Below are positions 1-64,000 of a stretch of DNA of 64,000 nt, one piece after another. Below the pieces are notes generated by a model. It was not told the DNA's origin. It was given only the letters and a program-made list of their open reading frames with translations, and searched no databases. The position numbers were made by a program, and so were the translations under genes. How positions within the stretch are numbered: the first letter of the stretch is position 1; every line of letters begins with the position of its first letter. The stretch is taken from positions 124,001 to 188,000 of the IMG/VR virus record IMGVR_UViG_3300032287_003113; one strand, written 5' to 3'.

Positions 1-72
1 ACTGGATCTAAAGTCTGGGAGATACAAGTCAACGGACTAGGCCCTAGAGACGACAAACAAAACACGGAATAA
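1..72 (+). CDS. 3' end of a truncated upstream CDS (probably a structural/baseplate gene)
   Basis: Frame 1 is open from base 1 (TGSKVWEIQVNGLGPRDDKQNTE) to TAA at 70-72, 8 nt before the next ATG. Confidence 0.45.
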   Translation, partial: TGSKVWEIQVNGLGPRDDKQNTE

Positions 73-80
73 CACAGCAC

Positions 81-1484
81 ATGGCCACAGATCAAATTAG
101 AAAATCCGGCGACGACCCTACTGCGGTAGGTGATGCTAAATCCACACCTAAAAATCCAGGTCCATACGAAGCGGTAGTGGTGGCCCACGCCACCGGCGCC
201 AGACTGGGACAGTTGCGTGTCAGAGTCATCTCCACAACAGGTAGAAAGCCCGCGGGATTTGAAGATAATGCTGTAACGGCCAATTACTGTAGCCCATTCT
301 TTGGAACAACTTACGGAACTGATCAACAATCTGCTGTGCCCGACGGGGCATTTACTTCAGGACAAAGCTACGGTATGTGGATGGTACCACCGGACATTGG
401 CAACAAAGTATTGGTAATGTGTACACCCAATGGCGACTGGTATTGGATTGGTTGTATCTACGATAGTAGCAGTCATCACATGGTTCCGGCAATTGGCCGT
501 AACATCGGCGGCAAGGACCGTACCAGAGCACCAGGATCCCTGCCGGCATCAGGATCCAGTAACTTGCCAGTGGTAGAGTACAACACCAAATATGAAACCA
601 CAGCATTTGATGCCGACGGTTTAGAAAACACACCACGCTACACACACGAATTTCAAGTTGCCAAACTAGTAATGCAAGGCCTGGACAGAGACCCTATACG
701 TGGCGCTATCAGTTCCAGTAGTATGCGTGAAAGCCCCAGCAACGTGTACGGTATCAGTACACCTGGACGAAAAGTAAGCAAAACGGATCAAGTGCCGGGC
801 TCACCCGACTTGGTATATGCCAGACAAGGTGGTCACACGTTTGTGATGGATGACGGTGACAAAGACGGAAAAGATCAGCTGATGAGATTGCGTACCACGG
901 GCGGTCATCAGATCTTGATGAATGATTCAGAAAACGTTTTGTACATCGCCAGTGCCAGCGGACAACACTGGCTAGAATTCAGCAAAAATGGCCAGATAAA
1001 CGTTTACGGTGCAGCCGGCTTTAATCTACGCACACAAGGAGTATTGAACCTACACAGCGATGTCATGCTGAACATGAGTGCTCCAAACATCAAAATGACT
1101 GCCATGGGCAACGACAAAGTACCTCTGGGATCGATTAACATGGCCACATCGGGCAACTTCAGTGCCAGTGCTGTGGGCATGGCCAGTTTAAAATGCAATG
1201 GTATGCTGACTTTAAGTGCCGTTGGCAAAGCCAGTTTGACTGCTGGCGGCTGGTTAAGTTTGAGCAGCGTAGTAAAAACTAGTGTGTTTGGCGGCATGCT
1301 GATGTTAAACTCGGGCAAGCCTGGCGTACCAATGCCAGTTACTCCGCCCACAGTCACACCAAAACCAGATACAAAATTACAAGGCGGCGTATGGAACACT
1401 GGCGGGGTAATCATGACAGCCTGCACAGTAGCACCGGCACATGAGCCATGGACAGACGCCAACGGACAAAGGCCTAAGAAATAA
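81..1484 (+). CDS. baseplate hub/central spike protein (T4 gp5/VgrG-like OB-fold plus beta-helix)
   Basis: N-terminal 'LGQLRVRV...SPFFG...SYGMWMVPPDIGNKVLV...YWIGC' typical of gp5 OB domains; 'GHTFVMDD...LRTTGGHQILMND' beta-strand repeats; lies upstream of gp25/gp6. Confidence 0.75.
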   Translation: MATDQIRKSGDDPTAVGDAKSTPKNPGPYEAVVVAHATGARLGQLRVRVISTTGRKPAGFEDNAVTANYCSPFFGTTYGTDQQSAVPDGAFTSGQSYGMWMVPPDIGNKVLVMCTPNGDWYWIGCIYDSSSHHMVPAIGRNIGGKDRTRAPGSLPASGSSNLPVVEYNTKYETTAFDADGLENTPRYTHEFQVAKLVMQGLDRDPIRGAISSSSMRESPSNVYGISTPGRKVSKTDQVPGSPDLVYARQGGHTFVMDDGDKDGKDQLMRLRTTGGHQILMNDSENVLYIASASGQHWLEFSKNGQINVYGAAGFNLRTQGVLNLHSDVMLNMSAPNIKMTAMGNDKVPLGSINMATSGNFSASAVGMASLKCNGMLTLSAVGKASLTAGGWLSLSSVVKTSVFGGMLMLNSGKPGVPMPVTPPTVTPKPDTKLQGGVWNTGGVIMTACTVAPAHEPWTDANGQRPKK

Positions 1485-2131
1485 TGGACGCAGGAATAGT
1501 TCAAGCCACCCGCACACTACCACCCAACCCTTTGCCAGTCAGTTGGCTGGGTCGCTCCGACATGGTTGCAGCTTGTCCAGACTGGGCAGTTATAGCACAG
1601 TTATCTAATATTCAACAACAAAATCTTCTGGCACAAATAGCCTACGTGTCCAGTGCCTGGGATTATACAAAAATTGGCACCAACAACGAGCTGGGTAGAT
1701 ATCAATTTGATACCGACACGTTAGAAACTTACAGTTTATTAACCACAGGATCAAATGCCAGCTACGGCACAGATTGCGTAAATTATCAACATTGTTGGCG
1801 AGCACCGTTTAGTACCTATGCTGATTATTTGACAGAAGTTGCCAACATAAACGATTTTTTAACCAACACATCAGCACAAGAACTTTTGGCCTATCAACGT
1901 CTAGTAGATCTATACAGTGATTGTATCAAAATTGCCGCGATAAAAATCAACGACACCGCAGATGTGGTGGCAGGTATGCTGTATGTGGCCTGGGAGTTAG
2001 GAGCAGGCACAGCCGCCACCCTAAACAATACTACAGGCACAGGTGCCTATGCCTGGCGCTATTTTAGCGTTGGTTCCGGCGGCAGTTACTATACAGCTGG
2101 CCGATACGCCATAACAATACTGAGCAAATAA
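1484..2131 (+). CDS. putative lysozyme-like baseplate protein
   Basis: 'LGRYQF...QELLAY' motif seen in lysozyme-fold proteins; position between gp5-like and gp25-like genes; 1-nt overlap with upstream stop. Confidence 0.4.
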   Translation: MDAGIVQATRTLPPNPLPVSWLGRSDMVAACPDWAVIAQLSNIQQQNLLAQIAYVSSAWDYTKIGTNNELGRYQFDTDTLETYSLLTTGSNASYGTDCVNYQHCWRAPFSTYADYLTEVANINDFLTNTSAQELLAYQRLVDLYSDCIKIAAIKINDTADVVAGMLYVAWELGAGTAATLNNTTGTGAYAWRYFSVGSGGSYYTAGRYAITILSK

Positions 2132-2134
2132 ATA
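2128..2134 (+). promoter_or_regulatory. T4-like late promoter ATAAATA
   Basis: Matches the T4 late consensus TATAAATA core, directly before the gp25-like ATG; same motif recurs before other structural genes. Confidence 0.5.
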
Positions 2135-2139
2135 CTATT

Positions 2140-2514
2140 ATGACAATATATCGCGGATTCAGCACCAGACTCAATGCCAAAAAGTACAGACTAACTGATT
2201 TCCAATTGGCCAAACAAGACATGATCAACCACTTCGAAATACGCAAAGGTGAAAAACTCATGAACCCTGATTTTGGCAGCATAATCTGGGACATGTTGTT
2301 TGAACCCTTGACTGAAGACACCAAACAAATTATCACCAATGATATCACACGTATTGTGAGCTACGACCCCAGACTTGCTGTGCAACAAGTAGCAGTAACC
2401 GAGCAGGACAATGGGTTTTTAATAGCAATTGATGTGGCTTATATTCCCACTGATCAAACAGAAACTATTGCTTTAAATTTTGATCGTGCCAACAATAGAT
2501 TAATTACTAATTAA
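2140..2514 (+). CDS. gp25: baseplate wedge subunit, gp25 family
   Basis: 'INHFEIRKGEKLMNPDFGSIIWDMLFEPL...IVSYDPRL' is the gp25/GPW signature; 124 aa. Confidence 0.85.
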   Translation: MTIYRGFSTRLNAKKYRLTDFQLAKQDMINHFEIRKGEKLMNPDFGSIIWDMLFEPLTEDTKQIITNDITRIVSYDPRLAVQQVAVTEQDNGFLIAIDVAYIPTDQTETIALNFDRANNRLITN

Positions 2515-2535
2515 CAGACCATATTATTCCGTACG

Positions 2536-2542
2536 ATAAATA
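2536..2542 (+). promoter_or_regulatory. T4-like late promoter ATAAATA inside a hairpin loop
   Basis: GATAAATA 21 nt upstream of the gp6-like ATG; flanked by TCCGTA (2528-2533) / TACGGA (2548-2553). Confidence 0.6.
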
Positions 2543-2562
2543 CTTGATACGGATAAAATAAC

Positions 2563-5500
2563 ATGGCACAAACCACACGTCAAACCAACCTCTTAGTACA
2601 GCAAGACTGGACCAAGATCTATCAAACGTTTACCAACGCTGACTTCACCAGCTACGATTTTGAGACCCTGCGTAACAGCATGATTACCTATCTCAAAACC
2701 TACTACCCCGAAACATTCAATGACTTTTTAGAAAGTTCAGAATACCTGGCCTTGATTGACATGATTGCGTTCCTGGGGCAGAGTCTGGCGTTCCGTGCAG
2801 ATTTGAATGCTAGAGAAAACTTTATTGACACAGCACAGCGCCGTGACAGCATTTTAAAACTGGCTCGTATGCTCAGTTACAATCCGCAACGCAACACCGG
2901 TGCCAGTGGCCTGCTCAAGTTCGAAAGTGTGCGTACCACAGAATTTCTCACAGACAGTTCGGGCATTAATCTAAGCAACGCCACCATACACTGGAATGAT
3001 CTTACCAACGAAAACTGGCTGGAACAGTTTACTACTATTCTCAACGCGGCCCTGGTCAGTAGCCAAGCAGTGGGCAAGCCTGGTAATAGTCAGAACCTTA
3101 ATAATATCAAAACAGACGAATATACAATTAACCTAAACACCAACACCTTGCCTGTTGCTCCATTTACCACAACCATACAAGGCAGTAGTGTGGCATTTGA
3201 AGCAGTAAGTGCCACCAGTCTGGGACAGAGTTATCTATACGAACGTGACCCAACCAGTAGTGGTGCGTTTAACGTTTTGTATCGTAACGACAACAATGGT
3301 AACGGTAGCAACAACACCGGTTTCTTTTTGTATTTCAAACAGGGCAAATTAAATTCTACAGAATTTAACATCACCAATGCCATTCCCAATAACTTTGTCA
3401 CGGTGGCCACCAACAACATCAACAACACAGATGCTTGGTTATACAGTTTGGATGTCAACAGAAATGTCAGCGAAAAATGGACCAAAGTTCCAGCCTTGAA
3501 CGGCATCAATGTTATCTACAATCAATTAACAGAAAAAAATCTTTACCAAATCAACACTCGCACCAATGACCAAGTGGATGTGGTGTTTGGTGATGGCAGT
3601 TTCAGTAACATACCACAAGGCAGTTTCCGTTTTTATTATCGCACCGGTAATGGTATCACCTACAGCATTACTCCTGACGACATGGCCAGTGTCAGTGTGG
3701 CCTTTAGCTATATCAGCAAACAAAACAGAGTTGAAACGCTGACTATCACAGCCAGCTTGAATTATACTGTGACCAATGCCAATGCAGCACCAAGCCTGAG
3801 CAGCATCAAGGCCAGTGCTCCGCAACAGTACTACACACAAAATCGTATGATCACAGCAGAAGACTACAACATCTTCCCACAGACCAACTACGGTAGTATT
3901 CAAAAGATCAAAGCAGTTAATCGTACCAGCTCAGGTGTGAGTTTATACCTTGACGCACTGGACCCAACTGGCAGTTTCTCCAGCACAAATATCTTTGGCG
4001 ACGATGGCACAATATCAGCCAACAACAAAATTGGATCAAGTCAGTTTGATTTCTTAACCGATAACGACATTTATTCGGCTGTGTACAATGTGATCATACC
4101 AACAATCAACAGCACAGAAGTTAGAAACTACTACTATGGTAATACTAGTGTATTTCCAAGATTCAGTGGCAACACCAACACAGTCTCGGGCGGCAATATC
4201 AAGTTTAATCAAAACACAGTAAGCACAGGAACCAGTACAGGGTTCTTGGCCAATTTGGTCAGTAACGTAACTCTACAGGTAGGCGCCAATGTTAGTCATT
4301 ATCTACGTTATGTTGATACAGGTGCTGTGTTGCAATTCAGTGCACCAACCGGATATAGATTCAACAGCGAACATCAGCTACAGTTAGGTAATACCTTGAC
4401 CAACGCCGGCGACACATTGAATTTTTATGCTGTGGTCACAGACATTGTGGCCGATTCGGACCCAACTGTGCCAAACAGAATTACACTTGGCACAGTGGTG
4501 CCGTCAGGTGCAATTTTAAGTAATGTGAGCTTGGCTGGTGCCGAAGCTATAGTGCCAGCTTACAAAAACGATTTGAGTACCAGCTTAATTACTACCATAA
4601 TCACACAAATCAAAGCCTTGTTAAACTTTGGTTTAAAATACAATACCGCAGTCAGAGTACAATACGAGGATGGCTCATACGGACCTTATGGTGTATGGGA
4701 AAATATTACACCAGCCAACATCGGTTCAAGCACAGACTGGATATTGAAATTTACCTATAATCAAGGCCTATACACAATTAACTATAGAAATCTCGAATAC
4801 ACTTTTGCCAGTGCGGGCAATACCAAGTTTTATTTTGATCCATCAGTGCGTGTGTACAACTCTGTTATTGGCACCAACGTCAAAGACACTATTAAAATTT
4901 TAAAAATTAATACCAAACCTAATGCTACAGCAGCATTAGACAATGACATAGTATGGCAAATTTATAACACTATCACAGCCACCGATGGATATGTGGATAA
5001 AACCAAAGTGTTGGTACAGGTACCGACTACACAGGCTGAAGCTATTCCTGACAATCCAGATCTGTACCTTCAAGTTGCTGCCGGCTCTGCAGATAGGGAT
5101 AGTCTATATTTCCAATATCGTCATAATGTTCCTGGACGTAGCCGTATCAATCCAACCCCAGTAAACATCGTTGACGTTTATGTGTTGACATCAACTTATG
5201 CTATAGATTATGCAAATTATCTCAAAGATCTCACTGGCACCATCGCAGAACCAGAATTGCCAACCAGTACCAGCTTAGAAACAGCATATAGTGATTTGGA
5301 TAATTATAAAGCAGTGAGTGATACGCTAATTTATAATCCAGCAAAGTTTAAACCCTTGTTCGGGGCCAAGGCCGATGTCAGTCTACGTGCCCGATTCCAG
5401 GTAGTAAAAAATCCAGCGGCCAACGTGACAGACAACGAAATTAAGAGTCAAGTTATTACTGCGGTAAACAAATATTTTGACGTGAGCAACTGGGATTTTG

Positions 5501-5739
5501 GGGAAACATTTTATTTCAGTGAATTGGCTGCATACTTGCATTCAACATTGACCCCTAACATATCAAGTGTGTTGATTGTGCCAGCAAGTAATAATTTGGT
5601 GTTTGGTAACTACTTCCAAATCAACGCCGAACCATGGGAAATTATTACCAGTGCCGCCACAGTCAATGATGTTGAAATAATTTCAGCTATCACAGCTGCT
5701 CAATTGAATTTGGGCAATACATTAGTCGGAACATATTAA
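2563..5739 (+). CDS. gp6: baseplate wedge subunit, gp6 family, with a large internal insertion
   Basis: 'DFTSYDFETLR...ARENFIDTAQRRDSILKLARMLSYNP', 'VVFGDG', 'YYTQNRMITAEDY', 'WDFGETFYFSEL' are gp6-like motifs; 1058 aa. Confidence 0.85.
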   Translation: MAQTTRQTNLLVQQDWTKIYQTFTNADFTSYDFETLRNSMITYLKTYYPETFNDFLESSEYLALIDMIAFLGQSLAFRADLNARENFIDTAQRRDSILKLARMLSYNPQRNTGASGLLKFESVRTTEFLTDSSGINLSNATIHWNDLTNENWLEQFTTILNAALVSSQAVGKPGNSQNLNNIKTDEYTINLNTNTLPVAPFTTTIQGSSVAFEAVSATSLGQSYLYERDPTSSGAFNVLYRNDNNGNGSNNTGFFLYFKQGKLNSTEFNITNAIPNNFVTVATNNINNTDAWLYSLDVNRNVSEKWTKVPALNGINVIYNQLTEKNLYQINTRTNDQVDVVFGDGSFSNIPQGSFRFYYRTGNGITYSITPDDMASVSVAFSYISKQNRVETLTITASLNYTVTNANAAPSLSSIKASAPQQYYTQNRMITAEDYNIFPQTNYGSIQKIKAVNRTSSGVSLYLDALDPTGSFSSTNIFGDDGTISANNKIGSSQFDFLTDNDIYSAVYNVIIPTINSTEVRNYYYGNTSVFPRFSGNTNTVSGGNIKFNQNTVSTGTSTGFLANLVSNVTLQVGANVSHYLRYVDTGAVLQFSAPTGYRFNSEHQLQLGNTLTNAGDTLNFYAVVTDIVADSDPTVPNRITLGTVVPSGAILSNVSLAGAEAIVPAYKNDLSTSLITTIITQIKALLNFGLKYNTAVRVQYEDGSYGPYGVWENITPANIGSSTDWILKFTYNQGLYTINYRNLEYTFASAGNTKFYFDPSVRVYNSVIGTNVKDTIKILKINTKPNATAALDNDIVWQIYNTITATDGYVDKTKVLVQVPTTQAEAIPDNPDLYLQVAAGSADRDSLYFQYRHNVPGRSRINPTPVNIVDVYVLTSTYAIDYANYLKDLTGTIAEPELPTSTSLETAYSDLDNYKAVSDTLIYNPAKFKPLFGAKADVSLRARFQVVKNPAANVTDNEIKSQVITAVNKYFDVSNWDFGETFYFSELAAYLHSTLTPNISSVLIVPASNNLVFGNYFQINAEPWEIITSAATVNDVEIISAITAAQLNLGNTLVGTY

Positions 5740-8700
5740 TGGCCATAGTCAACACAATTAATTTTTTACCAAGGATATTCCGTACACCAACCAATCAACG
5801 ATTCCTTGGTGCCACCATGGACCACTTAACGTCCGACGCAATCAACACACCTGTCAACGGATACATAGGTCGAACATTTGCTCCTACCTACAAACCAGGA
5901 GACAATTATGTACCTGAATCAACCGATCTACGAAAAAACTATCAATTGGAACCCAGTGCTGTAGTAACTGACAGCAACGGTGAAATAACATTTAACACTG
6001 GTTACATTGATCTATTACAAAACATAAAAAATTATGGCGGCCTAACAGACAATCAGCAACGCTTGTTTGGTAGCGAAATGTACAGCTGGGACGGACATTT
6101 TGATTACGATAAATTTGTAAACTATTACAATTATTATTGGTTACCCGATGGGCCAGACTTTGTGCCAATTTATGGAAATCAAGCGCCTTATACTGCTGAT
6201 TACACAGTGGTGCGAAACGGTGCCGTTGGTGGATACACATTTACCGGCAAGGGATATCAGCCCAATACTCAACTGACTTTGGTTCGTGGCGGAGTCTACA
6301 CATTTACTATCAATCAACCCGGTCATGACTTTTGGATACAACGTAGCCCCGGTGTCAACGGCATTGATCCCAATATTCCCACGGTAAGTACCCGAGATGT
6401 ATACGGTGTTACCAACAATGGCGCCAGCACTGGCACAGTAACTTTCCGTGTACCTCTGTACAACGCACAAGATTTTTATATCTTGATGCCAATCAAGTCC
6501 AGCGTTGATGCGGCAACCACACTCAAATACATCGACATACAAAATCGTTTATTAAGTAATTTCCTAAACCAGTACCCAGATGGTATTGATGGTATTAATA
6601 ATCAGCTACAAAACAAAACTTTAATATTCATTGGCAACGACGAGGACGATACCAATTGGACCACCCCTGCAGTCAGCCCAGCATACACCAGCTTAGATGT
6701 GGCCAGCATCCGTCCCGGAGACATTATCAATGATGCCACTCGAGTTAAAACTTGGAAAATTAATTTGGTTGCTGTTGATAGTGCTGCTACAGATTTTATT
6801 ATACAACTATCCCCGGAAACCACAATTCTAGCAAGAGAAAAAGTTTTTATAAGCTCAGGTAAAACCTATGCTTCACAAAAGTTTTGGCTCAACGATAATC
6901 TAGCATACAATGTAGAACCAGCAATTACCGCAAACACAGATCGCCTGTACTATCAAGACAGTAGCAATCCGGGGTTTGTTGGCGAAATACGCATAATAAA
7001 CAACACGTCAGACACAATCGAAGTTGACACAGAAATTGTTGGTCGGGTTGGATATACCAGTCCCAATGGTGTGGTGTTTACCAATGGATTAAAGATTCAA
7101 TTTGACAGTTTAGTCACTCCAGCGTCATACTATAAATTTGAGTATGTCAATTACTCAACTTGGCTGACAGCACTCAATGCCATGGATGCCACTGTAACTG
7201 GCACCAGTGGCGGTGCAGTGGCGTATAAAGATGAGCAATTGGTTGGTGAGTGGAACGGAACCACTGGATACCGAATCAGAGAATGGTACGTGGAAGGTGT
7301 AGGTACAGCAATCAACTTGGTACCAGTTGGACAAACAACAGTACCTGAGGCCTACGGATATCTACTGGATACTACTCCGGACTATATCACAATCAATCGT
7401 GGCAGCCGAGATAGAAATCCCTGGGCACGTAGCAATCGTTGGTTCCACAAAGATGTGATTGCCGCCACCGCTGACTACAATAACACCACTGAAAATTACG
7501 GACTCAACTTGCCTGGTCGCAGACCTATCATTGAGTTTGACTCAGACCTACAACTTTTTAATTTTGGCCGTCAAGCAAAAAATAGTGTAGATCTAGTGAC
7601 TTTTGAGGAAACAGATGCATTTGGTATAACTATACCGGCTACTCGAGTTGAAGGACAAATCACTGCTGTAGTGGATGGTATTACTTTGGCGCCCGGCCAC
7701 AGAGTTGTATTTGCCAATGACTATGATCTCAATGTTAAAAATAAAATATGGGAGGTAACTGTAATTGAAGGACTGGGTGGACAAAATTACATCAACTTGA
7801 TCGCCACCGATGACAATCCAGTGCTGGCTGGAGAAAATGTTTTGGTCACCGAAGGCGACAACGCAGGAAAAACTTATTATTTTGATGGTGAAGATTGGTT
7901 TGTATCACAATCTAAATCCAGCATAAATCAGATGCCTTTGTTTGATCTAGTAGATGCTGCCGGATACAGTTTTAGCGACACAACTGTTTACCCAGGATCA
8001 ACTTTTGTGGGCAATAAGATTTTTAACTATAATGTTGGTACCGGAAACAATGACACAGTATTAGGATTTCCTCTAAGCTATCAAAATTTCAACAACATCG
8101 GTGACATTGTATTTAAAAATCATTACACCACAGATTCGTTTACTTACACCTCAGATACTAATACCGGAGCAACTCAAACTATTGCTTGTAGCACAGGTTA
8201 TTTAATTAAAAACACCAATTTAACCACACAAGAAAAATTAAATTCCTGGGTACCGGGTGCTGAAGACAGTAGCCAATATCAGTTGTTTACCAAATTCTTT
8301 GATGGGCGAGTGCTTGACATCAATGGAGTCAACAGAGCATTCGTACAAGTTGACGTTTTGCCCGCAACAACAGATACTATACCGCACCTCAAAGTCTATA
8401 AAAATAATATGCTGTTAACAGCAACAGTTGACTATGAGTTAACCACATATGGTATGTACAATATCGTAATCTTTTTATCTGATCCAGCCGTGGGAGACAA
8501 ACTTGATGTTGCAATTTTTAGCGACACAGCAAGTAAACTGGCACACTACGAAGTTCCAAAGAATTTAATTCAAAATCCTCTTAATGAGAATTTTTCAACT
8601 ATTGCTCTGGGACAAATTAGAACTCACTACAATAAACTGTTAGAAAACACAGCAGTCAGCAACAGACCTATCCAGGACACATACCTAAAACAACAAAACG

Positions 8701-11700
8701 GAACACTGAATCAGCACTCTGCGCCGTTGGTCTATGCAATGACATTCTTAAACGATCCAATGCTTAATTTTGTCAATGGTATTGATTTGGCCAAAAAAGA
8801 ATATAGCAGATTTAAAAATAAATTTATAAGTTTGTGCTCAACCCTATCTGGTCTAAACTACAATGACCCTGTTACAGGTGTAGATACAATACTACAAAAT
8901 ATCAACTCGGTTAAAAATTCTAGCTTTCCTTGGTACTATTCAGACATGGTGCCACAGGGCGGAAATTACACAACAATAACTTACACCGTATTAAATGAGC
9001 GTCAAACCAACTATGAAATTGGCAATATTTTTAATCCCGTTGAATTAAGCAATCGTGCTGTGTTAATCTGGCACAATGGCGTACAGCTGACCTTGGGCAA
9101 GGATTATGAATTTAGTCCCACAGTACCAGCAGTAATTTTTTCAATCTCATTTGCGATCAACGACACCATTGTCATCAGAGATTACTTTGACACAGACGGA
9201 AGTTTTGTTCCCGAAACTCCAAGTAAACTAGGTCTGTATCCCAAATCAGAGCCTTTGATTTATCAAGATACAACATATCAGACTCCTGTAAATGTGATTA
9301 GAGGACACGACGGATCGGTAATGCCAGCATTTGGCGACTTCCGCGACAACTACATACTGGAACTTGAAAAGCGTATCTACAACAACATCAAGGCAGACTA
9401 TACCAAAAATATTATCAATTTATATGATATTGTTCCTGGACGCTTTAGAACAACCGAGTACACACGAGATGAGTTCGTACAAATTCTATCTCGCAACTTT
9501 TTACAATGGTCCGGTACAAACAATGTGGACTATACCACCAACAGTTGGTATGATGCCAACAATTCCTGGACCTGGAACTATGAAAAGTTTACAGACACAG
9601 TAGATGACAAACCCTTGCAAGGCAGTTGGAGAGCAATTTATAACTATTGGTATGATACCGATCAACCCAATAGAGCACCATGGGAAATGTTGGGATTTGG
9701 ATTTGAACCTGCATGGTGGGAGACTCGGTATGGTCCAGCACCGTATACTCGAGGTAACTTTACTCTTTGGGAAGATTTAGAAGCTGGTTATGTTTGGAAC
9801 AACGGAGACCCCTACACTGACACTCGTTTTGCCCGTCCGGGGCTGACTGACTTTATTCCTGTAGACAGCGCCGGAAATTTATTACCACCAACTGACATCA
9901 ACATAGTCAAACAATATAACCTAACTGCCGGCGGCAACAATTATGTCATTGGACAAGAAGGTCCCGTAGAAACAGCGTGGATACGCAGCAGTGACTATCC
10001 GTTTGCCGTACAAATGGCCATAGCCATGGCCAAACCTGCCAGTTATTTTGGAACACAGTATGATACATCGAGATTCTATGTCAGCGAAATCACGGGTCAA
10101 TTTAGTAGTGCCACCAATGAAAAAATTAACCCTGCCGATTTAAAAATCAACGGAGACACACGCAACGGAACTGTCCAACGCACCAGTGGATACATTAACT
10201 GGATTGCTGATGTCATTAAAAACGTTGGCATAGATCCAATTGAAAAAATTTCCAGTTATTTAGAAAATTTAAGTGTTAAACTAAATTACAAAGTTGGCGG
10301 ATTCACTGACAAAAATATTCTAACAGTCACAGCAGAACAAACTACCCCAGGTGCCAAACGTGCTGGAGTTATCATACCTGACAGCAATTATGATGTATAT
10401 CTGAATAAATCAATACCTGTGTCTGTAGTTACCTATAGTGCAGTAATAGTGCAACGTACCAATGTCGGATATAGCGTGGTCGGATACAACACCAATGATC
10501 CATTCTTTACAATTTTGCCCAGTGTCGCCAATAACAAAGCAGAGACAATCACAGTAGGCGACGTCAGCGCCAAACTGTATCAAGACACCACAAATCGCAC
10601 AATATCAGTGCCATATGGTACAACCTACAGTAACATACAACAATTAAGTGACTTCTTGATCAGTTATGAACGATATCTCGAAAGTGTTGGATTTGTATTT
10701 GATCAATTTGACAAAGATCTGCAAGAAGTAAAAAACTTTAGGACCAGTGTCAAAGAATTTTTATACTGGAGTCAACAGGGCTGGGAAGTAGGCACCATAC
10801 TGGTGCTAAATCCAACAACAGATCGACTGTTATTAAAAACATCCGGCACAGTGGTAGACGAAATAACCAATACACTAAACTCAGGACGCATATTGGATCA
10901 AAATTTCTTGCCTATCAAGAGTGGAAATTTTAACATTGTAAGAACTGAAAATTTTGCATTTGGTAACCAATTTGGTATAACCACACTCAACGGAACAGGT
11001 ATATGTTTTGCCAGTCTAAATCTGGTTCAATTTGAGCATGTGTTGGTATTTGACAACGAAAGCGACTTCGGTGACATTATCTATGTGCCATCGCAAGGAG
11101 TAAGACAGTATCGATTAAGTTTGTCAGGAGCCAAGACCGGAGCCTGGACTGGCGCATTAAGTGCCAGTGGATATATGTACAATACTACAAATGTCAGTGG
11201 ATGGACTGCTGGCACAGACTATCAAGTAGGCGACATTGTTACTTTTAATAATAACTATTATACCGCACTCAATTCTATACCGGCCACTACAAAATTTAAT
11301 TTGACAGAGTGGGCACAAATTCAAGAATCTGATTTAAAAACTGGACTATTACCAAGCCTTGGTCTGTTAGCACAACAGTCAGAAAACATTTATAACGTTG
11401 ATCGACCACCAGACAACGAAACATTACAGTTATTCAGTGCAGGCTTAATTGGATTCCGCCCAAGAGACTATTTGACTGATTTGGGCATTGGTACCGCAAC
11501 ACAAACAAAATTCTACCAGGGGCTCATCAAAGAAAAAGGCACACTAAACTCTATCACTGCCTTGACCAAGGGTAACTTTGACAACGTATCAGGTAACATC
11601 GCAATTTTTGAAGAGTGGGGATTCAAAGTTGGCGACTACGGCGACTTAGATGGCAATCAGTTTAAAGAATTCGTGCTAGACCAATCAGTTTTCAACACCA

Positions 11701-14700
11701 ACCCTGTGGCATTTACTCTGGGTAACACATACTCTGCTGGCAACATAATTGTTAATTTGCAGGCCAATGCCAATTTGACCATATCAAACGTGTACAATTC
11801 TAGCAATTTGTCCAACACCAGTACCGCAATATACAGCAACAGAGATAAAAGTTTTTACATCAACGATTTGCCTACCGCAGGATATGTGCATGTTGATGAT
11901 ACAGATTTAACAATTTTTAACATCAATGAATACAATCAAAATCCTGATGTGGGTATTGGTAGTAAAATTTGGACAGCCAAAGACACCGGCAATAATTGGA
12001 ACGTATATCGTGTAACAGAAACCGACATTTCTGCCACAACACTGACCTATGTTTTAGATGACTATGCACAGCTATTGTTCACAGACAAACACTCATTCCA
12101 GGTTGGAGATCTATTGGTATTAAAAGGATTCCAGGTCGCCTATTTTGATAACTCTATTTTAGAAAATTTCAGTACCAACTATGATAACATTTATAAAATA
12201 GTTGATGTTGTTAATCAATTAACAGTTACAGTACAACTAAAAGACACCGCCGCATTGTCTAACTTGATTGCGACCAGCCCAGTCGTCAGCGAAGCGGCAG
12301 TTTATAAATTAGTATCGTCTAAAGTGCCAACTGTGACAGCAATTGACGGTCTTTTACCATTGCATGGATGGATTGATAACGACAGGATCTGGGTTGACAC
12401 AGCTACCACTGATGCAGGATGGGGAGTTTACACGTTCAATCAGGCCTGGCCCAACACAGCCTCAGGTAATTTGACAGCCAATACGGTGACAGCCAATGAT
12501 AGATTTGGTAGCCAAGTGACTATCAGCACCACCGGCAAATATTTTTATTCTAGTAATCCTGCACAAAAACAAGTGCAAGTGTTTGCTAATGTTGCTGGCA
12601 ACTATAGTGCTAACATTACAATCTCCAACTCTGAAGCAAAATTTGGAAGCGTGTTAGAATCTCAAGGTAACTTGCTGGCCGTGGCTGCTGCGGGTAATGT
12701 TTATGTGTATAGACAAAACGACACTACCACTGCCAACACCATGGCCATTCCGTGGGTACCCAACGCTTTCCCAACACTGGGAACAACCTGGACAGCCAAT
12801 ACTGTAATTGCTATCAACACACAAATTAGCAACGGATCAAACACCTATATAACAACAGGCAATGTGTATGGTGCCACGTTTGCCAATATTGTATCAAATA
12901 CACGGGCAGTAAGTTTTATTCCTGTTAATTCCATAATATCTTATCTGAGTAATATCTATGTTACTACGGCCAACGTTTGTCCGGCCAACGTATTTTTAGT
13001 AACCACAGCAGAAAAATTTGCTTCAATTACTTCTAATGTGCGTTTGATCGATGTTTCTGCCGGCAACGTTCAATTGTTGCAGACCATTACCACAGGCAAC
13101 ATGGTTGGTAATATTTCTAGTGTGGCAATGAGTGCAGACATGAAACAGATATACATTGGCGGAAACGATCGTGTTGAAGCCTACACCACAACCAATGGTA
13201 ATTGGGCCAACGTCAAGTACACCTGGGCCAATGCTGTTACAGGCACTGGTGCCTTTGGTAATGTGGTCAAAACTGATACCAATGGTGGTCGTATATTAGT
13301 TGGAGCACCAACAGCTACAAACACTTATGATCAAAATGGAAATGTGTATTATTACACAGCCAACCTAACAACCAATGCCATCACACTGACACAGACTCTG
13401 AGTAGCGAATATAAGAATCAAGGCACACAGTTTGGATACCAAATTGGTGCAGACAGCACGGCCGCTAATGTGTTTATTGGTGCTCCTGGGTCACTGGGCA
13501 CTGATAAGTTCTATGGCGTAGTAGAACATTGGACACATGATGGAAATGTTTATGTTCGTGCTGGAAATGTGTCTCGCCCAAGAGACCAATCGGGTGCATT
13601 TGGTACCACTGTCAGCGTCAGTTCAGATGCAAAATTTGTTGCAGTAGGCAGCCGTGGTAGCGCCAGCGAAGAAACAACTGTGTTTGACAATTCCGACACA
13701 GTGATCGACAACAATTCTACAAAATTTATTGATTCTATTGTGGCCAGTGGTAGTGTTTACGTATTTGAGTCATTGATGAATCAGTCCAATATCGCTGATG
13801 TTGTGTATTCGTTTACACAAGAATTAGAAACCGGCAGATATGCACAATTGGAAAGTGGCGACAACTTTGGAGCTGCTGTTGCGGTTGCTCCGGGATTGTT
13901 ATTGGCCAGTGCACCTGAATCAGATTTGGCATCGGGCGTAGTGTATACATTTAACAATTTAACAAATACACCGTCTTGGCAGTTGACAAGAAGTCAATTG
14001 CCTCAAGTTGACATTGACAGCATTAACAGATCATTTATATACAACAAATCAAATAATAATTTAATTGCACCATTGGACATTGTTGATCCGGCCAAAGGTA
14101 AAATTTTAAGCGGTGTGGCCAGCGACATTGATTATCGATTGGATCATGATCCTGCCACCTACAATGCCGGCACACAAGACACATACCAAGACTATCATTG
14201 GGGACCTGCACAGGTTGGTCGTATATGGTGGAATCTTGACAACCTACGATATACAAATTACGAACAAGATTCTTTGATTTATAGATTAAATCACTGGGGC
14301 GATCGTTTTCCTGAAAGTAAAGTGGAAATTTACGAATGGATAGAAAGTTCTGTATTACCTAGCGAATTTGTTGCCAGCGGTGAATCTGGCGTACCTCTAC
14401 ACCCAGACGACTCAGCTTACAGCACATATGGATACGTAGATCAGTCTGGTGCAGTACGTGTCAAGTATTATTTTTGGGTAGCTCTTAGAGATCAAGCCAA
14501 TACTAGTGCTGGCAAACAAAACAGCATTGTTGCTATTACCGCAGCAATTGAAAACCCACAAAATCAAAATATACCGTACGCTACAGTTTTGCGTAACGAT
14601 ACAATAGCTTTATACAATGTTAAAAATCTATTGGTAGGAAAAAACAGCGTCCTGCATCTAGGAAGTCAAAGCAGTCAGGCCGGATTAATACACAGCGAAT

Positions 14701-17700
14701 ATGCACTGGTGCAAGAAAATAGTCCCAGTAGCCAACTACCACAGTCTATTATTAATAAAGCATTTGATAGTCTATGCGAAGAAGATATCGAAGGAAATCC
14801 TGTTCCTGATCCTAGCTTACCGGCTAGCCAGCGTTATGGTATCAGCATACGTCCTAGACAGACCATGTTTGTTGATCTGTATGCTGCACTAGCAAACGTT
14901 ACAACTTTGGTCAATACAAAATTATATTATTATCCGGTTACCCAGCGTAAAGTATTAACTTTACTCAACAGTGAAGAAGCCCCACCAAGCTCACGCACCG
15001 GACAATATGATTTAACCGTTGATACCAAACTTGAATTGTCTTACATTACTACCAATGGCCTGGCCGTTGGATATAAAGTTTTGGTGCTCAATGATCCAAC
15101 CTATCTCACCAAGTGGGCAATATACAATTGGTCGGGCACAGCCTGGGCAGTACCTGCTGCCGGTACACGTCCACTGGGAAATGGATTGTATGGCAACTGG
15201 GTGCAATCATACAAGACCAGTCTTTATTGGAATTACATTGATTGGTATTCGGCCGATTTTGATCCCACCACAACAATCAATATCACTGTGGCAGACAACT
15301 TAGAATTTGGAAAACTAACTCTACAAGCAGATACCTATATCAAGGTTCTCAATGCCGGCAATGACAAATTTGCTATCTACTACATTGATCAAAACTTAAA
15401 TCGTGTTACTGTGGGATTAGAGTCTGGCACTATTCAATTACCTGCAGCTGAAGCATTTATTCCCGGAAAAGAGTTCCGTAAAATTTTACAAAGCCTACAA
15501 ACTGAAATATTCATTGACGACTTGGCCGCAGATTTTAATGAATTATTTTTTACTTTGATCAAGTATGCGTTAGTAGAACAAAAAAATCTTGATTGGGTAT
15601 TTAAAACCAGTTTTATCAGTGCCACGCAATACATTCGTAAACTTGAACAATTTGCCAGCTACATCACCGATAACCAAGACTTTTATCAAAGTTACATCAA
15701 CGAAGTTAAACCATACCGCACAATCCTGCGTGAGTTCAACATCAACTATCAACGAGACGACGAATTTGGCGGCGACATAACTGACTTTGATTTAGCACCA
15801 TATTGGGACAGCAACATCAATGTGTATCGTAGTCCCAGCGGCGAACAGAGTTATGACGCAGGATTATTAAACAACCGTGTTTATTACGACTGGAAAAACA
15901 ATTATGCCTATGGCGTAGTTGACATCGTGGTTGGCGCAGGCGGCACTGGGTATGTGACAGCTCCACAGATCATTATATCAGGCGGTGGAGGCACTGGTGC
16001 CAATGCTGTGGCACAAATAAACGGGCTTGGCGAACTGGCCAACGTCACCGTTGTCAATGCCGGCACCGGTTACACCAGCAGTCCCGCAGTTATTATCAAC
16101 GGCACCGGTACAGGTGCAGTGGCCACCGCTGTATTACGCAATGTGTTTGACGGCAACGATCAAGGACACAATGTGGTTCGCAGTATTAAAACCAGTATTA
16201 AATTTGATAGATTGACCTATGATATCAAGCGACCCGCACAATGGGCAAACACCATTGCAGAATCAACTGGATTAACCAACACCAACGCAGCAGTTATGTG
16301 GGATGAAGTTACAGCAGGTCAGGTGATAGCTGCAAATACCGTTATAAATCTTGGTGGAGAATTATATCAATTATCAACTGTGCCGCACACAGTCAGTGCC
16401 AACGTTGATTTCCCGCTGGCCAATGTATCGTCAATCAATGCTGGAATATTGCCAACAGCCAACGATCGTATTGTGGCCTACAACGGAAATGTTGATCTAA
16501 GAGCCAGTGCTGAAGGAATGGATTACCCGGGTGTCATAGTTGATGGCAGCACATACTTTGCATATGATACCGTCACCGAATGGACAGCAAACACTGACGT
16601 TGCCACAGATACACAAATTTCATACAACGGAAATGTTTACATTGTGACAGGAAATGTGTATGCCGGATATTTCGCCAACATTGTAGCCAATGTCACACAG
16701 GTCAGTGGAGAAAAAATTGACGCCATAATCCAAAGTAGATTTGCTGACAATCTAGGTTTAGACTCTGGTAACATTTATGTGGATGGCGGCGAGTATGTTG
16801 ATAGATTCAGCAGCCATGCTCCAGAAGAGCTAGTTCCTGGACACATGTTTGACAGCCTAAATCTAAAAGTATTTTCAAATACAGCACCTGCAACCAATGA
16901 ATATGCATTTAGATTGTTTGACAACATGAGTGAAGATCACGCTTTTTATAGAATCAGTGATGCATACACAACCACGCTGTCTAGAGATTTGCTAATTGCC
17001 GATGACAAGATATTTGTAACTGATGGTACACGTTTACCAAACCCCAATAGAGATGCAGGCATTCCCGGTGTGGTTTTTGTCAATGGTGAAAAAATTAGCT
17101 ACTATAGAAACTATGCTCAAGAAACAATAACCGCCTGGGCAGCAAATGCCACGATCCCAACAGATACCTTAACATCATTCAACGGAAATGTTTATCTAAC
17201 ACTGGGTAATGTGTACGCACCAAATACTCCTTGGACGGCAAACACAACCTTTGCTGCCAATAGTTATGTGTACTTCAGCGGTAACAGTTATCGGATTACC
17301 GGAAATGTTAACGCACCATACTTTGCCAACATTAGTGCCAATACTGCATTGATATATAACAATGAAAATTCAGGATTTGCCACGATAAGTTCTAATGTTG
17401 CATTGATTGCCAATACCGCCAATGTACTAGGGCAGATACGTCGAGCCACCGACGGAACTGCACCCAACGGTCTAAACACTACACCGTGGACCACTAACAT
17501 AGTACTACCTACCGGTACATATATCACATACAATAGCAACACTTATGTGACCACTGGAAATGTTTACGGATTTAATATACCGTGGAGATCCAATATTGTG
17601 TTGGCTGCAAACACCTATTTCTTTTATGGATCCAATGTGTATCAGGTGTCCAGTAATGTTGGCGCCAATGTATACGGTGTTAGTTTTGCCAACATCAGTG

Positions 17701-18311
17701 CAAATGCAAATGTAAAATACACCGGACGCATAGACTCGGGGTATGCGAGTATAGAATCTAATGTTCGATTGTTATACACAGGCACAAATAACATACGACA
17801 TCTTGCTAACACTAGAGTAGTAGACGCCAGTGAACAACAAACTATACCGGATATTGTGGTCAGTAATACCAATATAGTTGCAACTACAGCAGTTAATACA
17901 ACATCCAATGTCTCATTGAGATTGCGACTAAACGGTAATATCACTGCCAACATTGGCGATTATATTTTAACAAATATTGCCAATTTACGCTTGTTAGAAA
18001 CAGTGACAACTGCATCAAACATAGCAGTATTGCCACACACAGGAAATATTTTTGCAGGTAATGCTAATGCAATTTCCGTCGTTAGCAGAATTACAGGAAA
18101 TGCATCAGCTACCACAGCCCGAGTGATGTATGCCAATGTGTTAGGACAAGTAAGCAGCGTTGGTAATGTGACTGTGTCAGCCAATACTTATGTAACACAA
18201 AGTAGCATTTGGTACGGAAATGTCACAAATGCGTTCTACGGAAATACTCTTGCCAACAGCACTACAGCACAAGCTTCATTCTTGATGGCATCACCAGGAT
18301 ACACACCATGA
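5739..18311 (+). CDS. very large (4190 aa) baseplate-associated virion protein with beta-propeller and CBM-like repeats
   Basis: Single uninterrupted ORF following gp6 (TAATG overlap); FG-GAP-like repeats, 'GGTGY..AP...I.GGGGTGA' repeats typical of T4-like wedge proteins, W-x-A-x-T repeats. Confidence 0.75.
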   Translation: MAIVNTINFLPRIFRTPTNQRFLGATMDHLTSDAINTPVNGYIGRTFAPTYKPGDNYVPESTDLRKNYQLEPSAVVTDSNGEITFNTGYIDLLQNIKNYGGLTDNQQRLFGSEMYSWDGHFDYDKFVNYYNYYWLPDGPDFVPIYGNQAPYTADYTVVRNGAVGGYTFTGKGYQPNTQLTLVRGGVYTFTINQPGHDFWIQRSPGVNGIDPNIPTVSTRDVYGVTNNGASTGTVTFRVPLYNAQDFYILMPIKSSVDAATTLKYIDIQNRLLSNFLNQYPDGIDGINNQLQNKTLIFIGNDEDDTNWTTPAVSPAYTSLDVASIRPGDIINDATRVKTWKINLVAVDSAATDFIIQLSPETTILAREKVFISSGKTYASQKFWLNDNLAYNVEPAITANTDRLYYQDSSNPGFVGEIRIINNTSDTIEVDTEIVGRVGYTSPNGVVFTNGLKIQFDSLVTPASYYKFEYVNYSTWLTALNAMDATVTGTSGGAVAYKDEQLVGEWNGTTGYRIREWYVEGVGTAINLVPVGQTTVPEAYGYLLDTTPDYITINRGSRDRNPWARSNRWFHKDVIAATADYNNTTENYGLNLPGRRPIIEFDSDLQLFNFGRQAKNSVDLVTFEETDAFGITIPATRVEGQITAVVDGITLAPGHRVVFANDYDLNVKNKIWEVTVIEGLGGQNYINLIATDDNPVLAGENVLVTEGDNAGKTYYFDGEDWFVSQSKSSINQMPLFDLVDAAGYSFSDTTVYPGSTFVGNKIFNYNVGTGNNDTVLGFPLSYQNFNNIGDIVFKNHYTTDSFTYTSDTNTGATQTIACSTGYLIKNTNLTTQEKLNSWVPGAEDSSQYQLFTKFFDGRVLDINGVNRAFVQVDVLPATTDTIPHLKVYKNNMLLTATVDYELTTYGMYNIVIFLSDPAVGDKLDVAIFSDTASKLAHYEVPKNLIQNPLNENFSTIALGQIRTHYNKLLENTAVSNRPIQDTYLKQQNGTLNQHSAPLVYAMTFLNDPMLNFVNGIDLAKKEYSRFKNKFISLCSTLSGLNYNDPVTGVDTILQNINSVKNSSFPWYYSDMVPQGGNYTTITYTVLNERQTNYEIGNIFNPVELSNRAVLIWHNGVQLTLGKDYEFSPTVPAVIFSISFAINDTIVIRDYFDTDGSFVPETPSKLGLYPKSEPLIYQDTTYQTPVNVIRGHDGSVMPAFGDFRDNYILELEKRIYNNIKADYTKNIINLYDIVPGRFRTTEYTRDEFVQILSRNFLQWSGTNNVDYTTNSWYDANNSWTWNYEKFTDTVDDKPLQGSWRAIYNYWYDTDQPNRAPWEMLGFGFEPAWWETRYGPAPYTRGNFTLWEDLEAGYVWNNGDPYTDTRFARPGLTDFIPVDSAGNLLPPTDINIVKQYNLTAGGNNYVIGQEGPVETAWIRSSDYPFAVQMAIAMAKPASYFGTQYDTSRFYVSEITGQFSSATNEKINPADLKINGDTRNGTVQRTSGYINWIADVIKNVGIDPIEKISSYLENLSVKLNYKVGGFTDKNILTVTAEQTTPGAKRAGVIIPDSNYDVYLNKSIPVSVVTYSAVIVQRTNVGYSVVGYNTNDPFFTILPSVANNKAETITVGDVSAKLYQDTTNRTISVPYGTTYSNIQQLSDFLISYERYLESVGFVFDQFDKDLQEVKNFRTSVKEFLYWSQQGWEVGTILVLNPTTDRLLLKTSGTVVDEITNTLNSGRILDQNFLPIKSGNFNIVRTENFAFGNQFGITTLNGTGICFASLNLVQFEHVLVFDNESDFGDIIYVPSQGVRQYRLSLSGAKTGAWTGALSASGYMYNTTNVSGWTAGTDYQVGDIVTFNNNYYTALNSIPATTKFNLTEWAQIQESDLKTGLLPSLGLLAQQSENIYNVDRPPDNETLQLFSAGLIGFRPRDYLTDLGIGTATQTKFYQGLIKEKGTLNSITALTKGNFDNVSGNIAIFEEWGFKVGDYGDLDGNQFKEFVLDQSVFNTNPVAFTLGNTYSAGNIIVNLQANANLTISNVYNSSNLSNTSTAIYSNRDKSFYINDLPTAGYVHVDDTDLTIFNINEYNQNPDVGIGSKIWTAKDTGNNWNVYRVTETDISATTLTYVLDDYAQLLFTDKHSFQVGDLLVLKGFQVAYFDNSILENFSTNYDNIYKIVDVVNQLTVTVQLKDTAALSNLIATSPVVSEAAVYKLVSSKVPTVTAIDGLLPLHGWIDNDRIWVDTATTDAGWGVYTFNQAWPNTASGNLTANTVTANDRFGSQVTISTTGKYFYSSNPAQKQVQVFANVAGNYSANITISNSEAKFGSVLESQGNLLAVAAAGNVYVYRQNDTTTANTMAIPWVPNAFPTLGTTWTANTVIAINTQISNGSNTYITTGNVYGATFANIVSNTRAVSFIPVNSIISYLSNIYVTTANVCPANVFLVTTAEKFASITSNVRLIDVSAGNVQLLQTITTGNMVGNISSVAMSADMKQIYIGGNDRVEAYTTTNGNWANVKYTWANAVTGTGAFGNVVKTDTNGGRILVGAPTATNTYDQNGNVYYYTANLTTNAITLTQTLSSEYKNQGTQFGYQIGADSTAANVFIGAPGSLGTDKFYGVVEHWTHDGNVYVRAGNVSRPRDQSGAFGTTVSVSSDAKFVAVGSRGSASEETTVFDNSDTVIDNNSTKFIDSIVASGSVYVFESLMNQSNIADVVYSFTQELETGRYAQLESGDNFGAAVAVAPGLLLASAPESDLASGVVYTFNNLTNTPSWQLTRSQLPQVDIDSINRSFIYNKSNNNLIAPLDIVDPAKGKILSGVASDIDYRLDHDPATYNAGTQDTYQDYHWGPAQVGRIWWNLDNLRYTNYEQDSLIYRLNHWGDRFPESKVEIYEWIESSVLPSEFVASGESGVPLHPDDSAYSTYGYVDQSGAVRVKYYFWVALRDQANTSAGKQNSIVAITAAIENPQNQNIPYATVLRNDTIALYNVKNLLVGKNSVLHLGSQSSQAGLIHSEYALVQENSPSSQLPQSIINKAFDSLCEEDIEGNPVPDPSLPASQRYGISIRPRQTMFVDLYAALANVTTLVNTKLYYYPVTQRKVLTLLNSEEAPPSSRTGQYDLTVDTKLELSYITTNGLAVGYKVLVLNDPTYLTKWAIYNWSGTAWAVPAAGTRPLGNGLYGNWVQSYKTSLYWNYIDWYSADFDPTTTINITVADNLEFGKLTLQADTYIKVLNAGNDKFAIYYIDQNLNRVTVGLESGTIQLPAAEAFIPGKEFRKILQSLQTEIFIDDLAADFNELFFTLIKYALVEQKNLDWVFKTSFISATQYIRKLEQFASYITDNQDFYQSYINEVKPYRTILREFNINYQRDDEFGGDITDFDLAPYWDSNINVYRSPSGEQSYDAGLLNNRVYYDWKNNYAYGVVDIVVGAGGTGYVTAPQIIISGGGGTGANAVAQINGLGELANVTVVNAGTGYTSSPAVIINGTGTGAVATAVLRNVFDGNDQGHNVVRSIKTSIKFDRLTYDIKRPAQWANTIAESTGLTNTNAAVMWDEVTAGQVIAANTVINLGGELYQLSTVPHTVSANVDFPLANVSSINAGILPTANDRIVAYNGNVDLRASAEGMDYPGVIVDGSTYFAYDTVTEWTANTDVATDTQISYNGNVYIVTGNVYAGYFANIVANVTQVSGEKIDAIIQSRFADNLGLDSGNIYVDGGEYVDRFSSHAPEELVPGHMFDSLNLKVFSNTAPATNEYAFRLFDNMSEDHAFYRISDAYTTTLSRDLLIADDKIFVTDGTRLPNPNRDAGIPGVVFVNGEKISYYRNYAQETITAWAANATIPTDTLTSFNGNVYLTLGNVYAPNTPWTANTTFAANSYVYFSGNSYRITGNVNAPYFANISANTALIYNNENSGFATISSNVALIANTANVLGQIRRATDGTAPNGLNTTPWTTNIVLPTGTYITYNSNTYVTTGNVYGFNIPWRSNIVLAANTYFFYGSNVYQVSSNVGANVYGVSFANISANANVKYTGRIDSGYASIESNVRLLYTGTNNIRHLANTRVVDASEQQTIPDIVVSNTNIVATTAVNTTSNVSLRLRLNGNITANIGDYILTNIANLRLLETVTTASNIAVLPHTGNIFAGNANAISVVSRITGNASATTARVMYANVLGQVSSVGNVTVSANTYVTQSSIWYGNVTNAFYGNTLANSTTAQASFLMASPGYTP
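12498..13955 (+). repeat. FG-GAP-like beta-propeller repeats within the giant protein
   Basis: DRFGSQVTIS, KFGSVLE, AFGNVV..RILVGAP, QFGYQI..VFIGAPG, AFGTTVSVS..VAVGS, DNFGAAVAV..LASAP. Confidence 0.6.
16581..17705 (+). repeat. CBM5/12-like W-x-A-N-T...Y-x-G-N-V-Y protein repeats
   Basis: Copies start at about 16581, 17136, 17232, 17487 and 17583; further copies at about 12789 and 11202 (WTAGTDYQVGDIVTFNNNYY). Confidence 0.6.
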
Positions 18312-18317
18312 TAAATA
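18311..18317 (+). promoter_or_regulatory. T4-like late promoter ATAAATA
   Basis: GATAAATA overlaps the stop of the giant ORF; AGAGGA RBS and an in-frame GTG follow at 18350. Confidence 0.55.
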
Positions 18318-18349
18318 CTGATAACAAACAAAATTTAGAGGAAACAGCA

Positions 18350-18994
18350 GTGGAAAATACACAAAAACAGCCAGACGATACGTCCGGCATTTATGTCCGT
18401 GGGCATATCAAAATATTTGATCCAGAATCTGGTGAAGTTTACATCGACAAGTCCAACGCTATTCACTACGAAAACTTTAGTCGTGCATTGGCTAGTAGTG
18501 TGGCCAACAAAGGACAGAATTTTATCTACGAAATGGTGTTAGGCAACGGCGGAACCAGTGTTGACACCACTGGTATTATCACATATCTTCCCACAAATAC
18601 GCTAGGACAAAGCTCAAACCTATACAATCCCACATTTAGTAAAATTGTAGACAACACCGCGGTTGCTAACCTTGACCCAGTCAACAACAAAATGACTGTG
18701 GCACACATTCCTGGTACAATTTACACAGATATTTTAGTTACCTGTCTGTTGGACTACGGCGAGCCAAGTGGGCAGGCCCTGTTTGACAACAGTCAAAACT
18801 TAAACAGCGAATATGTGTTTGACGAACTAGGACTTCGTGGTCGTAGTACAGATGGTACTACAGGTTTAACGTCGACTGGTTTGTTACTAACACATGTGGT
18901 ATTCCACCCTGTACAAAAATCCCTAAACAGATTAATTCAAATAGACTATACTGTGCGTATTCAAACACTGACTAACCTTAGCTCGATAGGATAA
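18350..18994 (+). CDS. conserved baseplate/tail-fibre attachment protein (start probably GTG 18350, alternative ATG 18308)
   Basis: 'GHIKIFD...NAIHYEN...GNGGT...FDELGL...LLTHVVFHPVQKSLNRLIQIDYTVRIQ'; lies between wedge and fibre genes. Confidence 0.55.
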   Translation: MENTQKQPDDTSGIYVRGHIKIFDPESGEVYIDKSNAIHYENFSRALASSVANKGQNFIYEMVLGNGGTSVDTTGIITYLPTNTLGQSSNLYNPTFSKIVDNTAVANLDPVNNKMTVAHIPGTIYTDILVTCLLDYGEPSGQALFDNSQNLNSEYVFDELGLRGRSTDGTTGLTSTGLLLTHVVFHPVQKSLNRLIQIDYTVRIQTLTNLSSIG

Positions 18995-18998
18995 CGCC

Positions 18999-20576
18999 AT
19001 GAGTTATATTGTTAATAAAACGGATGGGTCAGTGCTAACAACACTACTGGATGGTACCACCAACACAGAAACTGGCTTGACCTTAATAGGTCGTAATTAC
19101 ACCAGTTACGGTGAAATTCAAAATGAAAATTTTGTTAGGTTGTTGGAAAATTTTGCCAGCACATTGCCACCTGGACAAAGTGTGGGCTTTGCTCCAATTG
19201 CCGGACAGCTTTGGTGGGACACCACAAACCAGCGTCTGCGTGTTTATAATGGAACAGAATTTGTCAACGTCAGCGAAAGAACCGTTGGCGCAACAGCACC
19301 TGCCACAGTTAAAACCGGTGACCAGTGGTGGGATACCGCAGACCAACAGTTAAAACTTTACAGCGGATCTGCTTGGACTGTAATAAATCCTCCATACTCG
19401 GCTTCACAAGGCAAAACTGGATCGCTAGTTGAAACAGTAACAGATACCAGCTTGAGTTCTCATACTGTGGTCAACACTTACACCAATAACAATTTGATTG
19501 CGGTGGCCAGTTACGATCCTGCATTCCAAACTGGTGCATACAGTCAGTTTAGTTTTATTCGTCCTGGCATTACCCTGGCCTCCAATGTGATGTTGCATGG
19601 TAATGTGATGAACAGTTTACAACTGGGTGGCAGTTGGGCCAATGCTTTCCCACGCACCACTGCAAGAACAGATTTTTTATCAGATCTTGGCGTTGTGGGC
19701 AATTTGGTAATTGCCAATGCCAATGTTTTCTACAGTAGCAATGCATTTGTAGTAACCAATTCTGTACTAGGCGGCAACGTTGACATTTATGTCAATACCA
19801 CTCTAGGCAATACTCGTGCATTTAGAATCAACGGTGCCACTGGCATGATCACTGTGTCTGCCAATCCAACCAACAATTTGGGTGTAGTGACCAAAACATA
19901 CGCCGATGATATTCAAGTGGCATTAAACACCAGCTTGGTAGCCAACATTGCCAATGTCAATGCCAACGTTGCTCAGTTACGTAGCGATACATTTACGGCA
20001 TTAACCACCAACGTCAGCATACTAACATCTGCTACCAATCAATTGCGTACAGATACCAATGCCAATGTTGCGGCATTAGACACAGCATTCAAAGCCAATG
20101 TGGCCTCCATTGATTCTAATCTAGCCAACAAGACCAGTCGTATTGCGAGTCTTGAAAGCGACATAGTTCTCAAGTCTACCATTGCCAGTCCTGCATTTAC
20201 AGGTACACCAACTGCTACAACACCAACAGCCAGTGATAACAGTACACGTATTGCAACCACAGCCTATGTGGATGCAGCCGATCTAATTGGTACCAACTAT
20301 ACCAATACCGTAGTCAATGCTCTAGCAATCACAACAGCAGCAAATTTAGCTGTTGGCTTATCCAGTAAATCTAATATTGTCAGTCCATCATTTTCTGGAA
20401 ACGCAACATCAGAGACCCCGGTATCAACAGATAATAGTACAAAGATTGCAACCACAGCATTTGTTCGTGGTGCCATTACTGGCAATTTAACTCGTTGGCA
20501 AGGCAGTCGCTATACTGTAAGTACCAGCGGTCCCACTGGCGGAGATGATGGAGATTTTTGGTTCCAGATCGGCTAG
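18999..20576 (+). CDS. tail fibre protein 1 (shared N-terminal anchor domain; adaptor-like C-terminus)
   Basis: N-terminus 'YIVNKTDG...LTLIGRNY..YGE..NENF..LLENFA...GQLWWD' shared with two downstream genes; two 'DNST.IATTA(Y/F)V' fibre motifs; ends in 'PTGGDDGDFWFQ'. Confidence 0.75.
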   Translation: MSYIVNKTDGSVLTTLLDGTTNTETGLTLIGRNYTSYGEIQNENFVRLLENFASTLPPGQSVGFAPIAGQLWWDTTNQRLRVYNGTEFVNVSERTVGATAPATVKTGDQWWDTADQQLKLYSGSAWTVINPPYSASQGKTGSLVETVTDTSLSSHTVVNTYTNNNLIAVASYDPAFQTGAYSQFSFIRPGITLASNVMLHGNVMNSLQLGGSWANAFPRTTARTDFLSDLGVVGNLVIANANVFYSSNAFVVTNSVLGGNVDIYVNTTLGNTRAFRINGATGMITVSANPTNNLGVVTKTYADDIQVALNTSLVANIANVNANVAQLRSDTFTALTTNVSILTSATNQLRTDTNANVAALDTAFKANVASIDSNLANKTSRIASLESDIVLKSTIASPAFTGTPTATTPTASDNSTRIATTAYVDAADLIGTNYTNTVVNALAITTAANLAVGLSSKSNIVSPSFSGNATSETPVSTDNSTKIATTAFVRGAITGNLTRWQGSRYTVSTSGPTGGDDGDFWFQIG

Positions 20577-20579
20577 ACT

Positions 20580-21926
20580 ATGGCACGAGGAATCTTTCAA
20601 AAAATCAATGGTATATGGAAGCGGGTAATTGCTCCGTCGTATAAAGATAATGGCACGTGGAAATCCGTGCAAAAAGGATTTGTTAAACGAGACGGAGTTT
20701 GGCAACAGTTCTACCCCAGCGATGTCATTGCTGATATATTGGTAGTAGGTGGAGGCGGCGGTGGTGGAGTTGGTTATGGATATGAAGGCGGTGGTGGTGG
20801 CGGAGCCGGCGGAGTTGTATTCCAGGAAGATCAAACTTTATCGGTACTAAACGGCAACAACTACACAATTAAAGTTGGCACAGGTGGCGGCGCCAATGAA
20901 TCAGGCACATACAGCCTATTTGGCACAGGTGGTATCACATTAACAAACACAGTAACTCCGGCTGTGTACGCAGGCACATACCCAGTGTACAATGGATTTT
21001 TAAACACATACGGAGTCTGGACTCATCCAGGCATGGCTGGTGCTGCCGTTGGCACAGTATCAGCTACATACACCACACAGATACAAACAGGTCAAGATTA
21101 CACTTTACGAGTCAGTGCCGACAATGCTATAGATGTTAGCATCGACGGCAACGCAGTTGGGTCAAATGGCGATTGGGGAACATATAACGATTATCGTGTA
21201 ACATTAGCATTTGGCGTTCATACTATAGTTTGTACAGCAACAAACTGGGGCGGCCCTGCCATGTTTGCTGCAGCACTATATGATCCACAGGGACGAGTGG
21301 TTTGGGATACTCGAGCACCTATAAATTACCCTGTTGTTGTTGTAGAAAGCGGAATCACTGCATTGGGTGGCGGTAATGGCGGTTGGGGGACTTCCAATCA
21401 GACAGCAGGCTCGGGAGCCAGCGGTGGCGGCGGGTGCGGATTTGTGTATACACACGAAGGTGGCGCAGGATATCCAGGACAAGGATATGAAGGCGGTACA
21501 GGAATATGGCAAGGATTTGGCCAAGCTGGGGGTGGCGGTGGCGGTGGATTTGCTGGCGCCGGACAAGGTAGTAACGGATTTGCTGGCGGAGCAGGCGGAC
21601 CCGGAATTACTATATTGGGATTTAGTGTAGGCGGTGGCGGTGGTGGTGGCTATGGAAATCGAAGCCCATATGGTAGTGGTCCAGGCGGTCCGGGAGGCTC
21701 CGGCGGCGGAGGCGATGGAAACGGTAATAATGCACAAGCCAATACTGGTGGCGGCGGTGGTGGTGGTCTGCACGGGGGTCAAACATCGGGTGGGCGTGGT
21801 GGCGATGGTATTGTAGTGGTACAATATGCCGGTGCACCAGCATTTACAGGTGGTACAATTACCTATGATAACGGAATAACCACACATGTTTTCACTTCTA
21901 GCGGTTCGCTAACAGCATTAGGATAA
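20580..21926 (+). CDS. glycine-rich distal fibre protein with an inserted beta-sandwich (lectin-like) domain
   Basis: N-terminal 'K.NG.WK' docking repeats; 'ILVVGGGGGGG', 'GGGGGAGGV', 'GGRGGDGIVVVQY', 'THVFTSSGSL'; insert containing 'SADNAIDVSIDG...ATNWGGPAMFAAAL'. Confidence 0.65.
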   Translation: MARGIFQKINGIWKRVIAPSYKDNGTWKSVQKGFVKRDGVWQQFYPSDVIADILVVGGGGGGGVGYGYEGGGGGGAGGVVFQEDQTLSVLNGNNYTIKVGTGGGANESGTYSLFGTGGITLTNTVTPAVYAGTYPVYNGFLNTYGVWTHPGMAGAAVGTVSATYTTQIQTGQDYTLRVSADNAIDVSIDGNAVGSNGDWGTYNDYRVTLAFGVHTIVCTATNWGGPAMFAAALYDPQGRVVWDTRAPINYPVVVVESGITALGGGNGGWGTSNQTAGSGASGGGGCGFVYTHEGGAGYPGQGYEGGTGIWQGFGQAGGGGGGGFAGAGQGSNGFAGGAGGPGITILGFSVGGGGGGGYGNRSPYGSGPGGPGGSGGGGDGNGNNAQANTGGGGGGGLHGGQTSGGRGGDGIVVVQYAGAPAFTGGTITYDNGITTHVFTSSGSLTALG

Positions 21927-21934
21927 TATTGGCG

Positions 21935-21941
21935 ATAAATA
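21935..21941 (+). promoter_or_regulatory. T4-like late promoter ATAAATA
   Basis: GATAAATA in the AT-rich gap before fibre gene 21968. Confidence 0.55.
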
Positions 21942-21967
21942 AGTTAATATAATTAAGAAATTACAAT

Positions 21968-23956
21968 ATGCCATATCAAATTAACAAAACAGACGGAACG
22001 GTATTAACAACAATTGCCGATGGAACTAGAGATACTACTACTAGTTTGAGTCTAGCTGGCCCAAATTTTGTTGGATATGGAGAATACTTGAATGAAAATC
22101 TAGTAGGTTTACTAGAAAATTTTGCCAGTAACACAGCCCCAAGTTCGGTCAATTTGCAGGGACAGTTATGGTACGATAAGAATGCACAGATTCTAAAAGT
22201 TTTCACACCACAAGGTTATGTGGCAGTTTCGGGTGTTACCAATTCTGGAAGTCAACCAGCCTTGGGCAAAAATGGCGATATTTGGTTTAACCAGTCCACT
22301 GAGCAGATGTATGTTTACGACAACAGTGGCAGCAATGCAGGTTTTAAAATTGTAGGTCCTGCATATACCAAACAACAAGGTGTCAGTGGTGCAGTTCCCG
22401 TTACTGTAGAAGATGGTTCAATCAGTGGCACATATCATAATATTTTAAAACTACAGTATGGCAACGTAACCTATGCCACTGTCAGTGCAGATTCTGCATT
22501 CTTACCAACACCGGCTATTCCAGGTTTTAGTTTTGTCAATCCTGGAATCACATTCAGTAGCAATGTAAATAATCCCACTGTCAATGCCAATGTTATAACC
22601 GGTGGCGCCAGTGGTTTGGTCATGGTAGATATCGTCAATCGTCAATTGCAAGGAACCTTACACGGCAACGTGGTAGCCACAACATTGAGTGGTACATTAA
22701 CTGGCAATGTCATTGGTAATTTAACTGGTAATGTAGTGGCCACAACGCTACGCGGTAACTTAACTGGTAATCTTTCTGCAACAGTTACACACTCTACAAA
22801 CTTTAGCAGCGGTAATGCTGTAATCACTGGCGGCTATGTACAAAATTTAGCTAACGTATCGGCCGCAGTTGGCACAATAACAACATTATCTAGTACTACC
22901 GGTCAAGCAACCAACTTCAGTTCAAGTAATGTTTTGGTTACTGGTGGTGCAGTTACAGGACTACTTAACTTTTCAACCTTGGTTGGTCAAAGCACAAACT
23001 TCAGTAGTGGTAACATACGTGTTAGTGGTGGTAGTGCAACCGGACTGCTTAATTTTTCAACCTCGTATGGCCAAAGCACAAACTTTAGCAGCGGTAATAT
23101 TTTGGTCACTGGTGGTAGTGCAACAGATTTAACTAATTTTTCAACCACTACAGGACAAAGTACAAACTTTAGTTCAAGCAATATTTTGGTCACCGGTGGT
23201 AGTGCAACAGGACTGACTGCATACAGTGGCACAATCGGACAAGCAACCAATTTTAGTAGTAGCAACGTGTTAGTCACGGGTGGTAATGTGTCAGGAGTAA
23301 CTGGTGTCAATAACACCTTTACATCGGCCAATTTGGTTAATTCGGTAGCAACAACAAAAACAGCCGGTGACTCAACCACAGCCGTAGCCACAACAGCATT
23401 TGTACACGCAGTTTTACCCACTGGTATAATTGTGATGTGGAACAGCACAGCAGCCAGCATACCTGCAGGATGGCAGTTATGTAACGGTAGTAATGGAACT
23501 CCAGACCTGCGTGGACAATTTGTTGTGGGCGCCGGTGGCTCGTACACACCAGGGGATTCAGGCGGAGCAGCATCAGTGACGTTAAGTGCCAACGCTATGC
23601 CAATACACACGCATGAACTAACCGGATCACTAACTACTGGTTCAGCAGGATCACACTCGCATACAGCATCTGTGACTGATCCCGGACATAATCATTCGTT
23701 GCCAATTCAATACAGTGGTTCGGGTGGTAATTTCCCAGATTTAAACGGATTTTCAGGAACTCCTGTTTCTAGCCCATCACCTACAGGAACCGCTGTTACA
23801 AATATCAGCGTAAGTGTAGCTTCAGTTATAGATCACACACATTCATTGACATTGAGCGGAAATACTCAAACCGCCGGTGGTTCAGGTGGAACCACACAGC
23901 CGCATGAAAATCGTCCTCCGTACTACGCCCTATGTTACATCCAGAAAATGTACTAA
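21968..23956 (+). CDS. tail fibre protein 2 with 28-aa repeats, tail-collar domain and HxH tip motifs
   Basis: Shared N-terminal anchor; collar 'LPTGIIVMWN...IPAGWQLCNGSNGTPDLRGQFVVGAG'; HTH/HSH/HNH/HTH motifs; ends in 'HENRPPYYALCYIQK'. Confidence 0.8.
   Translation: MPYQINKTDGTVLTTIADGTRDTTTSLSLAGPNFVGYGEYLNENLVGLLENFASNTAPSSVNLQGQLWYDKNAQILKVFTPQGYVAVSGVTNSGSQPALGKNGDIWFNQSTEQMYVYDNSGSNAGFKIVGPAYTKQQGVSGAVPVTVEDGSISGTYHNILKLQYGNVTYATVSADSAFLPTPAIPGFSFVNPGITFSSNVNNPTVNANVITGGASGLVMVDIVNRQLQGTLHGNVVATTLSGTLTGNVIGNLTGNVVATTLRGNLTGNLSATVTHSTNFSSGNAVITGGYVQNLANVSAAVGTITTLSSTTGQATNFSSSNVLVTGGAVTGLLNFSTLVGQSTNFSSGNIRVSGGSATGLLNFSTSYGQSTNFSSGNILVTGGSATDLTNFSTTTGQSTNFSSSNILVTGGSATGLTAYSGTIGQATNFSSSNVLVTGGNVSGVTGVNNTFTSANLVNSVATTKTAGDSTTAVATTAFVHAVLPTGIIVMWNSTAASIPAGWQLCNGSNGTPDLRGQFVVGAGGSYTPGDSGGAASVTLSANAMPIHTHELTGSLTTGSAGSHSHTASVTDPGHNHSLPIQYSGSGGNFPDLNGFSGTPVSSPSPTGTAVTNISVSVASVIDHTHSLTLSGNTQTAGGSGGTTQPHENRPPYYALCYIQKMY
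22901..23305 (+). repeat. 84-bp (28-aa) tandem repeat, about 5 copies
   Basis: Units begin at 22901, 22985, 23069, 23153 and 23237; consensus GQ(S/A)TNFSS(G/S)N(I/V)LVTGGSATGLxNFST. Confidence 0.9.
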
Positions 23957-23959
23957 ATA
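23953..23959 (+). promoter_or_regulatory. T4-like late promoter CTAAATA
   Basis: Overlaps the stop of fibre 2, 25 nt before the fibre 3 ATG. Confidence 0.45.
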
Positions 23960-23983
23960 CTAAGATAATCAAAGCGAAAAAAC

Positions 23984-25978
23984 ATGGCATACACAATTAA
24001 TTTAACCAATGGTACAGAAATAGTCGCAGGCGGTCTTTCCGACGGCTCTGTAGATACCAGTGCCACCAGTTTAACTCTAATTGGTAAAAACTACGCTGGC
24101 TACGGCGAAATTCTAAACGAAAATCTAGTGCACCTACTGGAAAATTTTGCCAGTCCAAATTCGGGTGCCACTTCAGGCCCACCCAATCCTTTAGCCGGAC
24201 AGCTTTGGTGGGACACAACCAATAACATTTTACGTGTGTATTCGGGCACAAGCTGGAAAATTTCAACTGGTGCTACCAGTGCTCCATTTTCAAGCCCTCC
24301 GGGAGATTTAAGTGCTCTAGGCGGGGACTTATGGTTTGATAGTACCAATCAACAGTTAAAAATATACTCTGGAGCCAATTGGGTAACAGTAGGTCCTGCT
24401 GCAACACCGGTCACAGGTGACACAGGTGCTTTCCCGAGTGTAATGACAGATACACTGGGCGGTAGCCATATTGTTACACAGATTAGAATTGCTGGTGTTC
24501 CTTATATGATCGTCAGCAAAGACACTTTTCCCAGTGCCCTAGCAGGATTCAGCACAGTTAGAGCTGGTATTAATTTTAGTACTATTGCCAGTCCAGTTAT
24601 GGGCATCAACACACAAGATATCAATGCCACGGCCAGCACCTTGGTCCAACGCGACTCATCTGCAGGCATCACTGGTGCTGGAATTACAGGTACAATATTG
24701 ACTGGTACCAACTACATTACTTCGCCAACTGTTATTGCGACAACCTCATTCAATGGAAATATTGCCGGCAATGTTACCGCAGACCTAGTAGAAGCAAGCA
24801 CTATTCGTGCGTCTGGTATCAGTGCTACGGGAGGATACACAGGCACACTATTGACCGCCAGCCAACCAAACGTGACCGGACTTGGCACTCTTACTGCACT
24901 CAATGTTAATGGCAACGTGGCCATAACTGCTGCAAGTGCCATACTCAACGGCAGTCCAATTGCTAGAATTGGCGATCCTGCCAACTTTAGTTCTATCAAC
25001 AGCACACCAATTGGCAATGCTGTGCCCAGTACCGGAGCATTTACCACACTAACAGCATCGGCCCTGACCACAACAGCGGCATTGACATCCAATGGTACTA
25101 TTATTGCCAGTACTGTACAGGCTGGAACCATTGGTAATTCAGGCGCAGTACTGTTTGGCACATTGAACTCATCAAGTGCAAGCCAGCCTAACCTTACCAC
25201 AGCATCAGCTTTGGTCAGCGTGGGCAACGTTACTACTGGTACTTGGAGTGCTACCACAGTACAACCACAATATGGTGGCACAGGTGTCAATAATGGCACA
25301 CGAACAATTACCCTGGGCGGTAGCTTAACAACCACAGCCGCTTGGACGCTTAACCAAAACGTTGAAATCAATTCTAGTCCAACCTTGCGTGGAACAAACT
25401 TTAACAGCATTCCAAATGGTGCTTTGATCAACAGCGGTATTGTTATTAACGGAATCAGTGTAGCCCTAGGCGGTACCTATAGTCAAACTTTAGTATCGAG
25501 TGTTACAGGAACAGCCAATCAAGTTATTACCAGTGCGGCATCAGGAAACATTACTCTAAGCACACCACAAGATATTGGAACAGCGAGTAACGTACGATTT
25601 GGTAGTTTGGGCATTGGTACAGCAGCGTCAGGAACCACCGGTGAAATACGTGCCACAAACAATATTGTTGCTTACTACTCAGACGATAGACTAAAAACAC
25701 GACTGGGTCGAATTGAAAACGCCCTGGACAAGATATGTAGTTTGGAAGGTTTCTACTATGAAGCCAATCAAACTGCACAAGATTTGGGTTACGCTGTTCA
25801 ACGTGAAATGGGTATCAGTGCCCAAAGCACACAATTGGTAGCACCCGAAATTGTTAAACCGGCTCCGATCGACGACCGGTACTTGACTGTGCAATACGAG
25901 CGTTTTGCTCCGTTGATCATCGAAGCTATCAAAGAGTTACGTGTTGAAATTGATGCTTTGAAAGCAAAAATTAAATAA
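23984..25978 (+). CDS. tail fibre protein 3 with C-terminal intramolecular chaperone (peptidase S74-like) domain
   Basis: Shared N-terminal anchor; C-terminal 'YSDDRLKT....IENALDKICSLEGFYY...GISAQ...APEIV...LIIEAIKEL'. Confidence 0.85.
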   Translation: MAYTINLTNGTEIVAGGLSDGSVDTSATSLTLIGKNYAGYGEILNENLVHLLENFASPNSGATSGPPNPLAGQLWWDTTNNILRVYSGTSWKISTGATSAPFSSPPGDLSALGGDLWFDSTNQQLKIYSGANWVTVGPAATPVTGDTGAFPSVMTDTLGGSHIVTQIRIAGVPYMIVSKDTFPSALAGFSTVRAGINFSTIASPVMGINTQDINATASTLVQRDSSAGITGAGITGTILTGTNYITSPTVIATTSFNGNIAGNVTADLVEASTIRASGISATGGYTGTLLTASQPNVTGLGTLTALNVNGNVAITAASAILNGSPIARIGDPANFSSINSTPIGNAVPSTGAFTTLTASALTTTAALTSNGTIIASTVQAGTIGNSGAVLFGTLNSSSASQPNLTTASALVSVGNVTTGTWSATTVQPQYGGTGVNNGTRTITLGGSLTTTAAWTLNQNVEINSSPTLRGTNFNSIPNGALINSGIVINGISVALGGTYSQTLVSSVTGTANQVITSAASGNITLSTPQDIGTASNVRFGSLGIGTAASGTTGEIRATNNIVAYYSDDRLKTRLGRIENALDKICSLEGFYYEANQTAQDLGYAVQREMGISAQSTQLVAPEIVKPAPIDDRYLTVQYERFAPLIIEAIKELRVEIDALKAKIK

Positions 25979-25992
25979 AACACTATAAACAG

Positions 25993-25999
25993 ATAAGTA
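25993..25999 (+). promoter_or_regulatory. late promoter variant ATAAGTA
   Basis: Lies between two TATAAACAG direct repeats (25984-25992, 26001-26009), upstream of the AGGA RBS of gene 26020. Confidence 0.4.
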
Positions 26000-26019
26000 A
26001 TATAAACAGGAAATAAACT

Positions 26020-27015
26020 ATGAGTTATGCACAAGGCGATATAATTGATGCCTCAGACTATAATAACATTATAGGATCTGATCCCAGTAGCACTACCAAT
26101 CGTATCAACACCGTATGGGCCACGGGTTCAGGAAGTGCCGGATATGGACAAACCGCTATAAGCCAGGTCAGCACTGGCGGTGTGGTCACAGCCACACAAT
26201 GGGCCAGCTTAATTAACACCTTAAACAGTATCAGAACACACCAAACGGGCTCTGGGTCAGGTATTACCGCAGTTGTATCTGGTAACAAAATTGATTTTTT
26301 AAGTAACCTAACCACAGTTGTTGATGCTGGATACACTTCAAGATTGGCATTTGCCTCAAACTCTGCTGTAACTGCAGCCGTGGGCGGTACCCTAAGCACA
26401 GCATGGACAGTGACAGTTAGTCCACCGGGATCAAATCCTCCTGCCGGTGGATCCAGTGTAACTACTGTAAGCAGAGCATTTGGTGCTAGATGTACTTTTG
26501 CCAGCGCCGACCAAGCTAGATATTTTTTCAATGCCGGTGGCCGTTTAAAATTAAATCTCAGTGCTACACAAAACTCTAGTACCACTGCTCGTACCAACGG
26601 GATCATCAGTTTGTTGAATTTTGCCGGCGGCATTGCCACATTTGGCGCCAACACCAATGGCGGTAGAATAGGCACAGGTGGCACCTTGGTAACCAACAAT
26701 ACCAACATAGGATATTGGACAGCCACTTATGGAGCCAATGTGGAATTGGTCAACATTACCAGTACCACTGCCAATTACACCTCTGACAAAATTTATATTT
26801 TGGCCAATGTCGGTGGCAATCAAGGCAGTTACAATGGACAAGGTACGACTGTAGATTTCTGGGCCAACATTACCTCAACATCGGGCGGTGACAACGGTAC
26901 ATACAGTTTTGATGACAGCATTGGTGTCAACGTGATTCGAACCGTTGATATTAGCTGGCCAGAAACCACAAACCTAAGTAATACCTGGGGTGCGGTAACA
27001 GTTACTTCAATTTAA
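26020..27015 (+). CDS. virion structural protein (tail/baseplate associated)
   Basis: S/T/G/N-rich; 'MSYAQGDII.ASDYN', 'ARYFFNAGG'; last gene of the late block; good RBS. Confidence 0.55.
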   Translation: MSYAQGDIIDASDYNNIIGSDPSSTTNRINTVWATGSGSAGYGQTAISQVSTGGVVTATQWASLINTLNSIRTHQTGSGSGITAVVSGNKIDFLSNLTTVVDAGYTSRLAFASNSAVTAAVGGTLSTAWTVTVSPPGSNPPAGGSSVTTVSRAFGARCTFASADQARYFFNAGGRLKLNLSATQNSSTTARTNGIISLLNFAGGIATFGANTNGGRIGTGGTLVTNNTNIGYWTATYGANVELVNITSTTANYTSDKIYILANVGGNQGSYNGQGTTVDFWANITSTSGGDNGTYSFDDSIGVNVIRTVDISWPETTNLSNTWGAVTVTSI

Positions 27016-27033
27016 TTTTCCTAGTCAACCCAG

Positions 27034-27062
27034 TTGACAAACCGGCATAGTTAGTGTAAACT
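27034..27062 (+). promoter_or_regulatory. sigma70-type promoter for the tailoring cluster
   Basis: TTGACA (27034-27039), 17 nt spacer, TAAACT (27057-27062). Confidence 0.65.
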
Positions 27063-27080
27063 ATACTATGCCTTTATTCT
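27044..27080 (+). terminator. intrinsic terminator (or operator palindrome) ending the late structural transcript
   Basis: GGCATAGT-TAGT-GTAA loop-ACTA-T-ACTATGCC followed by TTTATTCT. Confidence 0.55.
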
Positions 27081-27093
27081 ATCCATTTTAACT

Positions 27094-27408
27094 ATGTCAG
27101 ATATCAATCAACTTGTCGAGCAAGTGCGTCTTGCTACAGATTATCAAATCAACAAACAAATCTTACGTGAAAAGATCCTAACAGATCTGCATGTTGCCCA
27201 TAACGGCGGATTATTTTTTATCACCACAGATCTAATTGGCTTTCTAACCACATGGCCTGACGACACAGTCTACCTTGAAGACACATATCATAATCCTGTT
27301 GAAGTCGACAGAATTGAATTGTTGACTTTGTGTAGAGAACACTATCAAAAAGTAATGAACCGTTGGCATCAAGAACACAATGAACTCAAACAGATCAGAA
27401 AAATCTAG
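27094..27408 (+). CDS. hypothetical protein, first gene of the tailoring cluster
   Basis: 104-aa ORF directly after the promoter; overlaps the next gene. Confidence 0.65.
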   Translation: MSDINQLVEQVRLATDYQINKQILREKILTDLHVAHNGGLFFITTDLIGFLTTWPDDTVYLEDTYHNPVEVDRIELLTLCREHYQKVMNRWHQEHNELKQIRKI

Positions 27409-28165
27409 AGGCATTGTTGCGTTTGCTATCAACACAGCAACCACAGACTATGTGAGTATTGCCAATCAAACAATCAACTTGGCCTCTTGTGTATTAGATT
27501 TACCTTATACCGTCATCACCCAAGATCATATGGCTGATATGAATTGGCACAACTATAGACATGATGTAGATCTTGGCCACGAAGTTGAATGGAAAAATTT
27601 TGGTCGCAATCTCTGTTATGAACTAAGTCCGTACGAAGAAACCCTGGTCATTGACGTGGACTATGTGGTACAAGATGCTGGACTATTAAAAATATTTGAT
27701 TTGCCGTGGGACTACTTGTTACAACGATCAGCCAGAAGTTTAAATGATGAATATGTACCCAACGTTATGGGTGCTCACAGTTTACCTTATGTATGGGCCA
27801 CGGTGTTTGCATTTAGAAAAACTACCCGTGCCAAAGCATTTTTTGACCTAGTGCAACGAATTGAAGCCAACTACCACTACTACAGAGAATTGTTTAATGC
27901 GGAAAGTAGAAGTTACAGAAATGATTATGCATTTGCTATGGCCGATGTAATACTAAATGGATTCACTGTTTCCAACATCAGTATACCTGGACCCATGCTG
28001 AACATACTACAACCAATTGAATCAATAGAGTCTCAGGGCAATCGAGTAGTTATCAAAGACAAGCAAACTGCTTATGTGGTTCCAAGAATGAACATGCATG
28101 TGATGAGTAAACAATATTTACAAAGCGACAATTTTACCAAGTTTATTAACGATGCCACAACATAA
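27380..28165 (+). CDS. GT-A fold glycosyltransferase (GT8-like)
   Basis: 'RGIVAFAIN....DY...A', 'LSPYEETLVIDVDYVV' (DxD), 'RNDYAF', C-terminal 'MHVMSK'. Confidence 0.65.
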   Translation: MNSNRSEKSRGIVAFAINTATTDYVSIANQTINLASCVLDLPYTVITQDHMADMNWHNYRHDVDLGHEVEWKNFGRNLCYELSPYEETLVIDVDYVVQDAGLLKIFDLPWDYLLQRSARSLNDEYVPNVMGAHSLPYVWATVFAFRKTTRAKAFFDLVQRIEANYHYYRELFNAESRSYRNDYAFAMADVILNGFTVSNISIPGPMLNILQPIESIESQGNRVVIKDKQTAYVVPRMNMHVMSKQYLQSDNFTKFINDATT

Positions 28166-29003
28166 AGAACCGCAGGGCTTTGTAACCTTTGCACAAAACA
28201 CACAGGATACAGACTATCTTGAGCTGGCCTACGTACAGGCATTAAATATTAAAGCAACACAAAAAGATAACAAATATGCAGTTATCGTTGATGTTGCTAC
28301 CCGGGAGAAAGTAAATGAACGTCATCATCGTGTTTTTGATTATATTATTGATCTTCCCTACGATAATAATGATCCTGCCAGTGCTAGGAAGTTTGCTAAC
28401 GAATGGCAAGTGTTTCGTCTCACGCCATTTAAAGAAACTATCAAGTTAGAATCGGACTTGTTGTTTACACGCACGATTGATCATTGGTGGACAGCATTTA
28501 GGTTAAAGAACGTTTGTCTAAGTACAGGCTGTAAAAATTATCAGGGAATTAACAGCACCATTCGAAAATATAGAGAACTGTTTGATGCAAACCATTTGCC
28601 TGATGTATATAATGGCCTGATGTATTTTAGATTTAGTTTAGAAGCCAAACAATTCTTTGAAGCCGCACAATATATACAAATGAATTGGAAGTATGTAAGG
28701 GCAGGACTTAAACAATGTGTAGAAGAAGAACCCAGCACAGACGTAATGTACGCACTGGCCGCCATCATGGTCGGACAGGAAACTTGTACAATGCCCAGCA
28801 TGGATTTCTTAAATTTCGTACACCTAAAACCCGCAATCAATGGTGTGGAAGAAACTGTACCGGTAACTGATCAAATGGTCACAGAATTTGATCGTGGTAT
28901 GATTCGTATTAACAATGTAAATCAACTACAGCCTGTACATTATTTTGAAAAAGATTTTGTTACAACAGAAATGAAGGAGTGGTATGAGTCCAGAATTTCT
29001 TGA
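28152..29003 (+). CDS. GT-A fold glycosyltransferase (GT8-like paralogue)
   Basis: 'QGFVTFAQN....DYLELAY', 'LTPFKETIKLESDLLF', 'PDVYNGLMYF', 'PVHYFEK'; paralogous to the preceding gene. Confidence 0.6.
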   Translation: MPQHKEPQGFVTFAQNTQDTDYLELAYVQALNIKATQKDNKYAVIVDVATREKVNERHHRVFDYIIDLPYDNNDPASARKFANEWQVFRLTPFKETIKLESDLLFTRTIDHWWTAFRLKNVCLSTGCKNYQGINSTIRKYRELFDANHLPDVYNGLMYFRFSLEAKQFFEAAQYIQMNWKYVRAGLKQCVEEEPSTDVMYALAAIMVGQETCTMPSMDFLNFVHLKPAINGVEETVPVTDQMVTEFDRGMIRINNVNQLQPVHYFEKDFVTTEMKEWYESRIS

Positions 29004-29352
29004 AGCATTACGGTTGGTTGAAGAGTACGATCGTCAACGTCCCAAATTAATTACAGAGTTTAGAATATACTATGATGAAGAAGGTCGAGTTACCATGTAC
29101 TGCGAGACTGATCATCCTGCTGATACCAATTACATTGTGATAGACAATCCTGATGTGTTTTTTAAAACCAATACCGGTAGGTTGCGTGTAATCGATGGAG
29201 AATTAAAGATTATCGACACACGACCAACACGAACACATCTTGCAAAAAGCACTACAGGACAACCAGTAGTACGAGGCATGGCTGCACTGGCATTAACGCC
29301 CACAGAACAATATCAAGACATAGAATATTATGACAGAACGACACTTAATTGA
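28984..29352 (+). CDS. hypothetical protein
   Basis: 122-aa ORF overlapping both neighbours. Confidence 0.6.
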   Translation: MSPEFLEALRLVEEYDRQRPKLITEFRIYYDEEGRVTMYCETDHPADTNYIVIDNPDVFFKTNTGRLRVIDGELKIIDTRPTRTHLAKSTTGQPVVRGMAALALTPTEQYQDIEYYDRTTLN

Positions 29353-30229
29353 TGTAGCAGACTTAGACTGCATTTATTTAACATATGATGAACCAAACAA
29401 AGAACAGAATTGGATTCGGATCCAAAACATGGTTCCTTGGGCCAAACGAGTGGACGGAGTCAAAGGCAGTGACGCCGCTCACAAAGCGGCTGCAGACGCC
29501 AGCGATACCGATCGCTTTATTCTCATTGATGGTGACAACGTTCCAGATCCTGAATTTTTCAATTTACAACTGGCCCTTGATGCTACCAATGACTCTTGCG
29601 TTTTTCGTTGGCGGGCTCGCAATGCCGTTAACGGTCTAATGTACGGTAACGGCGGCATGAGTTCTTGGACTCGAGAGTTTATCTATGCCATGCGTACACA
29701 CGAAGCAACTGATGGCTCTGCAGAGAATGATGTAGAATTTTGTTTTTATCCCAACTACTGGGCCATGAATGATTGCTACTCAACTACATACCCCAATGCA
29801 ACACCTTATCAAGCATGGAGAGCCGGATTCCGTGAAGGAGTAAAGATGGCTCTAGATCGTGGTGCGAAAATAACAGTGGCAGAATTTGAAAGCCGAGTTA
29901 ATACCCGTAACTATGATAACTTGTGTGTTTGGCAAAGTGTGGGTGCAGATGCAGATAACGGATTCTGGGCTATTTACGGCGCCAGACTTGGCACATATAT
30001 GATCATGTTAGAAGGTTGGAACCATAAGCAAGTACAAGATTTTGACACACTTGCCATGTTATGGAAGTCATTTGAGCAAGATGGACCAGATCAATGCCGC
30101 GGAGTTGGTGACGCATTACGTACACGTTTAGGTTTGCCTATTGTGGACATGGATCCTGAAGAAAGCCGATTCTTCAAACATCATTATAAATCAATGTTTA
30201 AAAATCAAGGTCCCATGGTCAGAGAATGA
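29330..30229 (+). CDS. GT-A fold glycosyltransferase
   Basis: 'DCIYLTYDEPN...KRVDGVKGSDAAHKAAA...FILIDGDN' (DxD), 'NGLMYGNGG', 'AWRAGFREGVK'. Confidence 0.65.
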   Translation: MTERHLIDVADLDCIYLTYDEPNKEQNWIRIQNMVPWAKRVDGVKGSDAAHKAAADASDTDRFILIDGDNVPDPEFFNLQLALDATNDSCVFRWRARNAVNGLMYGNGGMSSWTREFIYAMRTHEATDGSAENDVEFCFYPNYWAMNDCYSTTYPNATPYQAWRAGFREGVKMALDRGAKITVAEFESRVNTRNYDNLCVWQSVGADADNGFWAIYGARLGTYMIMLEGWNHKQVQDFDTLAMLWKSFEQDGPDQCRGVGDALRTRLGLPIVDMDPEESRFFKHHYKSMFKNQGPMVRE

Positions 30230-30945
30230 ATATCTTAGTCAATGGAACTTCTATCAGTCGCGGCGAAAATTCGTGGCCATATTTTTTACAATCGCAGATG
30301 AATTGTTCTTTGATTAATCTAGCTCAGGCTGGTAGTGGCAACACGTACATACATGAAGCAACAGTAGCAGAACTCAGCGAAAGATCCTACAACCTCGTGT
30401 TAATACAATGGACATACGCAGATCGTTTTGATTTCAGAGTTAAAGATATCAGCAAGTTCGGCGACACAACATATACAACCAACTTTCAATCCCGGCAGAA
30501 CGATTGGCCTAGCAAACAAATACATCCTGTAAATGATCAAGACTACGTACAACCGGATTGGATATTTGGATGTGGGTATCTAAACGAACGCCAGGATAAC
30601 AGCCTTGGCAGGGTATTTAAACCTTTATACCAGCACGTTGGAGCAAATGAACATGTATTTTCAACTTTAATAAAAATTATATCATTGCAAAGCACACTCA
30701 AGGCCTTGGGTATTCCTTACTTGTTTACAGAATACCGCCCAATGACTCGACTAAGTCGATTCGATCAGCTTTACAAATTAATTGATTGGAATAACTTTTA
30801 TTCAGGCAAACATTTATTTACTATTGCCAAAGAACATGATGCACTGGATGATACTTTACACCCATCCACGGAATGTCAGCAACTATATGCCGTTGACTTA
30901 CATAACGATTTAGTTAAACGGGGATATATCAATGCAAGATCTTAG
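30226..30945 (+). CDS. SGNH/GDSL-fold protein (acyltransferase or esterase)
   Basis: Block I 'NGTSISRG', 'NLAQAGSGN', block V 'DDTLHP'. Confidence 0.55.
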   Translation: MNILVNGTSISRGENSWPYFLQSQMNCSLINLAQAGSGNTYIHEATVAELSERSYNLVLIQWTYADRFDFRVKDISKFGDTTYTTNFQSRQNDWPSKQIHPVNDQDYVQPDWIFGCGYLNERQDNSLGRVFKPLYQHVGANEHVFSTLIKIISLQSTLKALGIPYLFTEYRPMTRLSRFDQLYKLIDWNNFYSGKHLFTIAKEHDALDDTLHPSTECQQLYAVDLHNDLVKRGYINARS

Positions 30946-31924
30946 CCCAAACAATCCAGCAGGTTGTCAAGATCGATTCATCTTTGATTTGAACGACAAC
31001 AGAATCTGGAACATCAACGGGTTTATTAAATTTTTAGTTGATAATCAAGGTCGAGTCATTGACATAGAGATACCCGAGGGTGTGGCGTTAGACAGCATAG
31101 GCATTTACGATTTGTTAGATTTGTTCTCATTTAAATCGGTCACTATACGCAGTTTTAATCTAGTGCAACAATCACATCCTGTATACAAATTAAATTTTCA
31201 TCCGTTGGCATTTAAATACTTTATTGTATCTCCTAATACAGATTACAGCCAATATCATGGTTGGTCTGGAAAATATATGTTTGGGGCATTTTATAATAGA
31301 CCAACTTGGTCACGAATTGGCCTAGCCGCATATTTACACACCAATCACAGTGACAAGACTCTGTTGAATTTCCGTTACGACCCTGACAATACAGACATTA
31401 GAAACACATTTGAACTAGACCAACTATTTCAAATTGACCCTAAATCCTTGGAATATTTTGGTCATCTAATACCTGCGTTGCCATTACGAGTGGAGCCCGT
31501 GGATGGGTACACCATCGGAGTCAGCACCAAAGAGCATACTGACCAACTTAGTGAATTTTATACTGACTTCTTAATTGACATTGTAAGCGAAACATTTGTA
31601 CGTGGCAGATGTTTTTATCCTACAGAAAAAACTGTTAGACCCATGCTGATGAAAAAGCCTTTTATACATATGGGACCCAAATGTTTTTTAATACATTTAC
31701 GTCAAATGGGATTTCGAACGTTTGGTGATTTTTGGTCCGAGGACTATGATGGATACGGTATGGATCAGCGGTATAAGTATATACTCAAATTAATTGACAC
31801 GCTGGCAGCCAAGTCCAAACAAGAACTACAAGACATGTATGCCCGTATGCAACCAATTTTAGAGCACAATTATCAATTGTTACTGACAAAACAATTTACA
31901 CGAGAAATTACCTATGTTGAATAG
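30932..31924 (+). CDS. putative GT-B glycosyltransferase (GT10-like C-terminal motif)
   Basis: 'IDIVSETF...FYPTEKTVRP...KPFI.MG...LR.MGFRTF.D.W.E.YD'. Confidence 0.45.
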   Translation: MQDLSPNNPAGCQDRFIFDLNDNRIWNINGFIKFLVDNQGRVIDIEIPEGVALDSIGIYDLLDLFSFKSVTIRSFNLVQQSHPVYKLNFHPLAFKYFIVSPNTDYSQYHGWSGKYMFGAFYNRPTWSRIGLAAYLHTNHSDKTLLNFRYDPDNTDIRNTFELDQLFQIDPKSLEYFGHLIPALPLRVEPVDGYTIGVSTKEHTDQLSEFYTDFLIDIVSETFVRGRCFYPTEKTVRPMLMKKPFIHMGPKCFLIHLRQMGFRTFGDFWSEDYDGYGMDQRYKYILKLIDTLAAKSKQELQDMYARMQPILEHNYQLLLTKQFTREITYVE

Positions 31925-32960
31925 CGAATACCATGTTGGTATCAACGACAACAAGTTTTGGCGTAAAGACTTGTTAGTTATGCACCTGTACGATTGCTTA
32001 AACACCAACCAACAGCCAGCCCTGCGGGTAACTCCAGAAGGTTCAAGCCTTGCAGGCTGTGGTTTATATAGGTACTTGGATGCGTTTTGCAAACATACTG
32101 GATACGATAAAAAGAACATTAGCATACGCACAGGCAACATGATCGAACAACACCCTGAGTACACAATTATAAAAGATGCCACCGCTTGGTTCGAAGTTCC
32201 TATTATGCAACAATGGGCACAAAAAAATCCGATCAACACAGGCACCATGCCTAGATTACACTTTGGACACTTTGTTGGAAAAAGCAATTGGAATAGATTG
32301 TGGATTGGTGCTGTGTTGCACAGTAAATACAATGATAAGTTATTTCAAACATATAACACCGGCATTGGTACACACTATCTTACTAAGAATGACGGCCTTT
32401 GTGATTTTGTGGGCTTAGAAGATCTGGTCAAAATGGAATGTGATCAAATTGATGTGGCTGTCGAATTTTTAAAGTCTTGTCCAAAGTTTATACCTGAGGA
32501 CATAGAAGCAATTAAAAATATGTCAACTTACATCAAACAAGACGATTACTACCCTATACAATTACCAGCCAATCTTAACATATTGAAATACTATAACAAT
32601 ATATTTGTGGACATTATCCATGAAACATTTGTTCGTGATGAAGTATGTTTTGCTACAGAAAAAACTTGGAGAACAATGTTAGCACGTAGGCCTTTTATTA
32701 CCATGGGAGGCAGAAATCATTTGGCTAATTTAAAGCGTCTAGGATTCCGTACATTCAATGACATCTGGGATGAAGGTTACGACGAGTATGGTATGCAGTG
32801 GCGTGTTAAAGAAATACTAAAACTAATAGATACTATCAGTTCTTGGTCAGTGGAAAAGATACAACAGGTCTTACAAGATATGCAACCTATACTAGAACAC
32901 AACTATCAAACTTTTATGACACTAACACATCAAAAAATACAGCGAACATTCAATGACTAA
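31914..32960 (+). CDS. putative GT-B glycosyltransferase (paralogue of 30932)
   Basis: 'VDIIHETF...FATEKTWR...RPFITMG...LGFRTFNDIWDEGYD'. Confidence 0.45.
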   Translation: MLNSEYHVGINDNKFWRKDLLVMHLYDCLNTNQQPALRVTPEGSSLAGCGLYRYLDAFCKHTGYDKKNISIRTGNMIEQHPEYTIIKDATAWFEVPIMQQWAQKNPINTGTMPRLHFGHFVGKSNWNRLWIGAVLHSKYNDKLFQTYNTGIGTHYLTKNDGLCDFVGLEDLVKMECDQIDVAVEFLKSCPKFIPEDIEAIKNMSTYIKQDDYYPIQLPANLNILKYYNNIFVDIIHETFVRDEVCFATEKTWRTMLARRPFITMGGRNHLANLKRLGFRTFNDIWDEGYDEYGMQWRVKEILKLIDTISSWSVEKIQQVLQDMQPILEHNYQTFMTLTHQKIQRTFND

Positions 32961-33789
32961 ATTCCATTTACCTTTTGTAGAAATGATGGTTACACAATTT
33001 TGTAATCTAAGCTGTGTTGGCTGTAGTAACTATGCTGACCTAAAACACACAGGTTATGTTCCTTGGGCAGATGGTCGGCGTGAAATAGAATCGTGGCTAC
33101 CACGCATGACAATTGAAGACTTTGGTATCATGGGTGGCGAGCCCCTGATCAATCCCGAACTTAAACAATGGATACGTGGCTTGCGTGAGTTATTACCCAC
33201 AAGCCCCATACGCTTTAGCACCAATGGCGAATTGCTAGATCGACATTTAGATGTGCTAGAAACAGCACACGAAGTGGGCAACTTTGTTTTTAAGATCACT
33301 GTACACCAACACAGCGAGCGTGTAGAACGTGTCATTGCTAAAATCTTCTCAATGTACAAGTGGGAACCTGTGTACGAATATGGCATCTATCGTTACAAAA
33401 CCACAAACGGATTAAGATTTCAGGTCAATCGTCCGCTGACATTTATCAAGTATTATAAGAATGATTACGCCAACATGATGCCGTTCAATTCCAATCCTGT
33501 GGATAGTTTCAATATTTGTATGCAACAACGATGTCCACTCATGTTCAATGGACGTATGTACAAGTGTAGTACACTAGGCGGATTGGAACAAACACTAGAT
33601 CGTTTTAGTAACACCGACCCTGCATGGGAGCCATACAAAGGCAAATACATTACACCTACGAGCCCAGATGCAGATATTGCGGCGTTCTTAAACAATTATG
33701 GTCGTCCACATCAAGTGTGTACAATGTGTCCTACCGCCCAGGATGACGAAAGTGTTATTTTACATTATAATAACGTAATAACAAAATGA
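32953..33789 (+). CDS. radical SAM enzyme with C-terminal Cys-rich (SPASM/twitch-like) region
   Basis: CNLSCVGC, GGEP, C-terminal 'CMQQRCP...YKC...CTMC'. Confidence 0.85.
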   Translation: MTKFHLPFVEMMVTQFCNLSCVGCSNYADLKHTGYVPWADGRREIESWLPRMTIEDFGIMGGEPLINPELKQWIRGLRELLPTSPIRFSTNGELLDRHLDVLETAHEVGNFVFKITVHQHSERVERVIAKIFSMYKWEPVYEYGIYRYKTTNGLRFQVNRPLTFIKYYKNDYANMMPFNSNPVDSFNICMQQRCPLMFNGRMYKCSTLGGLEQTLDRFSNTDPAWEPYKGKYITPTSPDADIAAFLNNYGRPHQVCTMCPTAQDDESVILHYNNVITK

Positions 33790-34667
33790 CAAGATTCTTT
33801 GCCTTCGGGTGCTCCTTTACTAACTCTAAAAATCCTACTTGGGCTGACATAGTGGCGCACGAGTACAACCATTACCAAAACTGGGGACAGGCTGGTGCAG
33901 GTAATAGTTTTATATTCTACAGTCTAATGGAATGTAACAAGCGTAATCAGATTACTCCGGACGATGTAGTAATGATCATGTGGAGCAGCATTGGTAGAGA
34001 AGATCGTTATGTTGGAGGAGAATGGTTGACTCCTGGTAGTATATACAATCAACAAGATTATGATGAGAACTTTGTAAAGAAGTTTACAGATCCAACAGGA
34101 TACTTGTTACGAGATGCAGCACACTTGGCTGGTGCTAAAGCCATATTAGATAATATTGGGTGTCGGTATTATTTTTTTAGTATTGTTCCGTTTAATGTTC
34201 CAGACGATAACGTTTTTAAAATCTTTAGCATAGATAATAAAATATTAAATGTTTATGCTGAAGAATTTCGATCTGTGCGTCCCAGTGTATACGAAGTTGT
34301 CTTTGATCACGACTGGTACAGCCGGGCCGGCATTAAACAAGAAGACAAGCTCAAAGAAGAATACGAAATTAAACGTGGTAATGATTGGCCCACATGGGAT
34401 AAGTTTATAATACAAGACTTCGGCGGTGTACCCAAAGATATTAAAGATGAAATAAACAACCAACACGAGTTTACCAACAGATATTTGCGTAGGTATGACA
34501 CACATCCAACTCCAGCAGAATATTTAGAATATATCACACGAGTAGCACCAGACATAGAAGTATCCTCTGCCACACAAGATTGGGTAGCAACAGTGACTGA
34601 TAGATTAATCAAACACCAAGACTTAACCAAACTTTGGAAACCTAATAAAAAGCCTGCGAGATTCTAA
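33786..34667 (+). CDS. SGNH/GDSL-fold protein
   Basis: 'FAFGCSFT', 'NWGQAGAGN', 'YDTHPTP'. Confidence 0.55.
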   Translation: MTRFFAFGCSFTNSKNPTWADIVAHEYNHYQNWGQAGAGNSFIFYSLMECNKRNQITPDDVVMIMWSSIGREDRYVGGEWLTPGSIYNQQDYDENFVKKFTDPTGYLLRDAAHLAGAKAILDNIGCRYYFFSIVPFNVPDDNVFKIFSIDNKILNVYAEEFRSVRPSVYEVVFDHDWYSRAGIKQEDKLKEEYEIKRGNDWPTWDKFIIQDFGGVPKDIKDEINNQHEFTNRYLRRYDTHPTPAEYLEYITRVAPDIEVSSATQDWVATVTDRLIKHQDLTKLWKPNKKPARF

Positions 34668-36049
34668 TGACCAAATCAACATTTATGACAGCCGCAGAAA
34701 AGATGAAGGAACTATTGGGCCCGAGTCTTTGCCTGGCCAAATGGAAACAGGTTAGCCTGCATCTAGCTACTGGTATGACCAACAGTTGTTACCATCCACC
34801 CTTACATGAAATAGATCCTATAGCATTAAAAGACAATCCCGGCGCACTACATAATACAGCACACAAAAAAGATCAACGTGTGATCATGCTCAAGAACGAA
34901 CGCCCTACGGAATGTAATTATTGCTGGACACAAGAGGACATGGGCAATCTCAGTGATCGTCATTACAGATCAGGAGAACCCTGGGCCGCCGACGACTACA
35001 ATGCAATTAAAGCCAGCACAGGTACGGAAGATTGGATACCCAGTTATGTTGAAGTTAATTTTAATCACGTGTGTAATCTCAAGTGTAGCTATTGTAGTCC
35101 GCAGTTCTCTAGTACCTGGATGCAAGAAACTGACTATTATGGTGCCTATCCCACAAGCACTCCGCATAACGATCCTGCTCACTTCGCTGGTCGTCGCAGG
35201 CCTATACCGGTCAGCTACGATAATCCATATGTGGATGCATTCTGGGAATGGTGGCCTGAGCTGTATCCGCACCTGAAACATTTCCGTATGACCGGTGGCG
35301 AGCCGCTAATGGACAAGAATACTTATAAGGTATTTGATTATGTGTTGGCACTACCAAATCCAGAACTACACTTGGACGTGACCAGCAACTTTAGTGTTGA
35401 CGATCGTTTATTTGACAAGTATCTGGGTTATGTCAAACAGTTATGTAACACACAGATAGAACACTTTATGCAGTACGTGAGTTTGGATAGTGGTAAACCC
35501 AGGCATGCAGAATACATTAGACACGGATTAAATTTTGCCAGAATGACTGATAATGTAAATCGTTTCTTAACAGGCGTTCCCTACCGTAATAGTCTAACAT
35601 TTATCATTACCATGAACAATCTAAGTGTGTTGGGCCTACAGCGACAACTGGAATGGATACTTGATCTCCGAAGCACACATAGTAAAACCTATCAACGTGT
35701 TTGGTTTGATACTCCCCTGCTACGTACACCCACTTGGCAAAGCGTACAAATACTGCCCGAAGTCTACGTTGGTGTGTTAGAACGTGTGGCCGACTGGATG
35801 GAACTACAGTTAGAAACAGCAGATAGACCATTTCAGGGATTCAAAGACTACGAAGTACAGCGTATGCGCCGTGATATAGATTGGATGAAAGCAGGTCGCA
35901 ATTTGGATCCAGAATATGTTAAACTGCAACGTGCAGATTTTTATCGTTTCTTTAACGAGCACGACAAACGACGCAAAACTGACTTTTTAAAAACTTTTCC
36001 AGAAATGACAGAATTTTGGAACGAATGTAAGTACCATGCCCAGAATTAA
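34667..36049 (+). CDS. radical SAM enzyme with N-terminal twitch-like domain
   Basis: N-terminal 'CLAKW...SCYH...ECNYCW'; CNLKCSYC; TGGEP. Confidence 0.85.
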   Translation: MTKSTFMTAAEKMKELLGPSLCLAKWKQVSLHLATGMTNSCYHPPLHEIDPIALKDNPGALHNTAHKKDQRVIMLKNERPTECNYCWTQEDMGNLSDRHYRSGEPWAADDYNAIKASTGTEDWIPSYVEVNFNHVCNLKCSYCSPQFSSTWMQETDYYGAYPTSTPHNDPAHFAGRRRPIPVSYDNPYVDAFWEWWPELYPHLKHFRMTGGEPLMDKNTYKVFDYVLALPNPELHLDVTSNFSVDDRLFDKYLGYVKQLCNTQIEHFMQYVSLDSGKPRHAEYIRHGLNFARMTDNVNRFLTGVPYRNSLTFIITMNNLSVLGLQRQLEWILDLRSTHSKTYQRVWFDTPLLRTPTWQSVQILPEVYVGVLERVADWMELQLETADRPFQGFKDYEVQRMRRDIDWMKAGRNLDPEYVKLQRADFYRFFNEHDKRRKTDFLKTFPEMTEFWNECKYHAQN

Positions 36050-37385
36050 CAACGAAACTGATTTAGAGTACAAACGCAGAGTGATTGACATCAAGTCGGA
36101 CAGCTTCTGTGCGGCCAAGTGGTACAATGCCACCATATGGCTAGGCTCGGGGCAAACCACCAGTTGTCATCATCCCCTGCCGCATCAAGTCAGTGTAGCT
36201 GAAGTAGAAGCGAACCCCAAAGCCTTACACAACACCCCAAAGAAAAAAGCCGAACGTGCTCAAATGCAACGAGGAGAACGTCCCAGCGGTTGCGAATACT
36301 GCTGGAAAATAGAAGACATCGGTCGCGACAACATTAGCGATCGTGTTTACAAAACAGTCATATATGATGACAAGGATTTGGATTATGCTTTTCAAACTCC
36401 AGCAAATGAAGATGTGGATTTACAAACACTTGAAATTGCCTTTGACCGCACCTGCCAGTTCGCTTGCTCTTATTGCAACCCGGCGTTTAGTAGCACTTGG
36501 GTCAAGGACATTAGGAATAATGGTGCTTATACCAATCTTGTCAGCGATGGCCGCAATCACTTTACTCACGCTCATGACGGCAGTCAGCTATACCGGTTTG
36601 GAGAAACGAATCCGTATGTTGAAGCCTTCCACAAATGGTGGGAAACAGACTTACATAGAACGTTGAAAGAGTTACGTATCACTGGGGGCGAGCCATTGAT
36701 GAGTGCAGAAACTTGGAAGTTGATTGATTGGTTTAAAACTAACAAAGGCAAAAGTTTTACACGTCTTGCTATCAACAGTAACTTAGGCACTGAAGTAGAC
36801 ATTGATCGTTTACTTGCCGCCATTGATGGTGTAGAAGTTGACCTATATACCAGCAATGAATCAATAGGCTTGCAGGCCGAATACATTAGAGATGGTCTTG
36901 TGTTTGACGACTGGGCTAACAATGTAGAACGTTTGCTAGATTCGGGTAAGTTTCGTGGCCTGCATGTCATGTGTACTATTAATGCATTGTGCTTGGATAC
37001 ACTAGACAGCTTTCTTGAAATGGTATATAACTGGAAACTTGAGTACGGCACGGATGCCATTAACTTCTCGCTGAATATATTACGTTTTCCAAGTTTTCAA
37101 AGTCCTCTGGTATTGCCAGACAACATACGAACACAATACAGAACACAATTAAGTGACTTCTATAAAACACACAAAGACACTGGGGTGCTACATGGTTTTG
37201 AGATTGATCAATTAAAACGCCTGATTGATTATCTTGATGTTGTTATAACTCCACACACGGGTGCCATGGAACAATCTATCTTACAACACGATTTTAAAAA
37301 CTTCTTCTCACAATACGATCAACGTCGTGGTAAGAATTTTGTAGAGACGTTTCCTAATTTAACAGAATGGTATAATACACTATGA
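36036..37385 (+). CDS. radical SAM enzyme with N-terminal twitch-like domain
   Basis: 'FCAAKW...SCHH...GCEYCW'; CQFACSYC; TGGEP. Confidence 0.85.
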   Translation: MPRINNETDLEYKRRVIDIKSDSFCAAKWYNATIWLGSGQTTSCHHPLPHQVSVAEVEANPKALHNTPKKKAERAQMQRGERPSGCEYCWKIEDIGRDNISDRVYKTVIYDDKDLDYAFQTPANEDVDLQTLEIAFDRTCQFACSYCNPAFSSTWVKDIRNNGAYTNLVSDGRNHFTHAHDGSQLYRFGETNPYVEAFHKWWETDLHRTLKELRITGGEPLMSAETWKLIDWFKTNKGKSFTRLAINSNLGTEVDIDRLLAAIDGVEVDLYTSNESIGLQAEYIRDGLVFDDWANNVERLLDSGKFRGLHVMCTINALCLDTLDSFLEMVYNWKLEYGTDAINFSLNILRFPSFQSPLVLPDNIRTQYRTQLSDFYKTHKDTGVLHGFEIDQLKRLIDYLDVVITPHTGAMEQSILQHDFKNFFSQYDQRRGKNFVETFPNLTEWYNTL

Positions 37386-38713
37386 CCAAAGAATTTTATA
37401 ACAAGGGTTATGACTATATGGCACGTAAACCATATTTTATTGAACTCGAACAGTTGAATGACTCTCAGCAAGACTTATTAATAAAAAGCGAAACATTTTG
37501 CATGATGCCTTGGGTACACATGCATGCCTTCCCAGACGGTCGTGCATATCCTTGCTGTGTGGCAGACTATTGGCATCCTGTGGGGGACCTACGTAAAAGC
37601 ACTATGGAACAAGTTTGGAATCAAGAACCTTATCGTAACTTGCGTAAGAATATGGTTAGCGAAACCAAGAGCAAAGAGTGTACCAAGTGCTACGAACAAG
37701 AACGCAATGGATTTTTTAGTATGCGTAACGATGCCAATCGTAACTACGGACATCATATAGGAGAAGTAAATGAAACCAAAGAAGATGGAACCAATCCTAA
37801 GTTCAAAATACGTTATTGGGACGTTCGTTTTAGTAACCTTTGTAACTTCCGTTGTCGCAGCTGTGGGCCTATTTTTAGCAGTAATTGGTATCAAGATCAC
37901 GTAAAAATGTACGGCAAGAAACCTGATGTGTTAGGCCGTGACATGGCTGTGATTGAATATACCACAGGCAACGAAGATGACATGATTGCACAAATGATGC
38001 CACACGTTCCACACCTGGAGCAGGTATACTTTGCCGGTGGCGAGCCCTTGATCATGAAAGAACATTATTACTTGCTTGAGAAGTTGATTGAAGCAGGTAA
38101 AACTGATGTGCGTATCCAATATAACACAAACTTTAGTGAACTGGCATTTAAGGACAAGCACGTATTTGAATATTGGCGACATTTTAAAAATGTCAGTGTA
38201 GGTGCCAGTTTAGATGCCAGCGGAGCTAGAGCGGAGCTGATGCGTAAAGGAACAGATTGGACACAGGCAGTAGATAATCGTCGTCGCATGATAGCAGAAG
38301 TGCCACATGTGGATTTTTACATTAGTGCCACAGTTAGTTCAATGAACGTGTTGCATGTATTAGACTTTCATAGAGAATGGACCGAGCTTGGATTGATCAA
38401 AGCCAAGGACTTTAATGTAAACATTTGCCAAAGCCCGGAATGGTATCGAGTAGATATCTTTCCAGAACAGTTTAAACAGGATGTTATTGTGCCCGCCTAC
38501 GAGCAACACATTGAGTGGTTAACACCGCAAGACAATCTTAAACGTGCTACCAATGGATTTCGTAGCACTCTCAAATTCATGAACAGCACAGATCAAAGTC
38601 ATTTGTGGCCACGCTTTGTTGAGGAGTGTGCCAAACTAGACGCTGTACGTCGAGAAGATTTTTGGGCAACATTCCCTGAATTAGCCAGCTTACGAGATTA
38701 TGAACCTACCTAA
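37382..38713 (+). CDS. radical SAM enzyme with N-terminal twitch-like domain
   Basis: 'FCMMPW...YPCC...ECTKCY'; CNFRCRSC; AGGEP. Confidence 0.85.
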   Translation: MTKEFYNKGYDYMARKPYFIELEQLNDSQQDLLIKSETFCMMPWVHMHAFPDGRAYPCCVADYWHPVGDLRKSTMEQVWNQEPYRNLRKNMVSETKSKECTKCYEQERNGFFSMRNDANRNYGHHIGEVNETKEDGTNPKFKIRYWDVRFSNLCNFRCRSCGPIFSSNWYQDHVKMYGKKPDVLGRDMAVIEYTTGNEDDMIAQMMPHVPHLEQVYFAGGEPLIMKEHYYLLEKLIEAGKTDVRIQYNTNFSELAFKDKHVFEYWRHFKNVSVGASLDASGARAELMRKGTDWTQAVDNRRRMIAEVPHVDFYISATVSSMNVLHVLDFHREWTELGLIKAKDFNVNICQSPEWYRVDIFPEQFKQDVIVPAYEQHIEWLTPQDNLKRATNGFRSTLKFMNSTDQSHLWPRFVEECAKLDAVRREDFWATFPELASLRDYEPT

Positions 38714-39917
38714 CACGATATGTATGTTGCCGTGGGTCAGCATTGAAGCTAGTCCAATGGGCACCACACGTCCTTGCTGTATGGCATATGATGAGATTAC
38801 CGATGAGTCAGGCAAGAAGTACGACTTAAACGAAACTAATCTTGAAGTGGCATACCACAGTGAGTATATGCAGGACTTACGACGTCAGTTTCGTTGTGGA
38901 GAAAAACCTGCAACCTGTAATCGTTGTTGGGAAGAAGAAGCCGCAGGTAGGGACAGTAAACGTATACACAGCCAAGTAAGATTAAAAGAATTATACAAAC
39001 AAGTAGACTGGGCTAATGACGATCCTGATCAACTATGGTTTGTTGATTTAAAACTAGGTAACATCTGTAACTTAAAATGTCGTATATGTGGTTCTTGGTC
39101 CAGTAGTAAGTGGGCTGAAGAAGAACTTGCTTACATGCCCAAAGACTTTAACAAAAAAGAGCACATTGCCTACACTTGGCTACGGCAAGGTGCATGGCCA
39201 CGCAAGACCACAACCTTCTGGGATAACATGCGTGACTTGTTGCCCAACATCCGGTACTTTGAATTTACCGGTGGCGAGCCCTGGATGATACAAGAACACT
39301 TTGATTTATTACAGTACGCAGTAGATCAAGGATACAGTAAAAATATTGATATACACTACAACACCAATGCTACACAACAACCTAGTACTCCACAAATTTT
39401 AATGTGGAAAGAGTTTGGCCGAGTTGACATTGCCTTTAGTATTGACAACGTAGGCTCACGTTTTGAATATGAACGCTACGGAGCCAATTGGCTATTGGCA
39501 AACAAGATCATTGATGATGTGCATTTTACACAGGCTGTCGACGCTCCTAATATTACCACACAGTTATGCTTTACTATCAACATACAAAACGTGTATTACC
39601 TAGACGAACTACTAGCCTGGGCGGATACAAAAAGATTTGGCGACGTCTATTTTAATATGATGCATAGCCCAGATCACATGAGCATACAAATGATGACTCC
39701 GGCAGCACAGGAGTTGGTACTAAACAAATTAAAAACAACATTTTGGAAAAATAACAAATATCAACAAGAAATTGATAGTGTAATTAAATTTATTGAACTT
39801 GGCACAGGCAGTGATGGCCGAGAGTTTTTGTTTAAGATGCAACGTACAGATGAACATCGCAAACAAAACTTTATGGATACACATGAAGAAATAGCACGGG
39901 CAATGGGTTATGAATAA
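38700..39917 (+). CDS. radical SAM enzyme with N-terminal twitch-like domain
   Basis: 'ICMLPW...RPCC...TCNRCW'; CNLKCRIC; TGGEP. Confidence 0.85.
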   Translation: MNLPNTICMLPWVSIEASPMGTTRPCCMAYDEITDESGKKYDLNETNLEVAYHSEYMQDLRRQFRCGEKPATCNRCWEEEAAGRDSKRIHSQVRLKELYKQVDWANDDPDQLWFVDLKLGNICNLKCRICGSWSSSKWAEEELAYMPKDFNKKEHIAYTWLRQGAWPRKTTTFWDNMRDLLPNIRYFEFTGGEPWMIQEHFDLLQYAVDQGYSKNIDIHYNTNATQQPSTPQILMWKEFGRVDIAFSIDNVGSRFEYERYGANWLLANKIIDDVHFTQAVDAPNITTQLCFTINIQNVYYLDELLAWADTKRFGDVYFNMMHSPDHMSIQMMTPAAQELVLNKLKTTFWKNNKYQQEIDSVIKFIELGTGSDGREFLFKMQRTDEHRKQNFMDTHEEIARAMGYE

Positions 39918-41217
39918 ACCGGCAACACTATGCATGGCACCATGGACACACACTTATCTTAGTCCACAAACAGAACGACGCTTGTGCTGTGCCAGCCGTG
40001 AACCTGCACAAAACTTTGAACAGTATATAGATACATCGGCCGGCACAGGACGATACATTCCCATCACATTAGATGAGCATTGGAACAGTGAACACATGCG
40101 TAGTGTGCGCCGTAGAATGATGGCTGGAGAAACCTTGCCCGAGTGTGAAGTGTGTAACAACAAACTATTAAACACAGACGTTTACCGTAGTTATTTTAAT
40201 CAATTGTTTGGAGATAAGTATTTACAGGCCCGAGAGCATACTGATGCAACAGGCTACACGACAATGAAGCCAGTTTCGTGGGATTACAGGTTCAGCAATC
40301 TCTGTAATTTTAAATGCCGCATGTGCGGCGACATGTTGTCGAGTGCTTGGGAGAGCGAGCAACGCCAACACGGAATGATCGACTTTACAAATCCAAAGAA
40401 CAATTGGATGCGTCCTGAAGTCAAAGAGCAAATAGAACAGTTTCAAGACACCCAGATAGAGCAAGAGTTTGCAGATGCCGTGGAACAGCATCGAGTCGAG
40501 GAAGTCTACTGGGTTGGTGGTGAACCGTTGATGTATGAGCAACACTGGCGCTATATGCAACGGATAATTGAATTGGGAGATGGACCAAATGTTTACGCTC
40601 GATACAACACTAATCTTAGTCGTATTAGTTATAGAGGCGTTAATTTGTTTAGCGATATTTTATGCCGGTTACGTGACTGGCAAATCTGTGCAAGCATCGA
40701 CGGCACGGGCAGAATTGGAGAGTATATTAGATCAGGTCTTGATTTTGATCAGTGGCTTGCGAACATCCGCCAAGGACTTGCGTACCACCATCACCGCCGC
40801 CAGATCCGTCTGGACTTCACTCTTACTACACCAGGACTCTTTGAAGTACAAGCGATACAAACGCTCGCCCAAGAACTCGGAGTAGATGTTTTAGCAAAGG
40901 TGGTGTTCTCGTTTAGTCCGGACATCATTATGAGCCCGTTGGCACTACCTAAAGATGTACTGCATCCTTGGATAGACGAAATTGTGAATGGCACTCCTGG
41001 GGAACGTCCTCTTACCGGCCCGTTACGGGACATACTGATTCAACTCAAAACAAGACCCACTTTTGCCGAACAATGGCCTGACTCGTATCAAGCAGGCCTA
41101 CGCAAGGGCAAACAACGAATTCTACAGTTGGAAAAAATCAGAAACGACACATATACGTTTAGAGATATAATGTACTCGAGACCTGCGGCACTAGAATGGT
41201 ATGACTCAATCAATTAA
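39910..41217 (+). CDS. radical SAM enzyme with N-terminal twitch-like domain
   Basis: 'LCMAPW...RLCC...ECEVC'; CNFKCRMC; VGGEP. Confidence 0.85.
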   Translation: MNKPATLCMAPWTHTYLSPQTERRLCCASREPAQNFEQYIDTSAGTGRYIPITLDEHWNSEHMRSVRRRMMAGETLPECEVCNNKLLNTDVYRSYFNQLFGDKYLQAREHTDATGYTTMKPVSWDYRFSNLCNFKCRMCGDMLSSAWESEQRQHGMIDFTNPKNNWMRPEVKEQIEQFQDTQIEQEFADAVEQHRVEEVYWVGGEPLMYEQHWRYMQRIIELGDGPNVYARYNTNLSRISYRGVNLFSDILCRLRDWQICASIDGTGRIGEYIRSGLDFDQWLANIRQGLAYHHHRRQIRLDFTLTTPGLFEVQAIQTLAQELGVDVLAKVVFSFSPDIIMSPLALPKDVLHPWIDEIVNGTPGERPLTGPLRDILIQLKTRPTFAEQWPDSYQAGLRKGKQRILQLEKIRNDTYTFRDIMYSRPAALEWYDSIN

Positions 41218-42286
41218 AGTAATCTTACGCAACCCTTTAAACTACACAGATCAAGTTGATTATACAATTACGGCTGCAGATAACCAATTGGCACGGGATT
41301 GGGTATCAGCATTAAAATTAGAACTATCGAGTGGTCGGCTATTAGAAAAGAATTTTTGTTTTATGGGTTTTCCCCGTACAGCCCGCACACTGGAATATCT
41401 TTGTGACGAACTCAATCAAGCAGTAGATATCATTAATAGTTCTGGCATAGAATATCATATTCCTGAAGTGTTCTCCCCTGACACGGTACGTGGATTTGAT
41501 TATGCAGATAATGGTGTCAATCATGCTGTAATGAATCAACTACACAATCACTTTGAGCGATTGCAAGGAACTGTTTGGGGTTTAAGTGATTATTACCGAC
41601 GTGCCAACTACGAAACAAAGTATGCTATCCGACAGTTAAACAACATCTGTCACGAGATGGAAAACCTAATACTAAGTCAGCGTAAAGAAGCCACAGCACC
41701 TTATTGGGTACGTCCAAGCCAAATTACTACATTTCTACAAGCCGAGCGTTATGACCTCAAAGGCGAACATCGCACAGGGTTTGCCATCAATGGATATGAT
41801 CGTGTACTAGGCGGAGTATATATGCATTGGACACAGATAGGCAAAACCTTGTTTGAAGTGTTCCGCGACGAAGGAGCACCAGAACTTACAGCAACAACGT
41901 GTGAGGCCATCACAGAGTTAAAATACTACTCAGGCGAATTTGATGTAGAGTGGGGTAACGATGTGACCTTACTAGGCGACAACAATCCTTGGCACACAAA
42001 GGAGCAGATAGAGTTTCGCAAGTGGCTAATAGCCAACAATCGAGATCCTGCAGATCCTGCATTAAGTCTAGGATACTTGCCTGTAGGACAAGTAGAATTG
42101 ACAAAGAGTTTTGGTACAGCAGATTATCAACAGATATGGAACATACTTGGCAATCATTTGGACATATATCAAATAGAAGCAGGAGACGTATCCGCAACAT
42201 TTGATTATTGCTGGACCGATGCCACGTACAAACAACAACAAATAGATCGGATGAGGCCGGGATATGACTATAGTAGCCGGGGGTGA
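41201..42286 (+). CDS. hypothetical protein with possible His/Glu metal-binding motifs
   Basis: 361-aa ORF overlapping both neighbours; 'NQLHNHFERLQG', 'NNICHEMEN'. Confidence 0.6.
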   Translation: MTQSIKVILRNPLNYTDQVDYTITAADNQLARDWVSALKLELSSGRLLEKNFCFMGFPRTARTLEYLCDELNQAVDIINSSGIEYHIPEVFSPDTVRGFDYADNGVNHAVMNQLHNHFERLQGTVWGLSDYYRRANYETKYAIRQLNNICHEMENLILSQRKEATAPYWVRPSQITTFLQAERYDLKGEHRTGFAINGYDRVLGGVYMHWTQIGKTLFEVFRDEGAPELTATTCEAITELKYYSGEFDVEWGNDVTLLGDNNPWHTKEQIEFRKWLIANNRDPADPALSLGYLPVGQVELTKSFGTADYQQIWNILGNHLDIYQIEAGDVSATFDYCWTDATYKQQQIDRMRPGYDYSSRG

Positions 42287-43067
42287 TAGTTTTGTTTTTG
42301 GTCACGAATTAAAAGACTGCGGCAAGAACCCTAGTAAAAATACCTTTACGGCTTTATTGGGCGCCGACGTTTGTGTAGCTCGTGGCGGATACTCCAATAG
42401 TGCTATTGCTAGAACAGTGATGTCTGAATGCAGTCGACATCAAGACAATCTTGGCGTTATTGTTAGTTGGACTTTTTCTAGTAGGTTTGAATTTAGATTT
42501 GCCTACAGTACTGGACAAGTTAGCAGCCCCTGGTACAGCATCAATGCCTGGACCATAGAAGATAATTTTGAAAATATCAAAAGTGAGTTTGTTACAGAAA
42601 ACGAAGCAATATTTAACAGCCAAGTAGAAACTATAAAACGGGCACAGAGCACAGGGGTACAGGACTTTGCAAAAACATTTTATAAACATGTGGGCAGTAC
42701 AGAGTACTGGGAAATATATACTACACTTAAAGAAATTGTATTATTACAAAATTATTTGAAGCTACGCAATATACCTTATATGTTTACCTGTGCTGATAAC
42801 CAAATTGTAAAAAATTATACTGTAGACAATGCAGACGTACATATTTCTGCATTATACAATCAAATTGATTTTGATCATTGGTTTTGGTTCCCGCCGGGCA
42901 CCGGAGCAAATCAAACCGAAACCCCAAGAGGTTTTTATCAGTGGGCCGTGGAGAATAAATACCCAGTAGGCACCACACATCCGCTGGAACAAGCACACAT
43001 AGACGCATCCACGTTGATGCAAGGAAAATTCAATGAATTGGTTACGAAACATTTACAATCGAATTAA
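42264..43067 (+). CDS. SGNH/GDSL-fold protein
   Basis: 'IVAGGDSFVFG', 'ARGGYSN', 'GTTHPLEQAH'. Confidence 0.6.
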   Translation: MTIVAGGDSFVFGHELKDCGKNPSKNTFTALLGADVCVARGGYSNSAIARTVMSECSRHQDNLGVIVSWTFSSRFEFRFAYSTGQVSSPWYSINAWTIEDNFENIKSEFVTENEAIFNSQVETIKRAQSTGVQDFAKTFYKHVGSTEYWEIYTTLKEIVLLQNYLKLRNIPYMFTCADNQIVKNYTVDNADVHISALYNQIDFDHWFWFPPGTGANQTETPRGFYQWAVENKYPVGTTHPLEQAHIDASTLMQGKFNELVTKHLQSN

Positions 43068-43134
43068 ACTAGAATTACGCTATCGCAAGAAGTTAAAAGA
43101 GCTTCGTAAACGAGATCCATTTATCTATAAATGA
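43033..43134 (+). CDS. 33-aa basic peptide ending in DPFIYK (below the ORF-track cutoff)
   Basis: AAGGA RBS at 43021-43025; MNWLRNIYNRIKLELRYRKKLKELRKRDPFIYK; stop overlaps the next ATG (ATGA). Confidence 0.6.
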   Translation: MNWLRNIYNRIKLELRYRKKLKELRKRDPFIYK

Positions 43135-43775
43135 TTTATTGTATCGGAGACAGTTTTACCTACGGGGAAGAACTTGCTGACCGTAATACAGCATGGCCGG
43201 CAATATTGGGTAAAAAATTAAATCAACCTGTGACCAATTGGGGCAAACCAGCAACTGGAAACCATCGCATGGTCAAGCGTACAATGGATGCTGTATTTGC
43301 GGGTGCTTCGTTGATTGTCGTTGGTTGGTCAGATCCAGCTAGACAAGAGTTTGCTGATGATATCAGTATTACTGACTTATGGGCAGGTAGGGATTATCGT
43401 AGAATGCAAACCTGTACTGATCATCGACGTGATTTAATCAAGTATATGACAGCGTATGACGTTCCGGGATATTACTACGCACAGTGGATACGACAAATCG
43501 TTTTAACACAGACTTTTTGTCGTGCAAATGCCGTTCCTTGTGTGATGTTTAGTGCGTGTAATGCTGAAAGTTGGAATATTGATTATATAAAAAAACAAAG
43601 TCAACACGAGCATTTAACGCGACACGTAGATGTAGACACATACATTGGTTGGCCATATTCAGGATCAACGGAATGGACATATGGTACACCGCATGGCCCG
43701 GGCGGTCATCCTCTGGAACAGGGTCATGAGATTATAGCAGAAAAAATTTATGAGCATATTAGCCGTCGGGTGTAG
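43131..43775 (+). CDS. SGNH/GDSL-fold protein
   Basis: 'YCIGDSFTYG', 'NWGKPATGN', 'PGGHPLEQGH'. Confidence 0.6.
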   Translation: MIYCIGDSFTYGEELADRNTAWPAILGKKLNQPVTNWGKPATGNHRMVKRTMDAVFAGASLIVVGWSDPARQEFADDISITDLWAGRDYRRMQTCTDHRRDLIKYMTAYDVPGYYYAQWIRQIVLTQTFCRANAVPCVMFSACNAESWNIDYIKKQSQHEHLTRHVDVDTYIGWPYSGSTEWTYGTPHGPGGHPLEQGHEIIAEKIYEHISRRV

Positions 43776-44400
43776 TTTTACAGCAGGTGCAGAATTACCC
43801 AATCCTGCAGAATCTGCTTGGCCCAACCTAATAGGAAAATTAAATAATCGTCCAGTAAAAAATTTGGGACTTGGCGGCGCATCCAATGATCGTACATTTA
43901 GATTGGTTATAGAGGAAACTGCTCAACAACGATTTGATTTGGTTGTTATACAGTGGACTGAACCTAGTCGTATGGAAATATGGAATGCCCGCCGCCGCAA
44001 TACCATGGATGTAAATATAGGAAAGTTGCATTCAAACATGTTTGAGATGTCTTGGCTCGATACTTACTATTGCAATCACTACGATGATTTCCACGCTCAT
44101 CGTAAATGGGCCGCACAGATATTGTCCTTGCAAGGATATTTAAAATCAATCGATCAGCCCTATGTTATGGTCAGTTTAAATGGACTTGATCAAAGACTTT
44201 ACACGGGTGCATGGAGTAGTGTAAAATACTTGTGGGACGGTGTTGACACCATGCATTACCCAGGTTGGCCGTTTGAGGGAATTTATATGTGGCAAGGTGA
44301 TTGTCCTAGAGCTCCCGGCGGGCATCCATTGGAGCTGGGACACAAAAGAATAGCAGAAAAAATAAATGAGCATATTAGGAATCTCGGCTGGCTTCCATGA
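43750..44400 (+). CDS. SGNH/GDSL-fold protein (paralogue of 43131)
   Basis: 'LAVGCSFTAG', 'NLGLGGASN', 'PGGHPLELGH'. Confidence 0.6.
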   Translation: MSILAVGCSFTAGAELPNPAESAWPNLIGKLNNRPVKNLGLGGASNDRTFRLVIEETAQQRFDLVVIQWTEPSRMEIWNARRRNTMDVNIGKLHSNMFEMSWLDTYYCNHYDDFHAHRKWAAQILSLQGYLKSIDQPYVMVSLNGLDQRLYTGAWSSVKYLWDGVDTMHYPGWPFEGIYMWQGDCPRAPGGHPLELGHKRIAEKINEHIRNLGWLP

Positions 44401-45847
44401 CGCCGCCATTTCGTTAATTAACTCCGATGGAGAAATAGTATTTGCTGGGCATTCAGAACGCTACAGCAAACGTAAGAACGATCCAAATCTTTGTATTAGC
44501 CTATTAGAAGAGATATGCGATTACCCCATTGATACTATCGCATACTATGAACGACCCTGGAACAAACAATTACGTCAATTGTACAGTGGGCAAGGAATAG
44601 AGTGGAACAAACTTTTTGTTAAACAAATTGTTCGGGATCAATTGCATGGCTGGTTGGCGCATCCTCCTAAAAACATAAAAACTTATAATCATCATTTGAG
44701 TCACGCCGCAGCAGGATTCCAAACAAGTGTGTTTGACAAAGCCACAGTGGTAGTAATTGATGCCATTGGGGAATGGGACACTATTAGTATTTGGGGTGCT
44801 CACTATGTGGATGGTCAGGCCAAATATCACAGACTGTGGGGACAGCGGTATCCACATAGTGTTGGACTGTTTTATTCAGCAATGACTCAGCGTGTGGGAC
44901 TAAAACCCAACGAAGAAGAGTACATATTAATGGGCATGAGTGCATATGGCAAAGATAATGTTGCTGACGTTATAAAAAATGCTGTAATTAACAATGAGTG
45001 GGATTTGACTTTTAAACAAAATTTACACACTGGCGTTGACACGGAGTTTTTACGTGGAATCTCAGACATGGATATTGCCACATCTAGCCAGGCTTTTACA
45101 GAAAATCTGATATATAATGTTATGCGTCGAGCCAAAGACTTTGGCTGGAGCAGAAATTTGGTTTACATGGGCGGAGTTGCCCTAAATTGTTTAGCTAATC
45201 GTAATCTTGGTGATTATTTTGAAAAAATTTGGATCATGCCTAATCCTGGTGACGCTGGTAGCAGTCTTGGCGCCGCTGCCCTTGCCTACGGTAAAAGAAT
45301 TGACTTCAACAACGCATACCTTGGTCACTGCATTAGCGGCGACTATCCCGTCAATGCCATCCTTGATTGTTTACTCCACGATAAAATCGTTGGAGTTGCT
45401 TCCGGCCGAGCCGAATTTGGACCTCGTGCCCTTGGGAACAGAAGTCTCCTCGCCGATCCGCGTGGATCAGATATAAAAGATCGTGTCAACCAAATCAAAC
45501 GTCGTCAAAAGTTTAGGCCATTTGCGCCGGTTATCTTGGCTGAGCAAGCTGAGTTATTTTTTGATATGCCCCGTGGTTTCAGTGATAGTCCATATATGCA
45601 GTCAGTCGCCCATTGCCGGCATCCTGACACTTACCCTGCTATTGTGCATCACGACGGCACTAGCCGAGTACAAACGGTTACAGATAATGGCTCAGGCATT
45701 AGAGAACTCCTAGAAAAATGGTATGTAATGACCGGCTGTCCCATGTTGCTCAACACCAGTCTCAACATTAGAGGTGAACCCATGGTCAACGATCGTGCCG
45801 ACGCAGATAGATTTGAACACTTATATGGAGTACGTGTATGCTCGTGA
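44366..45847 (+). CDS. carbamoyltransferase, NodU/CmcH family
   Basis: 'ILGISAGFHDAA', 'HSERYS', 'HHLSHAA', 'IDAIGE', 'MGGVALNC', 'GDAG', 'EFGPRALGNRS', 'HHDGTSRVQT', 'LLNTSLN'. Confidence 0.92.
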   Translation: MSILGISAGFHDAAISLINSDGEIVFAGHSERYSKRKNDPNLCISLLEEICDYPIDTIAYYERPWNKQLRQLYSGQGIEWNKLFVKQIVRDQLHGWLAHPPKNIKTYNHHLSHAAAGFQTSVFDKATVVVIDAIGEWDTISIWGAHYVDGQAKYHRLWGQRYPHSVGLFYSAMTQRVGLKPNEEEYILMGMSAYGKDNVADVIKNAVINNEWDLTFKQNLHTGVDTEFLRGISDMDIATSSQAFTENLIYNVMRRAKDFGWSRNLVYMGGVALNCLANRNLGDYFEKIWIMPNPGDAGSSLGAAALAYGKRIDFNNAYLGHCISGDYPVNAILDCLLHDKIVGVASGRAEFGPRALGNRSLLADPRGSDIKDRVNQIKRRQKFRPFAPVILAEQAELFFDMPRGFSDSPYMQSVAHCRHPDTYPAIVHHDGTSRVQTVTDNGSGIRELLEKWYVMTGCPMLLNTSLNIRGEPMVNDRADADRFEHLYGVRVCS

Positions 45848-46380
45848 AAATTACAGAAAACTTTTATCAACTCATTGACGTATTTAACCCCAATTTATAT
45901 CAACATTTAGCAAACGCTTTTAACCAAGATCGGTCCGCCTGGGCACAAATAAGTGACGAGAGCACAGATGTAAAACGTCAACAGCTAAGTTTATCTGTTA
46001 ACGATTACCTTGGACAACAGATCAATGAAGAATTAAGAAAATATGTTAGAACAGCCGAGCCACGTGTTGGACCACTGTATCAAAACGGTCCACAACTATG
46101 GTATGACAACAACGGTTATATCAACACCATACATGATGGTGATGTCAGTCCCAATCATTGTGTTAACGTACAAGTGTATCTCAGTGATGGAGATGAACGT
46201 ATGGGAACCTGTTGCTATGACGAAGGCGAATGGCACAGCGTACCGTATCGAGCCAACTCAGGATACATGCTGATAGGTCCTACTCGTATACCGCATGGTA
46301 TGCAACATCCAGTAACCAATCACAGAATGAGTTTATATCAGGGATTTAGAAACACCGAAGTACCGTCAGATATTTGGTAA
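45838..46380 (+). CDS. 2OG-Fe(II) oxygenase
   Basis: HxD 'IHDGD', distal 'PHGM' and 'R.SLY'; 'NVQVYL' strand. Confidence 0.65.
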   Translation: MLVKITENFYQLIDVFNPNLYQHLANAFNQDRSAWAQISDESTDVKRQQLSLSVNDYLGQQINEELRKYVRTAEPRVGPLYQNGPQLWYDNNGYINTIHDGDVSPNHCVNVQVYLSDGDERMGTCCYDEGEWHSVPYRANSGYMLIGPTRIPHGMQHPVTNHRMSLYQGFRNTEVPSDIW

Positions 46381-46391
46381 AGGAAAACAAA

Positions 46392-47231
46392 ATGACACAA
46401 CGTATTTTAATTATGGGCCTGCCGGGTGCAGGTAAAACAACCTTGGCTGGTGCTCTTAAAAAGTATTTGGAACAGTACGGAACAATGAGTATGTATTCTG
46501 CTGAACAACTTCCAGTAACCGGGTTTGATGCTAAGGTAACTTGGTTTAATGCTGACGATATTCGTCGTAAGTACAACGACTGGGATTTTAGCAATGAAGG
46601 ACGCATCCGCCAAAGCCTACGTATGTTTCAGTTTAGTATAGAAGCCGGTGGAGAATATGTGATCTGTGACTTTGTTGCACCGCTAGTAGAAATGCGTAAC
46701 AACTTCAAAGCTGATTGGACCATTTGGGTAGATACTATACGTGAAGGTCGTTATGCTGACACCAATGCGGCCTTTGTTGAGCCTGACGTGTATGACTTCC
46801 GTGTCACAGAACAAAACGCAGAAAAATGGGCTGAGTTTATTGGATCGCATATTATTGATAATCGCCGCAGGCCCACGTTTGATTGGCGGAAAGAAACTGT
46901 ACAAATGTTAGGACGTTGGCAACCTTGGCACGATGGACACCGTGCTTTGTTTGAGCGTCTAATACAACGCACAGGACAAGTAGTCATACAAATACGTGAC
47001 GTACAAGGTTGGCAAGGATCAAATCCATTTGAAGTAGAAAAGGTTAAAGGCTTTATTCGTCGCGACCTAGATCCAATCTATCAAGGACAATATGAAATAC
47101 AAGTGGTACCTAATATTGTACACATTGGTTGGGGTCGTGGAGTAGGATATACCAGTGGTGAAGAAACATTTGATGAAGCTGTCACAGACATCAGTGCCAC
47201 AAAGATTCGTCGAGAACTAGGACTCAAGTGA
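46392..47231 (+). CDS. APS-kinase-like P-loop kinase fused to an HxGH nucleotidyltransferase
   Basis: 'GLPGAGKTT', 'NADDIR...DFSNEGR', 'CDFVAP'; C-terminal 'GRWQPWHDGH'; AAGGA RBS before ATG 46392. Confidence 0.75.
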   Translation: MTQRILIMGLPGAGKTTLAGALKKYLEQYGTMSMYSAEQLPVTGFDAKVTWFNADDIRRKYNDWDFSNEGRIRQSLRMFQFSIEAGGEYVICDFVAPLVEMRNNFKADWTIWVDTIREGRYADTNAAFVEPDVYDFRVTEQNAEKWAEFIGSHIIDNRRRPTFDWRKETVQMLGRWQPWHDGHRALFERLIQRTGQVVIQIRDVQGWQGSNPFEVEKVKGFIRRDLDPIYQGQYEIQVVPNIVHIGWGRGVGYTSGEETFDEAVTDISATKIRRELGLK

Positions 47232-48395
47232 GATAGGTATAGGCAAGCCAGTTCTGACATCTAGGCGATATGGGGGTATGCGTTGAAACGCACGATCTAT
47301 CGCTGTAATAGACCGAATCAAATGATCCCATTCACGCTTGATAAACGCCGGATCATTAAATAATTGATAGTTGTGTTCTAAGACGGGTTGCATGTCTAGC
47401 AACATGGTCATTTGTTGTTCTGTGCTTAATTCGCTAACAGTTTTTATTACTTGAGCAATAGCTTCAATACGTATTACAGGATCTTCTATTGCATCGTAAC
47501 TTTCATCCCAGTAGTCACCAAATGTACGAAAGCCATAACTACGCAAATACTCTAAGTTATGGGCACAACCAGCAAGTACGAATGGCATACGAAGTACAAT
47601 AGGTTTAAATATCTTTTCTGTCAAGTGTGTTTTTGTTTGAAAGAAACAGGTTTCCGTTACCAAGAATACAAAACTTTTCATCAACTCAGTCATAGGACTT
47701 AACAACATACTTTGATTGGGAATGTTTTGTCCAGCAAAATCTATACGCAACTCTGGTATCTGTTTTATGTTAGCAATGGCCTCGTTGATGTATGCTGGAT
47801 CAAATTCATATTCGGGAACACCTCGGCGTAGGTTATCATCAAACGCACCGTCGTCGGGGCAATGGTGACTGTAACTTACATATCCTGAATCAAGCAAATT
47901 GTTTTTGTATAATTCGTTTACCAACAGGCTACGATAGATACGACGGTTACTGGTCAGTCGATTAAAAGATATATAAGTTTTTTCTAAGGTACGTTCGTGT
48001 GGTAGTTGTAAACCAGGAAGCATTTGGTGTCCTCGGAACCAATCGTGGGCAGCAAAAATATGAAAGAAGTAATTGATATGCAGGAATGGAAATTCTTCAC
48101 AGATGCGTTTGGCTTCGTCACTGTCACGTTCAGTGGATACAAGAATAAATGGTTTTTGCTCAAGACCGGTGATGGCTTCAAACACAGGACGATTGTAATC
48201 TAAATCCAACGGCTCTTGATCATAAAAGATAAACAATGGCCCGCGAAATTTACCTGCATCTTCGTCATTGCGTCGAAATTCAAGATTTTCTGGTAGAGTT
48301 GATCCAAAAGGATGTAGGTAAACTACCCTGGGATCTGTTATAATAGTTTGTAGGTGTTGGAATATATTTTCGTAATGACTGGATAAGTTATACAT
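47217..48395 (-). CDS. putative GT-B glycosyltransferase (third member of the TEK-motif family)
   Basis: 'FLVTETCF...HLTEKIFKPIV..MPFVLAG...LRSYGFRTFGDYWDESYD'. Confidence 0.5.
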   Translation of the reverse strand: MYNLSSHYENIFQHLQTIITDPRVVYLHPFGSTLPENLEFRRNDEDAGKFRGPLFIFYDQEPLDLDYNRPVFEAITGLEQKPFILVSTERDSDEAKRICEEFPFLHINYFFHIFAAHDWFRGHQMLPGLQLPHERTLEKTYISFNRLTSNRRIYRSLLVNELYKNNLLDSGYVSYSHHCPDDGAFDDNLRRGVPEYEFDPAYINEAIANIKQIPELRIDFAGQNIPNQSMLLSPMTELMKSFVFLVTETCFFQTKTHLTEKIFKPIVLRMPFVLAGCAHNLEYLRSYGFRTFGDYWDESYDAIEDPVIRIEAIAQVIKTVSELSTEQQMTMLLDMQPVLEHNYQLFNDPAFIKREWDHLIRSITAIDRAFQRIPPYRLDVRTGLPIPISLES

Positions 48396-50226
48396 GTTTG
48401 ATGTTTTTTACTTTGGCGATAAACCGGGCTTGTTTGCTTTTGAACAACCTGCGACTAGTCTCAAAGATGCCGCTGATAAATGTAAGACTACACACTACTG
48501 GTATATTTATGGGGGCAATGATTACACCGGCTTCGACTTTGAATACGTACCGGTACCTTGGGAAACCACGCACTTGCATGTATGGCCTAGCCAGCATCAA
48601 CGCAATGGCGAAGTGTATCTAGCCAATCGACGTACAGCACACAATCAAGAATGGCACTTCCATACAGAACAGAGTGTTGTCCGTAAGCCCGATCGCGGCA
48701 TATGGCGTGTACCCGACAACATAGACGACACAGACTTTGATTATTCATGGCATCCTGATCGTACCGAACCTGACTACGAATATCGATTTCCCACACAGTG
48801 GCAACGTGAAGGTGGTCCTGTGTATCCAGGCTCAGCCGGCGTCAAGTACATGACTGACCAACGCATACGTGCAGGCGCCACACAAATATTCTACATGGAC
48901 TTTATGAATGGTGGTATAGCACGTCATCAATTTGATTTGTTAAAATTAGATCACCCTGATATCAAGCGAACAAGATATGTGGACAACCACCTCAACGTGT
49001 TCAAGCGTATTATGAACATGGCCACCACAGAATACGTATGGATCATCAGTAGCATCTGCGACTATACGCAATTTGATTTTACCTGGCACCCCAGCGAAGC
49101 ACAGCGTGAAATGATCCACTGCTTTCCCACAGGCAACCAACGACGTGGCGACACATTTTACATACACGTTCCCAGTTTCACTCGGCAGATGTTTGAGTTA
49201 GAGCTGTTGGATTGGTTCAATGTTATCAACTACTCAGATGATCAACAGGTAGAACGTTTTGGTATGCCGGTACACCAATACTCAACCGACGATCTAGTAA
49301 CCGAAATCAAAAACTACAAGTTCGAAACTCCCTATGTGATGTTCACTAATCAAAAGGACCTGGTGTTACATGATAGCCCTTGTTTATGGACCAAGAAAGA
49401 CCGTACAGTGGTTCGTATTAGCACAGCAGGTGCTACTGCGATAGTGCCTCGAGATATCAAGGAGGATTTACGCACACAAATCTACGATTATCCTTACATT
49501 GAGGACACGAAACCCAGGTTAAACGACTACTTAGGAGGCCGTGATTGTCTCGACATAGTCTATATCAGCAACGGTGAACCGGACGAAGAACGTTGGTATG
49601 ATCATCTGTGCTATATGAGCAATACCCGAGCAAAATGGGTTAGAGGAGTTGATGGTAGAACAGCCGCTTATCAAGAAGCTGCACGTCAAAGTTCTACACC
49701 CTGGTTTTTTGCTGTGTTTGCCAAATTAGAAGTGTTGGGCAATCAGTTTCCTTGGGACTCCTGGTTACCAGACTACTTCCAAGAGCCCAAACATTATATT
49801 TTTAATAGTCGTAATCCTGTAAACGGCTTAGAGTATGGGCACCAAGGTGTCATTGCTTACAACAAGCGATTGGTGTTAGAGAATAACGCACCTGGCATAG
49901 ACTTTACACTAAGCCAACCACACGAAAGTGTTCCTATCCTGTCAGGTACAGCACACTACAATCAAAGTGAGTGGATGACTTGGCGTACCGCTTTCCGTGA
50001 AGTGGTCAAACTACGACACTTTATGGACATACAACCTACTGTGGAAACAGAACATAGACTCGCGACATGGTTGACGGTTGCCGAAGGTGATTTTGCTGAG
50101 TGGAGTATACGTGGCGCAGAAGATGCTGTGGCTTACTATACAGAAGTTGGCGGAGACTACGAACAGTTAAAACTCAGCTTTGAATGGGCTTGGCTAAGAG
50201 AACGATTTAATTCAAGTAAGCCGTAA
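48394..50226 (+). CDS. multidomain glycosyltransferase (repeated degenerate GT-A modules)
   Basis: Repeats 'FDFEYVP', 'FDYSWHP', 'FDFTWHP'; C-terminal domain 'DIVYISNGEP...VRGVDGR..AY..AA...NGLEYGHQG...WRTAFREVVK' paralogous to 29330. Confidence 0.6.
   Translation: MFDVFYFGDKPGLFAFEQPATSLKDAADKCKTTHYWYIYGGNDYTGFDFEYVPVPWETTHLHVWPSQHQRNGEVYLANRRTAHNQEWHFHTEQSVVRKPDRGIWRVPDNIDDTDFDYSWHPDRTEPDYEYRFPTQWQREGGPVYPGSAGVKYMTDQRIRAGATQIFYMDFMNGGIARHQFDLLKLDHPDIKRTRYVDNHLNVFKRIMNMATTEYVWIISSICDYTQFDFTWHPSEAQREMIHCFPTGNQRRGDTFYIHVPSFTRQMFELELLDWFNVINYSDDQQVERFGMPVHQYSTDDLVTEIKNYKFETPYVMFTNQKDLVLHDSPCLWTKKDRTVVRISTAGATAIVPRDIKEDLRTQIYDYPYIEDTKPRLNDYLGGRDCLDIVYISNGEPDEERWYDHLCYMSNTRAKWVRGVDGRTAAYQEAARQSSTPWFFAVFAKLEVLGNQFPWDSWLPDYFQEPKHYIFNSRNPVNGLEYGHQGVIAYNKRLVLENNAPGIDFTLSQPHESVPILSGTAHYNQSEWMTWRTAFREVVKLRHFMDIQPTVETEHRLATWLTVAEGDFAEWSIRGAEDAVAYYTEVGGDYEQLKLSFEWAWLRERFNSSKP
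48504..48510 (-). promoter_or_regulatory. possible late promoter ATAAATA for the inverted GT gene
   Basis: TATTTAT on + strand, about 110 nt upstream of the minus-strand ATG at 48395, inside the divergent CDS. Confidence 0.3.
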
Positions 50227-51316
50227 TACTATCAATTACAAGTTCTACTTCGGTGTCTGTCATTTCGGGATAGATAGGTAAACTCAATGCTTCTTTGCTG
50301 TGTGCTGTACTACCACGCATGATATCTCTAGCATAATCCACATAATCCCAACCCACTGGATGTTCAAATAAAGGTTGTTCGTAGTGTATTTTAGTTTCAA
50401 TGCCTTTGCTGGCCAACATGCCTTGCATGGCACTACGTGATCCTGTGCGAATAACAAACTTGTGCCAAGCGTGTTCTACATCCGGATTGGGCAATAGTAC
50501 ATCCACCCAGTCAGTTAAGTTTTCTATATACAAGTCGGCTATTTCTTGTCTACGTCGTTGCCATGAGTCAAAGTACTTTAACTTGACCAACATTTGAGCA
50601 CAGTCAGCATCACTCATCTTGCTGTTGGTACCGGCATGGTCGTGATTCAATACCTTGCCATTGTCTCTGAGAGCCAGAGCAAATTGATAGATGTCGTAAT
50701 CGTCTGTGAGTATCATGCCGCCTGAACCATAGTTGTTTAGATTCTTTGTGGGATCAAAACTCAGTACGCTGACATCGCCTAATTTGCCTGATGGGATACC
50801 GTTATAGCTAGCACCAAAACTTTGTGCGGCGTCTTCGATAATCTTGACATCTTCGTTGAAGAATTTGGTAACATTTAATAGTCGATCGTAGTCTAATACA
50901 TTACCAAACATGTTGACATACATGACAGTATCTACATGTCCATCTAGGGCATAATCAATAGTTTCTATATCTAATAGAGCATTGTGATCTACATCGCAGT
51001 ACACAGGTTCGTTACCGGCCATTAGCACAGAGTTAAGTGTGGCAACAAAACTAATGCCAGGAATCATGATCTTTTCTATGCCTTTACTGCGAGCGGTGGC
51101 CAACTGAGCAAAGACCAAGGCCTGTGTTCCGGAGTTAACTGCCACACTATACTGACGCATACAACGTGCAGCCATTTGGCGTTCAAACATCTGTGTGTAA
51201 GGACCATCTAGCACTTGCCCCGTACGATATGCACGGTCACTGGCATCAAGAATCTCGTCTCGGAGCAGTTGGTATTGACGAGCTACGCCATTAAACGGTA
51301 CGTCGTAGCCACTCAT
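50207..51316 (-). CDS. DegT/DnrJ/EryC1/StrS PLP-dependent sugar aminotransferase
   Basis: 'VNSGTQAL', 'IIEDAAQSFGA', catalytic Lys in 'SFDPTKNL..YGSGG', 'LSLPIYPEM'; start likely MSGYDVPF (51316), alternative 51340. Confidence 0.9.
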   Translation of the reverse strand: MSGYDVPFNGVARQYQLLRDEILDASDRAYRTGQVLDGPYTQMFERQMAARCMRQYSVAVNSGTQALVFAQLATARSKGIEKIMIPGISFVATLNSVLMAGNEPVYCDVDHNALLDIETIDYALDGHVDTVMYVNMFGNVLDYDRLLNVTKFFNEDVKIIEDAAQSFGASYNGIPSGKLGDVSVLSFDPTKNLNNYGSGGMILTDDYDIYQFALALRDNGKVLNHDHAGTNSKMSDADCAQMLVKLKYFDSWQRRRQEIADLYIENLTDWVDVLLPNPDVEHAWHKFVIRTGSRSAMQGMLASKGIETKIHYEQPLFEHPVGWDYVDYARDIMRGSTAHSKEALSLPIYPEMTDTEVELVIDSITAYLN

Positions 51317-52238
51317 AATATGCTTGAAAACCTTGTTCAATATCTACTCGTCCACGATAGCCAAAGTCTTGGCCGGCACGTATGGTGCTTAGTGTGCCAC
51401 GACTGGGAAATCTGGGATTGGCATCGGCCATCCTAATACGACCCTTGCCTGCAATCGCGACAGCCAATTCAGCGGCTTCTAATAGAGTACGTCCACGACT
51501 GCGTGTAATGTTGTATGTACGTTTGGAACTGTTAAAACTAAGTGAGGCCTTGACAATACCATCGACAGCATCATCAACATAGGTAAAGTCTAACTGTTCT
51601 TCTGCACCACATACCACAAGTTCTTGATCTAGCATGGCATTGGTTAAAAACTTGCTGACTACACGGTCTTCGACATCTCGTGGTCCATACACCGCACTTG
51701 GACGTAACACGACATAATCAATTCCGGCCCGTTCACATAGATCACGTGTTAGGCTTTCTCCGGCATATTTTAAAATACCATAGATACCTTTTGGATTACA
51801 ACGCATATCTTCGTAGCCGCACAGCTCAAAGTCTCCGTAGACCATGCTAGAACTGATGTAAACAAATCTACGAACATCGAAGCGTTCGCTACAGCGTAAT
51901 AAGTTAATCAATCCATTGGTCAATACTGTGGCACCTTCTTCGGGATTCTCATCCACAGCTTTGGCACGGGGAAATGCTGCACAATGTATCACAACATCAG
52001 GTCTGCACTCATCAAACACATTTAACAAAGCATTATAGTTTTTAATATCTACATGATGTATGCTGGTTGTAGCGATACGTTCCAAACGTTCTTGATGTAG
52101 TTTGGACATTTCGGCATCAGGCACAATACCGTAATTGGTAAAGTTATCTAGGATGCAAACATCGTGACCTTGTGCTTCAAGTTCAGCTACCACATTGTGC
52201 CCAATAAAGCCCACACCGCCAGTGACTAATATATTCAT
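51291..52238 (-). CDS. NAD-dependent NDP-sugar epimerase/dehydratase
   Basis: 'ILVTGGVGFIG', 'YISSSMVYG', YxxxK 'YGILK', 'LRPSAVYGP'. Confidence 0.9.
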   Translation of the reverse strand: MNILVTGGVGFIGHNVVAELEAQGHDVCILDNFTNYGIVPDAEMSKLHQERLERIATTSIHHVDIKNYNALLNVFDECRPDVVIHCAAFPRAKAVDENPEEGATVLTNGLINLLRCSERFDVRRFVYISSSMVYGDFELCGYEDMRCNPKGIYGILKYAGESLTRDLCERAGIDYVVLRPSAVYGPRDVEDRVVSKFLTNAMLDQELVVCGAEEQLDFTYVDDAVDGIVKASLSFNSSKRTYNITRSRGRTLLEAAELAVAIAGKGRIRMADANPRFPSRGTLSTIRAGQDFGYRGRVDIEQGFQAYYEWLRRTV

Positions 52239-53146
52239 ACAGCCATTTCTGCTCGAATTGATGCGTGGCTAGTGTAGCCTGTCAATGAGATATCCGACAT
52301 GGTAAAATCAAATATACTTTTAACATCGGGATTGAGTAGAAGTTGTGGGGCAGGTAATGGTTCACGATCCAATTGTTCTCGAACCTGCTCTACATGATTC
52401 AAGTAGATGTGTGCATCTCCGAGCACGTGAACAAACTCTCCCACAGCCATACCACACGTTCTAGCTATTAGATGAGTTAACAAGCTATAGCTGGCTATAT
52501 TAAATGGAACTCCTAAAAACATGTCACAACTTCTTTGGTACATTTGGCAACTCAGCTTACGATCTCGACTTACGTAAAACTGTGCAAACATGTGGCACGG
52601 AGGCAATGCCATTTGACCTAGCTCGCCAGGATTCCAAGATGTTAATATGTGCCTACGTCCGTACGGATCTTTCTTTAGTCCCGCAATTAACTCTTTGAGT
52701 TGATCAACTTCTTTGATGTGCAATAAGCCGCCACGATTAAAAATGTTACCAAATGAATCTTTGAATGTTTCTTGTTTGTGCTCAATTGGAGTACGCCAGT
52801 GGCGCCATTGTACTCCATACACACGACCCAAGTCTCCTTCAAACTTAGCTTTTGTTTTCCAGTAAGGCGCAAGAGCATTAGGAGTCCAAATAGTTGCGGT
52901 ACCATCTGCGGTACCGTGTGTGATCTCGGCCAGTCTGCGTTCACTGCCTGAACCTTCAATCATCCATAGCAGTTCGCCTACACAGGCTCGCCAGGCAAGT
53001 TTTTTAGTAGTTACTGCCGGGAATGAAACAGATAAGTCATAGCGTTGTTGCAGACCAAACAGGCCGATAGTGCCCACGCCGGTTCGATCATCTCTTTGTT
53101 CGCCCTGCTCAAGAACTTGTCTAAGTGCGTCTAGGTATTGTTTCAT
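52235..53146 (-). CDS. thyA: thymidylate synthase
   Basis: 'DRTGVGT', 'LGRVYGVQWR', 'WNPGELGQMALPPCH', 'YQRSCDMFLGVPFNIASY', 'GDAHIYLNH'. Confidence 0.97.
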   Translation of the reverse strand: MKQYLDALRQVLEQGEQRDDRTGVGTIGLFGLQQRYDLSVSFPAVTTKKLAWRACVGELLWMIEGSGSERRLAEITHGTADGTATIWTPNALAPYWKTKAKFEGDLGRVYGVQWRHWRTPIEHKQETFKDSFGNIFNRGGLLHIKEVDQLKELIAGLKKDPYGRRHILTSWNPGELGQMALPPCHMFAQFYVSRDRKLSCQMYQRSCDMFLGVPFNIASYSLLTHLIARTCGMAVGEFVHVLGDAHIYLNHVEQVREQLDREPLPAPQLLLNPDVKSIFDFTMSDISLTGYTSHASIRAEMAV

Positions 53147-53928
53147 AGGTGTAATAAGTCTGTTAGGTGTTTATACAGTATTGTATGACCTTCTCGGTTA
53201 GGATGCAAGCCATCTGGATGAAAAATAAGCTCATCCATTATTCTGGTACTATCGGATATTGAGTCAAATTCTTGCCGAACTTGACGGGCAAATTCTGGAG
53301 TGTATGTGGATAAGTTGATGTAGTTGATATCCCAAGTATACGTTATACCAAATTCAGGATTATCTGTTCCGGGGTGTTCTTGATATTGTCCTGCTAACAA
53401 GTATATCCAACTTACCACTGTGGGCAATAGGTTTGTGTATTTGTTGAGTATATTAGTGTTTACATTATAGGTGCCACCAACACAATGTATGTTGGCATTG
53501 TGCTTTTTGGCCACTGTATCAAGTTGACGGTATATAGAGTCTTGTTGTTGACGTACTAGATTAATTAACCCGGCAGCTGTTTTAATGGCTTCGGTAAACC
53601 CGGGCAAGTTACCGGCATCACTGTCACGTTTGAGATTTAATTCAGCAAGTTCTGGCATGATAAGATCTAGCAAAGGATCAGCCATTATAAAAAATACAAC
53701 GTCTCCGTCTTGGTATCGGCTCGCTAATTTACCATCTAGATATGTGATCACACGACTGTGGTAACTACGAGCTTGACTGGCATCTACTACTGTGTATCCT
53801 GCATCGGCAAAATACTGTTTTATGCCATCATGTTGAACTACAGGATTACCAGGAGCCCATTCTCCACGAGCCCAGCTGGATCCTGATACAAATATTTTAG
53901 GTTGGTTTGCGTTTGAAGACCGACTCAT
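53143..53928 (-). CDS. SGNH/GDSL-fold protein
   Basis: 'FVSGSSWARG', C-terminal 'PDGLHPNREGH'. Confidence 0.55.
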   Translation of the reverse strand: MSRSSNANQPKIFVSGSSWARGEWAPGNPVVQHDGIKQYFADAGYTVVDASQARSYHSRVITYLDGKLASRYQDGDVVFFIMADPLLDLIMPELAELNLKRDSDAGNLPGFTEAIKTAAGLINLVRQQQDSIYRQLDTVAKKHNANIHCVGGTYNVNTNILNKYTNLLPTVVSWIYLLAGQYQEHPGTDNPEFGITYTWDINYINLSTYTPEFARQVRQEFDSISDSTRIMDELIFHPDGLHPNREGHTILYKHLTDLLHL

Positions 53929-54397
53929 AGACCGTAAATGTTGATTGAAAATCTCGACTTACTTGAGCACGTACAGGATGGAATCCTGTCAAGAACTCTT
54001 TTACATATATTCTAGTGTCTGCACGATAAGTTCCTTTGACGTGTGTTAGGTATATCCTATCAAACAAAGGTTTAGCAGTTTCTAACAGGGCGGAACCACC
54101 AATCACAAATATTTTTTTAGTGGGATTTTCACGCTCTAGATCCAGAAGTTTTTCTTGTACGTCACCGCTGAAAGGATTTGCATGTGTCACAGGTCTATGT
54201 GTGGCTACATACACAGTACGATTAGGTAACGGCTTGGGCATCTTGGGATCGTCCCAGGTCTTGCGGCCCATGACAACCACATGCCCAGTGGTCAAGTTTT
54301 TAAAGTGTTGTAAATCTTCAGCGTTATGCGGCCAAGGTAACGTTCCGTTATGGCCCATACCGCCGTTGAAATCAACGGCAAATATAGCATTTATCAT
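53897..54397 (-). CDS. folA: dihydrofolate reductase
   Basis: 'GMGHNGTLPWP...EDLQHFKNLT...VVMGRKTWD...KPLPNR', 'VIGGS', 'IYLTHV'. Confidence 0.93.
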   Translation of the reverse strand: MINAIFAVDFNGGMGHNGTLPWPHNAEDLQHFKNLTTGHVVVMGRKTWDDPKMPKPLPNRTVYVATHRPVTHANPFSGDVQEKLLDLERENPTKKIFVIGGSALLETAKPLFDRIYLTHVKGTYRADTRIYVKEFLTGFHPVRAQVSRDFQSTFTVYESVFKRKPT

Positions 54398-54741
54398 AAG
54401 TCTTTGAGTAAGTTGTCAGTGAAAGGCTGGATTACTTTGGCCACGCTGTCTACACTTATATGAAAATCGACATCTTTTATGATGTCATCTAAGGCTTCTA
54501 GTTTGGCATTGATAATTTTTTCCACTACAGCAGGATCGGCACCTTCGTCAATCATCTCAGCGACGTTGACATCTACACTGGTGCCATCTTTTAAATTAAC
54601 AGTAATATAACGTAAGACATTAATGGGTACTTGTTCTTTGGTTACTTCTTTTAAGAGCTTTTCCCATTGATCTTTACGGTTTAAGTTAAGCCGCTTGCTT
54701 CTTGGTCGGCGTGGCTTTTTTGGCTCTTGTTGGTTTGGCAT
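54394..54741 (-). CDS. hypothetical protein
   Basis: 115-aa ORF in the same operon; ATGA overlap with DHFR. Confidence 0.65.
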   Translation of the reverse strand: MPNQQEPKKPRRPRSKRLNLNRKDQWEKLLKEVTKEQVPINVLRYITVNLKDGTSVDVNVAEMIDEGADPAVVEKIINAKLEALDDIIKDVDFHISVDSVAKVIQPFTDNLLKDL

Positions 54742-55390
54742 TTTTCGCGGGTGTTAGTGATTGTGCTTCTTCAGTTAAACGCTTGGCTTCGGCTAATAGT
54801 TGCTCGGCTTGTTTTTGCATCTGAGCAGCCTGGCTTAGTCTTTGTGTGGCCAAATCATCATCGCTTAGTACACCCTTGAGATAGGCAGCGGCGCTATCGG
54901 TTGCTTCAACATCAAGATTGGTTCTGCTGATACTGGAATTGTTTGGTGGCATACCAACTTCACGACCTTCTGTGGTACGACGTTTTTTAGTTTGCAATCC
55001 TGCATTGGCGTCAATGTCGGCCAACTTCTTGATGGCCTCTTCGCCTTTTTCCATTTCATCTAGGATACTGTTTAGTTCATCTAAACGTACACTGGATTTC
55101 ATTGTGGGAGTTATCAACACTTGGCTGGTTGGAACCTTCTTGATAAAACCTTCTTTGTGTAATACTTCAAGAGCATTACGACCATCAGCCATGGTTGTAC
55201 GGAACAACACGTCACTGAATTCTTTGGCGTTTTGACCAATTGGGCTTTCCAAGGCCTTCATGACTTCGTCATGAATCATGCGTGGAAGTGTTTCGCTGTA
55301 TGTAAGCAAGGCCATATGATCCTCGTTTGGTACACGGCGCCATAGTAATACTATTCTTTTGTTGTTGTGTTTACCCACATGTTTAATCAT
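54686..55390 (-). CDS. conserved hypothetical protein (C-terminal coiled coil, K/A-rich tail)
   Basis: 234 aa; AAGGA RBS. Confidence 0.7.
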   Translation of the reverse strand: MIKHVGKHNNKRIVLLWRRVPNEDHMALLTYSETLPRMIHDEVMKALESPIGQNAKEFSDVLFRTTMADGRNALEVLHKEGFIKKVPTSQVLITPTMKSSVRLDELNSILDEMEKGEEAIKKLADIDANAGLQTKKRRTTEGREVGMPPNNSSISRTNLDVEATDSAAAYLKGVLSDDDLATQRLSQAAQMQKQAEQLLAEAKRLTEEAQSLTPAKNAKPTRAKKATPTKKQAA

Positions 55391-55404
55391 TTTGAATTTT
55401 CCTT

Positions 55405-55662
55405 TTATTCAGCAACTGGTGTGGCTACTGTTTCATCACTGGCTGGTGCAGAAGATGATGACATTGCGCCACTGGCTGTAAGGAAAGTGGTTATGCGATC
55501 AAATACTCCGCCAATCTGTGTGAATTCTTCGGCACGAAATGCGCCACGTGTACTGGCCAACTGAAGGGCCTGGGCACACAGCATCAAGTCCGATAATTGT
55601 AACTGAACTGCTGTTTCATCGGGCTGTGCTACTTGTTCTTGTTGTATTGCTTGTTCTTGCAT
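55405..55662 (-). CDS. hypothetical protein
   Basis: 85 aa; GGAG RBS; preceded by a late-promoter-like GTAAATA. Confidence 0.65.
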   Translation of the reverse strand: MQEQAIQQEQVAQPDETAVQLQLSDLMLCAQALQLASTRGAFRAEEFTQIGGVFDRITTFLTASGAMSSSSAPASDETVATPVAE

Positions 55663-55686
55663 AGATATCTCCGTAAACTATGCATA

Positions 55687-55693
55687 TATTTAC
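55687..55693 (-). promoter_or_regulatory. late promoter GTAAATA within an RBS/ATG-occluding hairpin
   Basis: Minus strand reads ATAGAT-CGTAAA-tatatgcatag-TTTACG-gagat-ATCTAT-G. Confidence 0.45.
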
Positions 55694-55719
55694 GATCTAT
55701 ACAGCCACCGGAAAAATTT

Positions 55720-56010
55720 TTAGAACTCGAAATCGAAGGTGTTGATTTGATCTAGTACTAGGGCAAACATACTAGCTTCTACGGCTATTTCAAATGCGGC
55801 ACAGCGATGGCTGTGTACATTGGCATCGGCATCTTTGTAATACTGTTCACCATGGTAAAACCTACCTGAAAGATTGGTCCAGATCCAATCTGAAATGGTT
55901 TTTTCGGTGCATTTTAATTCAAAGGTAACCGGTGTAAAGTGCGGCGGGCAATGATCTAATTCTCTAAGTCCAAATACCGCCAGGGGATTGGCTTCGTTAT
56001 ACTTTAGCAC
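55720..56010 (-). CDS. hypothetical protein
   Basis: 96-aa ORF overlapping the upstream gene. Confidence 0.6.
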   Translation of the reverse strand: MLKYNEANPLAVFGLRELDHCPPHFTPVTFELKCTEKTISDWIWTNLSGRFYHGEQYYKDADANVHSHRCAAFEIAVEASMFALVLDQINTFDFEF

Positions 56011-56296
56011 TGGACCGGATGGAATCGATGGTTTCTTGGCTTAGTTCGCCTTCAACCAAGGTAAATTTGGTATCGCTTTGATCAGCTTCGGGTATTACCA
56101 ATCTATCTGCAAGCAAGGCTTCAGCATCACGCACAAAAGTTTCGGTTACTTGATACTGTTTGGTATACTGAGCAATTTCCATGGAGCGGCTAAGATCATC
56201 TAGACAGTTTTCTAGTTTGAGAATACGCAACTGCAACTTTAGTGCCAATTCACGTGCGGCCTTGGGTTTTAAATCTTTGGGATTTACAAATTCCAT
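55997..56296 (-). CDS. hypothetical protein
   Basis: 99-aa ORF; TAATG junction with the upstream gene. Confidence 0.6.
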   Translation of the reverse strand: MEFVNPKDLKPKAARELALKLQLRILKLENCLDDLSRSMEIAQYTKQYQVTETFVRDAEALLADRLVIPEADQSDTKFTLVEGELSQETIDSIRSSAKV

Positions 56297-56478
56297 TATT
56301 CTACTCCAAAATGTTTTAAAATATTGTCACTGCTCTGATAAGGTTCGGCGGTGTGTGCAATATCAGCACACTCCCGCACAATGGCCTGGGCAAACTCTTC
56401 AACCTTGAGTCGCCATATGGGGCTATGAGCAATGGTAAAGTGAGTGTCCTCGGCTATGCGTTGGATATTTTCGTTCAT
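56296..56478 (-). CDS. small phage hypothetical protein (start at 56478, MNENIQRIAED)
   Basis: 'VEEFAQAIVRECA...ILKHFGVE'; ATGA overlap with the VWA gene stop. Confidence 0.55.
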   Translation of the reverse strand: MNENIQRIAEDTHFTIAHSPIWRLKVEEFAQAIVRECADIAHTAEPYQSSDNILKHFGVE

Positions 56479-57719
56479 TTCACAGCATCTTCGTAGTGGG
56501 CATACACACCAAACTCGGGTTTGGCTTCTTTGTTGCCTTTGATAATCCACACAGTATCGCAATACTGCTCGACCTGATCAGGGCTCCAACCAAAGAAACA
56601 AAAGTCAGTAAACATGATCAATTTCTTGGGTTCGATGTTGTTTTCTTCCAACCAGGTCCAAACACAATGCGGATCTGTACCACCGCCACCACCCGGTACA
56701 AAGCTCTCAATGTCAGCGATATTGTCCGATGTGAATATTTCGTGATTGTGTACTTCGGTATCCCAACCCAACACATGGATACGATATTCGTCGTAACTTT
56801 CCATGATACCTTTGATTTCACTCAAGAAAATCTTGAGATCTGGGTCAGTGATACTACCTGAAGTATCAATACCAATCACAACATCAATCTGGTTGCCGGG
56901 CAACATGCCGGGCATGACAGCATCCATATGCCACCCTCTGCGGCTGGGACGTTGCCAAGTAAAATCACTCTTGATAGAACTTTCAACCTGCTGATTGATC
57001 AACTCACGCCAGTTAATCACAGGTTCGGTTAGGTCCTTGATCATGCGTTTGACACCACCGGGCAAATTACCTGCACCCGAAGCATTGGCGGCATTTAGTA
57101 CTGCATCTTTGATTTCGTCGCGAATAGCCTTCTTTTCTTCTTCGCTCAGGCGTGGACGACCGTTGCCTGGCTTGTCGCCATCTTCGCCTTCACCACCTTC
57201 TCCGTCCAAATGTTCGTCTAGTAGACGCTTCATCAATTCATCAATGTTGATTTTGTCGGCATTGGCATACAAGTCATCATACACTTCTTCGGCACTCATA
57301 CCTTTGTACTTCGAGTCGTACAGGGCAACGGGAATCTTGTCGCCAATACGTTGTTCTACCAGGTCCCAGTTTACGCAATAGTCATCGGCAATGTTCCACA
57401 GTTTTGGATCTCTGTTGCCACGACGTCCCATATGGTCATAAACCGCATGAAGCACTTCATGTCCGACCAAGAATTCCAATTGCTTTAGGGGAAGGTTATT
57501 GACAAACTCTGAATTATAGTAAAATTTACGGCCGTCTGTGGCGGCAGTAGGACACCATTCATCTGCGTTGATAAGTGTTAGGCGGGTAGCAAGGTTGCCA
57601 AAGAATGGAGCACGGAGCAAAAGACCAATACGTGCGGTAACCAGTTTTTCGCGGGCACTTGCATCCGTCTTGGGATCTGTTACTGTTACCGCTTTACTTT
57701 TTTCTGCTAGTGTAGTCAT
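56475..57719 (-). CDS. VWA-domain protein with metallopeptidase-like HExxH domain (DUF2201-like); MoxR partner
   Basis: 'TAATDGRKFYYN', 'HEVLH', 'WNIADDY.VN', 'RPSRR', MIDAS 'IDTSGS', 'GGGGTD', 'MFTD'; AGGAG RBS before ATG 57719. Confidence 0.85.
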   Translation of the reverse strand: MTTLAEKSKAVTVTDPKTDASAREKLVTARIGLLLRAPFFGNLATRLTLINADEWCPTAATDGRKFYYNSEFVNNLPLKQLEFLVGHEVLHAVYDHMGRRGNRDPKLWNIADDYCVNWDLVEQRIGDKIPVALYDSKYKGMSAEEVYDDLYANADKINIDELMKRLLDEHLDGEGGEGEDGDKPGNGRPRLSEEEKKAIRDEIKDAVLNAANASGAGNLPGGVKRMIKDLTEPVINWRELINQQVESSIKSDFTWQRPSRRGWHMDAVMPGMLPGNQIDVVIGIDTSGSITDPDLKIFLSEIKGIMESYDEYRIHVLGWDTEVHNHEIFTSDNIADIESFVPGGGGGTDPHCVWTWLEENNIEPKKLIMFTDFCFFGWSPDQVEQYCDTVWIIKGNKEAKPEFGVYAHYEDAVK

Positions 57720-57743
57720 TCTGTTCGCTCCTGTATTATATAT

Positions 57744-57772
57744 ATTATACATTTAATTGATTTTTTGGTCAA
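57744..57772 (-). promoter_or_regulatory. sigma70-type early promoter, conserved-spacer family
   Basis: TTGACC-AAAAAATCAATTAAATG-TATAAT. Confidence 0.75.
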
Positions 57773-58064
57773 CCTTTTGGTTAGCACGGTTTTTTCGTTG
57801 ATTAAACACATCTTCCATGCCCTGTACACTAGAACCAGGCTTGATCACTTGTGGTGCTGTGGGCTGGCTGACTGCGACTGTGGCACGTGGTTCAGGTGCT
57901 GTGGGACGGCAAATATCATTGCCGCTGATGCTTCGGCTGATCTTGCAGTCTTGATCGCGAACAGCACTGATACCATGGTCTGCTAGACCTTTACCGGTGG
58001 TTTCTACCGAAGCCACACTAGCTAGACCGACTATGAGCAAAGGACCTATGACCATTGTGGCCAC
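57753..58064 (-). CDS. hypothetical protein (hydrophobic N-terminus, two Cys)
   Basis: 103 aa; 'TTGKGLADHGIS...DC...IC'. Confidence 0.5.
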   Translation of the reverse strand: MATMVIGPLLIVGLASVASVETTGKGLADHGISAVRDQDCKISRSISGNDICRPTAPEPRATVAVSQPTAPQVIKPGSSVQGMEDVFNQRKNRANQKVDQKIN

Positions 58065-58243
58065 CTTAACATAAAATAAGTACGGTCTGCTGGGTCGGGG
58101 ATATATAACATCATTTGTCCTAGTGCTATCTTATTGTGGCCTAACCAAGTACCAATGGATTCTTTGTTATCTAACCACCATTTACGATTCATGACTACAC
58201 AAATCTCTGGAGTATCTAGTTCTGGACAAAAGTCATAGTTCAT
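58046..58243 (-). CDS. small hypothetical protein
   Basis: 65-aa ORF ending 'RTYFMLRW', overlapping the next gene. Confidence 0.5.
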   Translation of the reverse strand: MNYDFCPELDTPEICVVMNRKWWLDNKESIGTWLGHNKIALGQMMLYIPDPADRTYFMLRWPQWS

Positions 58244-58281
58244 AAGAATAAGGAGGACTTACAGCGTGTGCCTGCCCCCTG
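58244..58281 (-). terminator. possible intrinsic terminator after the MoxR ATPase
   Basis: Minus strand AGGGGGC...GTCCTCCT imperfect stem followed by TATTCTT. Confidence 0.3.
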
Positions 58282-58298
58282 CCTGTGACAGCAACCTT

Positions 58299-59408
58299 TT
58301 ACTTACCGCCTGCCGCGATAATGTACTTGCCGTACCGCTTATGGAACTCATCAAAGTTCTTGAGCTTGCCTGGTACCAAGGGTAAGTTGTACGTGGTCAA
58401 CGCAACTCTAGCACCCATAACAACCAATTCAGTGGTAAAGTTATCCATCATAAAGCGGAAGAAGTTATCGGCCATACCGTGCCATTGGCTGATCTTTTCC
58501 TTGCCTAGTTTGGCATAAGCATCTTGCAATTCATAGCACATGGACACAGTCAAGGAGTACATGGCACTGACTTCTTTGACATCTAAAGTCTTGACCTTGC
58601 CTGCCAAGATTTCGCTTGGGTTAGGCATCTTGCTGGCAACCTTGCGGTGTGCCATAAACTTAACTGCCAAGCCATCACCGATAGTACCAGCAATCAAGTC
58701 CGACAATTCTGCATCTGTGGCATCTTCGTCATGTAAGAATTCACTTACAAAGTGCCATGAACGTGGTGTTGCAAAGGCACGGCTGGCTGAGCGTGGGTTA
58801 AAATCCATCAAGTCTTGCTTGGCAAAACCAATGTAACCTACCACGTCCTTGTGCTCACGATTCTGCACAGCCCACTCGTTCCATGAGTCGTAATCAGCAC
58901 GTACTTCCAAATGTACGAAACGATTTGCCAGGGGCATTGGCATACGGAAACTAACACCTTTGTCGCTTTCACGATTACCCGCGGCCACAATTACCACATT
59001 CTTGGGCAGGTGATACTTGCCTAGTCTGCGATTGAGAATCAACTGATAGGCCGCGGCCTGTACTGCCGGGGCTGCCACGTTCATTTCGTCCAAGAACAAG
59101 GTCACAACAGGATATTCTGCGGCCAACTCTGGTGTTGGTAAATCCACAGGTTCAGCCCAGTCCATTTTGCCCGACTCTTTGTTATAAAACGGAATACCAC
59201 GCAGATCTGTGGGCTCCATCTGGCCTAGACGTAAGTCAATGGTATAACCGCCTAATTCTTGGGTAAGACCGGCTACCAATTCACTTTTACCTACTCCGGG
59301 AGGACCCCAAATAAAAACAGGGCGTTGGACTTTGAATGCACGAAGCAAGCGGCTACGGCATTCATTGGGTGTTACTGTACGGCTTTCACTAATAGTTGTA
59401 CTCATCAC
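58299..59408 (-). CDS. MoxR-family AAA+ ATPase
   Basis: Walker A 'GPPGVGKS', 'LRLGQMEPTDLRGIP', Walker B 'LFLDEMN', 'AAGNR', 'PLANRFVH', 'TPRSW'. Confidence 0.9.
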   Translation of the reverse strand: MMSTTISESRTVTPNECRSRLLRAFKVQRPVFIWGPPGVGKSELVAGLTQELGGYTIDLRLGQMEPTDLRGIPFYNKESGKMDWAEPVDLPTPELAAEYPVVTLFLDEMNVAAPAVQAAAYQLILNRRLGKYHLPKNVVIVAAGNRESDKGVSFRMPMPLANRFVHLEVRADYDSWNEWAVQNREHKDVVGYIGFAKQDLMDFNPRSASRAFATPRSWHFVSEFLHDEDATDAELSDLIAGTIGDGLAVKFMAHRKVASKMPNPSEILAGKVKTLDVKEVSAMYSLTVSMCYELQDAYAKLGKEKISQWHGMADNFFRFMMDNFTTELVVMGARVALTTYNLPLVPGKLKNFDEFHKRYGKYIIAAGGK

Positions 59409-59449
59409 AGGCTCCTAAAAATTACTACAAAATTAACTACTATAGAACT

Positions 59450-59478
59450 ATTATACAATTAAATGATTTTACGGTCTA
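59450..59478 (-). promoter_or_regulatory. sigma70-type early promoter, conserved-spacer family
   Basis: TAGACC-GTAAAATCATTTAATTG-TATAAT, upstream of an AGGAG RBS. Confidence 0.7.
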
Positions 59479-59794
59479 CTAAATTTTCACGATCGCTGTA
59501 AATTTTATTACCACGATCACGAATTAAATCAGCCGAACCTTGCGGATCTGCGTCAAACATACCACGAATATCTTCGTCTGAAATACCTTCCGCCACATTC
59601 ATGGTATAGATTTCATAATGTCTTTGGCTGTTGGCCCTAGCACGAAGCATCAAATGATTGACCATACTGCCCAACCGAACCGGTGGATCTTCATTCTTGA
59701 GTGTGGCCCAAGTGGCTTCTTTTTCATAGTCTGTGATATTGATCACAGCCTCAAGCCCCGTGCAGTCCCACGACACAAGAAACAGGTTGCTCAT
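59459..59794 (-). CDS. hypothetical protein
   Basis: 111-aa ORF; ATGA overlap with the upstream gene. Confidence 0.6.
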   Translation of the reverse strand: MSNLFLVSWDCTGLEAVINITDYEKEATWATLKNEDPPVRLGSMVNHLMLRARANSQRHYEIYTMNVAEGISDEDIRGMFDADPQGSADLIRDRGNKIYSDRENLVDRKII

Positions 59795-59979
59795 ACTTCG
59801 GCGATTTCCCAGGCCATGATACGGCGTTCCATTTCGGCATCAAGTACATCACGAATAGCCCGTTCGCCTTCAGTCAATGTAGTCGAGCTCCAAAACGTAT
59901 CTAGCAAGGATGATAATTCTTGAGCCGGCATAGTCCGGGCCATTGCTTGGTATTCTTCTCGGGTACGATATTTCGACAT
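59791..59979 (-). CDS. small hypothetical protein
   Basis: 62 aa; CAGGAG RBS. Confidence 0.6.
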   Translation of the reverse strand: MSKYRTREEYQAMARTMPAQELSSLLDTFWSSTTLTEGERAIRDVLDAEMERRIMAWEIAEV

Positions 59980-60000
59980 TTCGATCTCCTGTTTAAAAAG

Positions 60001-60032
60001 TACTGGTTTTTATTTTGAGTCAAAAACCAGTA
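60001..60032. promoter_or_regulatory. perfect 11-bp inverted repeat (terminator- or operator-like)
   Basis: TACTGGTTTTT-N10-AAAAACCAGTA; followed on the - strand by CTTTTT and then the RBS. Confidence 0.5.
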
Positions 60033-60097
60033 AAAAGTGACTGCGTCGTTTCTGGGGTATCAAGGCTCCCCAAGGACCGCACGGCCCCATCACAGCC

Positions 60098-60379
60098 TTA
60101 TCTGGAAAGATTCATTACACGACCTTGGAACTCGTTGAAGCTGACTCTCCAAGGCACAAATATTTCATGACCCACACGACTGTCGGGACCGGATTGATTA
60201 GTATCGGTGTCGGCACCAAAATGATCACGGGTAACACGGATCTTGTAGGCCTGATAACCTTGCTCGGTATTGTGAGCATCAATCACTTGACCTTCGATAA
60301 AACAATCATCACGTCCCGCCATGGGTTTGAAATCATAGCTACGGATGATATCACCATCTACTATTGTTAGTCCAACCAT
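60098..60379 (-). CDS. hypothetical protein (start 60379, MVGLTIVDG)
   Basis: AGGAG RBS 6 nt before the ATG; lies downstream of the sigma70 promoter. Confidence 0.65.
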   Translation of the reverse strand: MVGLTIVDGDIIRSYDFKPMAGRDDCFIEGQVIDAHNTEQGYQAYKIRVTRDHFGADTDTNQSGPDSRVGHEIFVPWRVSFNEFQGRVMNLSR

Positions 60380-60409
60380 TTTTAGCTCCTTTTTATTAAC
60401 TATACATAC

Positions 60410-60438
60410 ATTATACATTTAATGGATTTATGGGTCAA
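60410..60438 (-). promoter_or_regulatory. sigma70-type early promoter, conserved-spacer family
   Basis: TTGACC-CATAAATCCATTAAATG-TATAAT. Confidence 0.8.
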
Positions 60439-60440
60439 CC

Positions 60441-60469
60441 AAAAAAACACCCCTAAAAAGGGGTATTTT
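60441..60469 (-). terminator. intrinsic terminator closing the RM/ABC-GNAT operon
   Basis: Minus strand TACCCCT-TTTT-AGGGGTG followed by TTTTTTT, about 20 nt after the ABC-GNAT stop. Confidence 0.7.
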
Positions 60470-60490
60470 AAGCGTTGTAAGTCATTGATT

Positions 60491-61549
60491 TTATTGAGAT
60501 TTTTTACCCATATATTCGTGGCTATAACACACCCTATAAGCATCGCGAACAGTGGTTGTGCCGCCATAGCCCGCCATTTTTCTAGCAGTACCGTCTTTGT
60601 TTAAGTAACTACCTATCCTAGACTTCTTGTTCATTGATGTGGGGCGCCACAGGTCTGACTTTTCTCTGTGTTCACCAAAGCTAGGGTGTGCAGTCTTACT
60701 AAAGTACCTTAGCCCACGGCTCACATATATTTCAGCAACGGCATCGCTAAACGCTGTGCCTATACCCATGCCCTGAAACTCGGGAAGGATTACTGTACGA
60801 TGACCACGCCAGTACGAATGAATATCTCTGTTGGTTGAATGTATTGCGGCATGGAAGCCAATGGGCTTGTCGCCTAACAGTAACACATAGTAATGAGCAC
60901 TCTTACTGATTGCAGTATCTAGATAGTGATACCGACTGAAATATCTCCAATAGTCGACACTTGAGCTTTTGATGGTGAGTGCAAGTTGTGGTCTTGTCCC
61001 CAGTCGAAAGGGTGACCTCCGGTTTTCTAAGACACAGAGATCTGTGTCATATACGTAGTCTGGATCTAACCATTCTACTATGTCTCGATGGCAACTGGCA
61101 ATGTATAACGGATTGGTACTGCTTTGACGATCGTAAAACTTGCGAATACTCAATGCAAGACTCTTAGCAGTATCACGGTCCACAACACTTGTAAACTCAT
61201 CTACTGCGGTTAATCCTTGGTCTAGACTTATGGCCATTTCAAAGCGATGATATTCGCCGTTGCTCAATGTTGCAGGTGCTCGGAACCAAGCGGGTATGCT
61301 ACGCAGGCCACAGGCCAGTAACAACTCTTCTCCACGTTCAGGTGTGGTAAAGTTCTCTATTGTGTTAAGAGTATTATCTACTACAGGTTGTTGAAGTTTG
61401 CCTAAGCTACGTAGGATAGTACTCTTGCCACTGCCTGACGTACCTACAATTAATACAATACCATCCGTTGGAAGCTCGGGTATTGCTACCTGTGACTCTT
61501 TATAGTCTGTGATGTCGTACTTGCGTTTAATTTCTTCTAAGTAGCTCAT
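60491..61549 (-). CDS. ABC-type ATPase fused to a C-terminal GNAT acyltransferase
   Basis: Walker A 'GTSGSGKST', signature 'LSNGE', Walker B 'VDEFTSVVDR'; GNAT motif A 'RTVILPEFQGMGIG'. Confidence 0.85.
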   Translation of the reverse strand: MSYLEEIKRKYDITDYKESQVAIPELPTDGIVLIVGTSGSGKSTILRSLGKLQQPVVDNTLNTIENFTTPERGEELLLACGLRSIPAWFRAPATLSNGEYHRFEMAISLDQGLTAVDEFTSVVDRDTAKSLALSIRKFYDRQSSTNPLYIASCHRDIVEWLDPDYVYDTDLCVLENRRSPFRLGTRPQLALTIKSSSVDYWRYFSRYHYLDTAISKSAHYYVLLLGDKPIGFHAAIHSTNRDIHSYWRGHRTVILPEFQGMGIGTAFSDAVAEIYVSRGLRYFSKTAHPSFGEHREKSDLWRPTSMNKKSRIGSYLNKDGTARKMAGYGGTTTVRDAYRVCYSHEYMGKKSQ

Positions 61550-62754
61550 GCTATTTCAAATACAGCAGGATTTAAATCGTTGATAGTTTTTTTATTTTTC
61601 TTAGGTACAGGCAACACCGGTTTAGTAAAAGTTTTTCCAAGAGAATCAGCACAAACAACATTTGATGCAGGAACACCGGGTAATCTTTTTAAAGCAGAAT
61701 CTACATTAGATTGAGTTAAATCAATTCCGTATATGGTGTCCACAGGAATATTATTTGCTAATTTTCTTTTTTGTATTGCTACCAAAAACTGACCGTCACC
61801 ACACATAGAATCTATAAAAGTATTATCTGGATTTGTAAATGCAGTAGGATCGTATTGTTCAATGACGTTTAATACTTCTTCTACTAAACTTGTTGGAGTA
61901 AACACTTCGCCTAATGCTTTAACACGGTCTCGATCTTCCGTAATATCATTATCTAATACTTTAGGAGCCGTCAAATCTTGCGGTGTAATATTCCATTCTT
62001 TAGGAGTTTCTAATCCCGTAACAATTTGATTAATATCAAATTTTTTAACATTACGCATACCAAATGCATGGCCGCGTAGTTTCATACGTTTAACATATTC
62101 CTTAAAAACAGGATTCTTTTCTACAAATAATTTTAATTTTTCTGCTTCGGCAATAGTAGCAGTTGGTATGTAGCAGATAGTCCCACCATATACTGCTTCA
62201 TCTGTGACCGTATAACTTTTACGACTTTCCATTGTATAAAAGGCAAATTTAGGACCTGCGTCAATTTTGACGTCGGTATAATCATATGCAACTTGATCTC
62301 TACCTTTACCGGGCAACTGTCTAATTACTTTATTCTTTTTACCTGCACCAAAAAACTTATTCATGCCATTGTTACTGCCACTGTAATAAACAAAGTCAAA
62401 ACAATCTGCAGGGTTGGGACTGTAAATCTTTGCAGCCATGCCACCTAATATTACAGGCGGGGTCGTGCGTGGAAGTTTGCTTACACTAAAGAAACAGGTG
62501 TTATACGGCCATACATCAAGATTGTCCATTAAATGAATAAAGTTAACTTGATAGTCTTTAAAGTACCCGTTGACCAAGTCTGGGATAATGCCTTTGAGGG
62601 TAATATTAACTAATGTACCAGAGTCGGCAACACGATTATCAAAATCGTTGCGTGTGGCTGTTTTATAAAGAGTGGTGTTTCCGCCAGTGCCGGCAATGTT
62701 ATTACCTTCGGCTACATTGAACGCTGGGTTACTAATTGCATAATTAAATTGCAT
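61546..62754 (-). CDS. amino-DNA methyltransferase (m6A/m4C type) with permuted motif order
   Basis: N-terminal 'FNYAISNPAF' (motif IV-like); C-terminal 'LGEVFTP' (X), 'IDSMCGDGQFL' (I), 'YGIDL' (II), 'VCADSL' (III). Confidence 0.75.
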   Translation of the reverse strand: MQFNYAISNPAFNVAEGNNIAGTGGNTTLYKTATRNDFDNRVADSGTLVNITLKGIIPDLVNGYFKDYQVNFIHLMDNLDVWPYNTCFFSVSKLPRTTPPVILGGMAAKIYSPNPADCFDFVYYSGSNNGMNKFFGAGKKNKVIRQLPGKGRDQVAYDYTDVKIDAGPKFAFYTMESRKSYTVTDEAVYGGTICYIPTATIAEAEKLKLFVEKNPVFKEYVKRMKLRGHAFGMRNVKKFDINQIVTGLETPKEWNITPQDLTAPKVLDNDITEDRDRVKALGEVFTPTSLVEEVLNVIEQYDPTAFTNPDNTFIDSMCGDGQFLVAIQKRKLANNIPVDTIYGIDLTQSNVDSALKRLPGVPASNVVCADSLGKTFTKPVLPVPKKNKKTINDLNPAVFEIA

Positions 62755-63466
62755 TTGACATTTTCTTAAAGATTTCTTTTAATTCTTCTGTGGACTTTAA
62801 ATATTTAGTCTGCCAAGATTTATATAATTCAGGTTCTGTTTTAGAATTAAAATTCCACCCAATTTGGTCTTGTCTTTTTTTATCTAAGTTTTCTTGAAGA
62901 ATTGCTAATCTAGTAGCAGTATCACCTTTAATTTTTCCGGACCCTTGACTTGATCCGATGGCCTCGTAAAATTTAGGTTTGCCAGATTTTTTATCAATTT
63001 TGTAAGGGGTAATAGCACGTTGACGAATTTCATCGATTAGTTCGTCTTTGGTGAGATAAAAATATTCTACTTTAGTATTATCCCATGCCTTCATAAACAA
63101 GTAACCAGCCAAATCTTCGTAAAAGCGTAATTGCCCACCACCAATTGCATCACCGGATGAAAACGATACCTTAAGTTCAATATTATTTTTTCCTGGTACC
63201 AACATTTCTCCTGCAACTAAGTCGCCTAAGTCAAGACCTTCTTCGTCATTCTTTTTATCATAACTTAACGCATCTTTTTTCTTAGTACCAGTTTGGTGTG
63301 CTACCCAGCCCTCAATAAATTTTTCAGCTGATTTTTGTTTCATAGCACCATAATACTCGTACATTTCTGAATATGGTGTAATGTAATAATTTTCAATATT
63401 TTCTAATAGTTCTTGTATTTCTTTGCGTTCTTTATTGCTGGCTTTAATTCGATCAAGTAACGACAT
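62744..63466 (-). CDS. putative type II restriction endonuclease (PD-(D/E)xK fold)
   Basis: 'E..LGD...IELK....GGQLR' pattern; directly upstream of and overlapping the MTase; very AT-rich. Confidence 0.5.
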   Translation of the reverse strand: MSLLDRIKASNKERKEIQELLENIENYYITPYSEMYEYYGAMKQKSAEKFIEGWVAHQTGTKKKDALSYDKKNDEEGLDLGDLVAGEMLVPGKNNIELKVSFSSGDAIGGGQLRFYEDLAGYLFMKAWDNTKVEYFYLTKDELIDEIRQRAITPYKIDKKSGKPKFYEAIGSSQGSGKIKGDTATRLAILQENLDKKRQDQIGWNFNSKTEPELYKSWQTKYLKSTEELKEIFKKMSNAI

Positions 63467-63496
63467 AGATTTCCCAATATTTTACTGTAGAACTAC

Positions 63497-63525
63497 AGTA
63501 TAACACAAATGGATTTATTAGTCAA
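63497..63525 (-). promoter_or_regulatory. sigma70-type promoter of the RM operon, with an overlapping palindrome
   Basis: TTGACT-AATAAATCCATTTGTGT-TATACT; TACTGTAG-AA-CTACAGTA (63483-63500) overlaps the -10 element and start site. Confidence 0.7.
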
Positions 63526-63554
63526 CCTTTACAGTTGACTAAAAGTTATCCACA

Positions 63555-63950
63555 TTAAGTTATTACTATTCGCATGGTTTTCCAACTATTGTAGTACTGT
63601 TCGGTATTGTGACAGAGTCTACTGGTCACAATGTAACGATGATATCGTTGCCTAAACCTGCGATGAGATGTGGTAAGTTTATTGGGGTCAATTGACAACC
63701 AATAAAATGCGAGCCAGGCCCGCATGATAGAAACCACAGCAATTGGCGGAAAATCTCTGTCCATAATGGCATTTAAATATTGATCAACTCTTTTATTGAG
63801 TTCATCGTTATTGTTCACACGGCTGAGTTCTTCGCCAACGGCAATAGCAATTTCTTCGGGGCGGCCATATTTGACCACATGCTCTCCTACCCGTCCTTGC
63901 AAATCTGCCCAGAATAGTTTTTGTTTTTTGGTAAGACGTTTGACTTTCAC
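63555..63950 (-). CDS. hypothetical protein
   Basis: 131 aa; GTG start with AAAGGA upstream. Confidence 0.6.
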   Translation of the reverse strand: MKVKRLTKKQKLFWADLQGRVGEHVVKYGRPEEIAIAVGEELSRVNNNDELNKRVDQYLNAIMDRDFPPIAVVSIMRAWLAFYWLSIDPNKLTTSHRRFRQRYHRYIVTSRLCHNTEQYYNSWKTMRIVIT

Positions 63951-64000
63951 CCCAAGATCCTTTCAGAAATACGGTGAGACATTGTGTCTGGCATCTCTTG

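What the first reader, a model, noticed from the sequence alone, without database searches (positions are those of the whole stretch)
16581..25978. Exposed virion domains are saturated with [G/A/S]-N-[V/I/T], a candidate non-canonical N-glycosylation sequon
Seen (hand count): in the last ~390 aa of the 4190-aa protein (17136-18308), 40 of 58 Asn are preceded by G, A or S, and 31 of those 40 are followed by V, I or T. In the first ~150 aa of the same protein only 2 of 15 Asn are preceded by G/A/S. The motif is also dense at about 12470-13600 and in fibres 1-3 (GNV, ANV, GNL, SNV, ANI, GNI). Known: the chlorovirus PBCV-1 capsid protein Vp54 is N-glycosylated by virus-encoded enzymes at atypical (A/G)-N-T-X-T and A-N-I-P-G sites. 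The usual beta-turn bias is N-G, not G-N. Inference: these may be acceptor sites selected for the adjacent GT cluster.
Basis: partly seen in the sequence, partly recalled or inferred. Interest (0 to 1): 0.82.

Follow-up and report, generated by a model that had tools for sequence, protein, structure and literature searches.

The report
Asparagine-rich sugar-binding modules on phage fibre
The excess of small-Asn-Val/Ile/Thr triplets is real, but it mostly marks conserved positions of repeated chitin-binding-like (CBM5/12) modules and other beta-rich adhesin domains at the outer end of a giant tail protein of an uncultured freshwater jumbo phage, and nothing found here shows that these asparagines carry sugars.

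Summary
Observation confirmed. The 4190-aa ORF holds 78 [GAS]N[VIT] against 21.8 expected (z 13). The excess is Asn-specific, sits at protein rather than DNA level, and is confined to the distal half.

What it is: 29 of the 78 triplets lie in seven copies of a ~42-aa module (consensus WTANT..YNGN.Y..TGNVY..FANI.AN). By sequence (1ED7, E 2.4e-4) and predicted fold (Foldseek prob 1.0) it is a CBM5/12-type carbohydrate-binding hairpin. The rest lie in FG-GAP-like blades, a conserved C-terminal beta domain, 28-aa fibre repeats and a probable coiled coil.

The family is rare and restricted to a clade of freshwater jumbo myoviruses. T4 fibres and the PA5oct orthologue show no excess.

Interpretation untested, and I judge it unlikely. 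NxS/T and the four-residue PBCV-1 pattern are at chance. No glycosyltransferase passes any HMM threshold; there is one weak GT2-like ORF. The neighbouring cluster is mainly five twitch-type radical SAM paralogues plus sugar-nucleotide enzymes. Co-occurrence is clade-wide synteny and therefore uninformative. Asn exposure could not be measured.

The parts
5739..18311 (+). Giant virion (baseplate-associated) protein, 4190 aa. The Asn-triplet excess is confined to its distal half.
   Evidence: ORF. phrog_10938 'virion structural protein' E 0. It follows the baseplate-wedge gene, as in PA5oct, whose 3857-aa orthologue is annotated as seen by ESI-MS/MS. Triplet profile.
11202..11270 (+). Canonical-looking CBM_5_12 hairpin (aa 1822-1844), not Asn-rich.
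   Evidence: Pfam PF02839 scores 27.1 bits as a piece (cut-off 26.2) and 20.9 bits in the whole protein. It also gives a weak hit to the module HMM (E 0.0023).
12789..13049 (+). Two Asn-rich CBM5/12-like modules (aa 2351-2392 and 2394-2437).
   Evidence: Iterated module HMM, E 9e-17 and 7e-9.
13056..14138 (+). FG-GAP-like beta-propeller blades. GNVY replaces the usual G-a-a-Y strand; 9 triplets vs 2.0 expected.
   Evidence: Pfam FG-GAP_2 E 7.7e-6, 3 stretches. Sequence. z 5.4.
16581..16706 (+). Asn-rich CBM5/12-like module (aa 3615-3656); this is the start coordinate of the finding.
   Evidence: Module HMM E 1e-18.
17136..17357 (+). Tandem pair of Asn-rich CBM5/12-like modules (aa 3800-3829 and 3832-3873).
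   Evidence: Module HMM. AF2 model pLDDT 76, about 90 in the second module. Foldseek prob 1.0 to Vibrio CBM12 tandem domains; rmsd 2.2 A and TM 0.70 to 1ED7.
17487..17714 (+). Second tandem pair of modules (aa 3917-3944 and 3949-3992).
   Evidence: Module HMM E 4e-9 and 2e-10.
17778..18308 (+). Conserved C-terminal beta domain (aa 4014-4190; motifs ITANIGDYI and GNVT). 12 triplets vs 2.1 expected.
   Evidence: Alignment A1 with N67, G69, G132 and G138 conserved. Most homologues end with it. AF2 pLDDT 66, all-beta, no PDB fold match. z 7.3.
18999..20576 (+). Tail fibre 1. ANI/ANV triplets cluster in a probable coiled-coil stretch (aa 315-375).
   Evidence: PHROG tail-fibre hits. 11 vs 4.0. Sequence.
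21968..23956 (+). Tail fibre 3 with collar-like C-terminus. About six 28-aa repeats each carry S-[GS]-N-[IV]; 9-aa T-G-N-V repeats are also present.
   Evidence: PHROG tail-fibre hit. 15 vs 5.4. TRF period 84 nt x 3.5 copies at 22926-23218. Sequence.
29330..30229 (+). Best glycosyltransferase candidate: a divergent GT-A/GT2-like ORF with an invariant hydrophobic-strand-DGD motif.
   Evidence: Pfam Glycos_transf_2 E 0.082 and Glyco_tranf_2_3 E 0.094, both sub-threshold. An atlas cluster auto-named GT2-like scores 0.99. D67-G68-D69 are invariant in A5. A profile against PDB sequences found no GT.
32953..41217 (+). Radical SAM array: one short rSAM, one ORF of unknown function (33786-34667), and five tandem paralogues of the twitch-domain rSAM family NF033640 (34667-41217).
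   Evidence: Pfam Radical_SAM/SPASM. NCBIfam N_Twi_rSAM 306-398 bits. Alignment A2 with invariant CxxxCxxC.
44366..52238 (.). Sugar-nucleotide-type enzymes interspersed with ORFs of unknown function: NodU-like carbamoyltransferase (+), kinase plus nucleotidyltransferase (+), DegT aminotransferase (-), NAD epimerase/dehydratase (-).
   Evidence: Pfam and NCBIfam.

Best explanation
The triplet excess is the sequence signature of the adhesin-like distal half of a giant baseplate-attached virion protein, and of two neighbouring fibres, in an uncultured freshwater jumbo myovirus. That half is built from repeated small beta modules. Seven are CBM5/12-type carbohydrate-binding hairpins extended by a T-G-N-V-Y...F-A-N-I...A-N tail. 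The others are FG-GAP-like propeller blades and a conserved C-terminal beta domain. In these modules Asn occupies fixed positions directly after a tight turn (G/S/A) and directly before a beta strand that starts with a beta-branched residue. Inferred: the Asn side chains cap turns and strand starts through side-chain-to-backbone hydrogen bonds, and some of them, lying on the same face as the conserved Tyr/Trp, help to bind host-surface polysaccharide. On this reading the motif is structural or ligand-binding and the Asn are unmodified. Shown here: the repeat architecture, the CBM5/12 relationship, the positional conservation, and the secondary-structure context. Inferred: the hydrogen-bonding and sugar-binding roles.
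For: The module consensus is WTANTVIPTGTLISYNGNTYLVTGNVYAPTFANISANVSLVY, with 316 instances in the fetched loci and hits and 7 in this ORF holding 29 of its 78 triplets. W1 is 100% conserved, N4 95%, N18 86%, Y20 89%, G24/N25/V26 89% across unique instances; N25 is invariant and N4/N18/N37 are at least 90% conserved in A3. The module profile's best PDB hit is the B. circulans chitinase A1 chitin-binding domain 1ED7 (E 2.4e-4), where WQVNTAYTAGQLVTYNGKTY aligns with WtANtviatgslisysGNvY; Vibrio deacetylase CBM12 domains follow. The AF2 supermodule (pLDDT 76) matches Vibrio tandem CBM12 (Foldseek prob 1.0), 1ED7 (rmsd 2.2 A, TM 0.70), ChiB and ChiC binding domains, and tail fibres of phages Milano, 7-7-1 and A-1(L). 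In that model 6 of 9 motif Asn sit at or just before a coil-to-strand boundary. At 89% and 73% identity the motif Asn are kept 100% and 95% of the time, against 92% and 73% for other Asn, which is as well conserved as Trp; when lost in more distant relatives they mostly become S, D, T or G, the usual turn and cap residues. The homologous family is uniformly enriched and consists of the C-ends of giant ORFs longer than 3500 aa.
Against: The excess persists outside the CBM-like modules and in unrelated contexts (propeller blades, C-terminal domain, a coiled-coil-like fibre segment), so one fold does not explain it all. At 37-62% identity, motif Asn are little better conserved than other Asn, and 12-27 new triplets appear at other aligned sites while the overall excess is kept. 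That pattern would also fit selection for the motif as such, although alignments of repeats at that distance are unreliable. Side-chain burial, hydrogen bonding and carbohydrate binding were not measured. The C-terminal domain model is of low confidence (pLDDT 66).
Confidence: 0.6

Rival explanations
1. One reading: [GAS]-N-[VIT] is a non-canonical N-glycosylation sequon. Phage-encoded enzymes from the downstream cluster attach an unusual sugar to exposed Asn of the giant protein and the fibres.
For: The excess is Asn-specific and spans several folds. It is absent from T4 gp34-37 and from the PA5oct orthologue. Motif density is maintained despite positional turnover in distant relatives. Sugar-nucleotide-type genes (DegT, epimerase/dehydratase, carbamoyltransferase, nucleotidyltransferase) and a weak GT2-like ORF lie downstream in conserved synteny. 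Chlorovirus capsid N-glycans sit at NTGT, NTET, NTAT, NIPG and NVAT (PMC9614988).
Against: No glycosyltransferase passes the threshold in Pfam, PHROGs or NCBIfam, and no GT41/NGT or STT3/PglB-type enzyme is found. NxS/T and the four-residue PBCV-1 pattern are at chance; the excess is N-V/N-I followed by Tyr. Many motif Asn are core-conserved positions of a fold that is shared with bacterial chitin-binding domains. No N-glycosylated phage turned up in my searches: the phage virion glycosylation they did turn up is described as glycans at the C-termini of mycobacteriophage capsid and tail-tube subunits (PMC12619734 citing Freeman 2023); that these glycans are O-linked is my own recollection. The 29330 family is 65-100% identical across the clade, far more conserved than its putative substrates.
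Confidence: 0.08
2. Buried asparagine ladders: the Asn stack at equivalent positions of successive coils or repeats in beta-solenoid or triple-beta-helix fibres and at trimer interfaces. They would be internal structural residues.
For: Fibre 3 has about six 28-aa repeats with S-[GS]-N-[IV] in register. Fibre 1 has ANV/ANI spaced within a probable trimeric coiled coil.
Against: The best model of the giant protein's modules is a set of CBM-type hairpins, not a solenoid. Only monomers could be modelled, and no coordinates were available.
Confidence: 0.15
3. The neighbouring radical SAM array (five twitch-type paralogues) modifies these Asn-rich beta repeats post-translationally. The recalled analogy is rSAM processing of Asn-rich G-N-I/A-N-V repeats in proteusin-type peptides.
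For: Five paralogous NF033640 rSAM genes plus one more lie about 15-23 kb downstream, in conserved synteny with the fibre block. The resemblance to proteusin cores is from memory only.
Against: There is no evidence that this rSAM family acts on proteins. It sits among sugar-nucleotide-type enzymes, which suggests small-molecule or sugar chemistry. More than 581 relatives exist in viral contigs; whether those phages carry the Asn-rich modules was not examined (within +/-10 kb of the 80 best only 5 of 1319 ORFs reach z > 5, but the giant ORF lies further away). A 4190-aa structural protein would be an unusual substrate.
Confidence: 0.03
4. Neutral by-product: the excess reflects internal duplication of a few ancestral units together with an Asn-rich composition, with no selection on the triplet.
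For: 37% of the triplets lie in duplicated modules, and the fibre 3 triplets lie in tandem repeats. Ala codon GCC is over-used at position -1 (22 of 34, against 36% overall), which hints at shared ancestry of the copies.
Against: The excess remains after removing all modules (z 7.5). There is no DNA-level repeat in the giant ORF between 16000 and 18311. Codons are otherwise diverse. Motif Asn are more conserved than other Asn at short distances.
Confidence: 0.1

Closest known systems
CBM5/CBM12 chitin-binding domains (Pfam PF02839), e.g. B. circulans chitinase A1 ChBD (PDB 1ED7) and the tandem CBM12 of Vibrio chitin oligosaccharide deacetylase (4NYU, 8YFP)
   Same: The W-x-x-N-T...G-x-x-[VI]-x-Y-[NS]-G-x-x-Y hairpin core, the conserved Trp and Tyr, a size of about 40-45 aa, the tandem arrangement, and the predicted fold.
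   Different: Asn replaces the variable residue after the turn Gly. A second conserved half (T-G-N-V-Y-A-x-x-F-A-N-I-x-A-N) has no counterpart in the Pfam match. The modules score below the Pfam gathering threshold (12.9 bits). They sit on a 4190-aa phage virion protein rather than on a secreted glycoside hydrolase. Ligand unknown.
CBM-like modules in phage receptor-binding proteins and tail fibres (Agrobacterium phages Milano 8FQC and 7-7-1 9RKV; cyanophage A-1(L) 8KEC; Oenococcus phage adhesion devices, PMC8540738)
   Same: Small CBM5/12-like beta modules decorate distal tail structures; these are Foldseek hits to the model.
   Different: There is no detectable sequence similarity: tblastn of the C-terminal 401 aa against 50,697 phage records gave nothing. 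The Asn triplets were not looked for in those proteins.
Chlorovirus PBCV-1 Vp54 atypical N-glycosylation (sites NTGT, NTET, NTAT, NIPG; PMC9614988, PMC5408694)
   Same: Asn followed by T/I/V in a virion surface protein of a large freshwater dsDNA virus that encodes sugar-metabolism genes.
   Different: The four-residue chlorovirus context is at chance here. The excess is N-V/N-I-Tyr. This is a bacterial virus, no homologue of a known N-glycosylating enzyme was found, and no glycan evidence exists.
Mycobacteriophage virion glycosylation (Freeman et al. 2023, as cited in PMC12619734)
   Same: Candidate glycan genes lie next to virion structural genes.
   Different: The paper read places those glycans at the C-termini of the capsid and tail-tube subunits; that they are O-linked and made by clearly recognisable glycosyltransferases is my recollection. 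Here the GT assignment is sub-threshold and the proposed acceptor is Asn.

Membership tests
CBM5/12 carbohydrate-binding module | Sequence match to the family profile or to a solved member | tested here: met
   The module profile (A3) hits 1ED7 at E 2.4e-4 and Vibrio CBM12 domains. The Pfam CBM_5_12 match is above cut-off only for aa 1822-1844 as a piece (27.1 vs 26.2 bits); the Asn-rich modules reach 12.9 bits. Membership is therefore as a divergent branch.
CBM5/12 carbohydrate-binding module | Small antiparallel beta hairpin/sheet fold | tested here: met
   AF2 model pLDDT 76 (about 90 in module 2). Foldseek prob 1.0 to Vibrio tandem CBM12; rmsd 1.9-2.2 A over 43-46 residues to 1ED7, 2D49 and ChiB. 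This is a predicted model, not an experimental one.
CBM5/12 carbohydrate-binding module | Conserved aromatic residues (Trp at the start, Tyr in the hairpin) | tested here: met
   W1 100% and Y20 89% across unique module instances.
CBM5/12 carbohydrate-binding module | Binds chitin, cellulose or another polysaccharide | not testable with these tools
   Needs a binding assay or a glycan array.
Protein N-glycosylation system (OST/PglB, HMW1C-type NGT, or chlorovirus-type) | Glycan covalently attached to Asn | not testable with these tools
   Requires MS or a structure of native virions. The phage is uncultured and known only from freshwater metagenomes.
Protein N-glycosylation system (OST/PglB, HMW1C-type NGT, or chlorovirus-type) | A recognisable N-glycosyltransferase encoded nearby | tested here: not met
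   No GT family passes the threshold in Pfam, PHROGs or NCBIfam for the ORFs of at least 150 aa scanned between 26 and 63 kb; a few (for example 30226-30945 and 45838-46380) were run against two of the three libraries. There is only GT2-like at E 0.08 for 29330-30229 and a GT10-like lead at atlas score 0.79 for 31914-32960. A novel enzyme cannot be excluded.
Protein N-glycosylation system (OST/PglB, HMW1C-type NGT, or chlorovirus-type) | Enrichment of a known sequon (NxS/T, or chlorovirus N[TIV]x[TG]) | tested here: not met
   NxS/T is 12 vs 12.4 expected and N[TIV]x[TG] is 4 vs 3.5 in aa 3800-4190.
Protein N-glycosylation system (OST/PglB, HMW1C-type NGT, or chlorovirus-type) | Acceptor Asn solvent-exposed | not testable with these tools
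   Structure prediction returns no coordinates. Secondary structure places the Asn at turn-to-strand boundaries.
Asparagine-ladder beta-solenoid / triple beta-helix fibre | Regular coil-length repeats with Asn in register | tested here: inconclusive
   This holds at sequence level in fibre 3 (28-aa repeats). It does not hold for the giant protein's modules, which model as CBM hairpins. No trimer model was possible.

The most novel reading that the evidence does not exclude
A widespread clade of freshwater jumbo phages N-glycosylates its giant adhesin and tail fibres at [GAS]-N-[VIT] sites. It would use a divergent GT-A enzyme (the 29330-30229 family) and an unusual sugar made by the radical SAM, aminotransferase and carbamoyltransferase cluster. 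I know of no described case of protein N-glycosylation in a bacteriophage, so this would be the first, and it would define a new sequon.
Probability: 0.07. Interest if true: 0.85.

Novelty: new variant of a known kind. Interest (0 to 1): 0.42.

Why it matters
The observation defines a rare, unannotated module family. Only 46 cluster representatives out of 1.8 billion match at E < 1e-3, yet the family is present in at least 80 IMG/VR loci and in lake metagenomes from at least eight studies. These modules form the probable host-recognition end of a giant baseplate protein in an uncultured jumbo-phage clade. Recognising them as Asn-rich CBM5/12-like adhesin modules gives a testable route to the host receptor, probably a polysaccharide, and a handle for annotating giant phage proteins. 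If the minority reading were true, it would be phage protein N-glycosylation with a new sequon, which would matter for phage-host recognition and for glycoengineering. The adjacent array of five twitch-type radical SAM paralogues with sugar-nucleotide enzymes is an unexplained pathway that deserves study in its own right.

Tried and rejected
1. DNA-level cause. TRF finds no repeat in 16000-18311, and Asn and flanking codons are diverse (AAT 48, AAC 30, as elsewhere). Only GCC at position -1 is over-used. Rejected.

2. Generic 'small-polar-beta-branched' periodicity. Only Asn is enriched; S, T, D and Q are not. Rejected.

3. Generic property of fibres. T4 gp34-37 (z -1.1 to 1.2) and the PA5oct giant orthologue (11 vs 13.9) are not enriched. 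Only 5 of 1319 ORFs around rSAM loci reach z > 5. Rejected.

4. Deamidation avoidance as the driver of the +1 V/I preference. The fast-deamidating contexts N-G, N-S and N-A are at expectation (15 vs 15.7). Not supported.

5. Repeats alone. Removing all seven modules leaves z 7.5. Insufficient on its own.

6. Fold assignment of the C-terminal domain. AF2 pLDDT 66 and no PDB match (best E 0.14). Led nowhere.

7. Cultured relatives. Megablast and tblastn of the distal region against 50,697 phage records gave no match.

8. Co-occurrence test. The GT2-like ORF follows the fibre block in 16 of 16 loci that reach far enough, and rSAM or cluster homologues follow it wherever visible.

9. GT confirmation. 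A profile of the 29330 family against PDB sequences gave only chance hits.

10. Gene context of metagenomic homologues. The contigs were too short to be useful.

Full report
**Setting.** The window comes from an uncultured jumbo myovirus; an identical stretch lies on IMG/VR contig 3300032287_003113, 219,879 bp. Near-identical sequence occurs in lake and freshwater metagenomes from at least eight studies, and partly in a metatranscriptome. Its baseplate-wedge protein (2563-5739) is 34-38% identical to those of PA5oct, Atu_ph07 and Rak2-like jumbo phages. The next gene (5739-18311) is an uninterrupted 4190-aa ORF that matches phrog_10938, 'virion structural protein'. The PA5oct gene in the same position (3857 aa) is annotated as detected in virions by ESI-MS/MS. 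Four fibre genes follow at 18999-25978.

- Against composition-preserving shuffles the giant ORF has 78 [GAS]N[VIT] triplets versus 21.8 expected (z 13.1).
- The excess lies at aa ~1950-2700 and 3500-4190. The first 1900 aa show none.
- In the two enriched regions, only Asn among the 20 residues is enriched in the [GAS]_[VIT] frame (z 15.8 and 9.8).
- The effect is not at DNA level. No tandem repeat is found in 16000-18311, and codons are diverse.
- Two of the four fibres are enriched (z 3.7 and 4.5); the other two are not.

**What carries the triplets.** Reading the sequence shows a recurring unit. An iterated HMM gives the consensus WTANTVIPTGTLISYNGNTYLVTGNVYAPTFANISANVSLVY, with 316 instances in the fetched sequences and seven in this ORF. 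Those seven copies hold 29 of the 78 triplets.

Across unique instances, W1 is 100% conserved, N4 95%, N18 86%, Y20 89%, and G24, N25 and V26 89% each. N25 is invariant in alignment A3. The motif Asn are therefore as conserved as the aromatic core.

A profile of the module finds, as its best hit in the PDB, the chitin-binding domain of B. circulans chitinase A1 (1ED7, E 2.4e-4). The alignment pairs WQVNTAYTAGQLVTYNGKTY with WtANtviatgslisysGNvY. CBM12 domains of Vibrio deacetylases come next.

An AF2 model of one tandem pair has pLDDT 76, about 90 in the second module. Its Foldseek matches are:
- the Vibrio tandem CBM12 domains (prob 1.0);
- 1ED7 (rmsd 2.2 A, TM 0.70), and the ChiB and ChiC binding domains;
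- tail fibres of phages Milano, 7-7-1 and A-1(L).

A separate, ordinary CBM_5_12 hairpin at aa 1822-1844 passes the Pfam cut-off when scanned as a piece. It also touches the module HMM. The modules are therefore divergent CBM5/12-type carbohydrate-binding hairpins with a clade-specific Asn-rich extension.

**The other triplets.**
- FG-GAP-like blades: 9 vs 2.0 expected, with GNVY in place of the usual strand.
- A conserved C-terminal beta domain with the motifs ITANIGDYI and GNVT: 12 vs 2.1. Its model is poor and matches nothing.
- 28-aa repeats of fibre 3.
- A probable coiled coil in fibre 1.
- With all seven modules removed, the excess remains at z 7.5.

**Structural context.** In the better model, six of nine motif Asn sit at or just before a coil-to-strand boundary. 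An example is the residue right after the N-G turn in Y-N-G-N-V-Y.

**Evolutionary behaviour.**
- Only 46 representatives among 1.8 billion proteins match the last 401 aa, and nearly all are enriched (z up to 22).
- Eighty IMG/VR loci carry the C-terminal domain, almost always at the end of an ORF longer than 3500 aa.
- At 89% and 73% identity, motif Asn are kept 100% and 95% of the time, against 92% and 73% for other Asn.
- At 37-62% identity the advantage nearly vanishes, and 12-27 new triplets appear elsewhere while the excess persists. Alignments of repeats at that distance are unreliable.
- Lost Asn mostly become S, D, T or G.

**Controls.** T4 gp34-37 and the PA5oct orthologue are not enriched. 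Only 5 of 1319 ORFs around unrelated rSAM loci reach z > 5. The excess is therefore specific to this family and is not a general property of fibres.

**The glycosylation reading.**
The sites are NTGT, NTET, NTAT and NIPG, with NVAT in NY-2A (PMC9614988; PMC5408694).
- Here, however, NxS/T (12 vs 12.4) and N[TIV]x[TG] (4 vs 3.5) are at chance.
- The excess is N-V/N-I (z 6.7), with Tyr at +2.
- Fast-deamidating contexts are at expectation, so chemical stability does not explain the +1 preference either.

**The 'adjacent GT cluster'.** It is not what it was taken for. No glycosyltransferase passes the threshold in Pfam, PHROGs or NCBIfam for the ORFs scanned. What is present:
- five tandem paralogues of the twitch-domain radical SAM family NF033640, plus one further rSAM;
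- three confident DUF6071/SGNH-like proteins, plus a fourth weak hit;
- a NodU-like carbamoyltransferase;
- a kinase plus nucleotidyltransferase;
- a DegT aminotransferase and an NAD epimerase/dehydratase.

This looks like synthesis of an unusual sugar, but its target is unknown. The best GT candidate is 29330-30229. It has Pfam GT2 at E 0.08, an atlas neighbour auto-named GT2-like at 0.99, and an invariant DGD motif after a hydrophobic strand. A profile search against PDB sequences did not confirm it. ORF 31914-32960 has only a GT10-like lead.

**Co-occurrence.** The order giant ORF, fibres, 26020, 27380, 28152, 29330, cluster is conserved. The 29330 homologue is present in 16 of 16 loci that extend far enough, and cluster homologues follow it wherever they are visible.

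**Verdict.** The best-supported explanation (about 0.6) is that the triplets are the conserved turn and strand-cap positions, and possibly the ligand-contact positions, of repeated CBM5/12-like and other beta modules. These modules form the adhesin end of a giant baseplate protein and of two fibres. N-glycosylation remains possible (about 0.07), but it is unsupported and fits the known sequons poorly. Asn exposure, the key structural test, could not be run because no coordinates are returned.

Noticed in passing
window 32953-41217: There are five tandem paralogues (20-28% identical) of the twitch-domain radical SAM family NF033640, plus a sixth short rSAM. More than 581 relatives exist in IMG/VR. 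Function unknown. A paper on marine viral genomes notes T4-like genomes with up to 12 rSAM genes (PMC5332604).
   Followed up: partly
That is far more conserved than the neighbouring fibres. It has an invariant DGD after a hydrophobic strand and only sub-threshold GT2 similarity.
   Followed up: partly
window 22926-23218 (fibre 3, 21968-23956): An 84-nt (28-aa) tandem repeat with 3.5 copies at DNA level and about six at protein level (GQSTNFSS[GS]N[IV]xVxGGSATGLxNFST). 9-aa T-G-N-V repeats lie upstream at 22697-22732.
   Followed up: partly
window 19940-20125 (fibre 1, aa 315-375): ANI/ANV triplets occur inside what reads as a coiled-coil stretch (VANIANVNANVAQLRSD...KANVASIDSNL). This is a different structural context for the same triplet.
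   Followed up: no
window 17064-17135 and 17430-17460; also in P0003, P0006, P0036: Conserved linkers flank the modules: GVVF[IV]NGEKI[ST]YYRNY before them and LGQIRRA[VT]DGT after them. These recur in homologues where the modules appear in shuffled order.
   Followed up: no
window 5739-18311, position -1 of the triplets: Ala codon GCC is used in 22 of 34 motif Ala positions, against 36% of all Ala codons in the ORF.
   Followed up: no
window 20580-21926: Fibre-block protein with a Pfam Gly_rich_2 domain and long poly-Gly runs. It shows no Asn-triplet excess and is present in only 14 of the related loci.
   Followed up: no
window 52235-54397 (-): Thymidylate synthase and dihydrofolate reductase, separated only by a 261-aa ORF of unknown function (53143-53928), sit directly beside the sugar-enzyme genes. 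In T4 td and frd are directly adjacent.
   Followed up: no
window 56475-59408 (-) and 60491-61549 (-): A DUF2201 metallopeptidase/VWA protein lies near a MoxR-like AAA ATPase (about 550 bp apart). A P-loop plus GNAT acetyltransferase fusion lies further on.
   Followed up: no
window 16581-19000: The sequence is held at 49-100% of sampled 31-mers in lake and freshwater metagenomes from at least eight studies, and at 28% in one metatranscriptome. The phage is widespread and transcribed.
   Followed up: no
L062 10804-12504, L071 10528-12462, L072 10831-12093: Some relatives carry an extra 420-645-aa ORF directly after the giant ORF. It has an even stronger triplet excess (z 4-12).
   Followed up: no

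Follow-up and report, generated by a model that had tools for sequence, protein, structure and literature searches.

The question raised by this locus is what a jumbo phage makes with a long row of sugar-related and radical enzyme genes placed directly after its tail-fibre genes, and where the product goes. The analyzed window is a stretch of 64,000 nucleotides, positions 124,001 to 188,000 of the IMG/VR virus record IMGVR_UViG_3300032287_003113, and the block lies at positions 27094–52238 of the window. A preliminary description had reported about 27 tightly overlapping genes for soluble glycan enzymes at these positions, and had proposed that they glycosylate and decorate the virion. Our analysis confirmed the observation, with 26 open reading frames (ORFs) instead of about 27. 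The proposed interpretation was supported only in part.

The ORFs were numbered g1 to g26 as listed in Table 1. Of these, 22 are on the + strand, and g23, g25 and g26 are on the - strand. Every junction overlaps by 1–50 bp, except for a 63-bp gap between g17 and g18 and a 78-bp gap before g1. All the ORFs are conserved in related loci, and so they are real genes. Hydropathy was calculated for each ORF. The maximum 19-residue Kyte–Doolittle mean stays below 1.5 for every ORF, except for one window of 1.66 in the DegT enzyme, which belongs to a soluble family. No ORF has a convincing transmembrane segment.

Table 1. Positions of the genes in the window and their assignments (variable: gene varies among related loci).
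Positions	Strand	Gene	Assignment
26020..27015	+	g0	Ser/Thr/Gly-rich fibre-like protein just upstream of the block; candidate acceptor (context)
27094..27408	+	g1	Small conserved protein of unknown function (possibly a fibre chaperone)
27380..28165	+	g2	GT8-like putative GT-A glycosyltransferase
28152..29003	+	g3	Paralogue of g2 with ExD in place of DxD
28984..29352	+	g4	Small protein of unknown function
29330..30229	+	g5	Highly conserved GT-A-like protein (D67-G-D69)
30226..30945	+	g6	SGNH/DUF6071-like protein (variable)
30932..31924	+	g7	GT-B, fucosyltransferase-like (variable)
31914..32960	+	g8	GT-B, fucosyltransferase-like (variable)
32953..33789	+	g9	Small radical SAM (variable)
33786..34667	+	g10	Divergent SGNH-like protein, N-terminal FGCS (variable)
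34667..41217 (34667-36049, 36036-37385, 37382-38713, 38700-39917, 39910-41217)	+	g11-g15	Five paralogous N-terminal-twitch radical SAM enzymes
41201..42286	+	g16	Conserved protein of unknown fold; partner of the radical SAM array
42264..44400 (42264-43067, 43131-43775, 43750-44400)	+	g17, g18, g19	Three SGNH/DUF6071-like proteins
44366..45847	+	g20	NodU/CmcH/TobZ-type carbamoyltransferase
45838..46380	+	g21	Small putative 2OG-Fe(II) oxygenase (variable)
46374..47231	+	g22	P-loop kinase fused to an HxGH nucleotidyltransferase
47217..48395	-	g23	GT-B-like protein, C-terminal half homologous to g7 and g8
48394..50226	+	g24	610-aa protein; N-terminal part of unknown function, C-terminal g5-like GT-A-like domain lacking DxD
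50207..51340	-	g25	DegT/DnrJ/EryC1 sugar aminotransferase
51291..52238	-	g26	GalE-like SDR NDP-sugar epimerase
52235..53146	-	thyA	Canonical thymidylate synthase (right flank, not part of the system)

Several families were assigned with confidence by profile searches. All six radical SAM proteins carry CxxxCxxC. The five proteins g11–g15 hit NCBIfam NF033640 (N-terminal twitch) at 288–398 bits against a cut-off of 170, and four N-terminal Cys residues plus CxxxCxxC are invariant across these paralogues. The sixth, g9, hits Radical_SAM at 1e-13, with CxxxCxxC at residue 17. g20 hits Carbam_trans_N (1e-38 to 1e-37) and Carbam_trans_C (3e-48). g25 hits DegT (PF01041) at 1e-77; its best NCBIfam model is PseC-like at 172 bits, below the cut-off of that model. 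g26 hits Epimerase (PF01370) at 2e-46. g22 hits phrog_10255 at 2.6e-42, shows APS-kinase-like and NMNAT-like hits, and contains the P-loop motif GLPGAGKTT and the nucleotidyltransferase motifs GRWQPWHDGH and ISATKIR. DUF6071 was hit by g6 (1.7e-5), g18 (1.2e-7) and g19 (8.4e-5), and g17 and g18 have a GDS motif at residues 6–7. In contrast, g1 and g4 gave no family hit, and g16 gave no Pfam, PHROG or PDB hit.

The paralogue counts in the preliminary description (2 GT8-like, 2 GT-A, 3 GT10-like, 6 radical SAM and 5 SGNH proteins) were reproduced by profile comparison, with the GT10-like group taken here as GT-B/fucosyltransferase-like. Local hhalign on alignments of orthologues gave 99.5% for g2 and g3, 99.6% for g5 and residues 383–579 of g24, 99.9–100% for g7, g8 and g23 (100% for g7 and g8, 99.9% for g23), and at least 99.7% for g6, g17, g18 and g19. 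g10 joins the last group at 95–97%, and g9 joins the radical SAM proteins at 96–97%.

The glycosyltransferase (GT) labels rest on motifs and fold only. No GT model of Pfam or PHROG reaches threshold for any GT-like ORF. The labels are based on DxD, TEK and H..K motifs, on Foldseek lists made up almost entirely of GT-A or GT-B enzymes, and on sub-threshold hits. Against the PDB, the Foldseek hits have E of at least 0.011 and TM of at most 0.34. For g2 and g3 the label is inferred from sequence alone. In g2, D92xD94, H240 and K244 are invariant, the glycogenin-1 hit is in register but at E=1.7, the DxD of WaaJ aligns at E=0.16, and 1 of 22 orthologues hits PF01501 at E=0.01. In g3, E100, D102, H263 and K267 are invariant. 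The g5 protein shows 59–83% identity across the clade with 120 invariant columns, and has more than 8000 metagenomic relatives, none with a Pfam domain. Its AF2 model has a pLDDT of 76.6, and the top Foldseek hits are all GT2 or nucleotidyltransferase GT-A folds, but E is at least 0.013. PF00535 covers the DxD region of g5 at E=0.08. g24 gave no PDB sequence hit. The g7 protein shares the motif E..(F)xTEKxxRP..PFIVxGP. The AF2 model of g8 has a pLDDT of 87.5 and a pTM of 0.88. Its Foldseek list from the PDB consists of GT-B enzymes, including H. pylori alpha1,3-FucT at 2.5e-2, and the BFVD hits include an RfaG GT (2.8e-4), a Solivirus alpha1,3-FucT (1.3e-3) and a relative fused to a UDP-glucose dehydrogenase domain (1.6e-9). 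No GT10 Pfam hit was obtained among 31 members of this family. The 2OG oxygenase label for g21 is also sub-threshold (PF03171, E=0.024), with an HxD...H motif.

The related loci in IMG/VR were compared next. The scans matched at least 600 stretches with g12 and 575 with g20, of which the best 80 each were examined. The backbone g1–g5, g11–g16, g20 and g24–g26 is syntenic in the related loci examined. g1 is conserved in 66 of 80 loci and g4 is present in 46 of 80. In most related loci each of g11–g15 has its own orthologue at a median identity of 53–73%, and 25 of 42 complete loci carry exactly five of these enzymes. The g5-g11-g12-g13-g14-g15-g16-g20 backbone carries 0–5 GT-B-like and 0–5 SGNH-like insertions, resulting in 29 architectures in 42 loci. 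The constant core with variable GT and SGNH genes resembles a diversifying glycan pathway. The right arm g20-g23-g24-DegT-SDR is conserved in 31–46 of 46 loci: g24 is present in 46, g25 in 36 and g26 in 31, and 43 ORFs of the g23 family were found, often two per locus and absent from a few. g21 and g22 are accessory, present in 3 and 21 of the 46 loci, respectively. The g16 family comprises 684 clusters in the 50% representative library, and one member is fused to a g13-type radical SAM.

Bacterial relatives of the N-twitch radical SAM enzymes sit in carbohydrate or glycolipid contexts. In Bdellovibrionota, five are arranged in tandem with two GT2 and two SGNH-like genes. In Saprospiraceae, they occur with GT2, a g25-like DegT, a g26-like SDR (2e-67), two PhyH genes and UbiA, and in a spirochaete and a Paenibacillus with GT2 and ACP. 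These contexts and the g8-like domain fused to UDP-glucose dehydrogenase are independent comparative evidence for a carbohydrate-directed function. However, the contexts that include ACP, KAS and UbiA point to lipid-linked or small-molecule products rather than protein glycans.

Several features lean towards a virion acceptor, although they do not show it. The block follows g0 and three fibre paralogues on the same strand with overlapping genes. The S+T content of g0 is 27%, like that of the three fibre paralogues, and g0 precedes g1 in almost all related loci. The distant cultured Ralstonia phage RsoM2USA keeps the order giant protein...SDR...fibre-g1-g2-g3-x-g5-rSAM-g5', next to ORFs 356, 359 and 361, which were found in virions by mass spectrometry. 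In this phage, the counterpart of g0 is ORF355, which carries the fibre N-terminal domain, and the counterpart of g1 is ORF354. A near-identical relative is 100% identical over 30.5–44.5 kb but only 78–93% identical over about 25.0–30.5 kb, which covers the 3' end of the last fibre gene, g0 and g1–g5. The breakpoint falls at the g5/g6 junction, and the fibre/g0–g5 block has recombined as a unit. A g16–radical SAM fusion is flanked by Laminin_G_3 fibre-like proteins. On the other hand, adjacency to fibre genes may simply reflect late-operon packing or hitch-hiking with a recombination hot spot. In RsoM2USA, the module of radical SAM, SGNH and carbamoyltransferase genes (ORF199, 46% identical to g20) lies 90 kb from the fibres, close to DHFR.

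Other products were considered. A soluble or lipid-anchored secondary metabolite made during infection, such as an aminoglycoside-like pseudo-oligosaccharide, a glycolipid or a nucleoside derivative used for takeover, counter-defence or killing competitors, is the strongest of the alternatives but remains doubtful. The enzyme mix mirrors aminoglycoside-type pathways, in which a twitch radical SAM dehydrogenase works with a DegT transaminase (butirosin), and in which the carbamoyltransferase TobZ, GT-B glycosyltransferases, a 2OG oxygenase and a deacetylase occur. The bacterial loci with ACP, KS, KR, AMP-binding or UbiA genes and the separate module of RsoM2USA fit this reading, and the lack of membrane machinery fits it equally well. 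However, no scaffold-forming enzyme (2-deoxy-scyllo-inosose synthase type, PKS or NRPS), exporter or self-resistance gene was detected in the profile searches, the link to the fibre gene is old and conserved with co-recombination of the block, and the same-strand, overlapping continuation of the structural operon fits a late function. It is less likely that the radical SAM enzymes with g16 modify the fibre or another structural protein directly by RiPP-like chemistry (cross-links, epimerisation or C-methylation), with the sugar enzymes as an independent or secondary layer. SPASM/twitch enzymes are best known as peptide and protein maturases, and weak NCBIfam similarities to sactipeptide and ranthipeptide maturases were observed. 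The g16–radical SAM fusion that sits between Laminin_G_3 fibre-like genes, and the radical SAM gene directly after fibre-g1-g5 in RsoM2USA, agree with this view, and a phage contig with radical SAM genes and a g16 fusion also has an Asp/Asn beta-hydroxylase-type protein hydroxylase. However, no RRE domain, leader peptidase or precursor-like gene was seen, the cellular homologues sit with GT2, DegT, SDR and ACP genes and not with peptides, and the family has a single N-terminal auxiliary cluster rather than the C-terminal SPASM of known maturases.

Remodelling of host envelope precursors (LPS, capsule or peptidoglycan sugars) in the cytoplasm, to block superinfection or to aid release, is also unlikely. 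Cyanophage and other T4-like genomes carry LPS-like gene clusters, Vibrio phage K566 has its radical SAM array near a PagP-annotated gene, and epimerase, DegT, carbamoyltransferase and SGNH enzymes are typical of O-antigen loci. However, the block encodes no initiating polyprenyl-phosphate transferase, flippase, polymerase or AT3 protein, a lytic jumbo phage gains little from late-expressed serotype conversion, and the fibre-linked synteny is not explained. Hypermodification of the phage DNA to evade restriction, for example by glycosylation and carbamoylation of hydroxymethyl-pyrimidines, is the least likely. A phage carbamoyltransferase with the same two Pfam domains carbamoylates 5hmC in DNA (PMC8670742), the T4 DNA alpha-glucosyltransferase is among the GT-B fold hits, the block abuts thyA and DHFR, and a 2OG oxygenase-like gene and a kinase are present. 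However, within the part of the roughly 350-kb genome examined, the adjacent ThyA is 44% identical to the E. coli enzyme and retains PPCH and PFNIASY, giving His147 and Asn177. This is the state of unmodified contigs, whereas modified contigs carry Asp177, and carbamoyltransferases on unmodified contigs sit next to glycosyltransferases (PMC8670742). DHFR beside ThyA indicates ordinary dTMP synthesis, g21 and g22 are accessory, and the genes run on from the fibre operon. The canonical ThyA argues against 5hmC-type DNA modification.

Our tentative explanation is that the block is a conserved, wholly cytoplasmic system for assembling and tailoring a glycan, coupled physically and evolutionarily to the tail-fibre genes of a large clade of uncultured aquatic jumbo myophages. 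The gene content, the family assignments, the conservation and the synteny are shown here, whereas every step of the following scheme, including the chemistry of the product, is inferred, and the acceptor is unproven. g26 and g25 would adapt host NDP-sugars into an amino sugar. The preliminary description stated that an epimerase plus DegT makes NDP-amino-deoxysugars, but this is not supported as written, because the keto-forming step is lacking here: g26 has the GalE-type motif SSSMVYG and YGILK, and not the TDE motif of a 4,6-dehydratase. One of the radical SAM enzymes may supply the keto intermediate, by analogy with the twitch-domain dehydrogenase BtrN acting before a DegT-type transaminase. 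g22 could equally be a NadR-like NAD salvage enzyme. The invariant GT-A-like proteins g2, g3 and g5 (and g24) would lay down a core on a soluble acceptor, most likely the Ser/Thr-rich fibre proteins encoded just upstream. The five N-twitch radical SAM enzymes, together with g16, would then carry out successive C–H chemistry such as oxidation, epimerisation, deoxygenation or C–C formation. g20 would O-carbamoylate a hydroxyl using carbamoyl phosphate and ATP, and the SGNH/DUF6071 proteins would add or remove O-acyl groups. In this view, the variable GT-B and SGNH genes would give each phage lineage its own decoration, and the block most likely builds an elaborate sugar decoration, probably for the virion, by a route not yet described.

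The window is part of an uncultured jumbo myophage (IMGVR_UViG_3300032287_003113, 100% identical over the cluster), and it is nearly identical to the 356,865-bp contig 3300027759_004177. T4-type baseplate genes, a giant ORF and three tail-fibre paralogues lie upstream of the cluster, and the thymidylate synthase gene thyA and DHFR lie downstream. According to the gp6-like wedge protein, the closest cultured relatives are PA5oct-, Atu_ph07- and Rak2-type jumbo phages, at ~36% identity. The different C-terminal domains of the fibre paralogues suggest a multi-fibre or branched adsorption apparatus. Between 27094 and 52238, 26 ORFs (g1-g26) were found. Within that span all junctions overlap except one 63-bp gap, and a 78-bp gap separates g1 from g0, the fibre-like gene just upstream. 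None of the ORFs has a transmembrane segment. Thus, the observation in the preliminary description, a block of soluble glycan and tailoring genes beside the tail-fibre genes, is confirmed. Further features of the window and of related loci are listed in the table.

Coordinates of features in the window and in related loci
Feature	Location	Strand	Description
Giant ORF	window 5739-18311	+	single 4190-aa ORF following the gp6-like baseplate wedge gene
Tail-fibre paralogues	window 18999-20576, 21968-23956, 23984-25978	+	share their first ~200 residues (36-43% identity); different C-terminal domains
Mosaic region	window 21900-55800		compared with IMGVR_UViG_3300027759_004177
g24	window 48394-50226		an 'FDFxWxP...W...H' segment recurs three times along the protein
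ORF between thyA and DHFR	window 53143-53928	-	261 aa; weak GDSL hit (E=0.004); does not match the SGNH-like family profiles built here; present in only 4 of 46 related loci
Bdellovibrionota locus	GCA_040384145.1, contig JAWVHD010000002.1, 1200646-1221854		chromosomal; eight radical SAM genes (five of them N-twitch, in tandem), two 550-aa GT2 enzymes and two SGNH-like proteins, next to rplU-rpmA-obg
g16-rSAM fusion	Logan SRR8931216 contig, 1284-3548		754-aa natural fusion of a g16-like domain with a g13-type N-twitch rSAM, flanked by three Laminin_G_3 proteins
Vibrio phage K566 array	OZ196521.1, 161548-168284		four distant N-twitch rSAM paralogues interleaved with unannotated 310-420-aa proteins, a few genes from a PagP-annotated gene and from NAD salvage genes

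HMM libraries gave firm assignments for six radical SAM enzymes (rSAMs), the carbamoyltransferase, the DegT aminotransferase and the SDR epimerase. Alignments of orthologues were built from ~160 related loci and all of them were compared by hhalign. The resulting groups are g2 and g3; g5 and the C-terminus of g24; g7, g8 and g23; g6, g10, g17, g18 and g19; and g9 plus g11-g15. They reproduce exactly the counts of GT8-like, GT-A, GT10-like, SGNH and radical SAM proteins in the preliminary description. In contrast to these groups, the glycosyltransferase (GT) labels are weak. Pfam and PHROG scans of all unknown ORFs, also performed at E<=10 and member by member on the orthologues, gave no GT family at threshold. 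phmmer and profile searches against PDB sequences gave nothing significant, using g8, g13 and g3 as single sequences, and g5, g16, the g7/g8 family, g2 and g24 as profiles. What supports the GT labels is motif and predicted fold.

In the case of g2 and g3, which are GT8-like by motif, the window proteins give no hit to PF01501, and 1 of 22 g2 orthologues hits it at E=0.01. The alignments of g2 to glycogenin (E=1.7) and, by hhalign, to E. coli WaaJ (E=0.16) are in register but not significant, and the g2 and g3 profiles gave no significant match to WaaJ or WaaO. D92xD94, H240 and K244 of g2 are all invariant, and g3 has E100xD102, H263 and K267. The spacing between the DxD motif and the distal His...Lys motif matches that of LgtC and glycogenin. 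For g5, the PF00535 match is below threshold (E=0.082, 13.3 bits against a cut-off of 23.3) and is aligned over the DxD region. The motif D67-G-D69 is invariant. The AF2 model of g5 has a pLDDT of 76.6, and nearly all of its top 50 PDB hits are GT-A glycosyltransferases (GT2 and others) or sugar nucleotidyltransferases, but the best E is only 0.013 and TM is at most 0.31. No relation between g5 and g2 was detected by hhalign. The g5-like C-terminal domain of g24 has lost the DxD, and it may be a non-catalytic or differently catalytic GT-A derivative.

None of 31 members of the g7/g8/g23 family hits any GT Pfam, including GT10, at E<=1. On the other hand, the AF2 model of g8 is confident (pLDDT 87.5) and is predicted to have the GT-B fold. 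Its PDB neighbours are GT-B enzymes only, among which the H. pylori alpha1,3-fucosyltransferase 2nzw ranks second at 2.5e-2. Its BFVD neighbours include annotated fucosyltransferases and RfaG at 1e-3 to 3e-4, with a Solivirus alpha1,3-FucT at 1.3e-3 (prob 0.99), a Bodo saltans virus FucT C-terminal domain at 1.5e-2, and a relative fused to a UDP-glucose dehydrogenase domain. T248, E249, K250 and R253, in the C-terminal nucleotide-binding motif (E..YxTEK...PVVxG), are conserved. These results concern fold and motif, and not donor specificity.

The carbamoyltransferase g20 has both Carbam_trans_N and Carbam_trans_C above threshold (130.9 and 163.9 bits). It is not a NodU equivalog, as it scores 139 bits against a cut-off of 1000. 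Among the five mutually homologous SGNH/DUF6071-like proteins, only g18 passes the DUF6071 cut-off (32.0 against 27), whereas g6 scores 25.1 and g19 scores 22.8. GDS is present in g17 and g18, GCS in g10, and no clear motif was seen in g6 or g19. The putative 2OG-Fe(II) oxygenase g21 matches PF03171 at 15.4 bits against a cut-off of 23 (E=0.024), and H-D-G-D and a distal H are visible in its sequence. The SDR g26 has SSSMVYG of the GalE type and YGILK, not the T-D-E signature of an NDP-hexose 4,6-dehydratase, and its best NCBIfam scores are all below their cut-offs. The reading of g26 as a 4,6-dehydratase was therefore rejected, and it is regarded as epimerase-like. The keto substrate for DegT must therefore come from the host or from another enzyme. 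A twitch-type rSAM dehydrogenase is a reasonable candidate, inferred by analogy with BtrN. g22 has a P-loop and the HxGH and ISxTxIR nucleotidyltransferase motifs. It could activate a sugar or polyol phosphate, but it equally resembles NadR-type kinase/NMNAT enzymes, and it is accessory (21 of 46 loci).

The rSAMs g11-g15 all belong to NCBIfam NF033640, the twitch domain-containing radical SAM family (N_Twi_rSAM), at 288-398 bits against the curated cut-off of 170 (g11 306, g12 295, g13 398, g14 330 and g15 289). The Pfam SPASM hit lies N-terminal to the Radical_SAM hit, and seven Cys (C40, C59, C100, C103 and C154/C158/C161) are invariant across 10 paralogues, the last three forming the CxxxCxxC core and the others a SPASM/twitch-like Cys cluster N-terminal to it. 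In most related loci each of the five has its own orthologue, at a median 53-73% identity. These are five maintained functions, not recent duplicates.

The IMG/VR scans matched at least 600 stretches with g12 and 575 with g20, and the best 80 of each were examined. g5 has more than 8000 metagenomic relatives, none with a Pfam domain. The backbone g0-g1-g2-g3-(g4)-g5, g11-g12-g13-g14-g15-g16 and g20 is syntenic throughout. The right arm g20-(g22)-g23-g24-DegT-SDR-thyA-DHFR is also conserved; g24 is present in 46 of 46 loci, DegT in 36 and the SDR in 31. The accessory genes vary, with 0-5 GT-B-like genes, 0-5 SGNH-like genes, occasional extra rSAMs, and g9 (a small rSAM), g10 and g21. They are inserted at gene junctions and give 29 architectures in 42 complete loci. 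A constant core with swappable GT and esterase genes is the pattern of a diversifying glycan pathway. Megablast of the cluster against 50,697 phage records found no match.

In order to find cellular counterparts, one genome per species was scanned with g13 orthologues. Nine of the 20 'bacterial' hits were mis-binned phage contigs. Contigs carrying the full phage cluster are binned into MAGs labelled Polynucleobacter, Legionellales, Porticoccaceae, Flavobacterium, Verrucomicrobia, Rickettsiales and Haliscomenobacter, which is probably phage contamination of the bins and at best a weak hint about hosts. True bacterial loci were also returned. In the Bdellovibrionota locus, which may be the cellular counterpart of the phage island, the two SGNH-like proteins match our g18 profile. 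A Saprospiraceae locus has KAS III, GT2, a g25-like DegT, a g26-like SDR (2e-67), two PhyH dioxygenases, UbiA and three N-twitch rSAMs. A spirochaete has several rSAMs, ACP, a methyltransferase and GT2, and a Paenibacillus has an ACP/KS/KR/AMP-binding/GT2 set. None of these loci looks like a RiPP locus. The family therefore keeps company with sugar-nucleotide and glycosyl-transfer enzymes, sometimes with lipid-type carriers.

The conserved protein g16 has no detectable family (Pfam or PHROG) or PDB relative, and it has 684 clusters in the 50% representative library. Among the g16 fusion proteins, the Pfam search was informative only for P0250, a fusion of a g16-like domain with a g13-type rSAM that lies between Laminin_G_3 fibre-like genes. 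This ties g16 functionally to the rSAMs, and ties that module once more to fibres.

The plus-strand genes continue the fibre operon with overlapping reading frames. The only cultured phage in the collection with g5 is Ralstonia phage RsoM2USA. It carries ORF361 (giant protein), ORF358 (g26-like SDR) and ORF355 (g0-like fibre), in this order with other genes between, and then ORFs 354 (g1), 353 (g2), 352 (g3), 351, 350 (g5), 349 (g11-type rSAM) and 348 (g5-like), at 30-37% identity. ORFs 356, 359 and 361 were found in virions by mass spectrometry (PMC8504454). ORF361 (over 288 kDa) matches part of the giant ORF of the window, and a relative carries a 4790-aa version with a faint FG-GAP hit. A second module of RsoM2USA, SGNH-rSAM (51% identical to g12)-SGNH-SGNH-carbamoyltransferase (46%), lies ~90 kb away. 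The island is therefore built from at least two separable modules.

According to the comparison with the near-identical relative IMGVR_UViG_3300027759_004177, the identity is mosaic. It is 100% over 30.5-44.5 kb and 53.5-55.8 kb, but it drops to 74-95% in the second of the three fibre paralogues, 78-93% over ~25.0-30.5 kb, ~90% in g21, and 86-95% over DegT, the SDR and thyA. These are recent recombination tracts. The stretch of 25.0-30.5 kb covers the 3' end of the last fibre gene, g0 and g1-g5, and the breakpoint lies at the g5/g6 junction. The fibre and g1-g5 were exchanged together. Sigma-70 promoter and terminator scans were at chance level. The T4 late-promoter core TATAAATA is absent on both strands of the whole 64 kb, where 4.7 +/- 2.1 copies are expected by chance, and this phage presumably uses another late-promoter type. 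These scans thus gave no indication of transcription timing.

Several known systems resemble the island in part. In mycobacteriophage virion glycosylation (Freeman et al. 2023, cited in PMC12619734), phage-encoded soluble GTs lie next to structural genes, no membrane machinery is involved, and the acceptor is a cytoplasmic virion protein, which here is only inferred. Those systems use a few recognisable GTs, whereas 7 GT-like proteins recognised by no family model are present here, with 6 radical SAMs, 5 SGNH-like proteins, a carbamoyltransferase and amino-sugar enzymes. The giant-virus pathways (chlorovirus PBCV-1 capsid glycans, and mimivirus fibril viosamine/bacillosamine clusters) also have virus-encoded sugar-nucleotide tailoring enzymes (a DegT-type aminotransferase and SDR enzymes) and several soluble GTs, which there decorate surface fibres, and giant-virus fucosyltransferase-like proteins are fold neighbours of g8. 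Those are eukaryotic viruses in which no radical SAM array or carbamoyltransferase is known to have been reported, and the SDR here is epimerase-like, not a 4,6-dehydratase. The bacterial NF033640 members also occur in tandem arrays with GT2 and SGNH-like genes, or with DegT and SDR genes, and the phage version adds the g16 partner, the carbamoyltransferase and the link to the fibre genes. No function for this family was found in the literature searched, and searches for this cluster, for DUF6071 and for N-terminal twitch rSAMs in jumbo phages also found nothing. The 'moraphage' paper (PMC12619734) reports core GTs, with no rSAMs, in a different lineage of up to 307 kb that infects Bacteroidota, and no link between it and this clade was found.

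The interpretation as a phage-encoded system for virion glycosylation and decoration is partly supported. We consider a carbohydrate-directed pathway probable, whereas the full statement that the cluster glycosylates and tailors virion (fibre) proteins remains tentative. The gene content, the conservation and the adjacency to the fibre genes come directly from the analysis, whereas the attachment of glycans to virion proteins, the enzymatic activities and the source of the keto sugar are inferred. Among the other explanations, a soluble or lipid-linked metabolite is unlikely but ranks highest. Aminoglycoside clusters (butirosin, neomycin, tobramycin) likewise combine a twitch or SPASM rSAM, a DegT-type transaminase, GT-B enzymes, an O-carbamoyltransferase, a 2OG oxygenase and a deacetylase-type hydrolase. 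However, no cyclitol synthase, exporter or resistance gene was detected here, the cluster is in a phage and linked to fibre genes, and the resemblance lies in the enzyme classes only. Direct modification of fibre proteins by the rSAMs is less likely, followed by remodelling of the host envelope, and DNA hypermodification is the least likely. A two-domain carbamoyltransferase of the same Pfam families carbamoylates 5hmC in phage DNA (MetaGPA, PMC8670742). In that study, modified contigs pair it with a thymidylate-synthase homologue that has Asp at E. coli position 177 (a dCMP-directed hydroxymethylase), whereas unmodified contigs have Asn177 and often place the carbamoyltransferase beside glycosyltransferases. 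Here, g27 (ThyA) is 44% identical to E. coli ThyA, has PFNIASY (Asn177) and PPCH (His147), and sits next to DHFR, and the carbamoyltransferase sits among GT-like and SGNH-like genes. The reading of thyA as a hydroxymethylase was rejected. These features of the ThyA argue against that mechanism, although only 64 kb of a ~350-kb genome was seen.

A more far-reaching reading is not excluded, although it is unlikely on present evidence. In this view, a widespread clade of aquatic jumbo phages, plus RsoM2USA, decorates its tail fibres with a glycan whose core is rebuilt by five dedicated N-twitch radical SAM enzymes and the partner protein g16. Swappable GT-B and SGNH genes would then diversify the periphery into phage 'glycotypes', the viral counterpart of O-antigen serotypes, used for host recognition or to evade defences. 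This would be the first radical-SAM-dependent virion glycosylation pathway, and it would assign a function to the uncharacterised NF033640 family.

Virus-encoded glycosylation is known, whereas the radical-SAM/g16/carbamoyltransferase core is undescribed. Even if the acceptor turns out to be DNA or a small molecule, a conserved array of five rSAMs with a carbamoyltransferase and SGNH-like proteins in phages is undescribed chemistry. If the reading of virion decoration is right, tailed phages would be able to build complex, radical-SAM-tailored glycans entirely in the cytoplasm and attach them to host-recognition organelles. Virion glycosylation would then extend well beyond the few-GT systems of mycobacteriophages, towards the complexity seen in giant viruses. 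RsoM2USA would be a cultured model for this idea. The reading would explain a hypervariable yet backbone-conserved island in an abundant uncultured phage clade, and it would give a first functional context to several abundant families of unknown function, namely the g5 family, the g16 family, DUF6071 and NF033640.

What the first reader, a model, noticed from the sequence alone, without database searches (positions are those of the whole stretch)
60441..63525. Self-contained low-GC operon: putative restriction endonuclease + methyltransferase + ABC-ATPase-GNAT
Seen: three overlapping genes (11-nt and 4-nt overlaps) bounded by their own sigma70 promoter (63497-63525) and intrinsic terminator (60441-60469). 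Two sampled 60-nt lines of the nuclease gene are about 25-27% GC, versus about 47% in a thyA line. Known: GNAT-fold Mom enzymes modify adenine in phage Mu DNA; phage-borne RM systems can degrade host or competitor DNA. Inference: this is a horizontally acquired anti-host or anti-competitor module in which the ABC-GNAT may add a second DNA modification, or acylate/regulate the nuclease.
Basis: partly seen in the sequence, partly recalled or inferred. Interest (0 to 1): 0.62.

Follow-up and report, generated by a model that had tools for sequence, protein, structure and literature searches.

The report
Phage restriction-modification cassette beside ABC-GNAT gene
A freshwater jumbo phage carries a small mobile restriction-modification gene pair (a DNA-cutting enzyme of an unclassified family plus a rearranged DNA methyltransferase) that has landed just upstream of a resident, widespread phage gene of unknown function (ABC-ATPase fused to an acetyltransferase); the three genes share a transcription unit but probably not a function.

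Summary
The three minus-strand genes, their 11-nt and 4-nt overlaps, the promoter-like site and a strong terminator are all present. Only the first two genes are low in GC (32.9% and 36.1%, against 42.6% for the genome). The ABC-GNAT gene is 44.5%.

- **Gene 1 (240 aa)** matches no curated family. It folds confidently as a PD-(D/E)xK restriction-endonuclease-like protein with an invariant D82...E97-x-K99 motif, and it is predicted to form a homodimer.
- **Gene 2 (402 aa)** is an amino-methyltransferase with permuted motif order (NPAF at the N-terminus, SAM-binding motif I near the C-terminus). Its fold matches N6-adenine DNA methyltransferases.
- **The pair is strictly linked.** The two genes sit together in every context recovered, and they travel as a cassette among large aquatic phages, mostly without ABC-GNAT.
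- **Gene 3 (ABC-GNAT, phrog_11143)** is a backbone gene found in at least 569 viral contigs. It usually lies in replication modules. None of the 80 loci examined has the nuclease nearby.
- **A variable slot.** In close relatives the position upstream of ABC-GNAT holds other nuclease or methyltransferase cassettes.

Verdict: this is a new member of Type II restriction-modification systems, inserted at a variable hot spot. A functional link between ABC-GNAT and the pair is not supported. The idea that ABC-GNAT modifies DNA is an existing published prediction and remains untested.

The parts
63497..63525 (-). Sigma-70-like promoter (TTGACT, 17 nt, TG-n-TATACT) at the head of the unit. It is one copy of an extended phage promoter motif.
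   Evidence: Consensus scan. The extended motif occurs 4 times in the 220-kb record against 0.16 expected. No transcript data are available.
62744..63466 (-). R gene: 240-aa PD-(D/E)xK restriction-endonuclease-like protein (P0001). Proposed catalytic residues are E48/E52, D82, E97 and K99. Predicted homodimer through N-terminal helices 3-44.
   Evidence: No Pfam, PHROG, NCBIfam or PADLOC family matches. 44 homologue clusters were found, with an invariant D82...E97xK99 and GGxQxRF. The AF2 model has pLDDT 90.9. Structural matches are almost all restriction endonucleases or PD-(D/E)xK nucleases, e.g. NhoI Z 7.1 and PvuII Z 6.0. Homodimer score 0.74 against a best control of 0.00. GC 32.9%.
61546..62754 (-). 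M gene: 402-aa DNA amino-methyltransferase (P0002) with permuted motif order. Motif IV (S8-N-P-A-F12) is at the N-terminus and the target-recognition region spans about 96-270. Motif X (EVFTP, 283-287), motif I (DSMCGDGQF, 315-323), motif II (D345) and motif III (D370) follow.
   Evidence: Pfam N6_Mtase match on residues 278-349 only, E 5.5e-4, 19.8 bits, just under the 20.4-bit cut-off. PADLOC MTase_II E 2e-5. Motif residues are invariant or nearly so across 20 homologues. AF2 pLDDT 79.5. Foldseek matches N6-adenine DNA methyltransferases: CamA E 4e-6, BrxX, M.BceJIV, M.TaqI and M1.HpyAVI. GC 36.1%.
60491..61549 (-). ABC-GNAT gene: 352-aa fusion (P0003) of an ABC-type ATPase and a GNAT acyltransferase. 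The ATPase part has Walker A (G36-S43), signature LSNGE (95-99), Walker B (D117-E118) and H-loop (H154). The GNAT part has the acyl-CoA motif QGMGIG (259-264). It is a resident backbone gene, not part of the low-GC island.
   Evidence: phrog_11143 E 2.6e-77; Pfam Acetyltransf_1 E 8e-6 and ABC_tran E 4e-5. Motifs are invariant across 8 distant homologues. The profile hits ABC ATPases in the PDB, E 4e-17. At least 569 viral-contig loci carry it. GC 44.5%. Synteny.
60437..60469 (-). Intrinsic terminator: an 11-bp stem, a 4-nt loop and a U7 tract, 22 nt past the ABC-GNAT stop codon.
   Evidence: Scan. Folding energy -18.9 kcal/mol, z -5.9.
60410..60438 (-). Next promoter (TTGACC, 17 nt, TATAAT; 11 of 12 matches), a second copy of the extended motif. 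It marks the start of the following transcription unit.

Best explanation
Positions 61546-63530 hold a mobile, phage-borne Type II-like restriction-modification cassette.

- **The nuclease.** It is a homodimeric PD-(D/E)xK endonuclease of a family not yet in curated libraries. It is translated first.
- **The methyltransferase.** Its start codon overlaps the nuclease stop by 11 nt. It is a motif-permuted amino-methyltransferase, probably specific for N6-adenine.
- **How it likely works (inferred).** Phage DNA leaves each infection already methylated. The nuclease can therefore be made early from a host-type promoter. It would cut unmethylated DNA of the host or of co-infecting phages that lack the cassette, which would also help the cassette spread.
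- **Where it landed.** The cassette has inserted into a variable slot directly upstream of ABC-GNAT, a resident gene of this phage lineage. It now shares that gene's transcription unit and is coupled to it by a 4-nt ATGA overlap.
- **ABC-GNAT itself.** It acts independently of the pair. The best guess is an ATP-dependent acyl transfer to a nucleic-acid substrate during replication.

Shown here: gene structure, fold and motifs, strict nuclease-methyltransferase linkage, cassette mobility, and independence of ABC-GNAT. Inferred: enzyme activities, shared sequence specificity, biological role, and the ABC-GNAT substrate.
For: **Nuclease**
- Confident model (pLDDT 90.9).
- The best structural matches are nearly all restriction enzymes or PD-(D/E)xK nucleases.
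- The catalytic D...ExK motif is invariant in 27 homologues and survives in versions only about 30% identical.
- Symmetric homodimer score 0.74, best of 3 controls 0.00. The runs agree in at least 88% of contacts and the partner's pLDDT is at least 86. In calibration the mark was reached by 20 of 30 proteins solved as pairs of one chain and by 1 of 23 solved as single chains. These counts hold only roughly because my own alignment was used.

**Methyltransferase**
- Motifs IV, X, I, II and III are conserved.
- The fold matches N6-adenine DNA methyltransferases.

**Linkage**
- In all 10 viral contigs with the methyltransferase, the gene directly upstream belongs to the nuclease family, usually with the same 11-nt overlap.
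- The same holds in L006, L009 and L016-L018.

**Mobility**
- The pair sits in unrelated neighbourhoods of 160-350-kb phage contigs.
- These are the lowest-GC and sixth-lowest-GC genes of the record.
- Contigs from other freshwater samples cover ABC-GNAT and the downstream genes but not the pair.

**Independence of ABC-GNAT**.

**Transcription unit**.
Against: - No biochemical or transcript data exist.
- Structural Z-scores of 6-7 lie in the range where a shared fold is credible but function is not proven (note).
- The best structural match, NhoI, is a methylation-dependent enzyme.
- The methyltransferase stays about 88% identical where the nuclease has diverged to about 30% (L100). That is unusual for a cognate pair and may mean the nuclease gene gets swapped.
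- The methyltransferase model is poor at residues 13-26 and 367-402, which include the catalytic loop and motif III.
- An ABC-GNAT followed by a 231-aa gene and a 415-aa methyltransferase-like gene, again with an 11-nt overlap, recurs in distant Aeromonas T4-like phages. This could hint at a real functional link.
- In L011 a nuclease homologue sits near ABC-GNAT without this methyltransferase.
Confidence: 0.6

Rival explanations
1. The three genes form one integrated system. ABC-GNAT adds a second (acyl) DNA mark, or it acylates or regulates the nuclease.
For: - One promoter, one terminator and overlapping genes.
- A published prediction that ABC-GNAT acylates DNA bases (PMC7824862).
- An ABC-GNAT next to a 231-aa plus 415-aa pair in Aeromonas phage AsFcp_4 and PX29-type phages.
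- L099 and L100 repeat the R-M-ABC-GNAT order.
- L011 has a nuclease homologue near ABC-GNAT without this methyltransferase.
Against: - 12 of 15 contexts of the pair lack ABC-GNAT.
- None of 80 ABC-GNAT loci has the nuclease, and only 1 of 80 has a methyltransferase-like piece.
- L099 and L100 belong to the same lineage and the same slot, so they are not independent cases.
- GC composition separates the pair from ABC-GNAT.
- The 231-aa Aeromonas-phage protein shows no similarity to the nuclease family, even profile against sequence.
Confidence: 0.12
2. The 240-aa protein is not a classical restriction enzyme. It would instead be a structure-specific or homing-type PD-(D/E)xK nuclease that mainly promotes cassette mobility or recombination, and the methyltransferase would be effectively an orphan.
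For: - The structural match list also holds the homing endonuclease I-Ssp6803I (Z 6.4), Hjc resolvases (Z 5.4) and RecU (Z 5.0).
- The cassette is found at many genomic positions.
- L104 and L105 keep the methyltransferase beside only a 47-aa nuclease remnant.
Against: - Strict adjacency to a DNA methyltransferase in every context is the hallmark of restriction-modification.
- Most top structural matches are Type II restriction enzymes.
- Losing the nuclease while keeping the methyltransferase is the usual way such systems decay (my knowledge).
Confidence: 0.1
3. The nuclease is modification-dependent, like NhoI or DpnI. The methyltransferase would create its targets on host or competitor DNA, and phage DNA would be shielded by some other means.
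For: The best structural match is the methyl-directed NhoI (Z 7.1). Eco15I N-domain (Z 6.5) and DpnI (Z 4.7) are also listed.
Against: - Fold similarity at this level does not tell methyl-dependent from methyl-sensitive enzymes. PvuII, ThaI and MspI score almost as well.
- Phage DNA would be methylated too, and no shielding system is evident.
- No ParB, formyltransferase or N6_N4 methyltransferase family gene was found in the 220-kb record. That record is estimated to be only 51% complete.
Confidence: 0.04
4. On ABC-GNAT alone: it acetylates a protein (as the phage Rac acetyltransferase does to RNA polymerase) or an RNA (as TmcA does to tRNA), rather than DNA.
For: - GNATs mostly act on proteins and small molecules.
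- Jumbo-phage GNATs have been proposed as modifiers of host proteins (PMC7824862).
- The ABC domain's PDB matches include ribosome-associated ABCF proteins such as ExpZ and EttA.
Against: - Its neighbours are overwhelmingly DNA replication and recombination genes, with occasional ParB and Mom.
- It sits beside ParB-like genes next to the terminase in Gordonia and Leptospira phages.
- In phiE255 it lies just past the tail-fibre genes, beside a formyltransferase, a position that recalls mom in Mu (the Mu comparison is from my knowledge).
- None of this is decisive.
Confidence: 0.3

Closest known systems
Orthodox Type IIP restriction-modification systems, e.g. PvuII
   Same: - Separate, adjacent nuclease and methyltransferase genes.
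- A small PD-(D/E)xK nuclease (PvuII Z 6.0).
- A predicted dimer through N-terminal helices, as in PvuII (my knowledge).
- A methyltransferase whose motif IV comes before motif I, the beta-class order.
   Different: - No sequence match to any curated restriction-enzyme family.
- The methyltransferase does not match PF01555. Its SAM-binding half resembles gamma-type PF02384/Eco57I enzymes instead.
- The nuclease gene comes first, with an 11-nt overlap and no controller gene in this window.
- It is carried by a jumbo phage that shows virion genes but no sign of lysogeny in the part examined.
- No relatives were found in 185,579 prokaryote species genomes by pattern scan.
Virus-encoded restriction-modification systems (chlorovirus CviAII type; phage P1 EcoP1I)
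   Same: A virus carries its own nuclease and methyltransferase. Its own DNA is pre-methylated, so the nuclease can attack host or competitor DNA. This comparison rests on my knowledge, not on a test here.
   Different: No homology was shown. The host is a bacterium and the virus is a freshwater myovirus-like jumbo phage, judged from baseplate and tail-fibre genes and a 4190-aa virion protein.
ABC ATPase-GNAT fusion predicted by Iyer, Aravind and colleagues to acylate a DNA base (quoted in PMC7824862; phrog_11143)
   Same: P0003 is a full-length member: phrog_11143 E 2.6e-77, 33-39% identical to the Tenacibaculum pT24, Aeromonas PX29, Nonlabens and Leptospira phage proteins, with all ATPase and GNAT motifs intact.
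   Different: Nothing distinguishes the protein itself. Only its neighbour here, a restriction-modification cassette, is unusual, and that adjacency is confined to this lineage.
Mom of phage Mu (GNAT-fold adenine N6 modifier)
   Same: GNAT superfamily. In the Mu-like phage phiE255 the ABC-GNAT gene lies past the tail-fibre genes, a position that recalls mom in Mu (the Mu comparison is from my knowledge). Two ABC-GNAT loci have a Mom-family neighbour.
   Different: P0003 gives no Pfam Mom match and carries an ABC ATPase domain that Mom lacks.
TmcA (ATP-dependent tRNA cytidine N4-acetyltransferase)
   Same: The same logic: an NTPase domain fused to a GNAT that acetylates a nucleobase amino group (my knowledge).
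   Different: The NTPase is a helicase type in TmcA and an ABC type here. No TmcA-type family appears among the Pfam matches shown for P0003 (25 of 29 listed).

Membership tests
Type II restriction-modification system | Adjacent, separately encoded nuclease and DNA methyltransferase genes that co-occur across genomes | tested here: met
   11-nt overlap in the window. The nuclease-family gene lies directly upstream of the methyltransferase in 10 of 10 viral contigs and in 5 further metagenome contexts.
Type II restriction-modification system | Nuclease with a recognised catalytic fold and conserved active-site residues | tested here: met
   PD-(D/E)xK fold (pLDDT 90.9; NhoI Z 7.1, PvuII Z 6.0). 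Invariant D82, E97 and K99. This is prediction only.
Type II restriction-modification system | Methyltransferase with SAM-binding motif I and catalytic motif IV | tested here: met
   DSMCGDGQF (315-323) and SNPAF (8-12) are invariant or nearly so in 20 homologues. The fold matches N6-adenine DNA methyltransferases. The Pfam score is just under its cut-off (19.8 against 20.4 bits).
Type II restriction-modification system | Both enzymes recognise the same DNA sequence, and methylation blocks cleavage | not testable with these tools
   Needs cloning, cleavage assays and a methylome.
Type II restriction-modification system | Homodimeric nuclease (Type IIP) | tested here: met
   Symmetric dimer score 0.74 against a best control of 0.00, with the interface at residues 3-44. 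The model supports binding but does not show it.
Beta-class amino-methyltransferases (Pfam PF01555 N6_N4_Mtase) | Sequence match to the family profile | tested here: not met
   P0002 has no PF01555 match. Its only match is a weak PF02384 hit on the C-terminal SAM module. The linear motif order (IV, target-recognition region, X, I, II, III) is beta-like, so it works like a beta-class enzyme but cannot be filed in that family.
ABC ATPase-GNAT fusion family (phrog_11143) | Full-length match to the family, with intact ABC motifs (Walker A, signature, Walker B, H-loop) and the GNAT acyl-CoA motif | tested here: met
   phrog_11143 E 2.6e-77 over residues 3-351. The motifs are invariant in an 8-sequence alignment. 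ABC profile matches in the PDB reach E 4e-17.
ABC ATPase-GNAT fusion family (phrog_11143) | Acylates a DNA base (the predicted function) | not testable with these tools
   This is only a published prediction (PMC7824862). The neighbourhood tally shows a replication-module context. No experimental paper was found.
Mom family (Pfam PF25680) | Sequence match to the Mom profile | tested here: not met
   Not among the Pfam matches shown for P0003 (25 of 29 listed), where the GNAT hits are Acetyltransf_1, _7, _6 and _10.

The most novel reading that the evidence does not exclude
The slot upstream of ABC-GNAT collects different nuclease cassettes: the PD-(D/E)xK restriction-modification pair, a helicase-nuclease with a methyltransferase, and an HNH-like pair. 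In this reading, ABC-GNAT places a generic acyl mark on phage DNA that shields it from whichever nuclease sits there. ABC-GNAT would then be a universal modification partner for swappable phage weapons.
Probability: 0.08. Interest if true: 0.75.

Novelty: new member of a known kind. Interest (0 to 1): 0.36.

Why it matters
- **A candidate new restriction-enzyme family.** The nuclease appears in no curated library and no sequence relative is solved. It comes with a permuted methyltransferase, and both were seen here only in large aquatic phages.
- **Relevance to phage competition.** Restriction-modification pairs on such phages bear on how phages destroy host DNA or exclude rivals.
- **A variable slot.** The position next to ABC-GNAT is a small example of a swap-in weapons locus in jumbo phages.
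- **A correction.** ABC-GNAT, a widespread phage protein with at least 569 viral loci and no tested function, should not be annotated as part of a restriction-modification system because of this one adjacency. Its replication-module context is the better lead.

Tried and rejected
- **Near-identical DNA in GenBank phages:** none found.
- **tblastn of the nuclease against phages:** none found.
- **The 231-aa Aeromonas-phage protein as a nuclease relative:** rejected by BLASTP and by profile comparison.
- **The 407-aa gene upstream of the pair in L006 as an ABC-GNAT:** rejected.
- **The 198-aa gene in L011 as a formyltransferase:** rejected.
- **The recurrent 350-416-aa plus ~190-aa pair in relatives as a split GmrSD-like system:** I suspected this from the motifs DYEVQRD, YDAQHR and FEHxIP. 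Pfam, PADLOC and PDB profile searches gave nothing except HNH_4 at E 0.17. It is left as a guess.
- **Relatives of the nuclease and methyltransferase in prokaryote genomes:** pattern scans found none. This method is limited and does not prove absence.
- **Expression:** no RNA runs were found.
- **Formyltransferase, ParB_N and N6_N4_Mtase genes in the phage's own 220-kb record:** none found, but the record is only about half complete.
- **Papers:** Iyer et al. 2013 (NAR gkt573) and Krishnan et al. 2020 (NAR gkaa726) are not held. The published prediction is therefore cited second-hand from PMC7824862.
- **Programmed frameshift fusing the two genes:** considered and dropped, because there is no slippery heptamer at the junction (sequence).


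Full report
**1. What is there**

Three minus-strand ORFs occupy 62744-63466 (240 aa, P0001), 61546-62754 (402 aa, P0002) and 60491-61549 (352 aa, P0003). They overlap by 11 nt and 4 nt.

- A sigma-70-like site (TTGACT, 17 nt, TATACT, with a TG extension) lies at 63525-63497.
- A terminator-like hairpin lies at 60469-60444. It is strong: -18.9 kcal/mol, z -5.9, followed by U7.
- Promoter-like sites in this region are no more frequent than chance (14 against 13.2 expected).
- This site, however, belongs to a longer motif found four times in the 220-kb record, against 0.16 expected. A second copy sits immediately after the terminator at 60438.
- The unit boundaries are therefore credible. Co-transcription itself is untested, because no RNA run holds the sequence.

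**2. Composition**

The window lies in a 219,879-bp viral record, G000:C1:124001-188000. CheckV estimates it as 51% complete. Relatives lie on 340-355-kb contigs. The record encodes baseplate and tail-fibre proteins and a 4190-aa virion protein. It comes from freshwater metagenomes.

| Sequence | GC | GC3 |
|---|---|---|
| Genome | 42.6% | not computed |
| Genes of 100 aa or more (mean) | 42.4 +/- 3.1% | 38.5 +/- 5.3% |
| P0001 gene (nuclease) | 32.9%, lowest of 209 | 24.5% |
| P0002 gene (methyltransferase) | 36.1% | 25.6% |
| P0003 gene (ABC-GNAT) | 44.5% | 40.5% |

The "low-GC operon" is really a 2-kb low-GC island of two genes placed in front of a gene with normal composition.

**3. The 240-aa protein**

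- It matches no Pfam, PHROG, NCBIfam or PADLOC family, and tblastn finds nothing in GenBank phages.
- The word search found 44 homologue clusters, all metagenomic.
- Their alignment shows invariant E48, E52, D79, G81, D82, N94, N95, E97, K99, G110, Q112 and R114. This is a PD-(D/E)xK signature, D82...E97-x-K99.
- The AF2 model is confident: pLDDT 90.9, pTM 0.87.
- Foldseek's best rows are NhoI, HincII, DpnI and PvuII, but they are weak (E 0.05-1).
- The exhaustive VIA-align search lists almost only PD-(D/E)xK nucleases. Examples are NhoI Z 7.1, Eco15I N-domain 6.5, I-Ssp6803I 6.4, a restriction endonuclease in complex with substrate DNA (entry 3ndh) 6.3, PvuII 6.0, D212 5.8, Hjc 5.4 and MspI 5.3.
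- Z near 7 supports a shared fold, not a function. The invariant catalytic triad is the stronger argument.
- The triad survives in family members only about 30% identical: GD...(E/D)xK...GGxQxRF in L100, L102, L107 and L108.
- A symmetric homodimer through N-terminal helices (residues 3-44) is predicted. The score is 0.74, the best of 3 controls is 0.00, the runs agree in at least 88% of contacts, and the partner's pLDDT is at least 86. In calibration the mark was reached by 20 of 30 proteins solved as pairs of one chain and by 1 of 23 solved as single chains. These counts hold only roughly because my own alignment was used.

**4. The 402-aa protein**

- Pfam sees only a weak N6_Mtase match on residues 278-349 (E 5.5e-4, 19.8 bits against a 20.4-bit cut-off).
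- PHROGs and PADLOC give methyltransferase matches on the same stretch.
- The search reported 263 homologues. An alignment of 20 of them shows that motif IV (S8-N9-P10-A11-F12) is invariant and sits at the very N-terminus.
- Motif X (EVFTP), motif I (F313-x-D-x-M-x-G-x-G-x-F323), D345 and D370 lie near the C-terminus.
- The AF2 model (pLDDT 79.5) gives strands 3-8, 42-53, 68-74 and 86-95, then a large middle domain, then the SAM-binding strands from residue 313 on. Residues 13-26 and 367-402 are modelled poorly.
- Foldseek matches N6-adenine DNA methyltransferases: CamA E 4e-6, BrxX/PglX, M.BceJIV, M.TaqI and M1.HpyAVI. TM-scores are low, as expected for a permuted chain.
- The linear order (IV-VIII, target-recognition region, X, I-III) is the beta-class order.
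- The SAM-binding module, however, resembles gamma-type enzymes, and PF01555 does not match.
- I therefore call it a beta-ordered amino-methyltransferase. N6-adenine is the likely target, because motif IV begins with N and all fold matches are N6-adenine enzymes. This last step is an inference.

**5. Are the two a pair?**

Yes.

- In all 10 viral contigs that carry a P0002 homologue, the gene directly upstream matches the P0001-family profile, usually with the same 11-nt overlap. In L104 and L105 only a 47-aa remnant of it is left, beside an intact methyltransferase.
- The same pair occurs in five further metagenome contexts: L006, L009, L016, L017 and L018.
- The surrounding genes differ completely. 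They include Dam and N6_N4 methyltransferases in L006, DnaJ and ClpB in L009, porin and curli genes in L016, and QueC and radical-SAM genes in L018.
- This is a mobile two-gene cassette. In L016-L018 it carries an extra 57-aa ORF in front.
- Pattern scans of 185,579 prokaryote species genomes found no relative of either gene. As far as this method sees, the family is confined to phages.

**6. Is ABC-GNAT part of it?**

The evidence says no.

- P0003 is a clear member of phrog_11143 (E 2.6e-77).
- It has intact Walker A, LSNGE signature, Walker B DE, H-loop and GNAT QGMGIG motifs.
- The family has 91 GenBank phage records and at least 569 IMG/VR loci.
- Among the 80 best IMG/VR loci, none has the nuclease family within 6 kb and one (L021) has a methyltransferase-like piece.
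- A Pfam tally of 107 upstream and 87 downstream neighbours shows, upstream, primase (PriCT_1 6, AEP-TOTE 5), DnaB and other helicases.
- The same tally shows, downstream, DNA polymerase A (5) and B (2), UvrD-like helicases and RusA. ParB_N and Mom each appear only twice, and methyltransferases are not enriched.
- Twelve close relatives (ABC-GNAT 75-91% identical) show a conserved backbone on both sides and a variable slot just upstream of ABC-GNAT.
- In nine of them (L022-L026, L028-L030, plus L011) the slot holds a ~190-aa HNH-like gene. In most of these it is paired with a 350-416-aa gene.
- In L021 the slot holds a ResIII helicase, an Eco57I-like methyltransferase and a 190-aa SAM module.
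- In the window, L099 and L100 the slot holds the restriction-modification pair.
- The ~190-aa HNH-like family is also independent of ABC-GNAT. It has 210 viral loci. Of the 80 best, 60 have its partner nearby and only 16 have ABC-GNAT.
- Contigs from another freshwater study cover ABC-GNAT and the downstream genes but not the pair (run X4). Contigs show presence, not absence.
- Of the contexts of the pair, 3 have ABC-GNAT next to it (all the same lineage and slot), 12 do not, and 1 is cut off.

**7. Points that keep the link alive**

- In Aeromonas phage AsFcp_4 and PX29-type phages, ABC-GNAT is followed by a 231-aa gene and a 415-aa gene with an 11-nt overlap.
- The C-terminal SAM module of that 415-aa protein matches P0002 (36% identity, E 8e-11).
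- The 231-aa protein is unrelated to P0001.
- In L011 a P0001 homologue (43% identical) lies two genes upstream of an ABC-GNAT that is 80% identical to P0003, and P0002 is absent.
- I give the integrated reading 0.12.

**8. What ABC-GNAT may do**

[quoted passage not shown] The 2013 source paper is not held.
- I found no experimental follow-up.
- In Gordonia phage Axumite the order is ParB-like gene, ABC-GNAT, a Formyl_trans_N protein annotated as "tRNA-methyltransferase", then terminase.
- In Leptospira phage LE3 a ParB-like gene precedes ABC-GNAT near the terminase.
- In the Mu-like phage phiE255, ABC-GNAT (gp29) and a formyltransferase (gp30) follow the tail-fibre genes.
- ParB-like proteins are known partners of phage DNA-modifying enzymes, for example ParB-dependent thymine dioxygenases (bioRxiv 10.1101/2025.08.14.668559).
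- Together with the replication-module context, this favours a nucleic-acid substrate, probably DNA, but it does not prove one.
- The window's record has no ParB_N or formyltransferase gene in the 220 kb held.

**9. Mechanism proposed**

- Shown: the parts, their linkage and their mobility.
- Inferred: a host-type promoter drives early expression.
- Inferred: the nuclease gene comes first, which a phage can tolerate because its DNA arrives already methylated from the previous infection.
- Inferred: the methyltransferase is translationally coupled to the nuclease through the ATG in AAATGCAATTTAA (sequence).
- Inferred: the nuclease dimer cuts unmethylated host DNA or rival phage DNA. This feeds nucleotide pools, excludes competitors, and favours genomes that carry the cassette.

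**10. Verdict**

The nuclease and methyltransferase calls are supported. The functional tie to ABC-GNAT is not. This is a new member of a known kind. It is of moderate interest for enzyme discovery and for the variable slot, and of low interest as a new system.

Noticed in passing
window 60410-60438 and 63497-63525; also G000:C1 near 10841 and 78203 (minus strand): An extended promoter motif, GGTTGAC(C/T)NATAAATCC(A/T)TT...TATA(A/C)T, occurs four times in the 220-kb record against 0.16 expected. It is probably a class of phage early promoters read by the host polymerase.
   Followed up: partly
L011:6413-8129; L023:3207-5004; L024:4194-6004; L028:4032-5995; L029:3617-5415; L030:3890-5998: A recurrent two-gene cassette of unknown function fills the same slot upstream of ABC-GNAT in relatives. 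One gene is 350-416 aa, with motifs DYEVQRD and YDAQHR. The other is about 190 aa and HNH-like, with motif FEHxIP. The HNH-like family has 210 IMG/VR loci, and 60 of the 80 best have the partner nearby. A GmrSD-like split nuclease was suspected but not confirmed.
   Followed up: partly
L021:1862-5999: In one close relative the slot holds a ResIII-type helicase (766 aa), an Eco57I-like methyltransferase (435 aa) and a free-standing 190-aa protein. That small protein consists only of the motif X and motif I SAM module, 46% identical to P0002 residues 271-358. Similar small SAM-module proteins occur in T4-like cyanophages and Aeromonas phages.
   Followed up: partly
L001:4851-8001 (Aeromonas phage AsFcp_4, MH791407.1): ABC-GNAT is followed by a 231-aa gene and a 415-aa methyltransferase-like gene with the same 11-nt overlap. 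All three are annotated as hypothetical. The 231-aa protein is unrelated in sequence to the window's nuclease.
   Followed up: partly
L002:1805-2452 (Gordonia phage Axumite gene 3); L003:5062-5676 (phiE255 gp30): The Gordonia phage gene annotated as "tRNA-methyltransferase" matches Pfam Formyl_trans_N (E 1e-8), like phiE255 gp30. ABC-GNAT next to a formyltransferase-like gene thus recurs in two unrelated phage groups.
   Followed up: partly
L104:1720-1863 and L105:3868-4011: Only a 47-aa C-terminal remnant of the nuclease gene remains in front of an intact methyltransferase. This looks like decay of the restriction half of the cassette.
   Followed up: no
L016, L017, L018: 4167-4340: A conserved 57-aa ORF overlaps the start of the nuclease gene by 4 nt in three unrelated contexts. 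It may be a controller protein. It is absent from the window.
   Followed up: no
window 5739-18311 (+) and 2563-5739 (+): A 4190-aa ORF matches a virion structural protein family (phrog_10938). It follows a 1058-aa baseplate wedge protein, and tail-fibre genes lie at 18999-25978.
   Followed up: partly
window 56475-59408 (-): A MoxR-like AAA ATPase (369 aa) and a DUF2201 metallopeptidase/VWA protein (425 aa) lie downstream of the unit. Both are conserved in the syntenic relatives.
   Followed up: no
window 63555-63950 (-) and the next gene upstream (L005:1948-2262): Two small genes (131 aa and 104 aa) lie between the conserved backbone and the nuclease gene. They have no family match and no counterpart in the close relatives, so the variable slot in this phage is wider than the restriction-modification pair.
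   Followed up: partly
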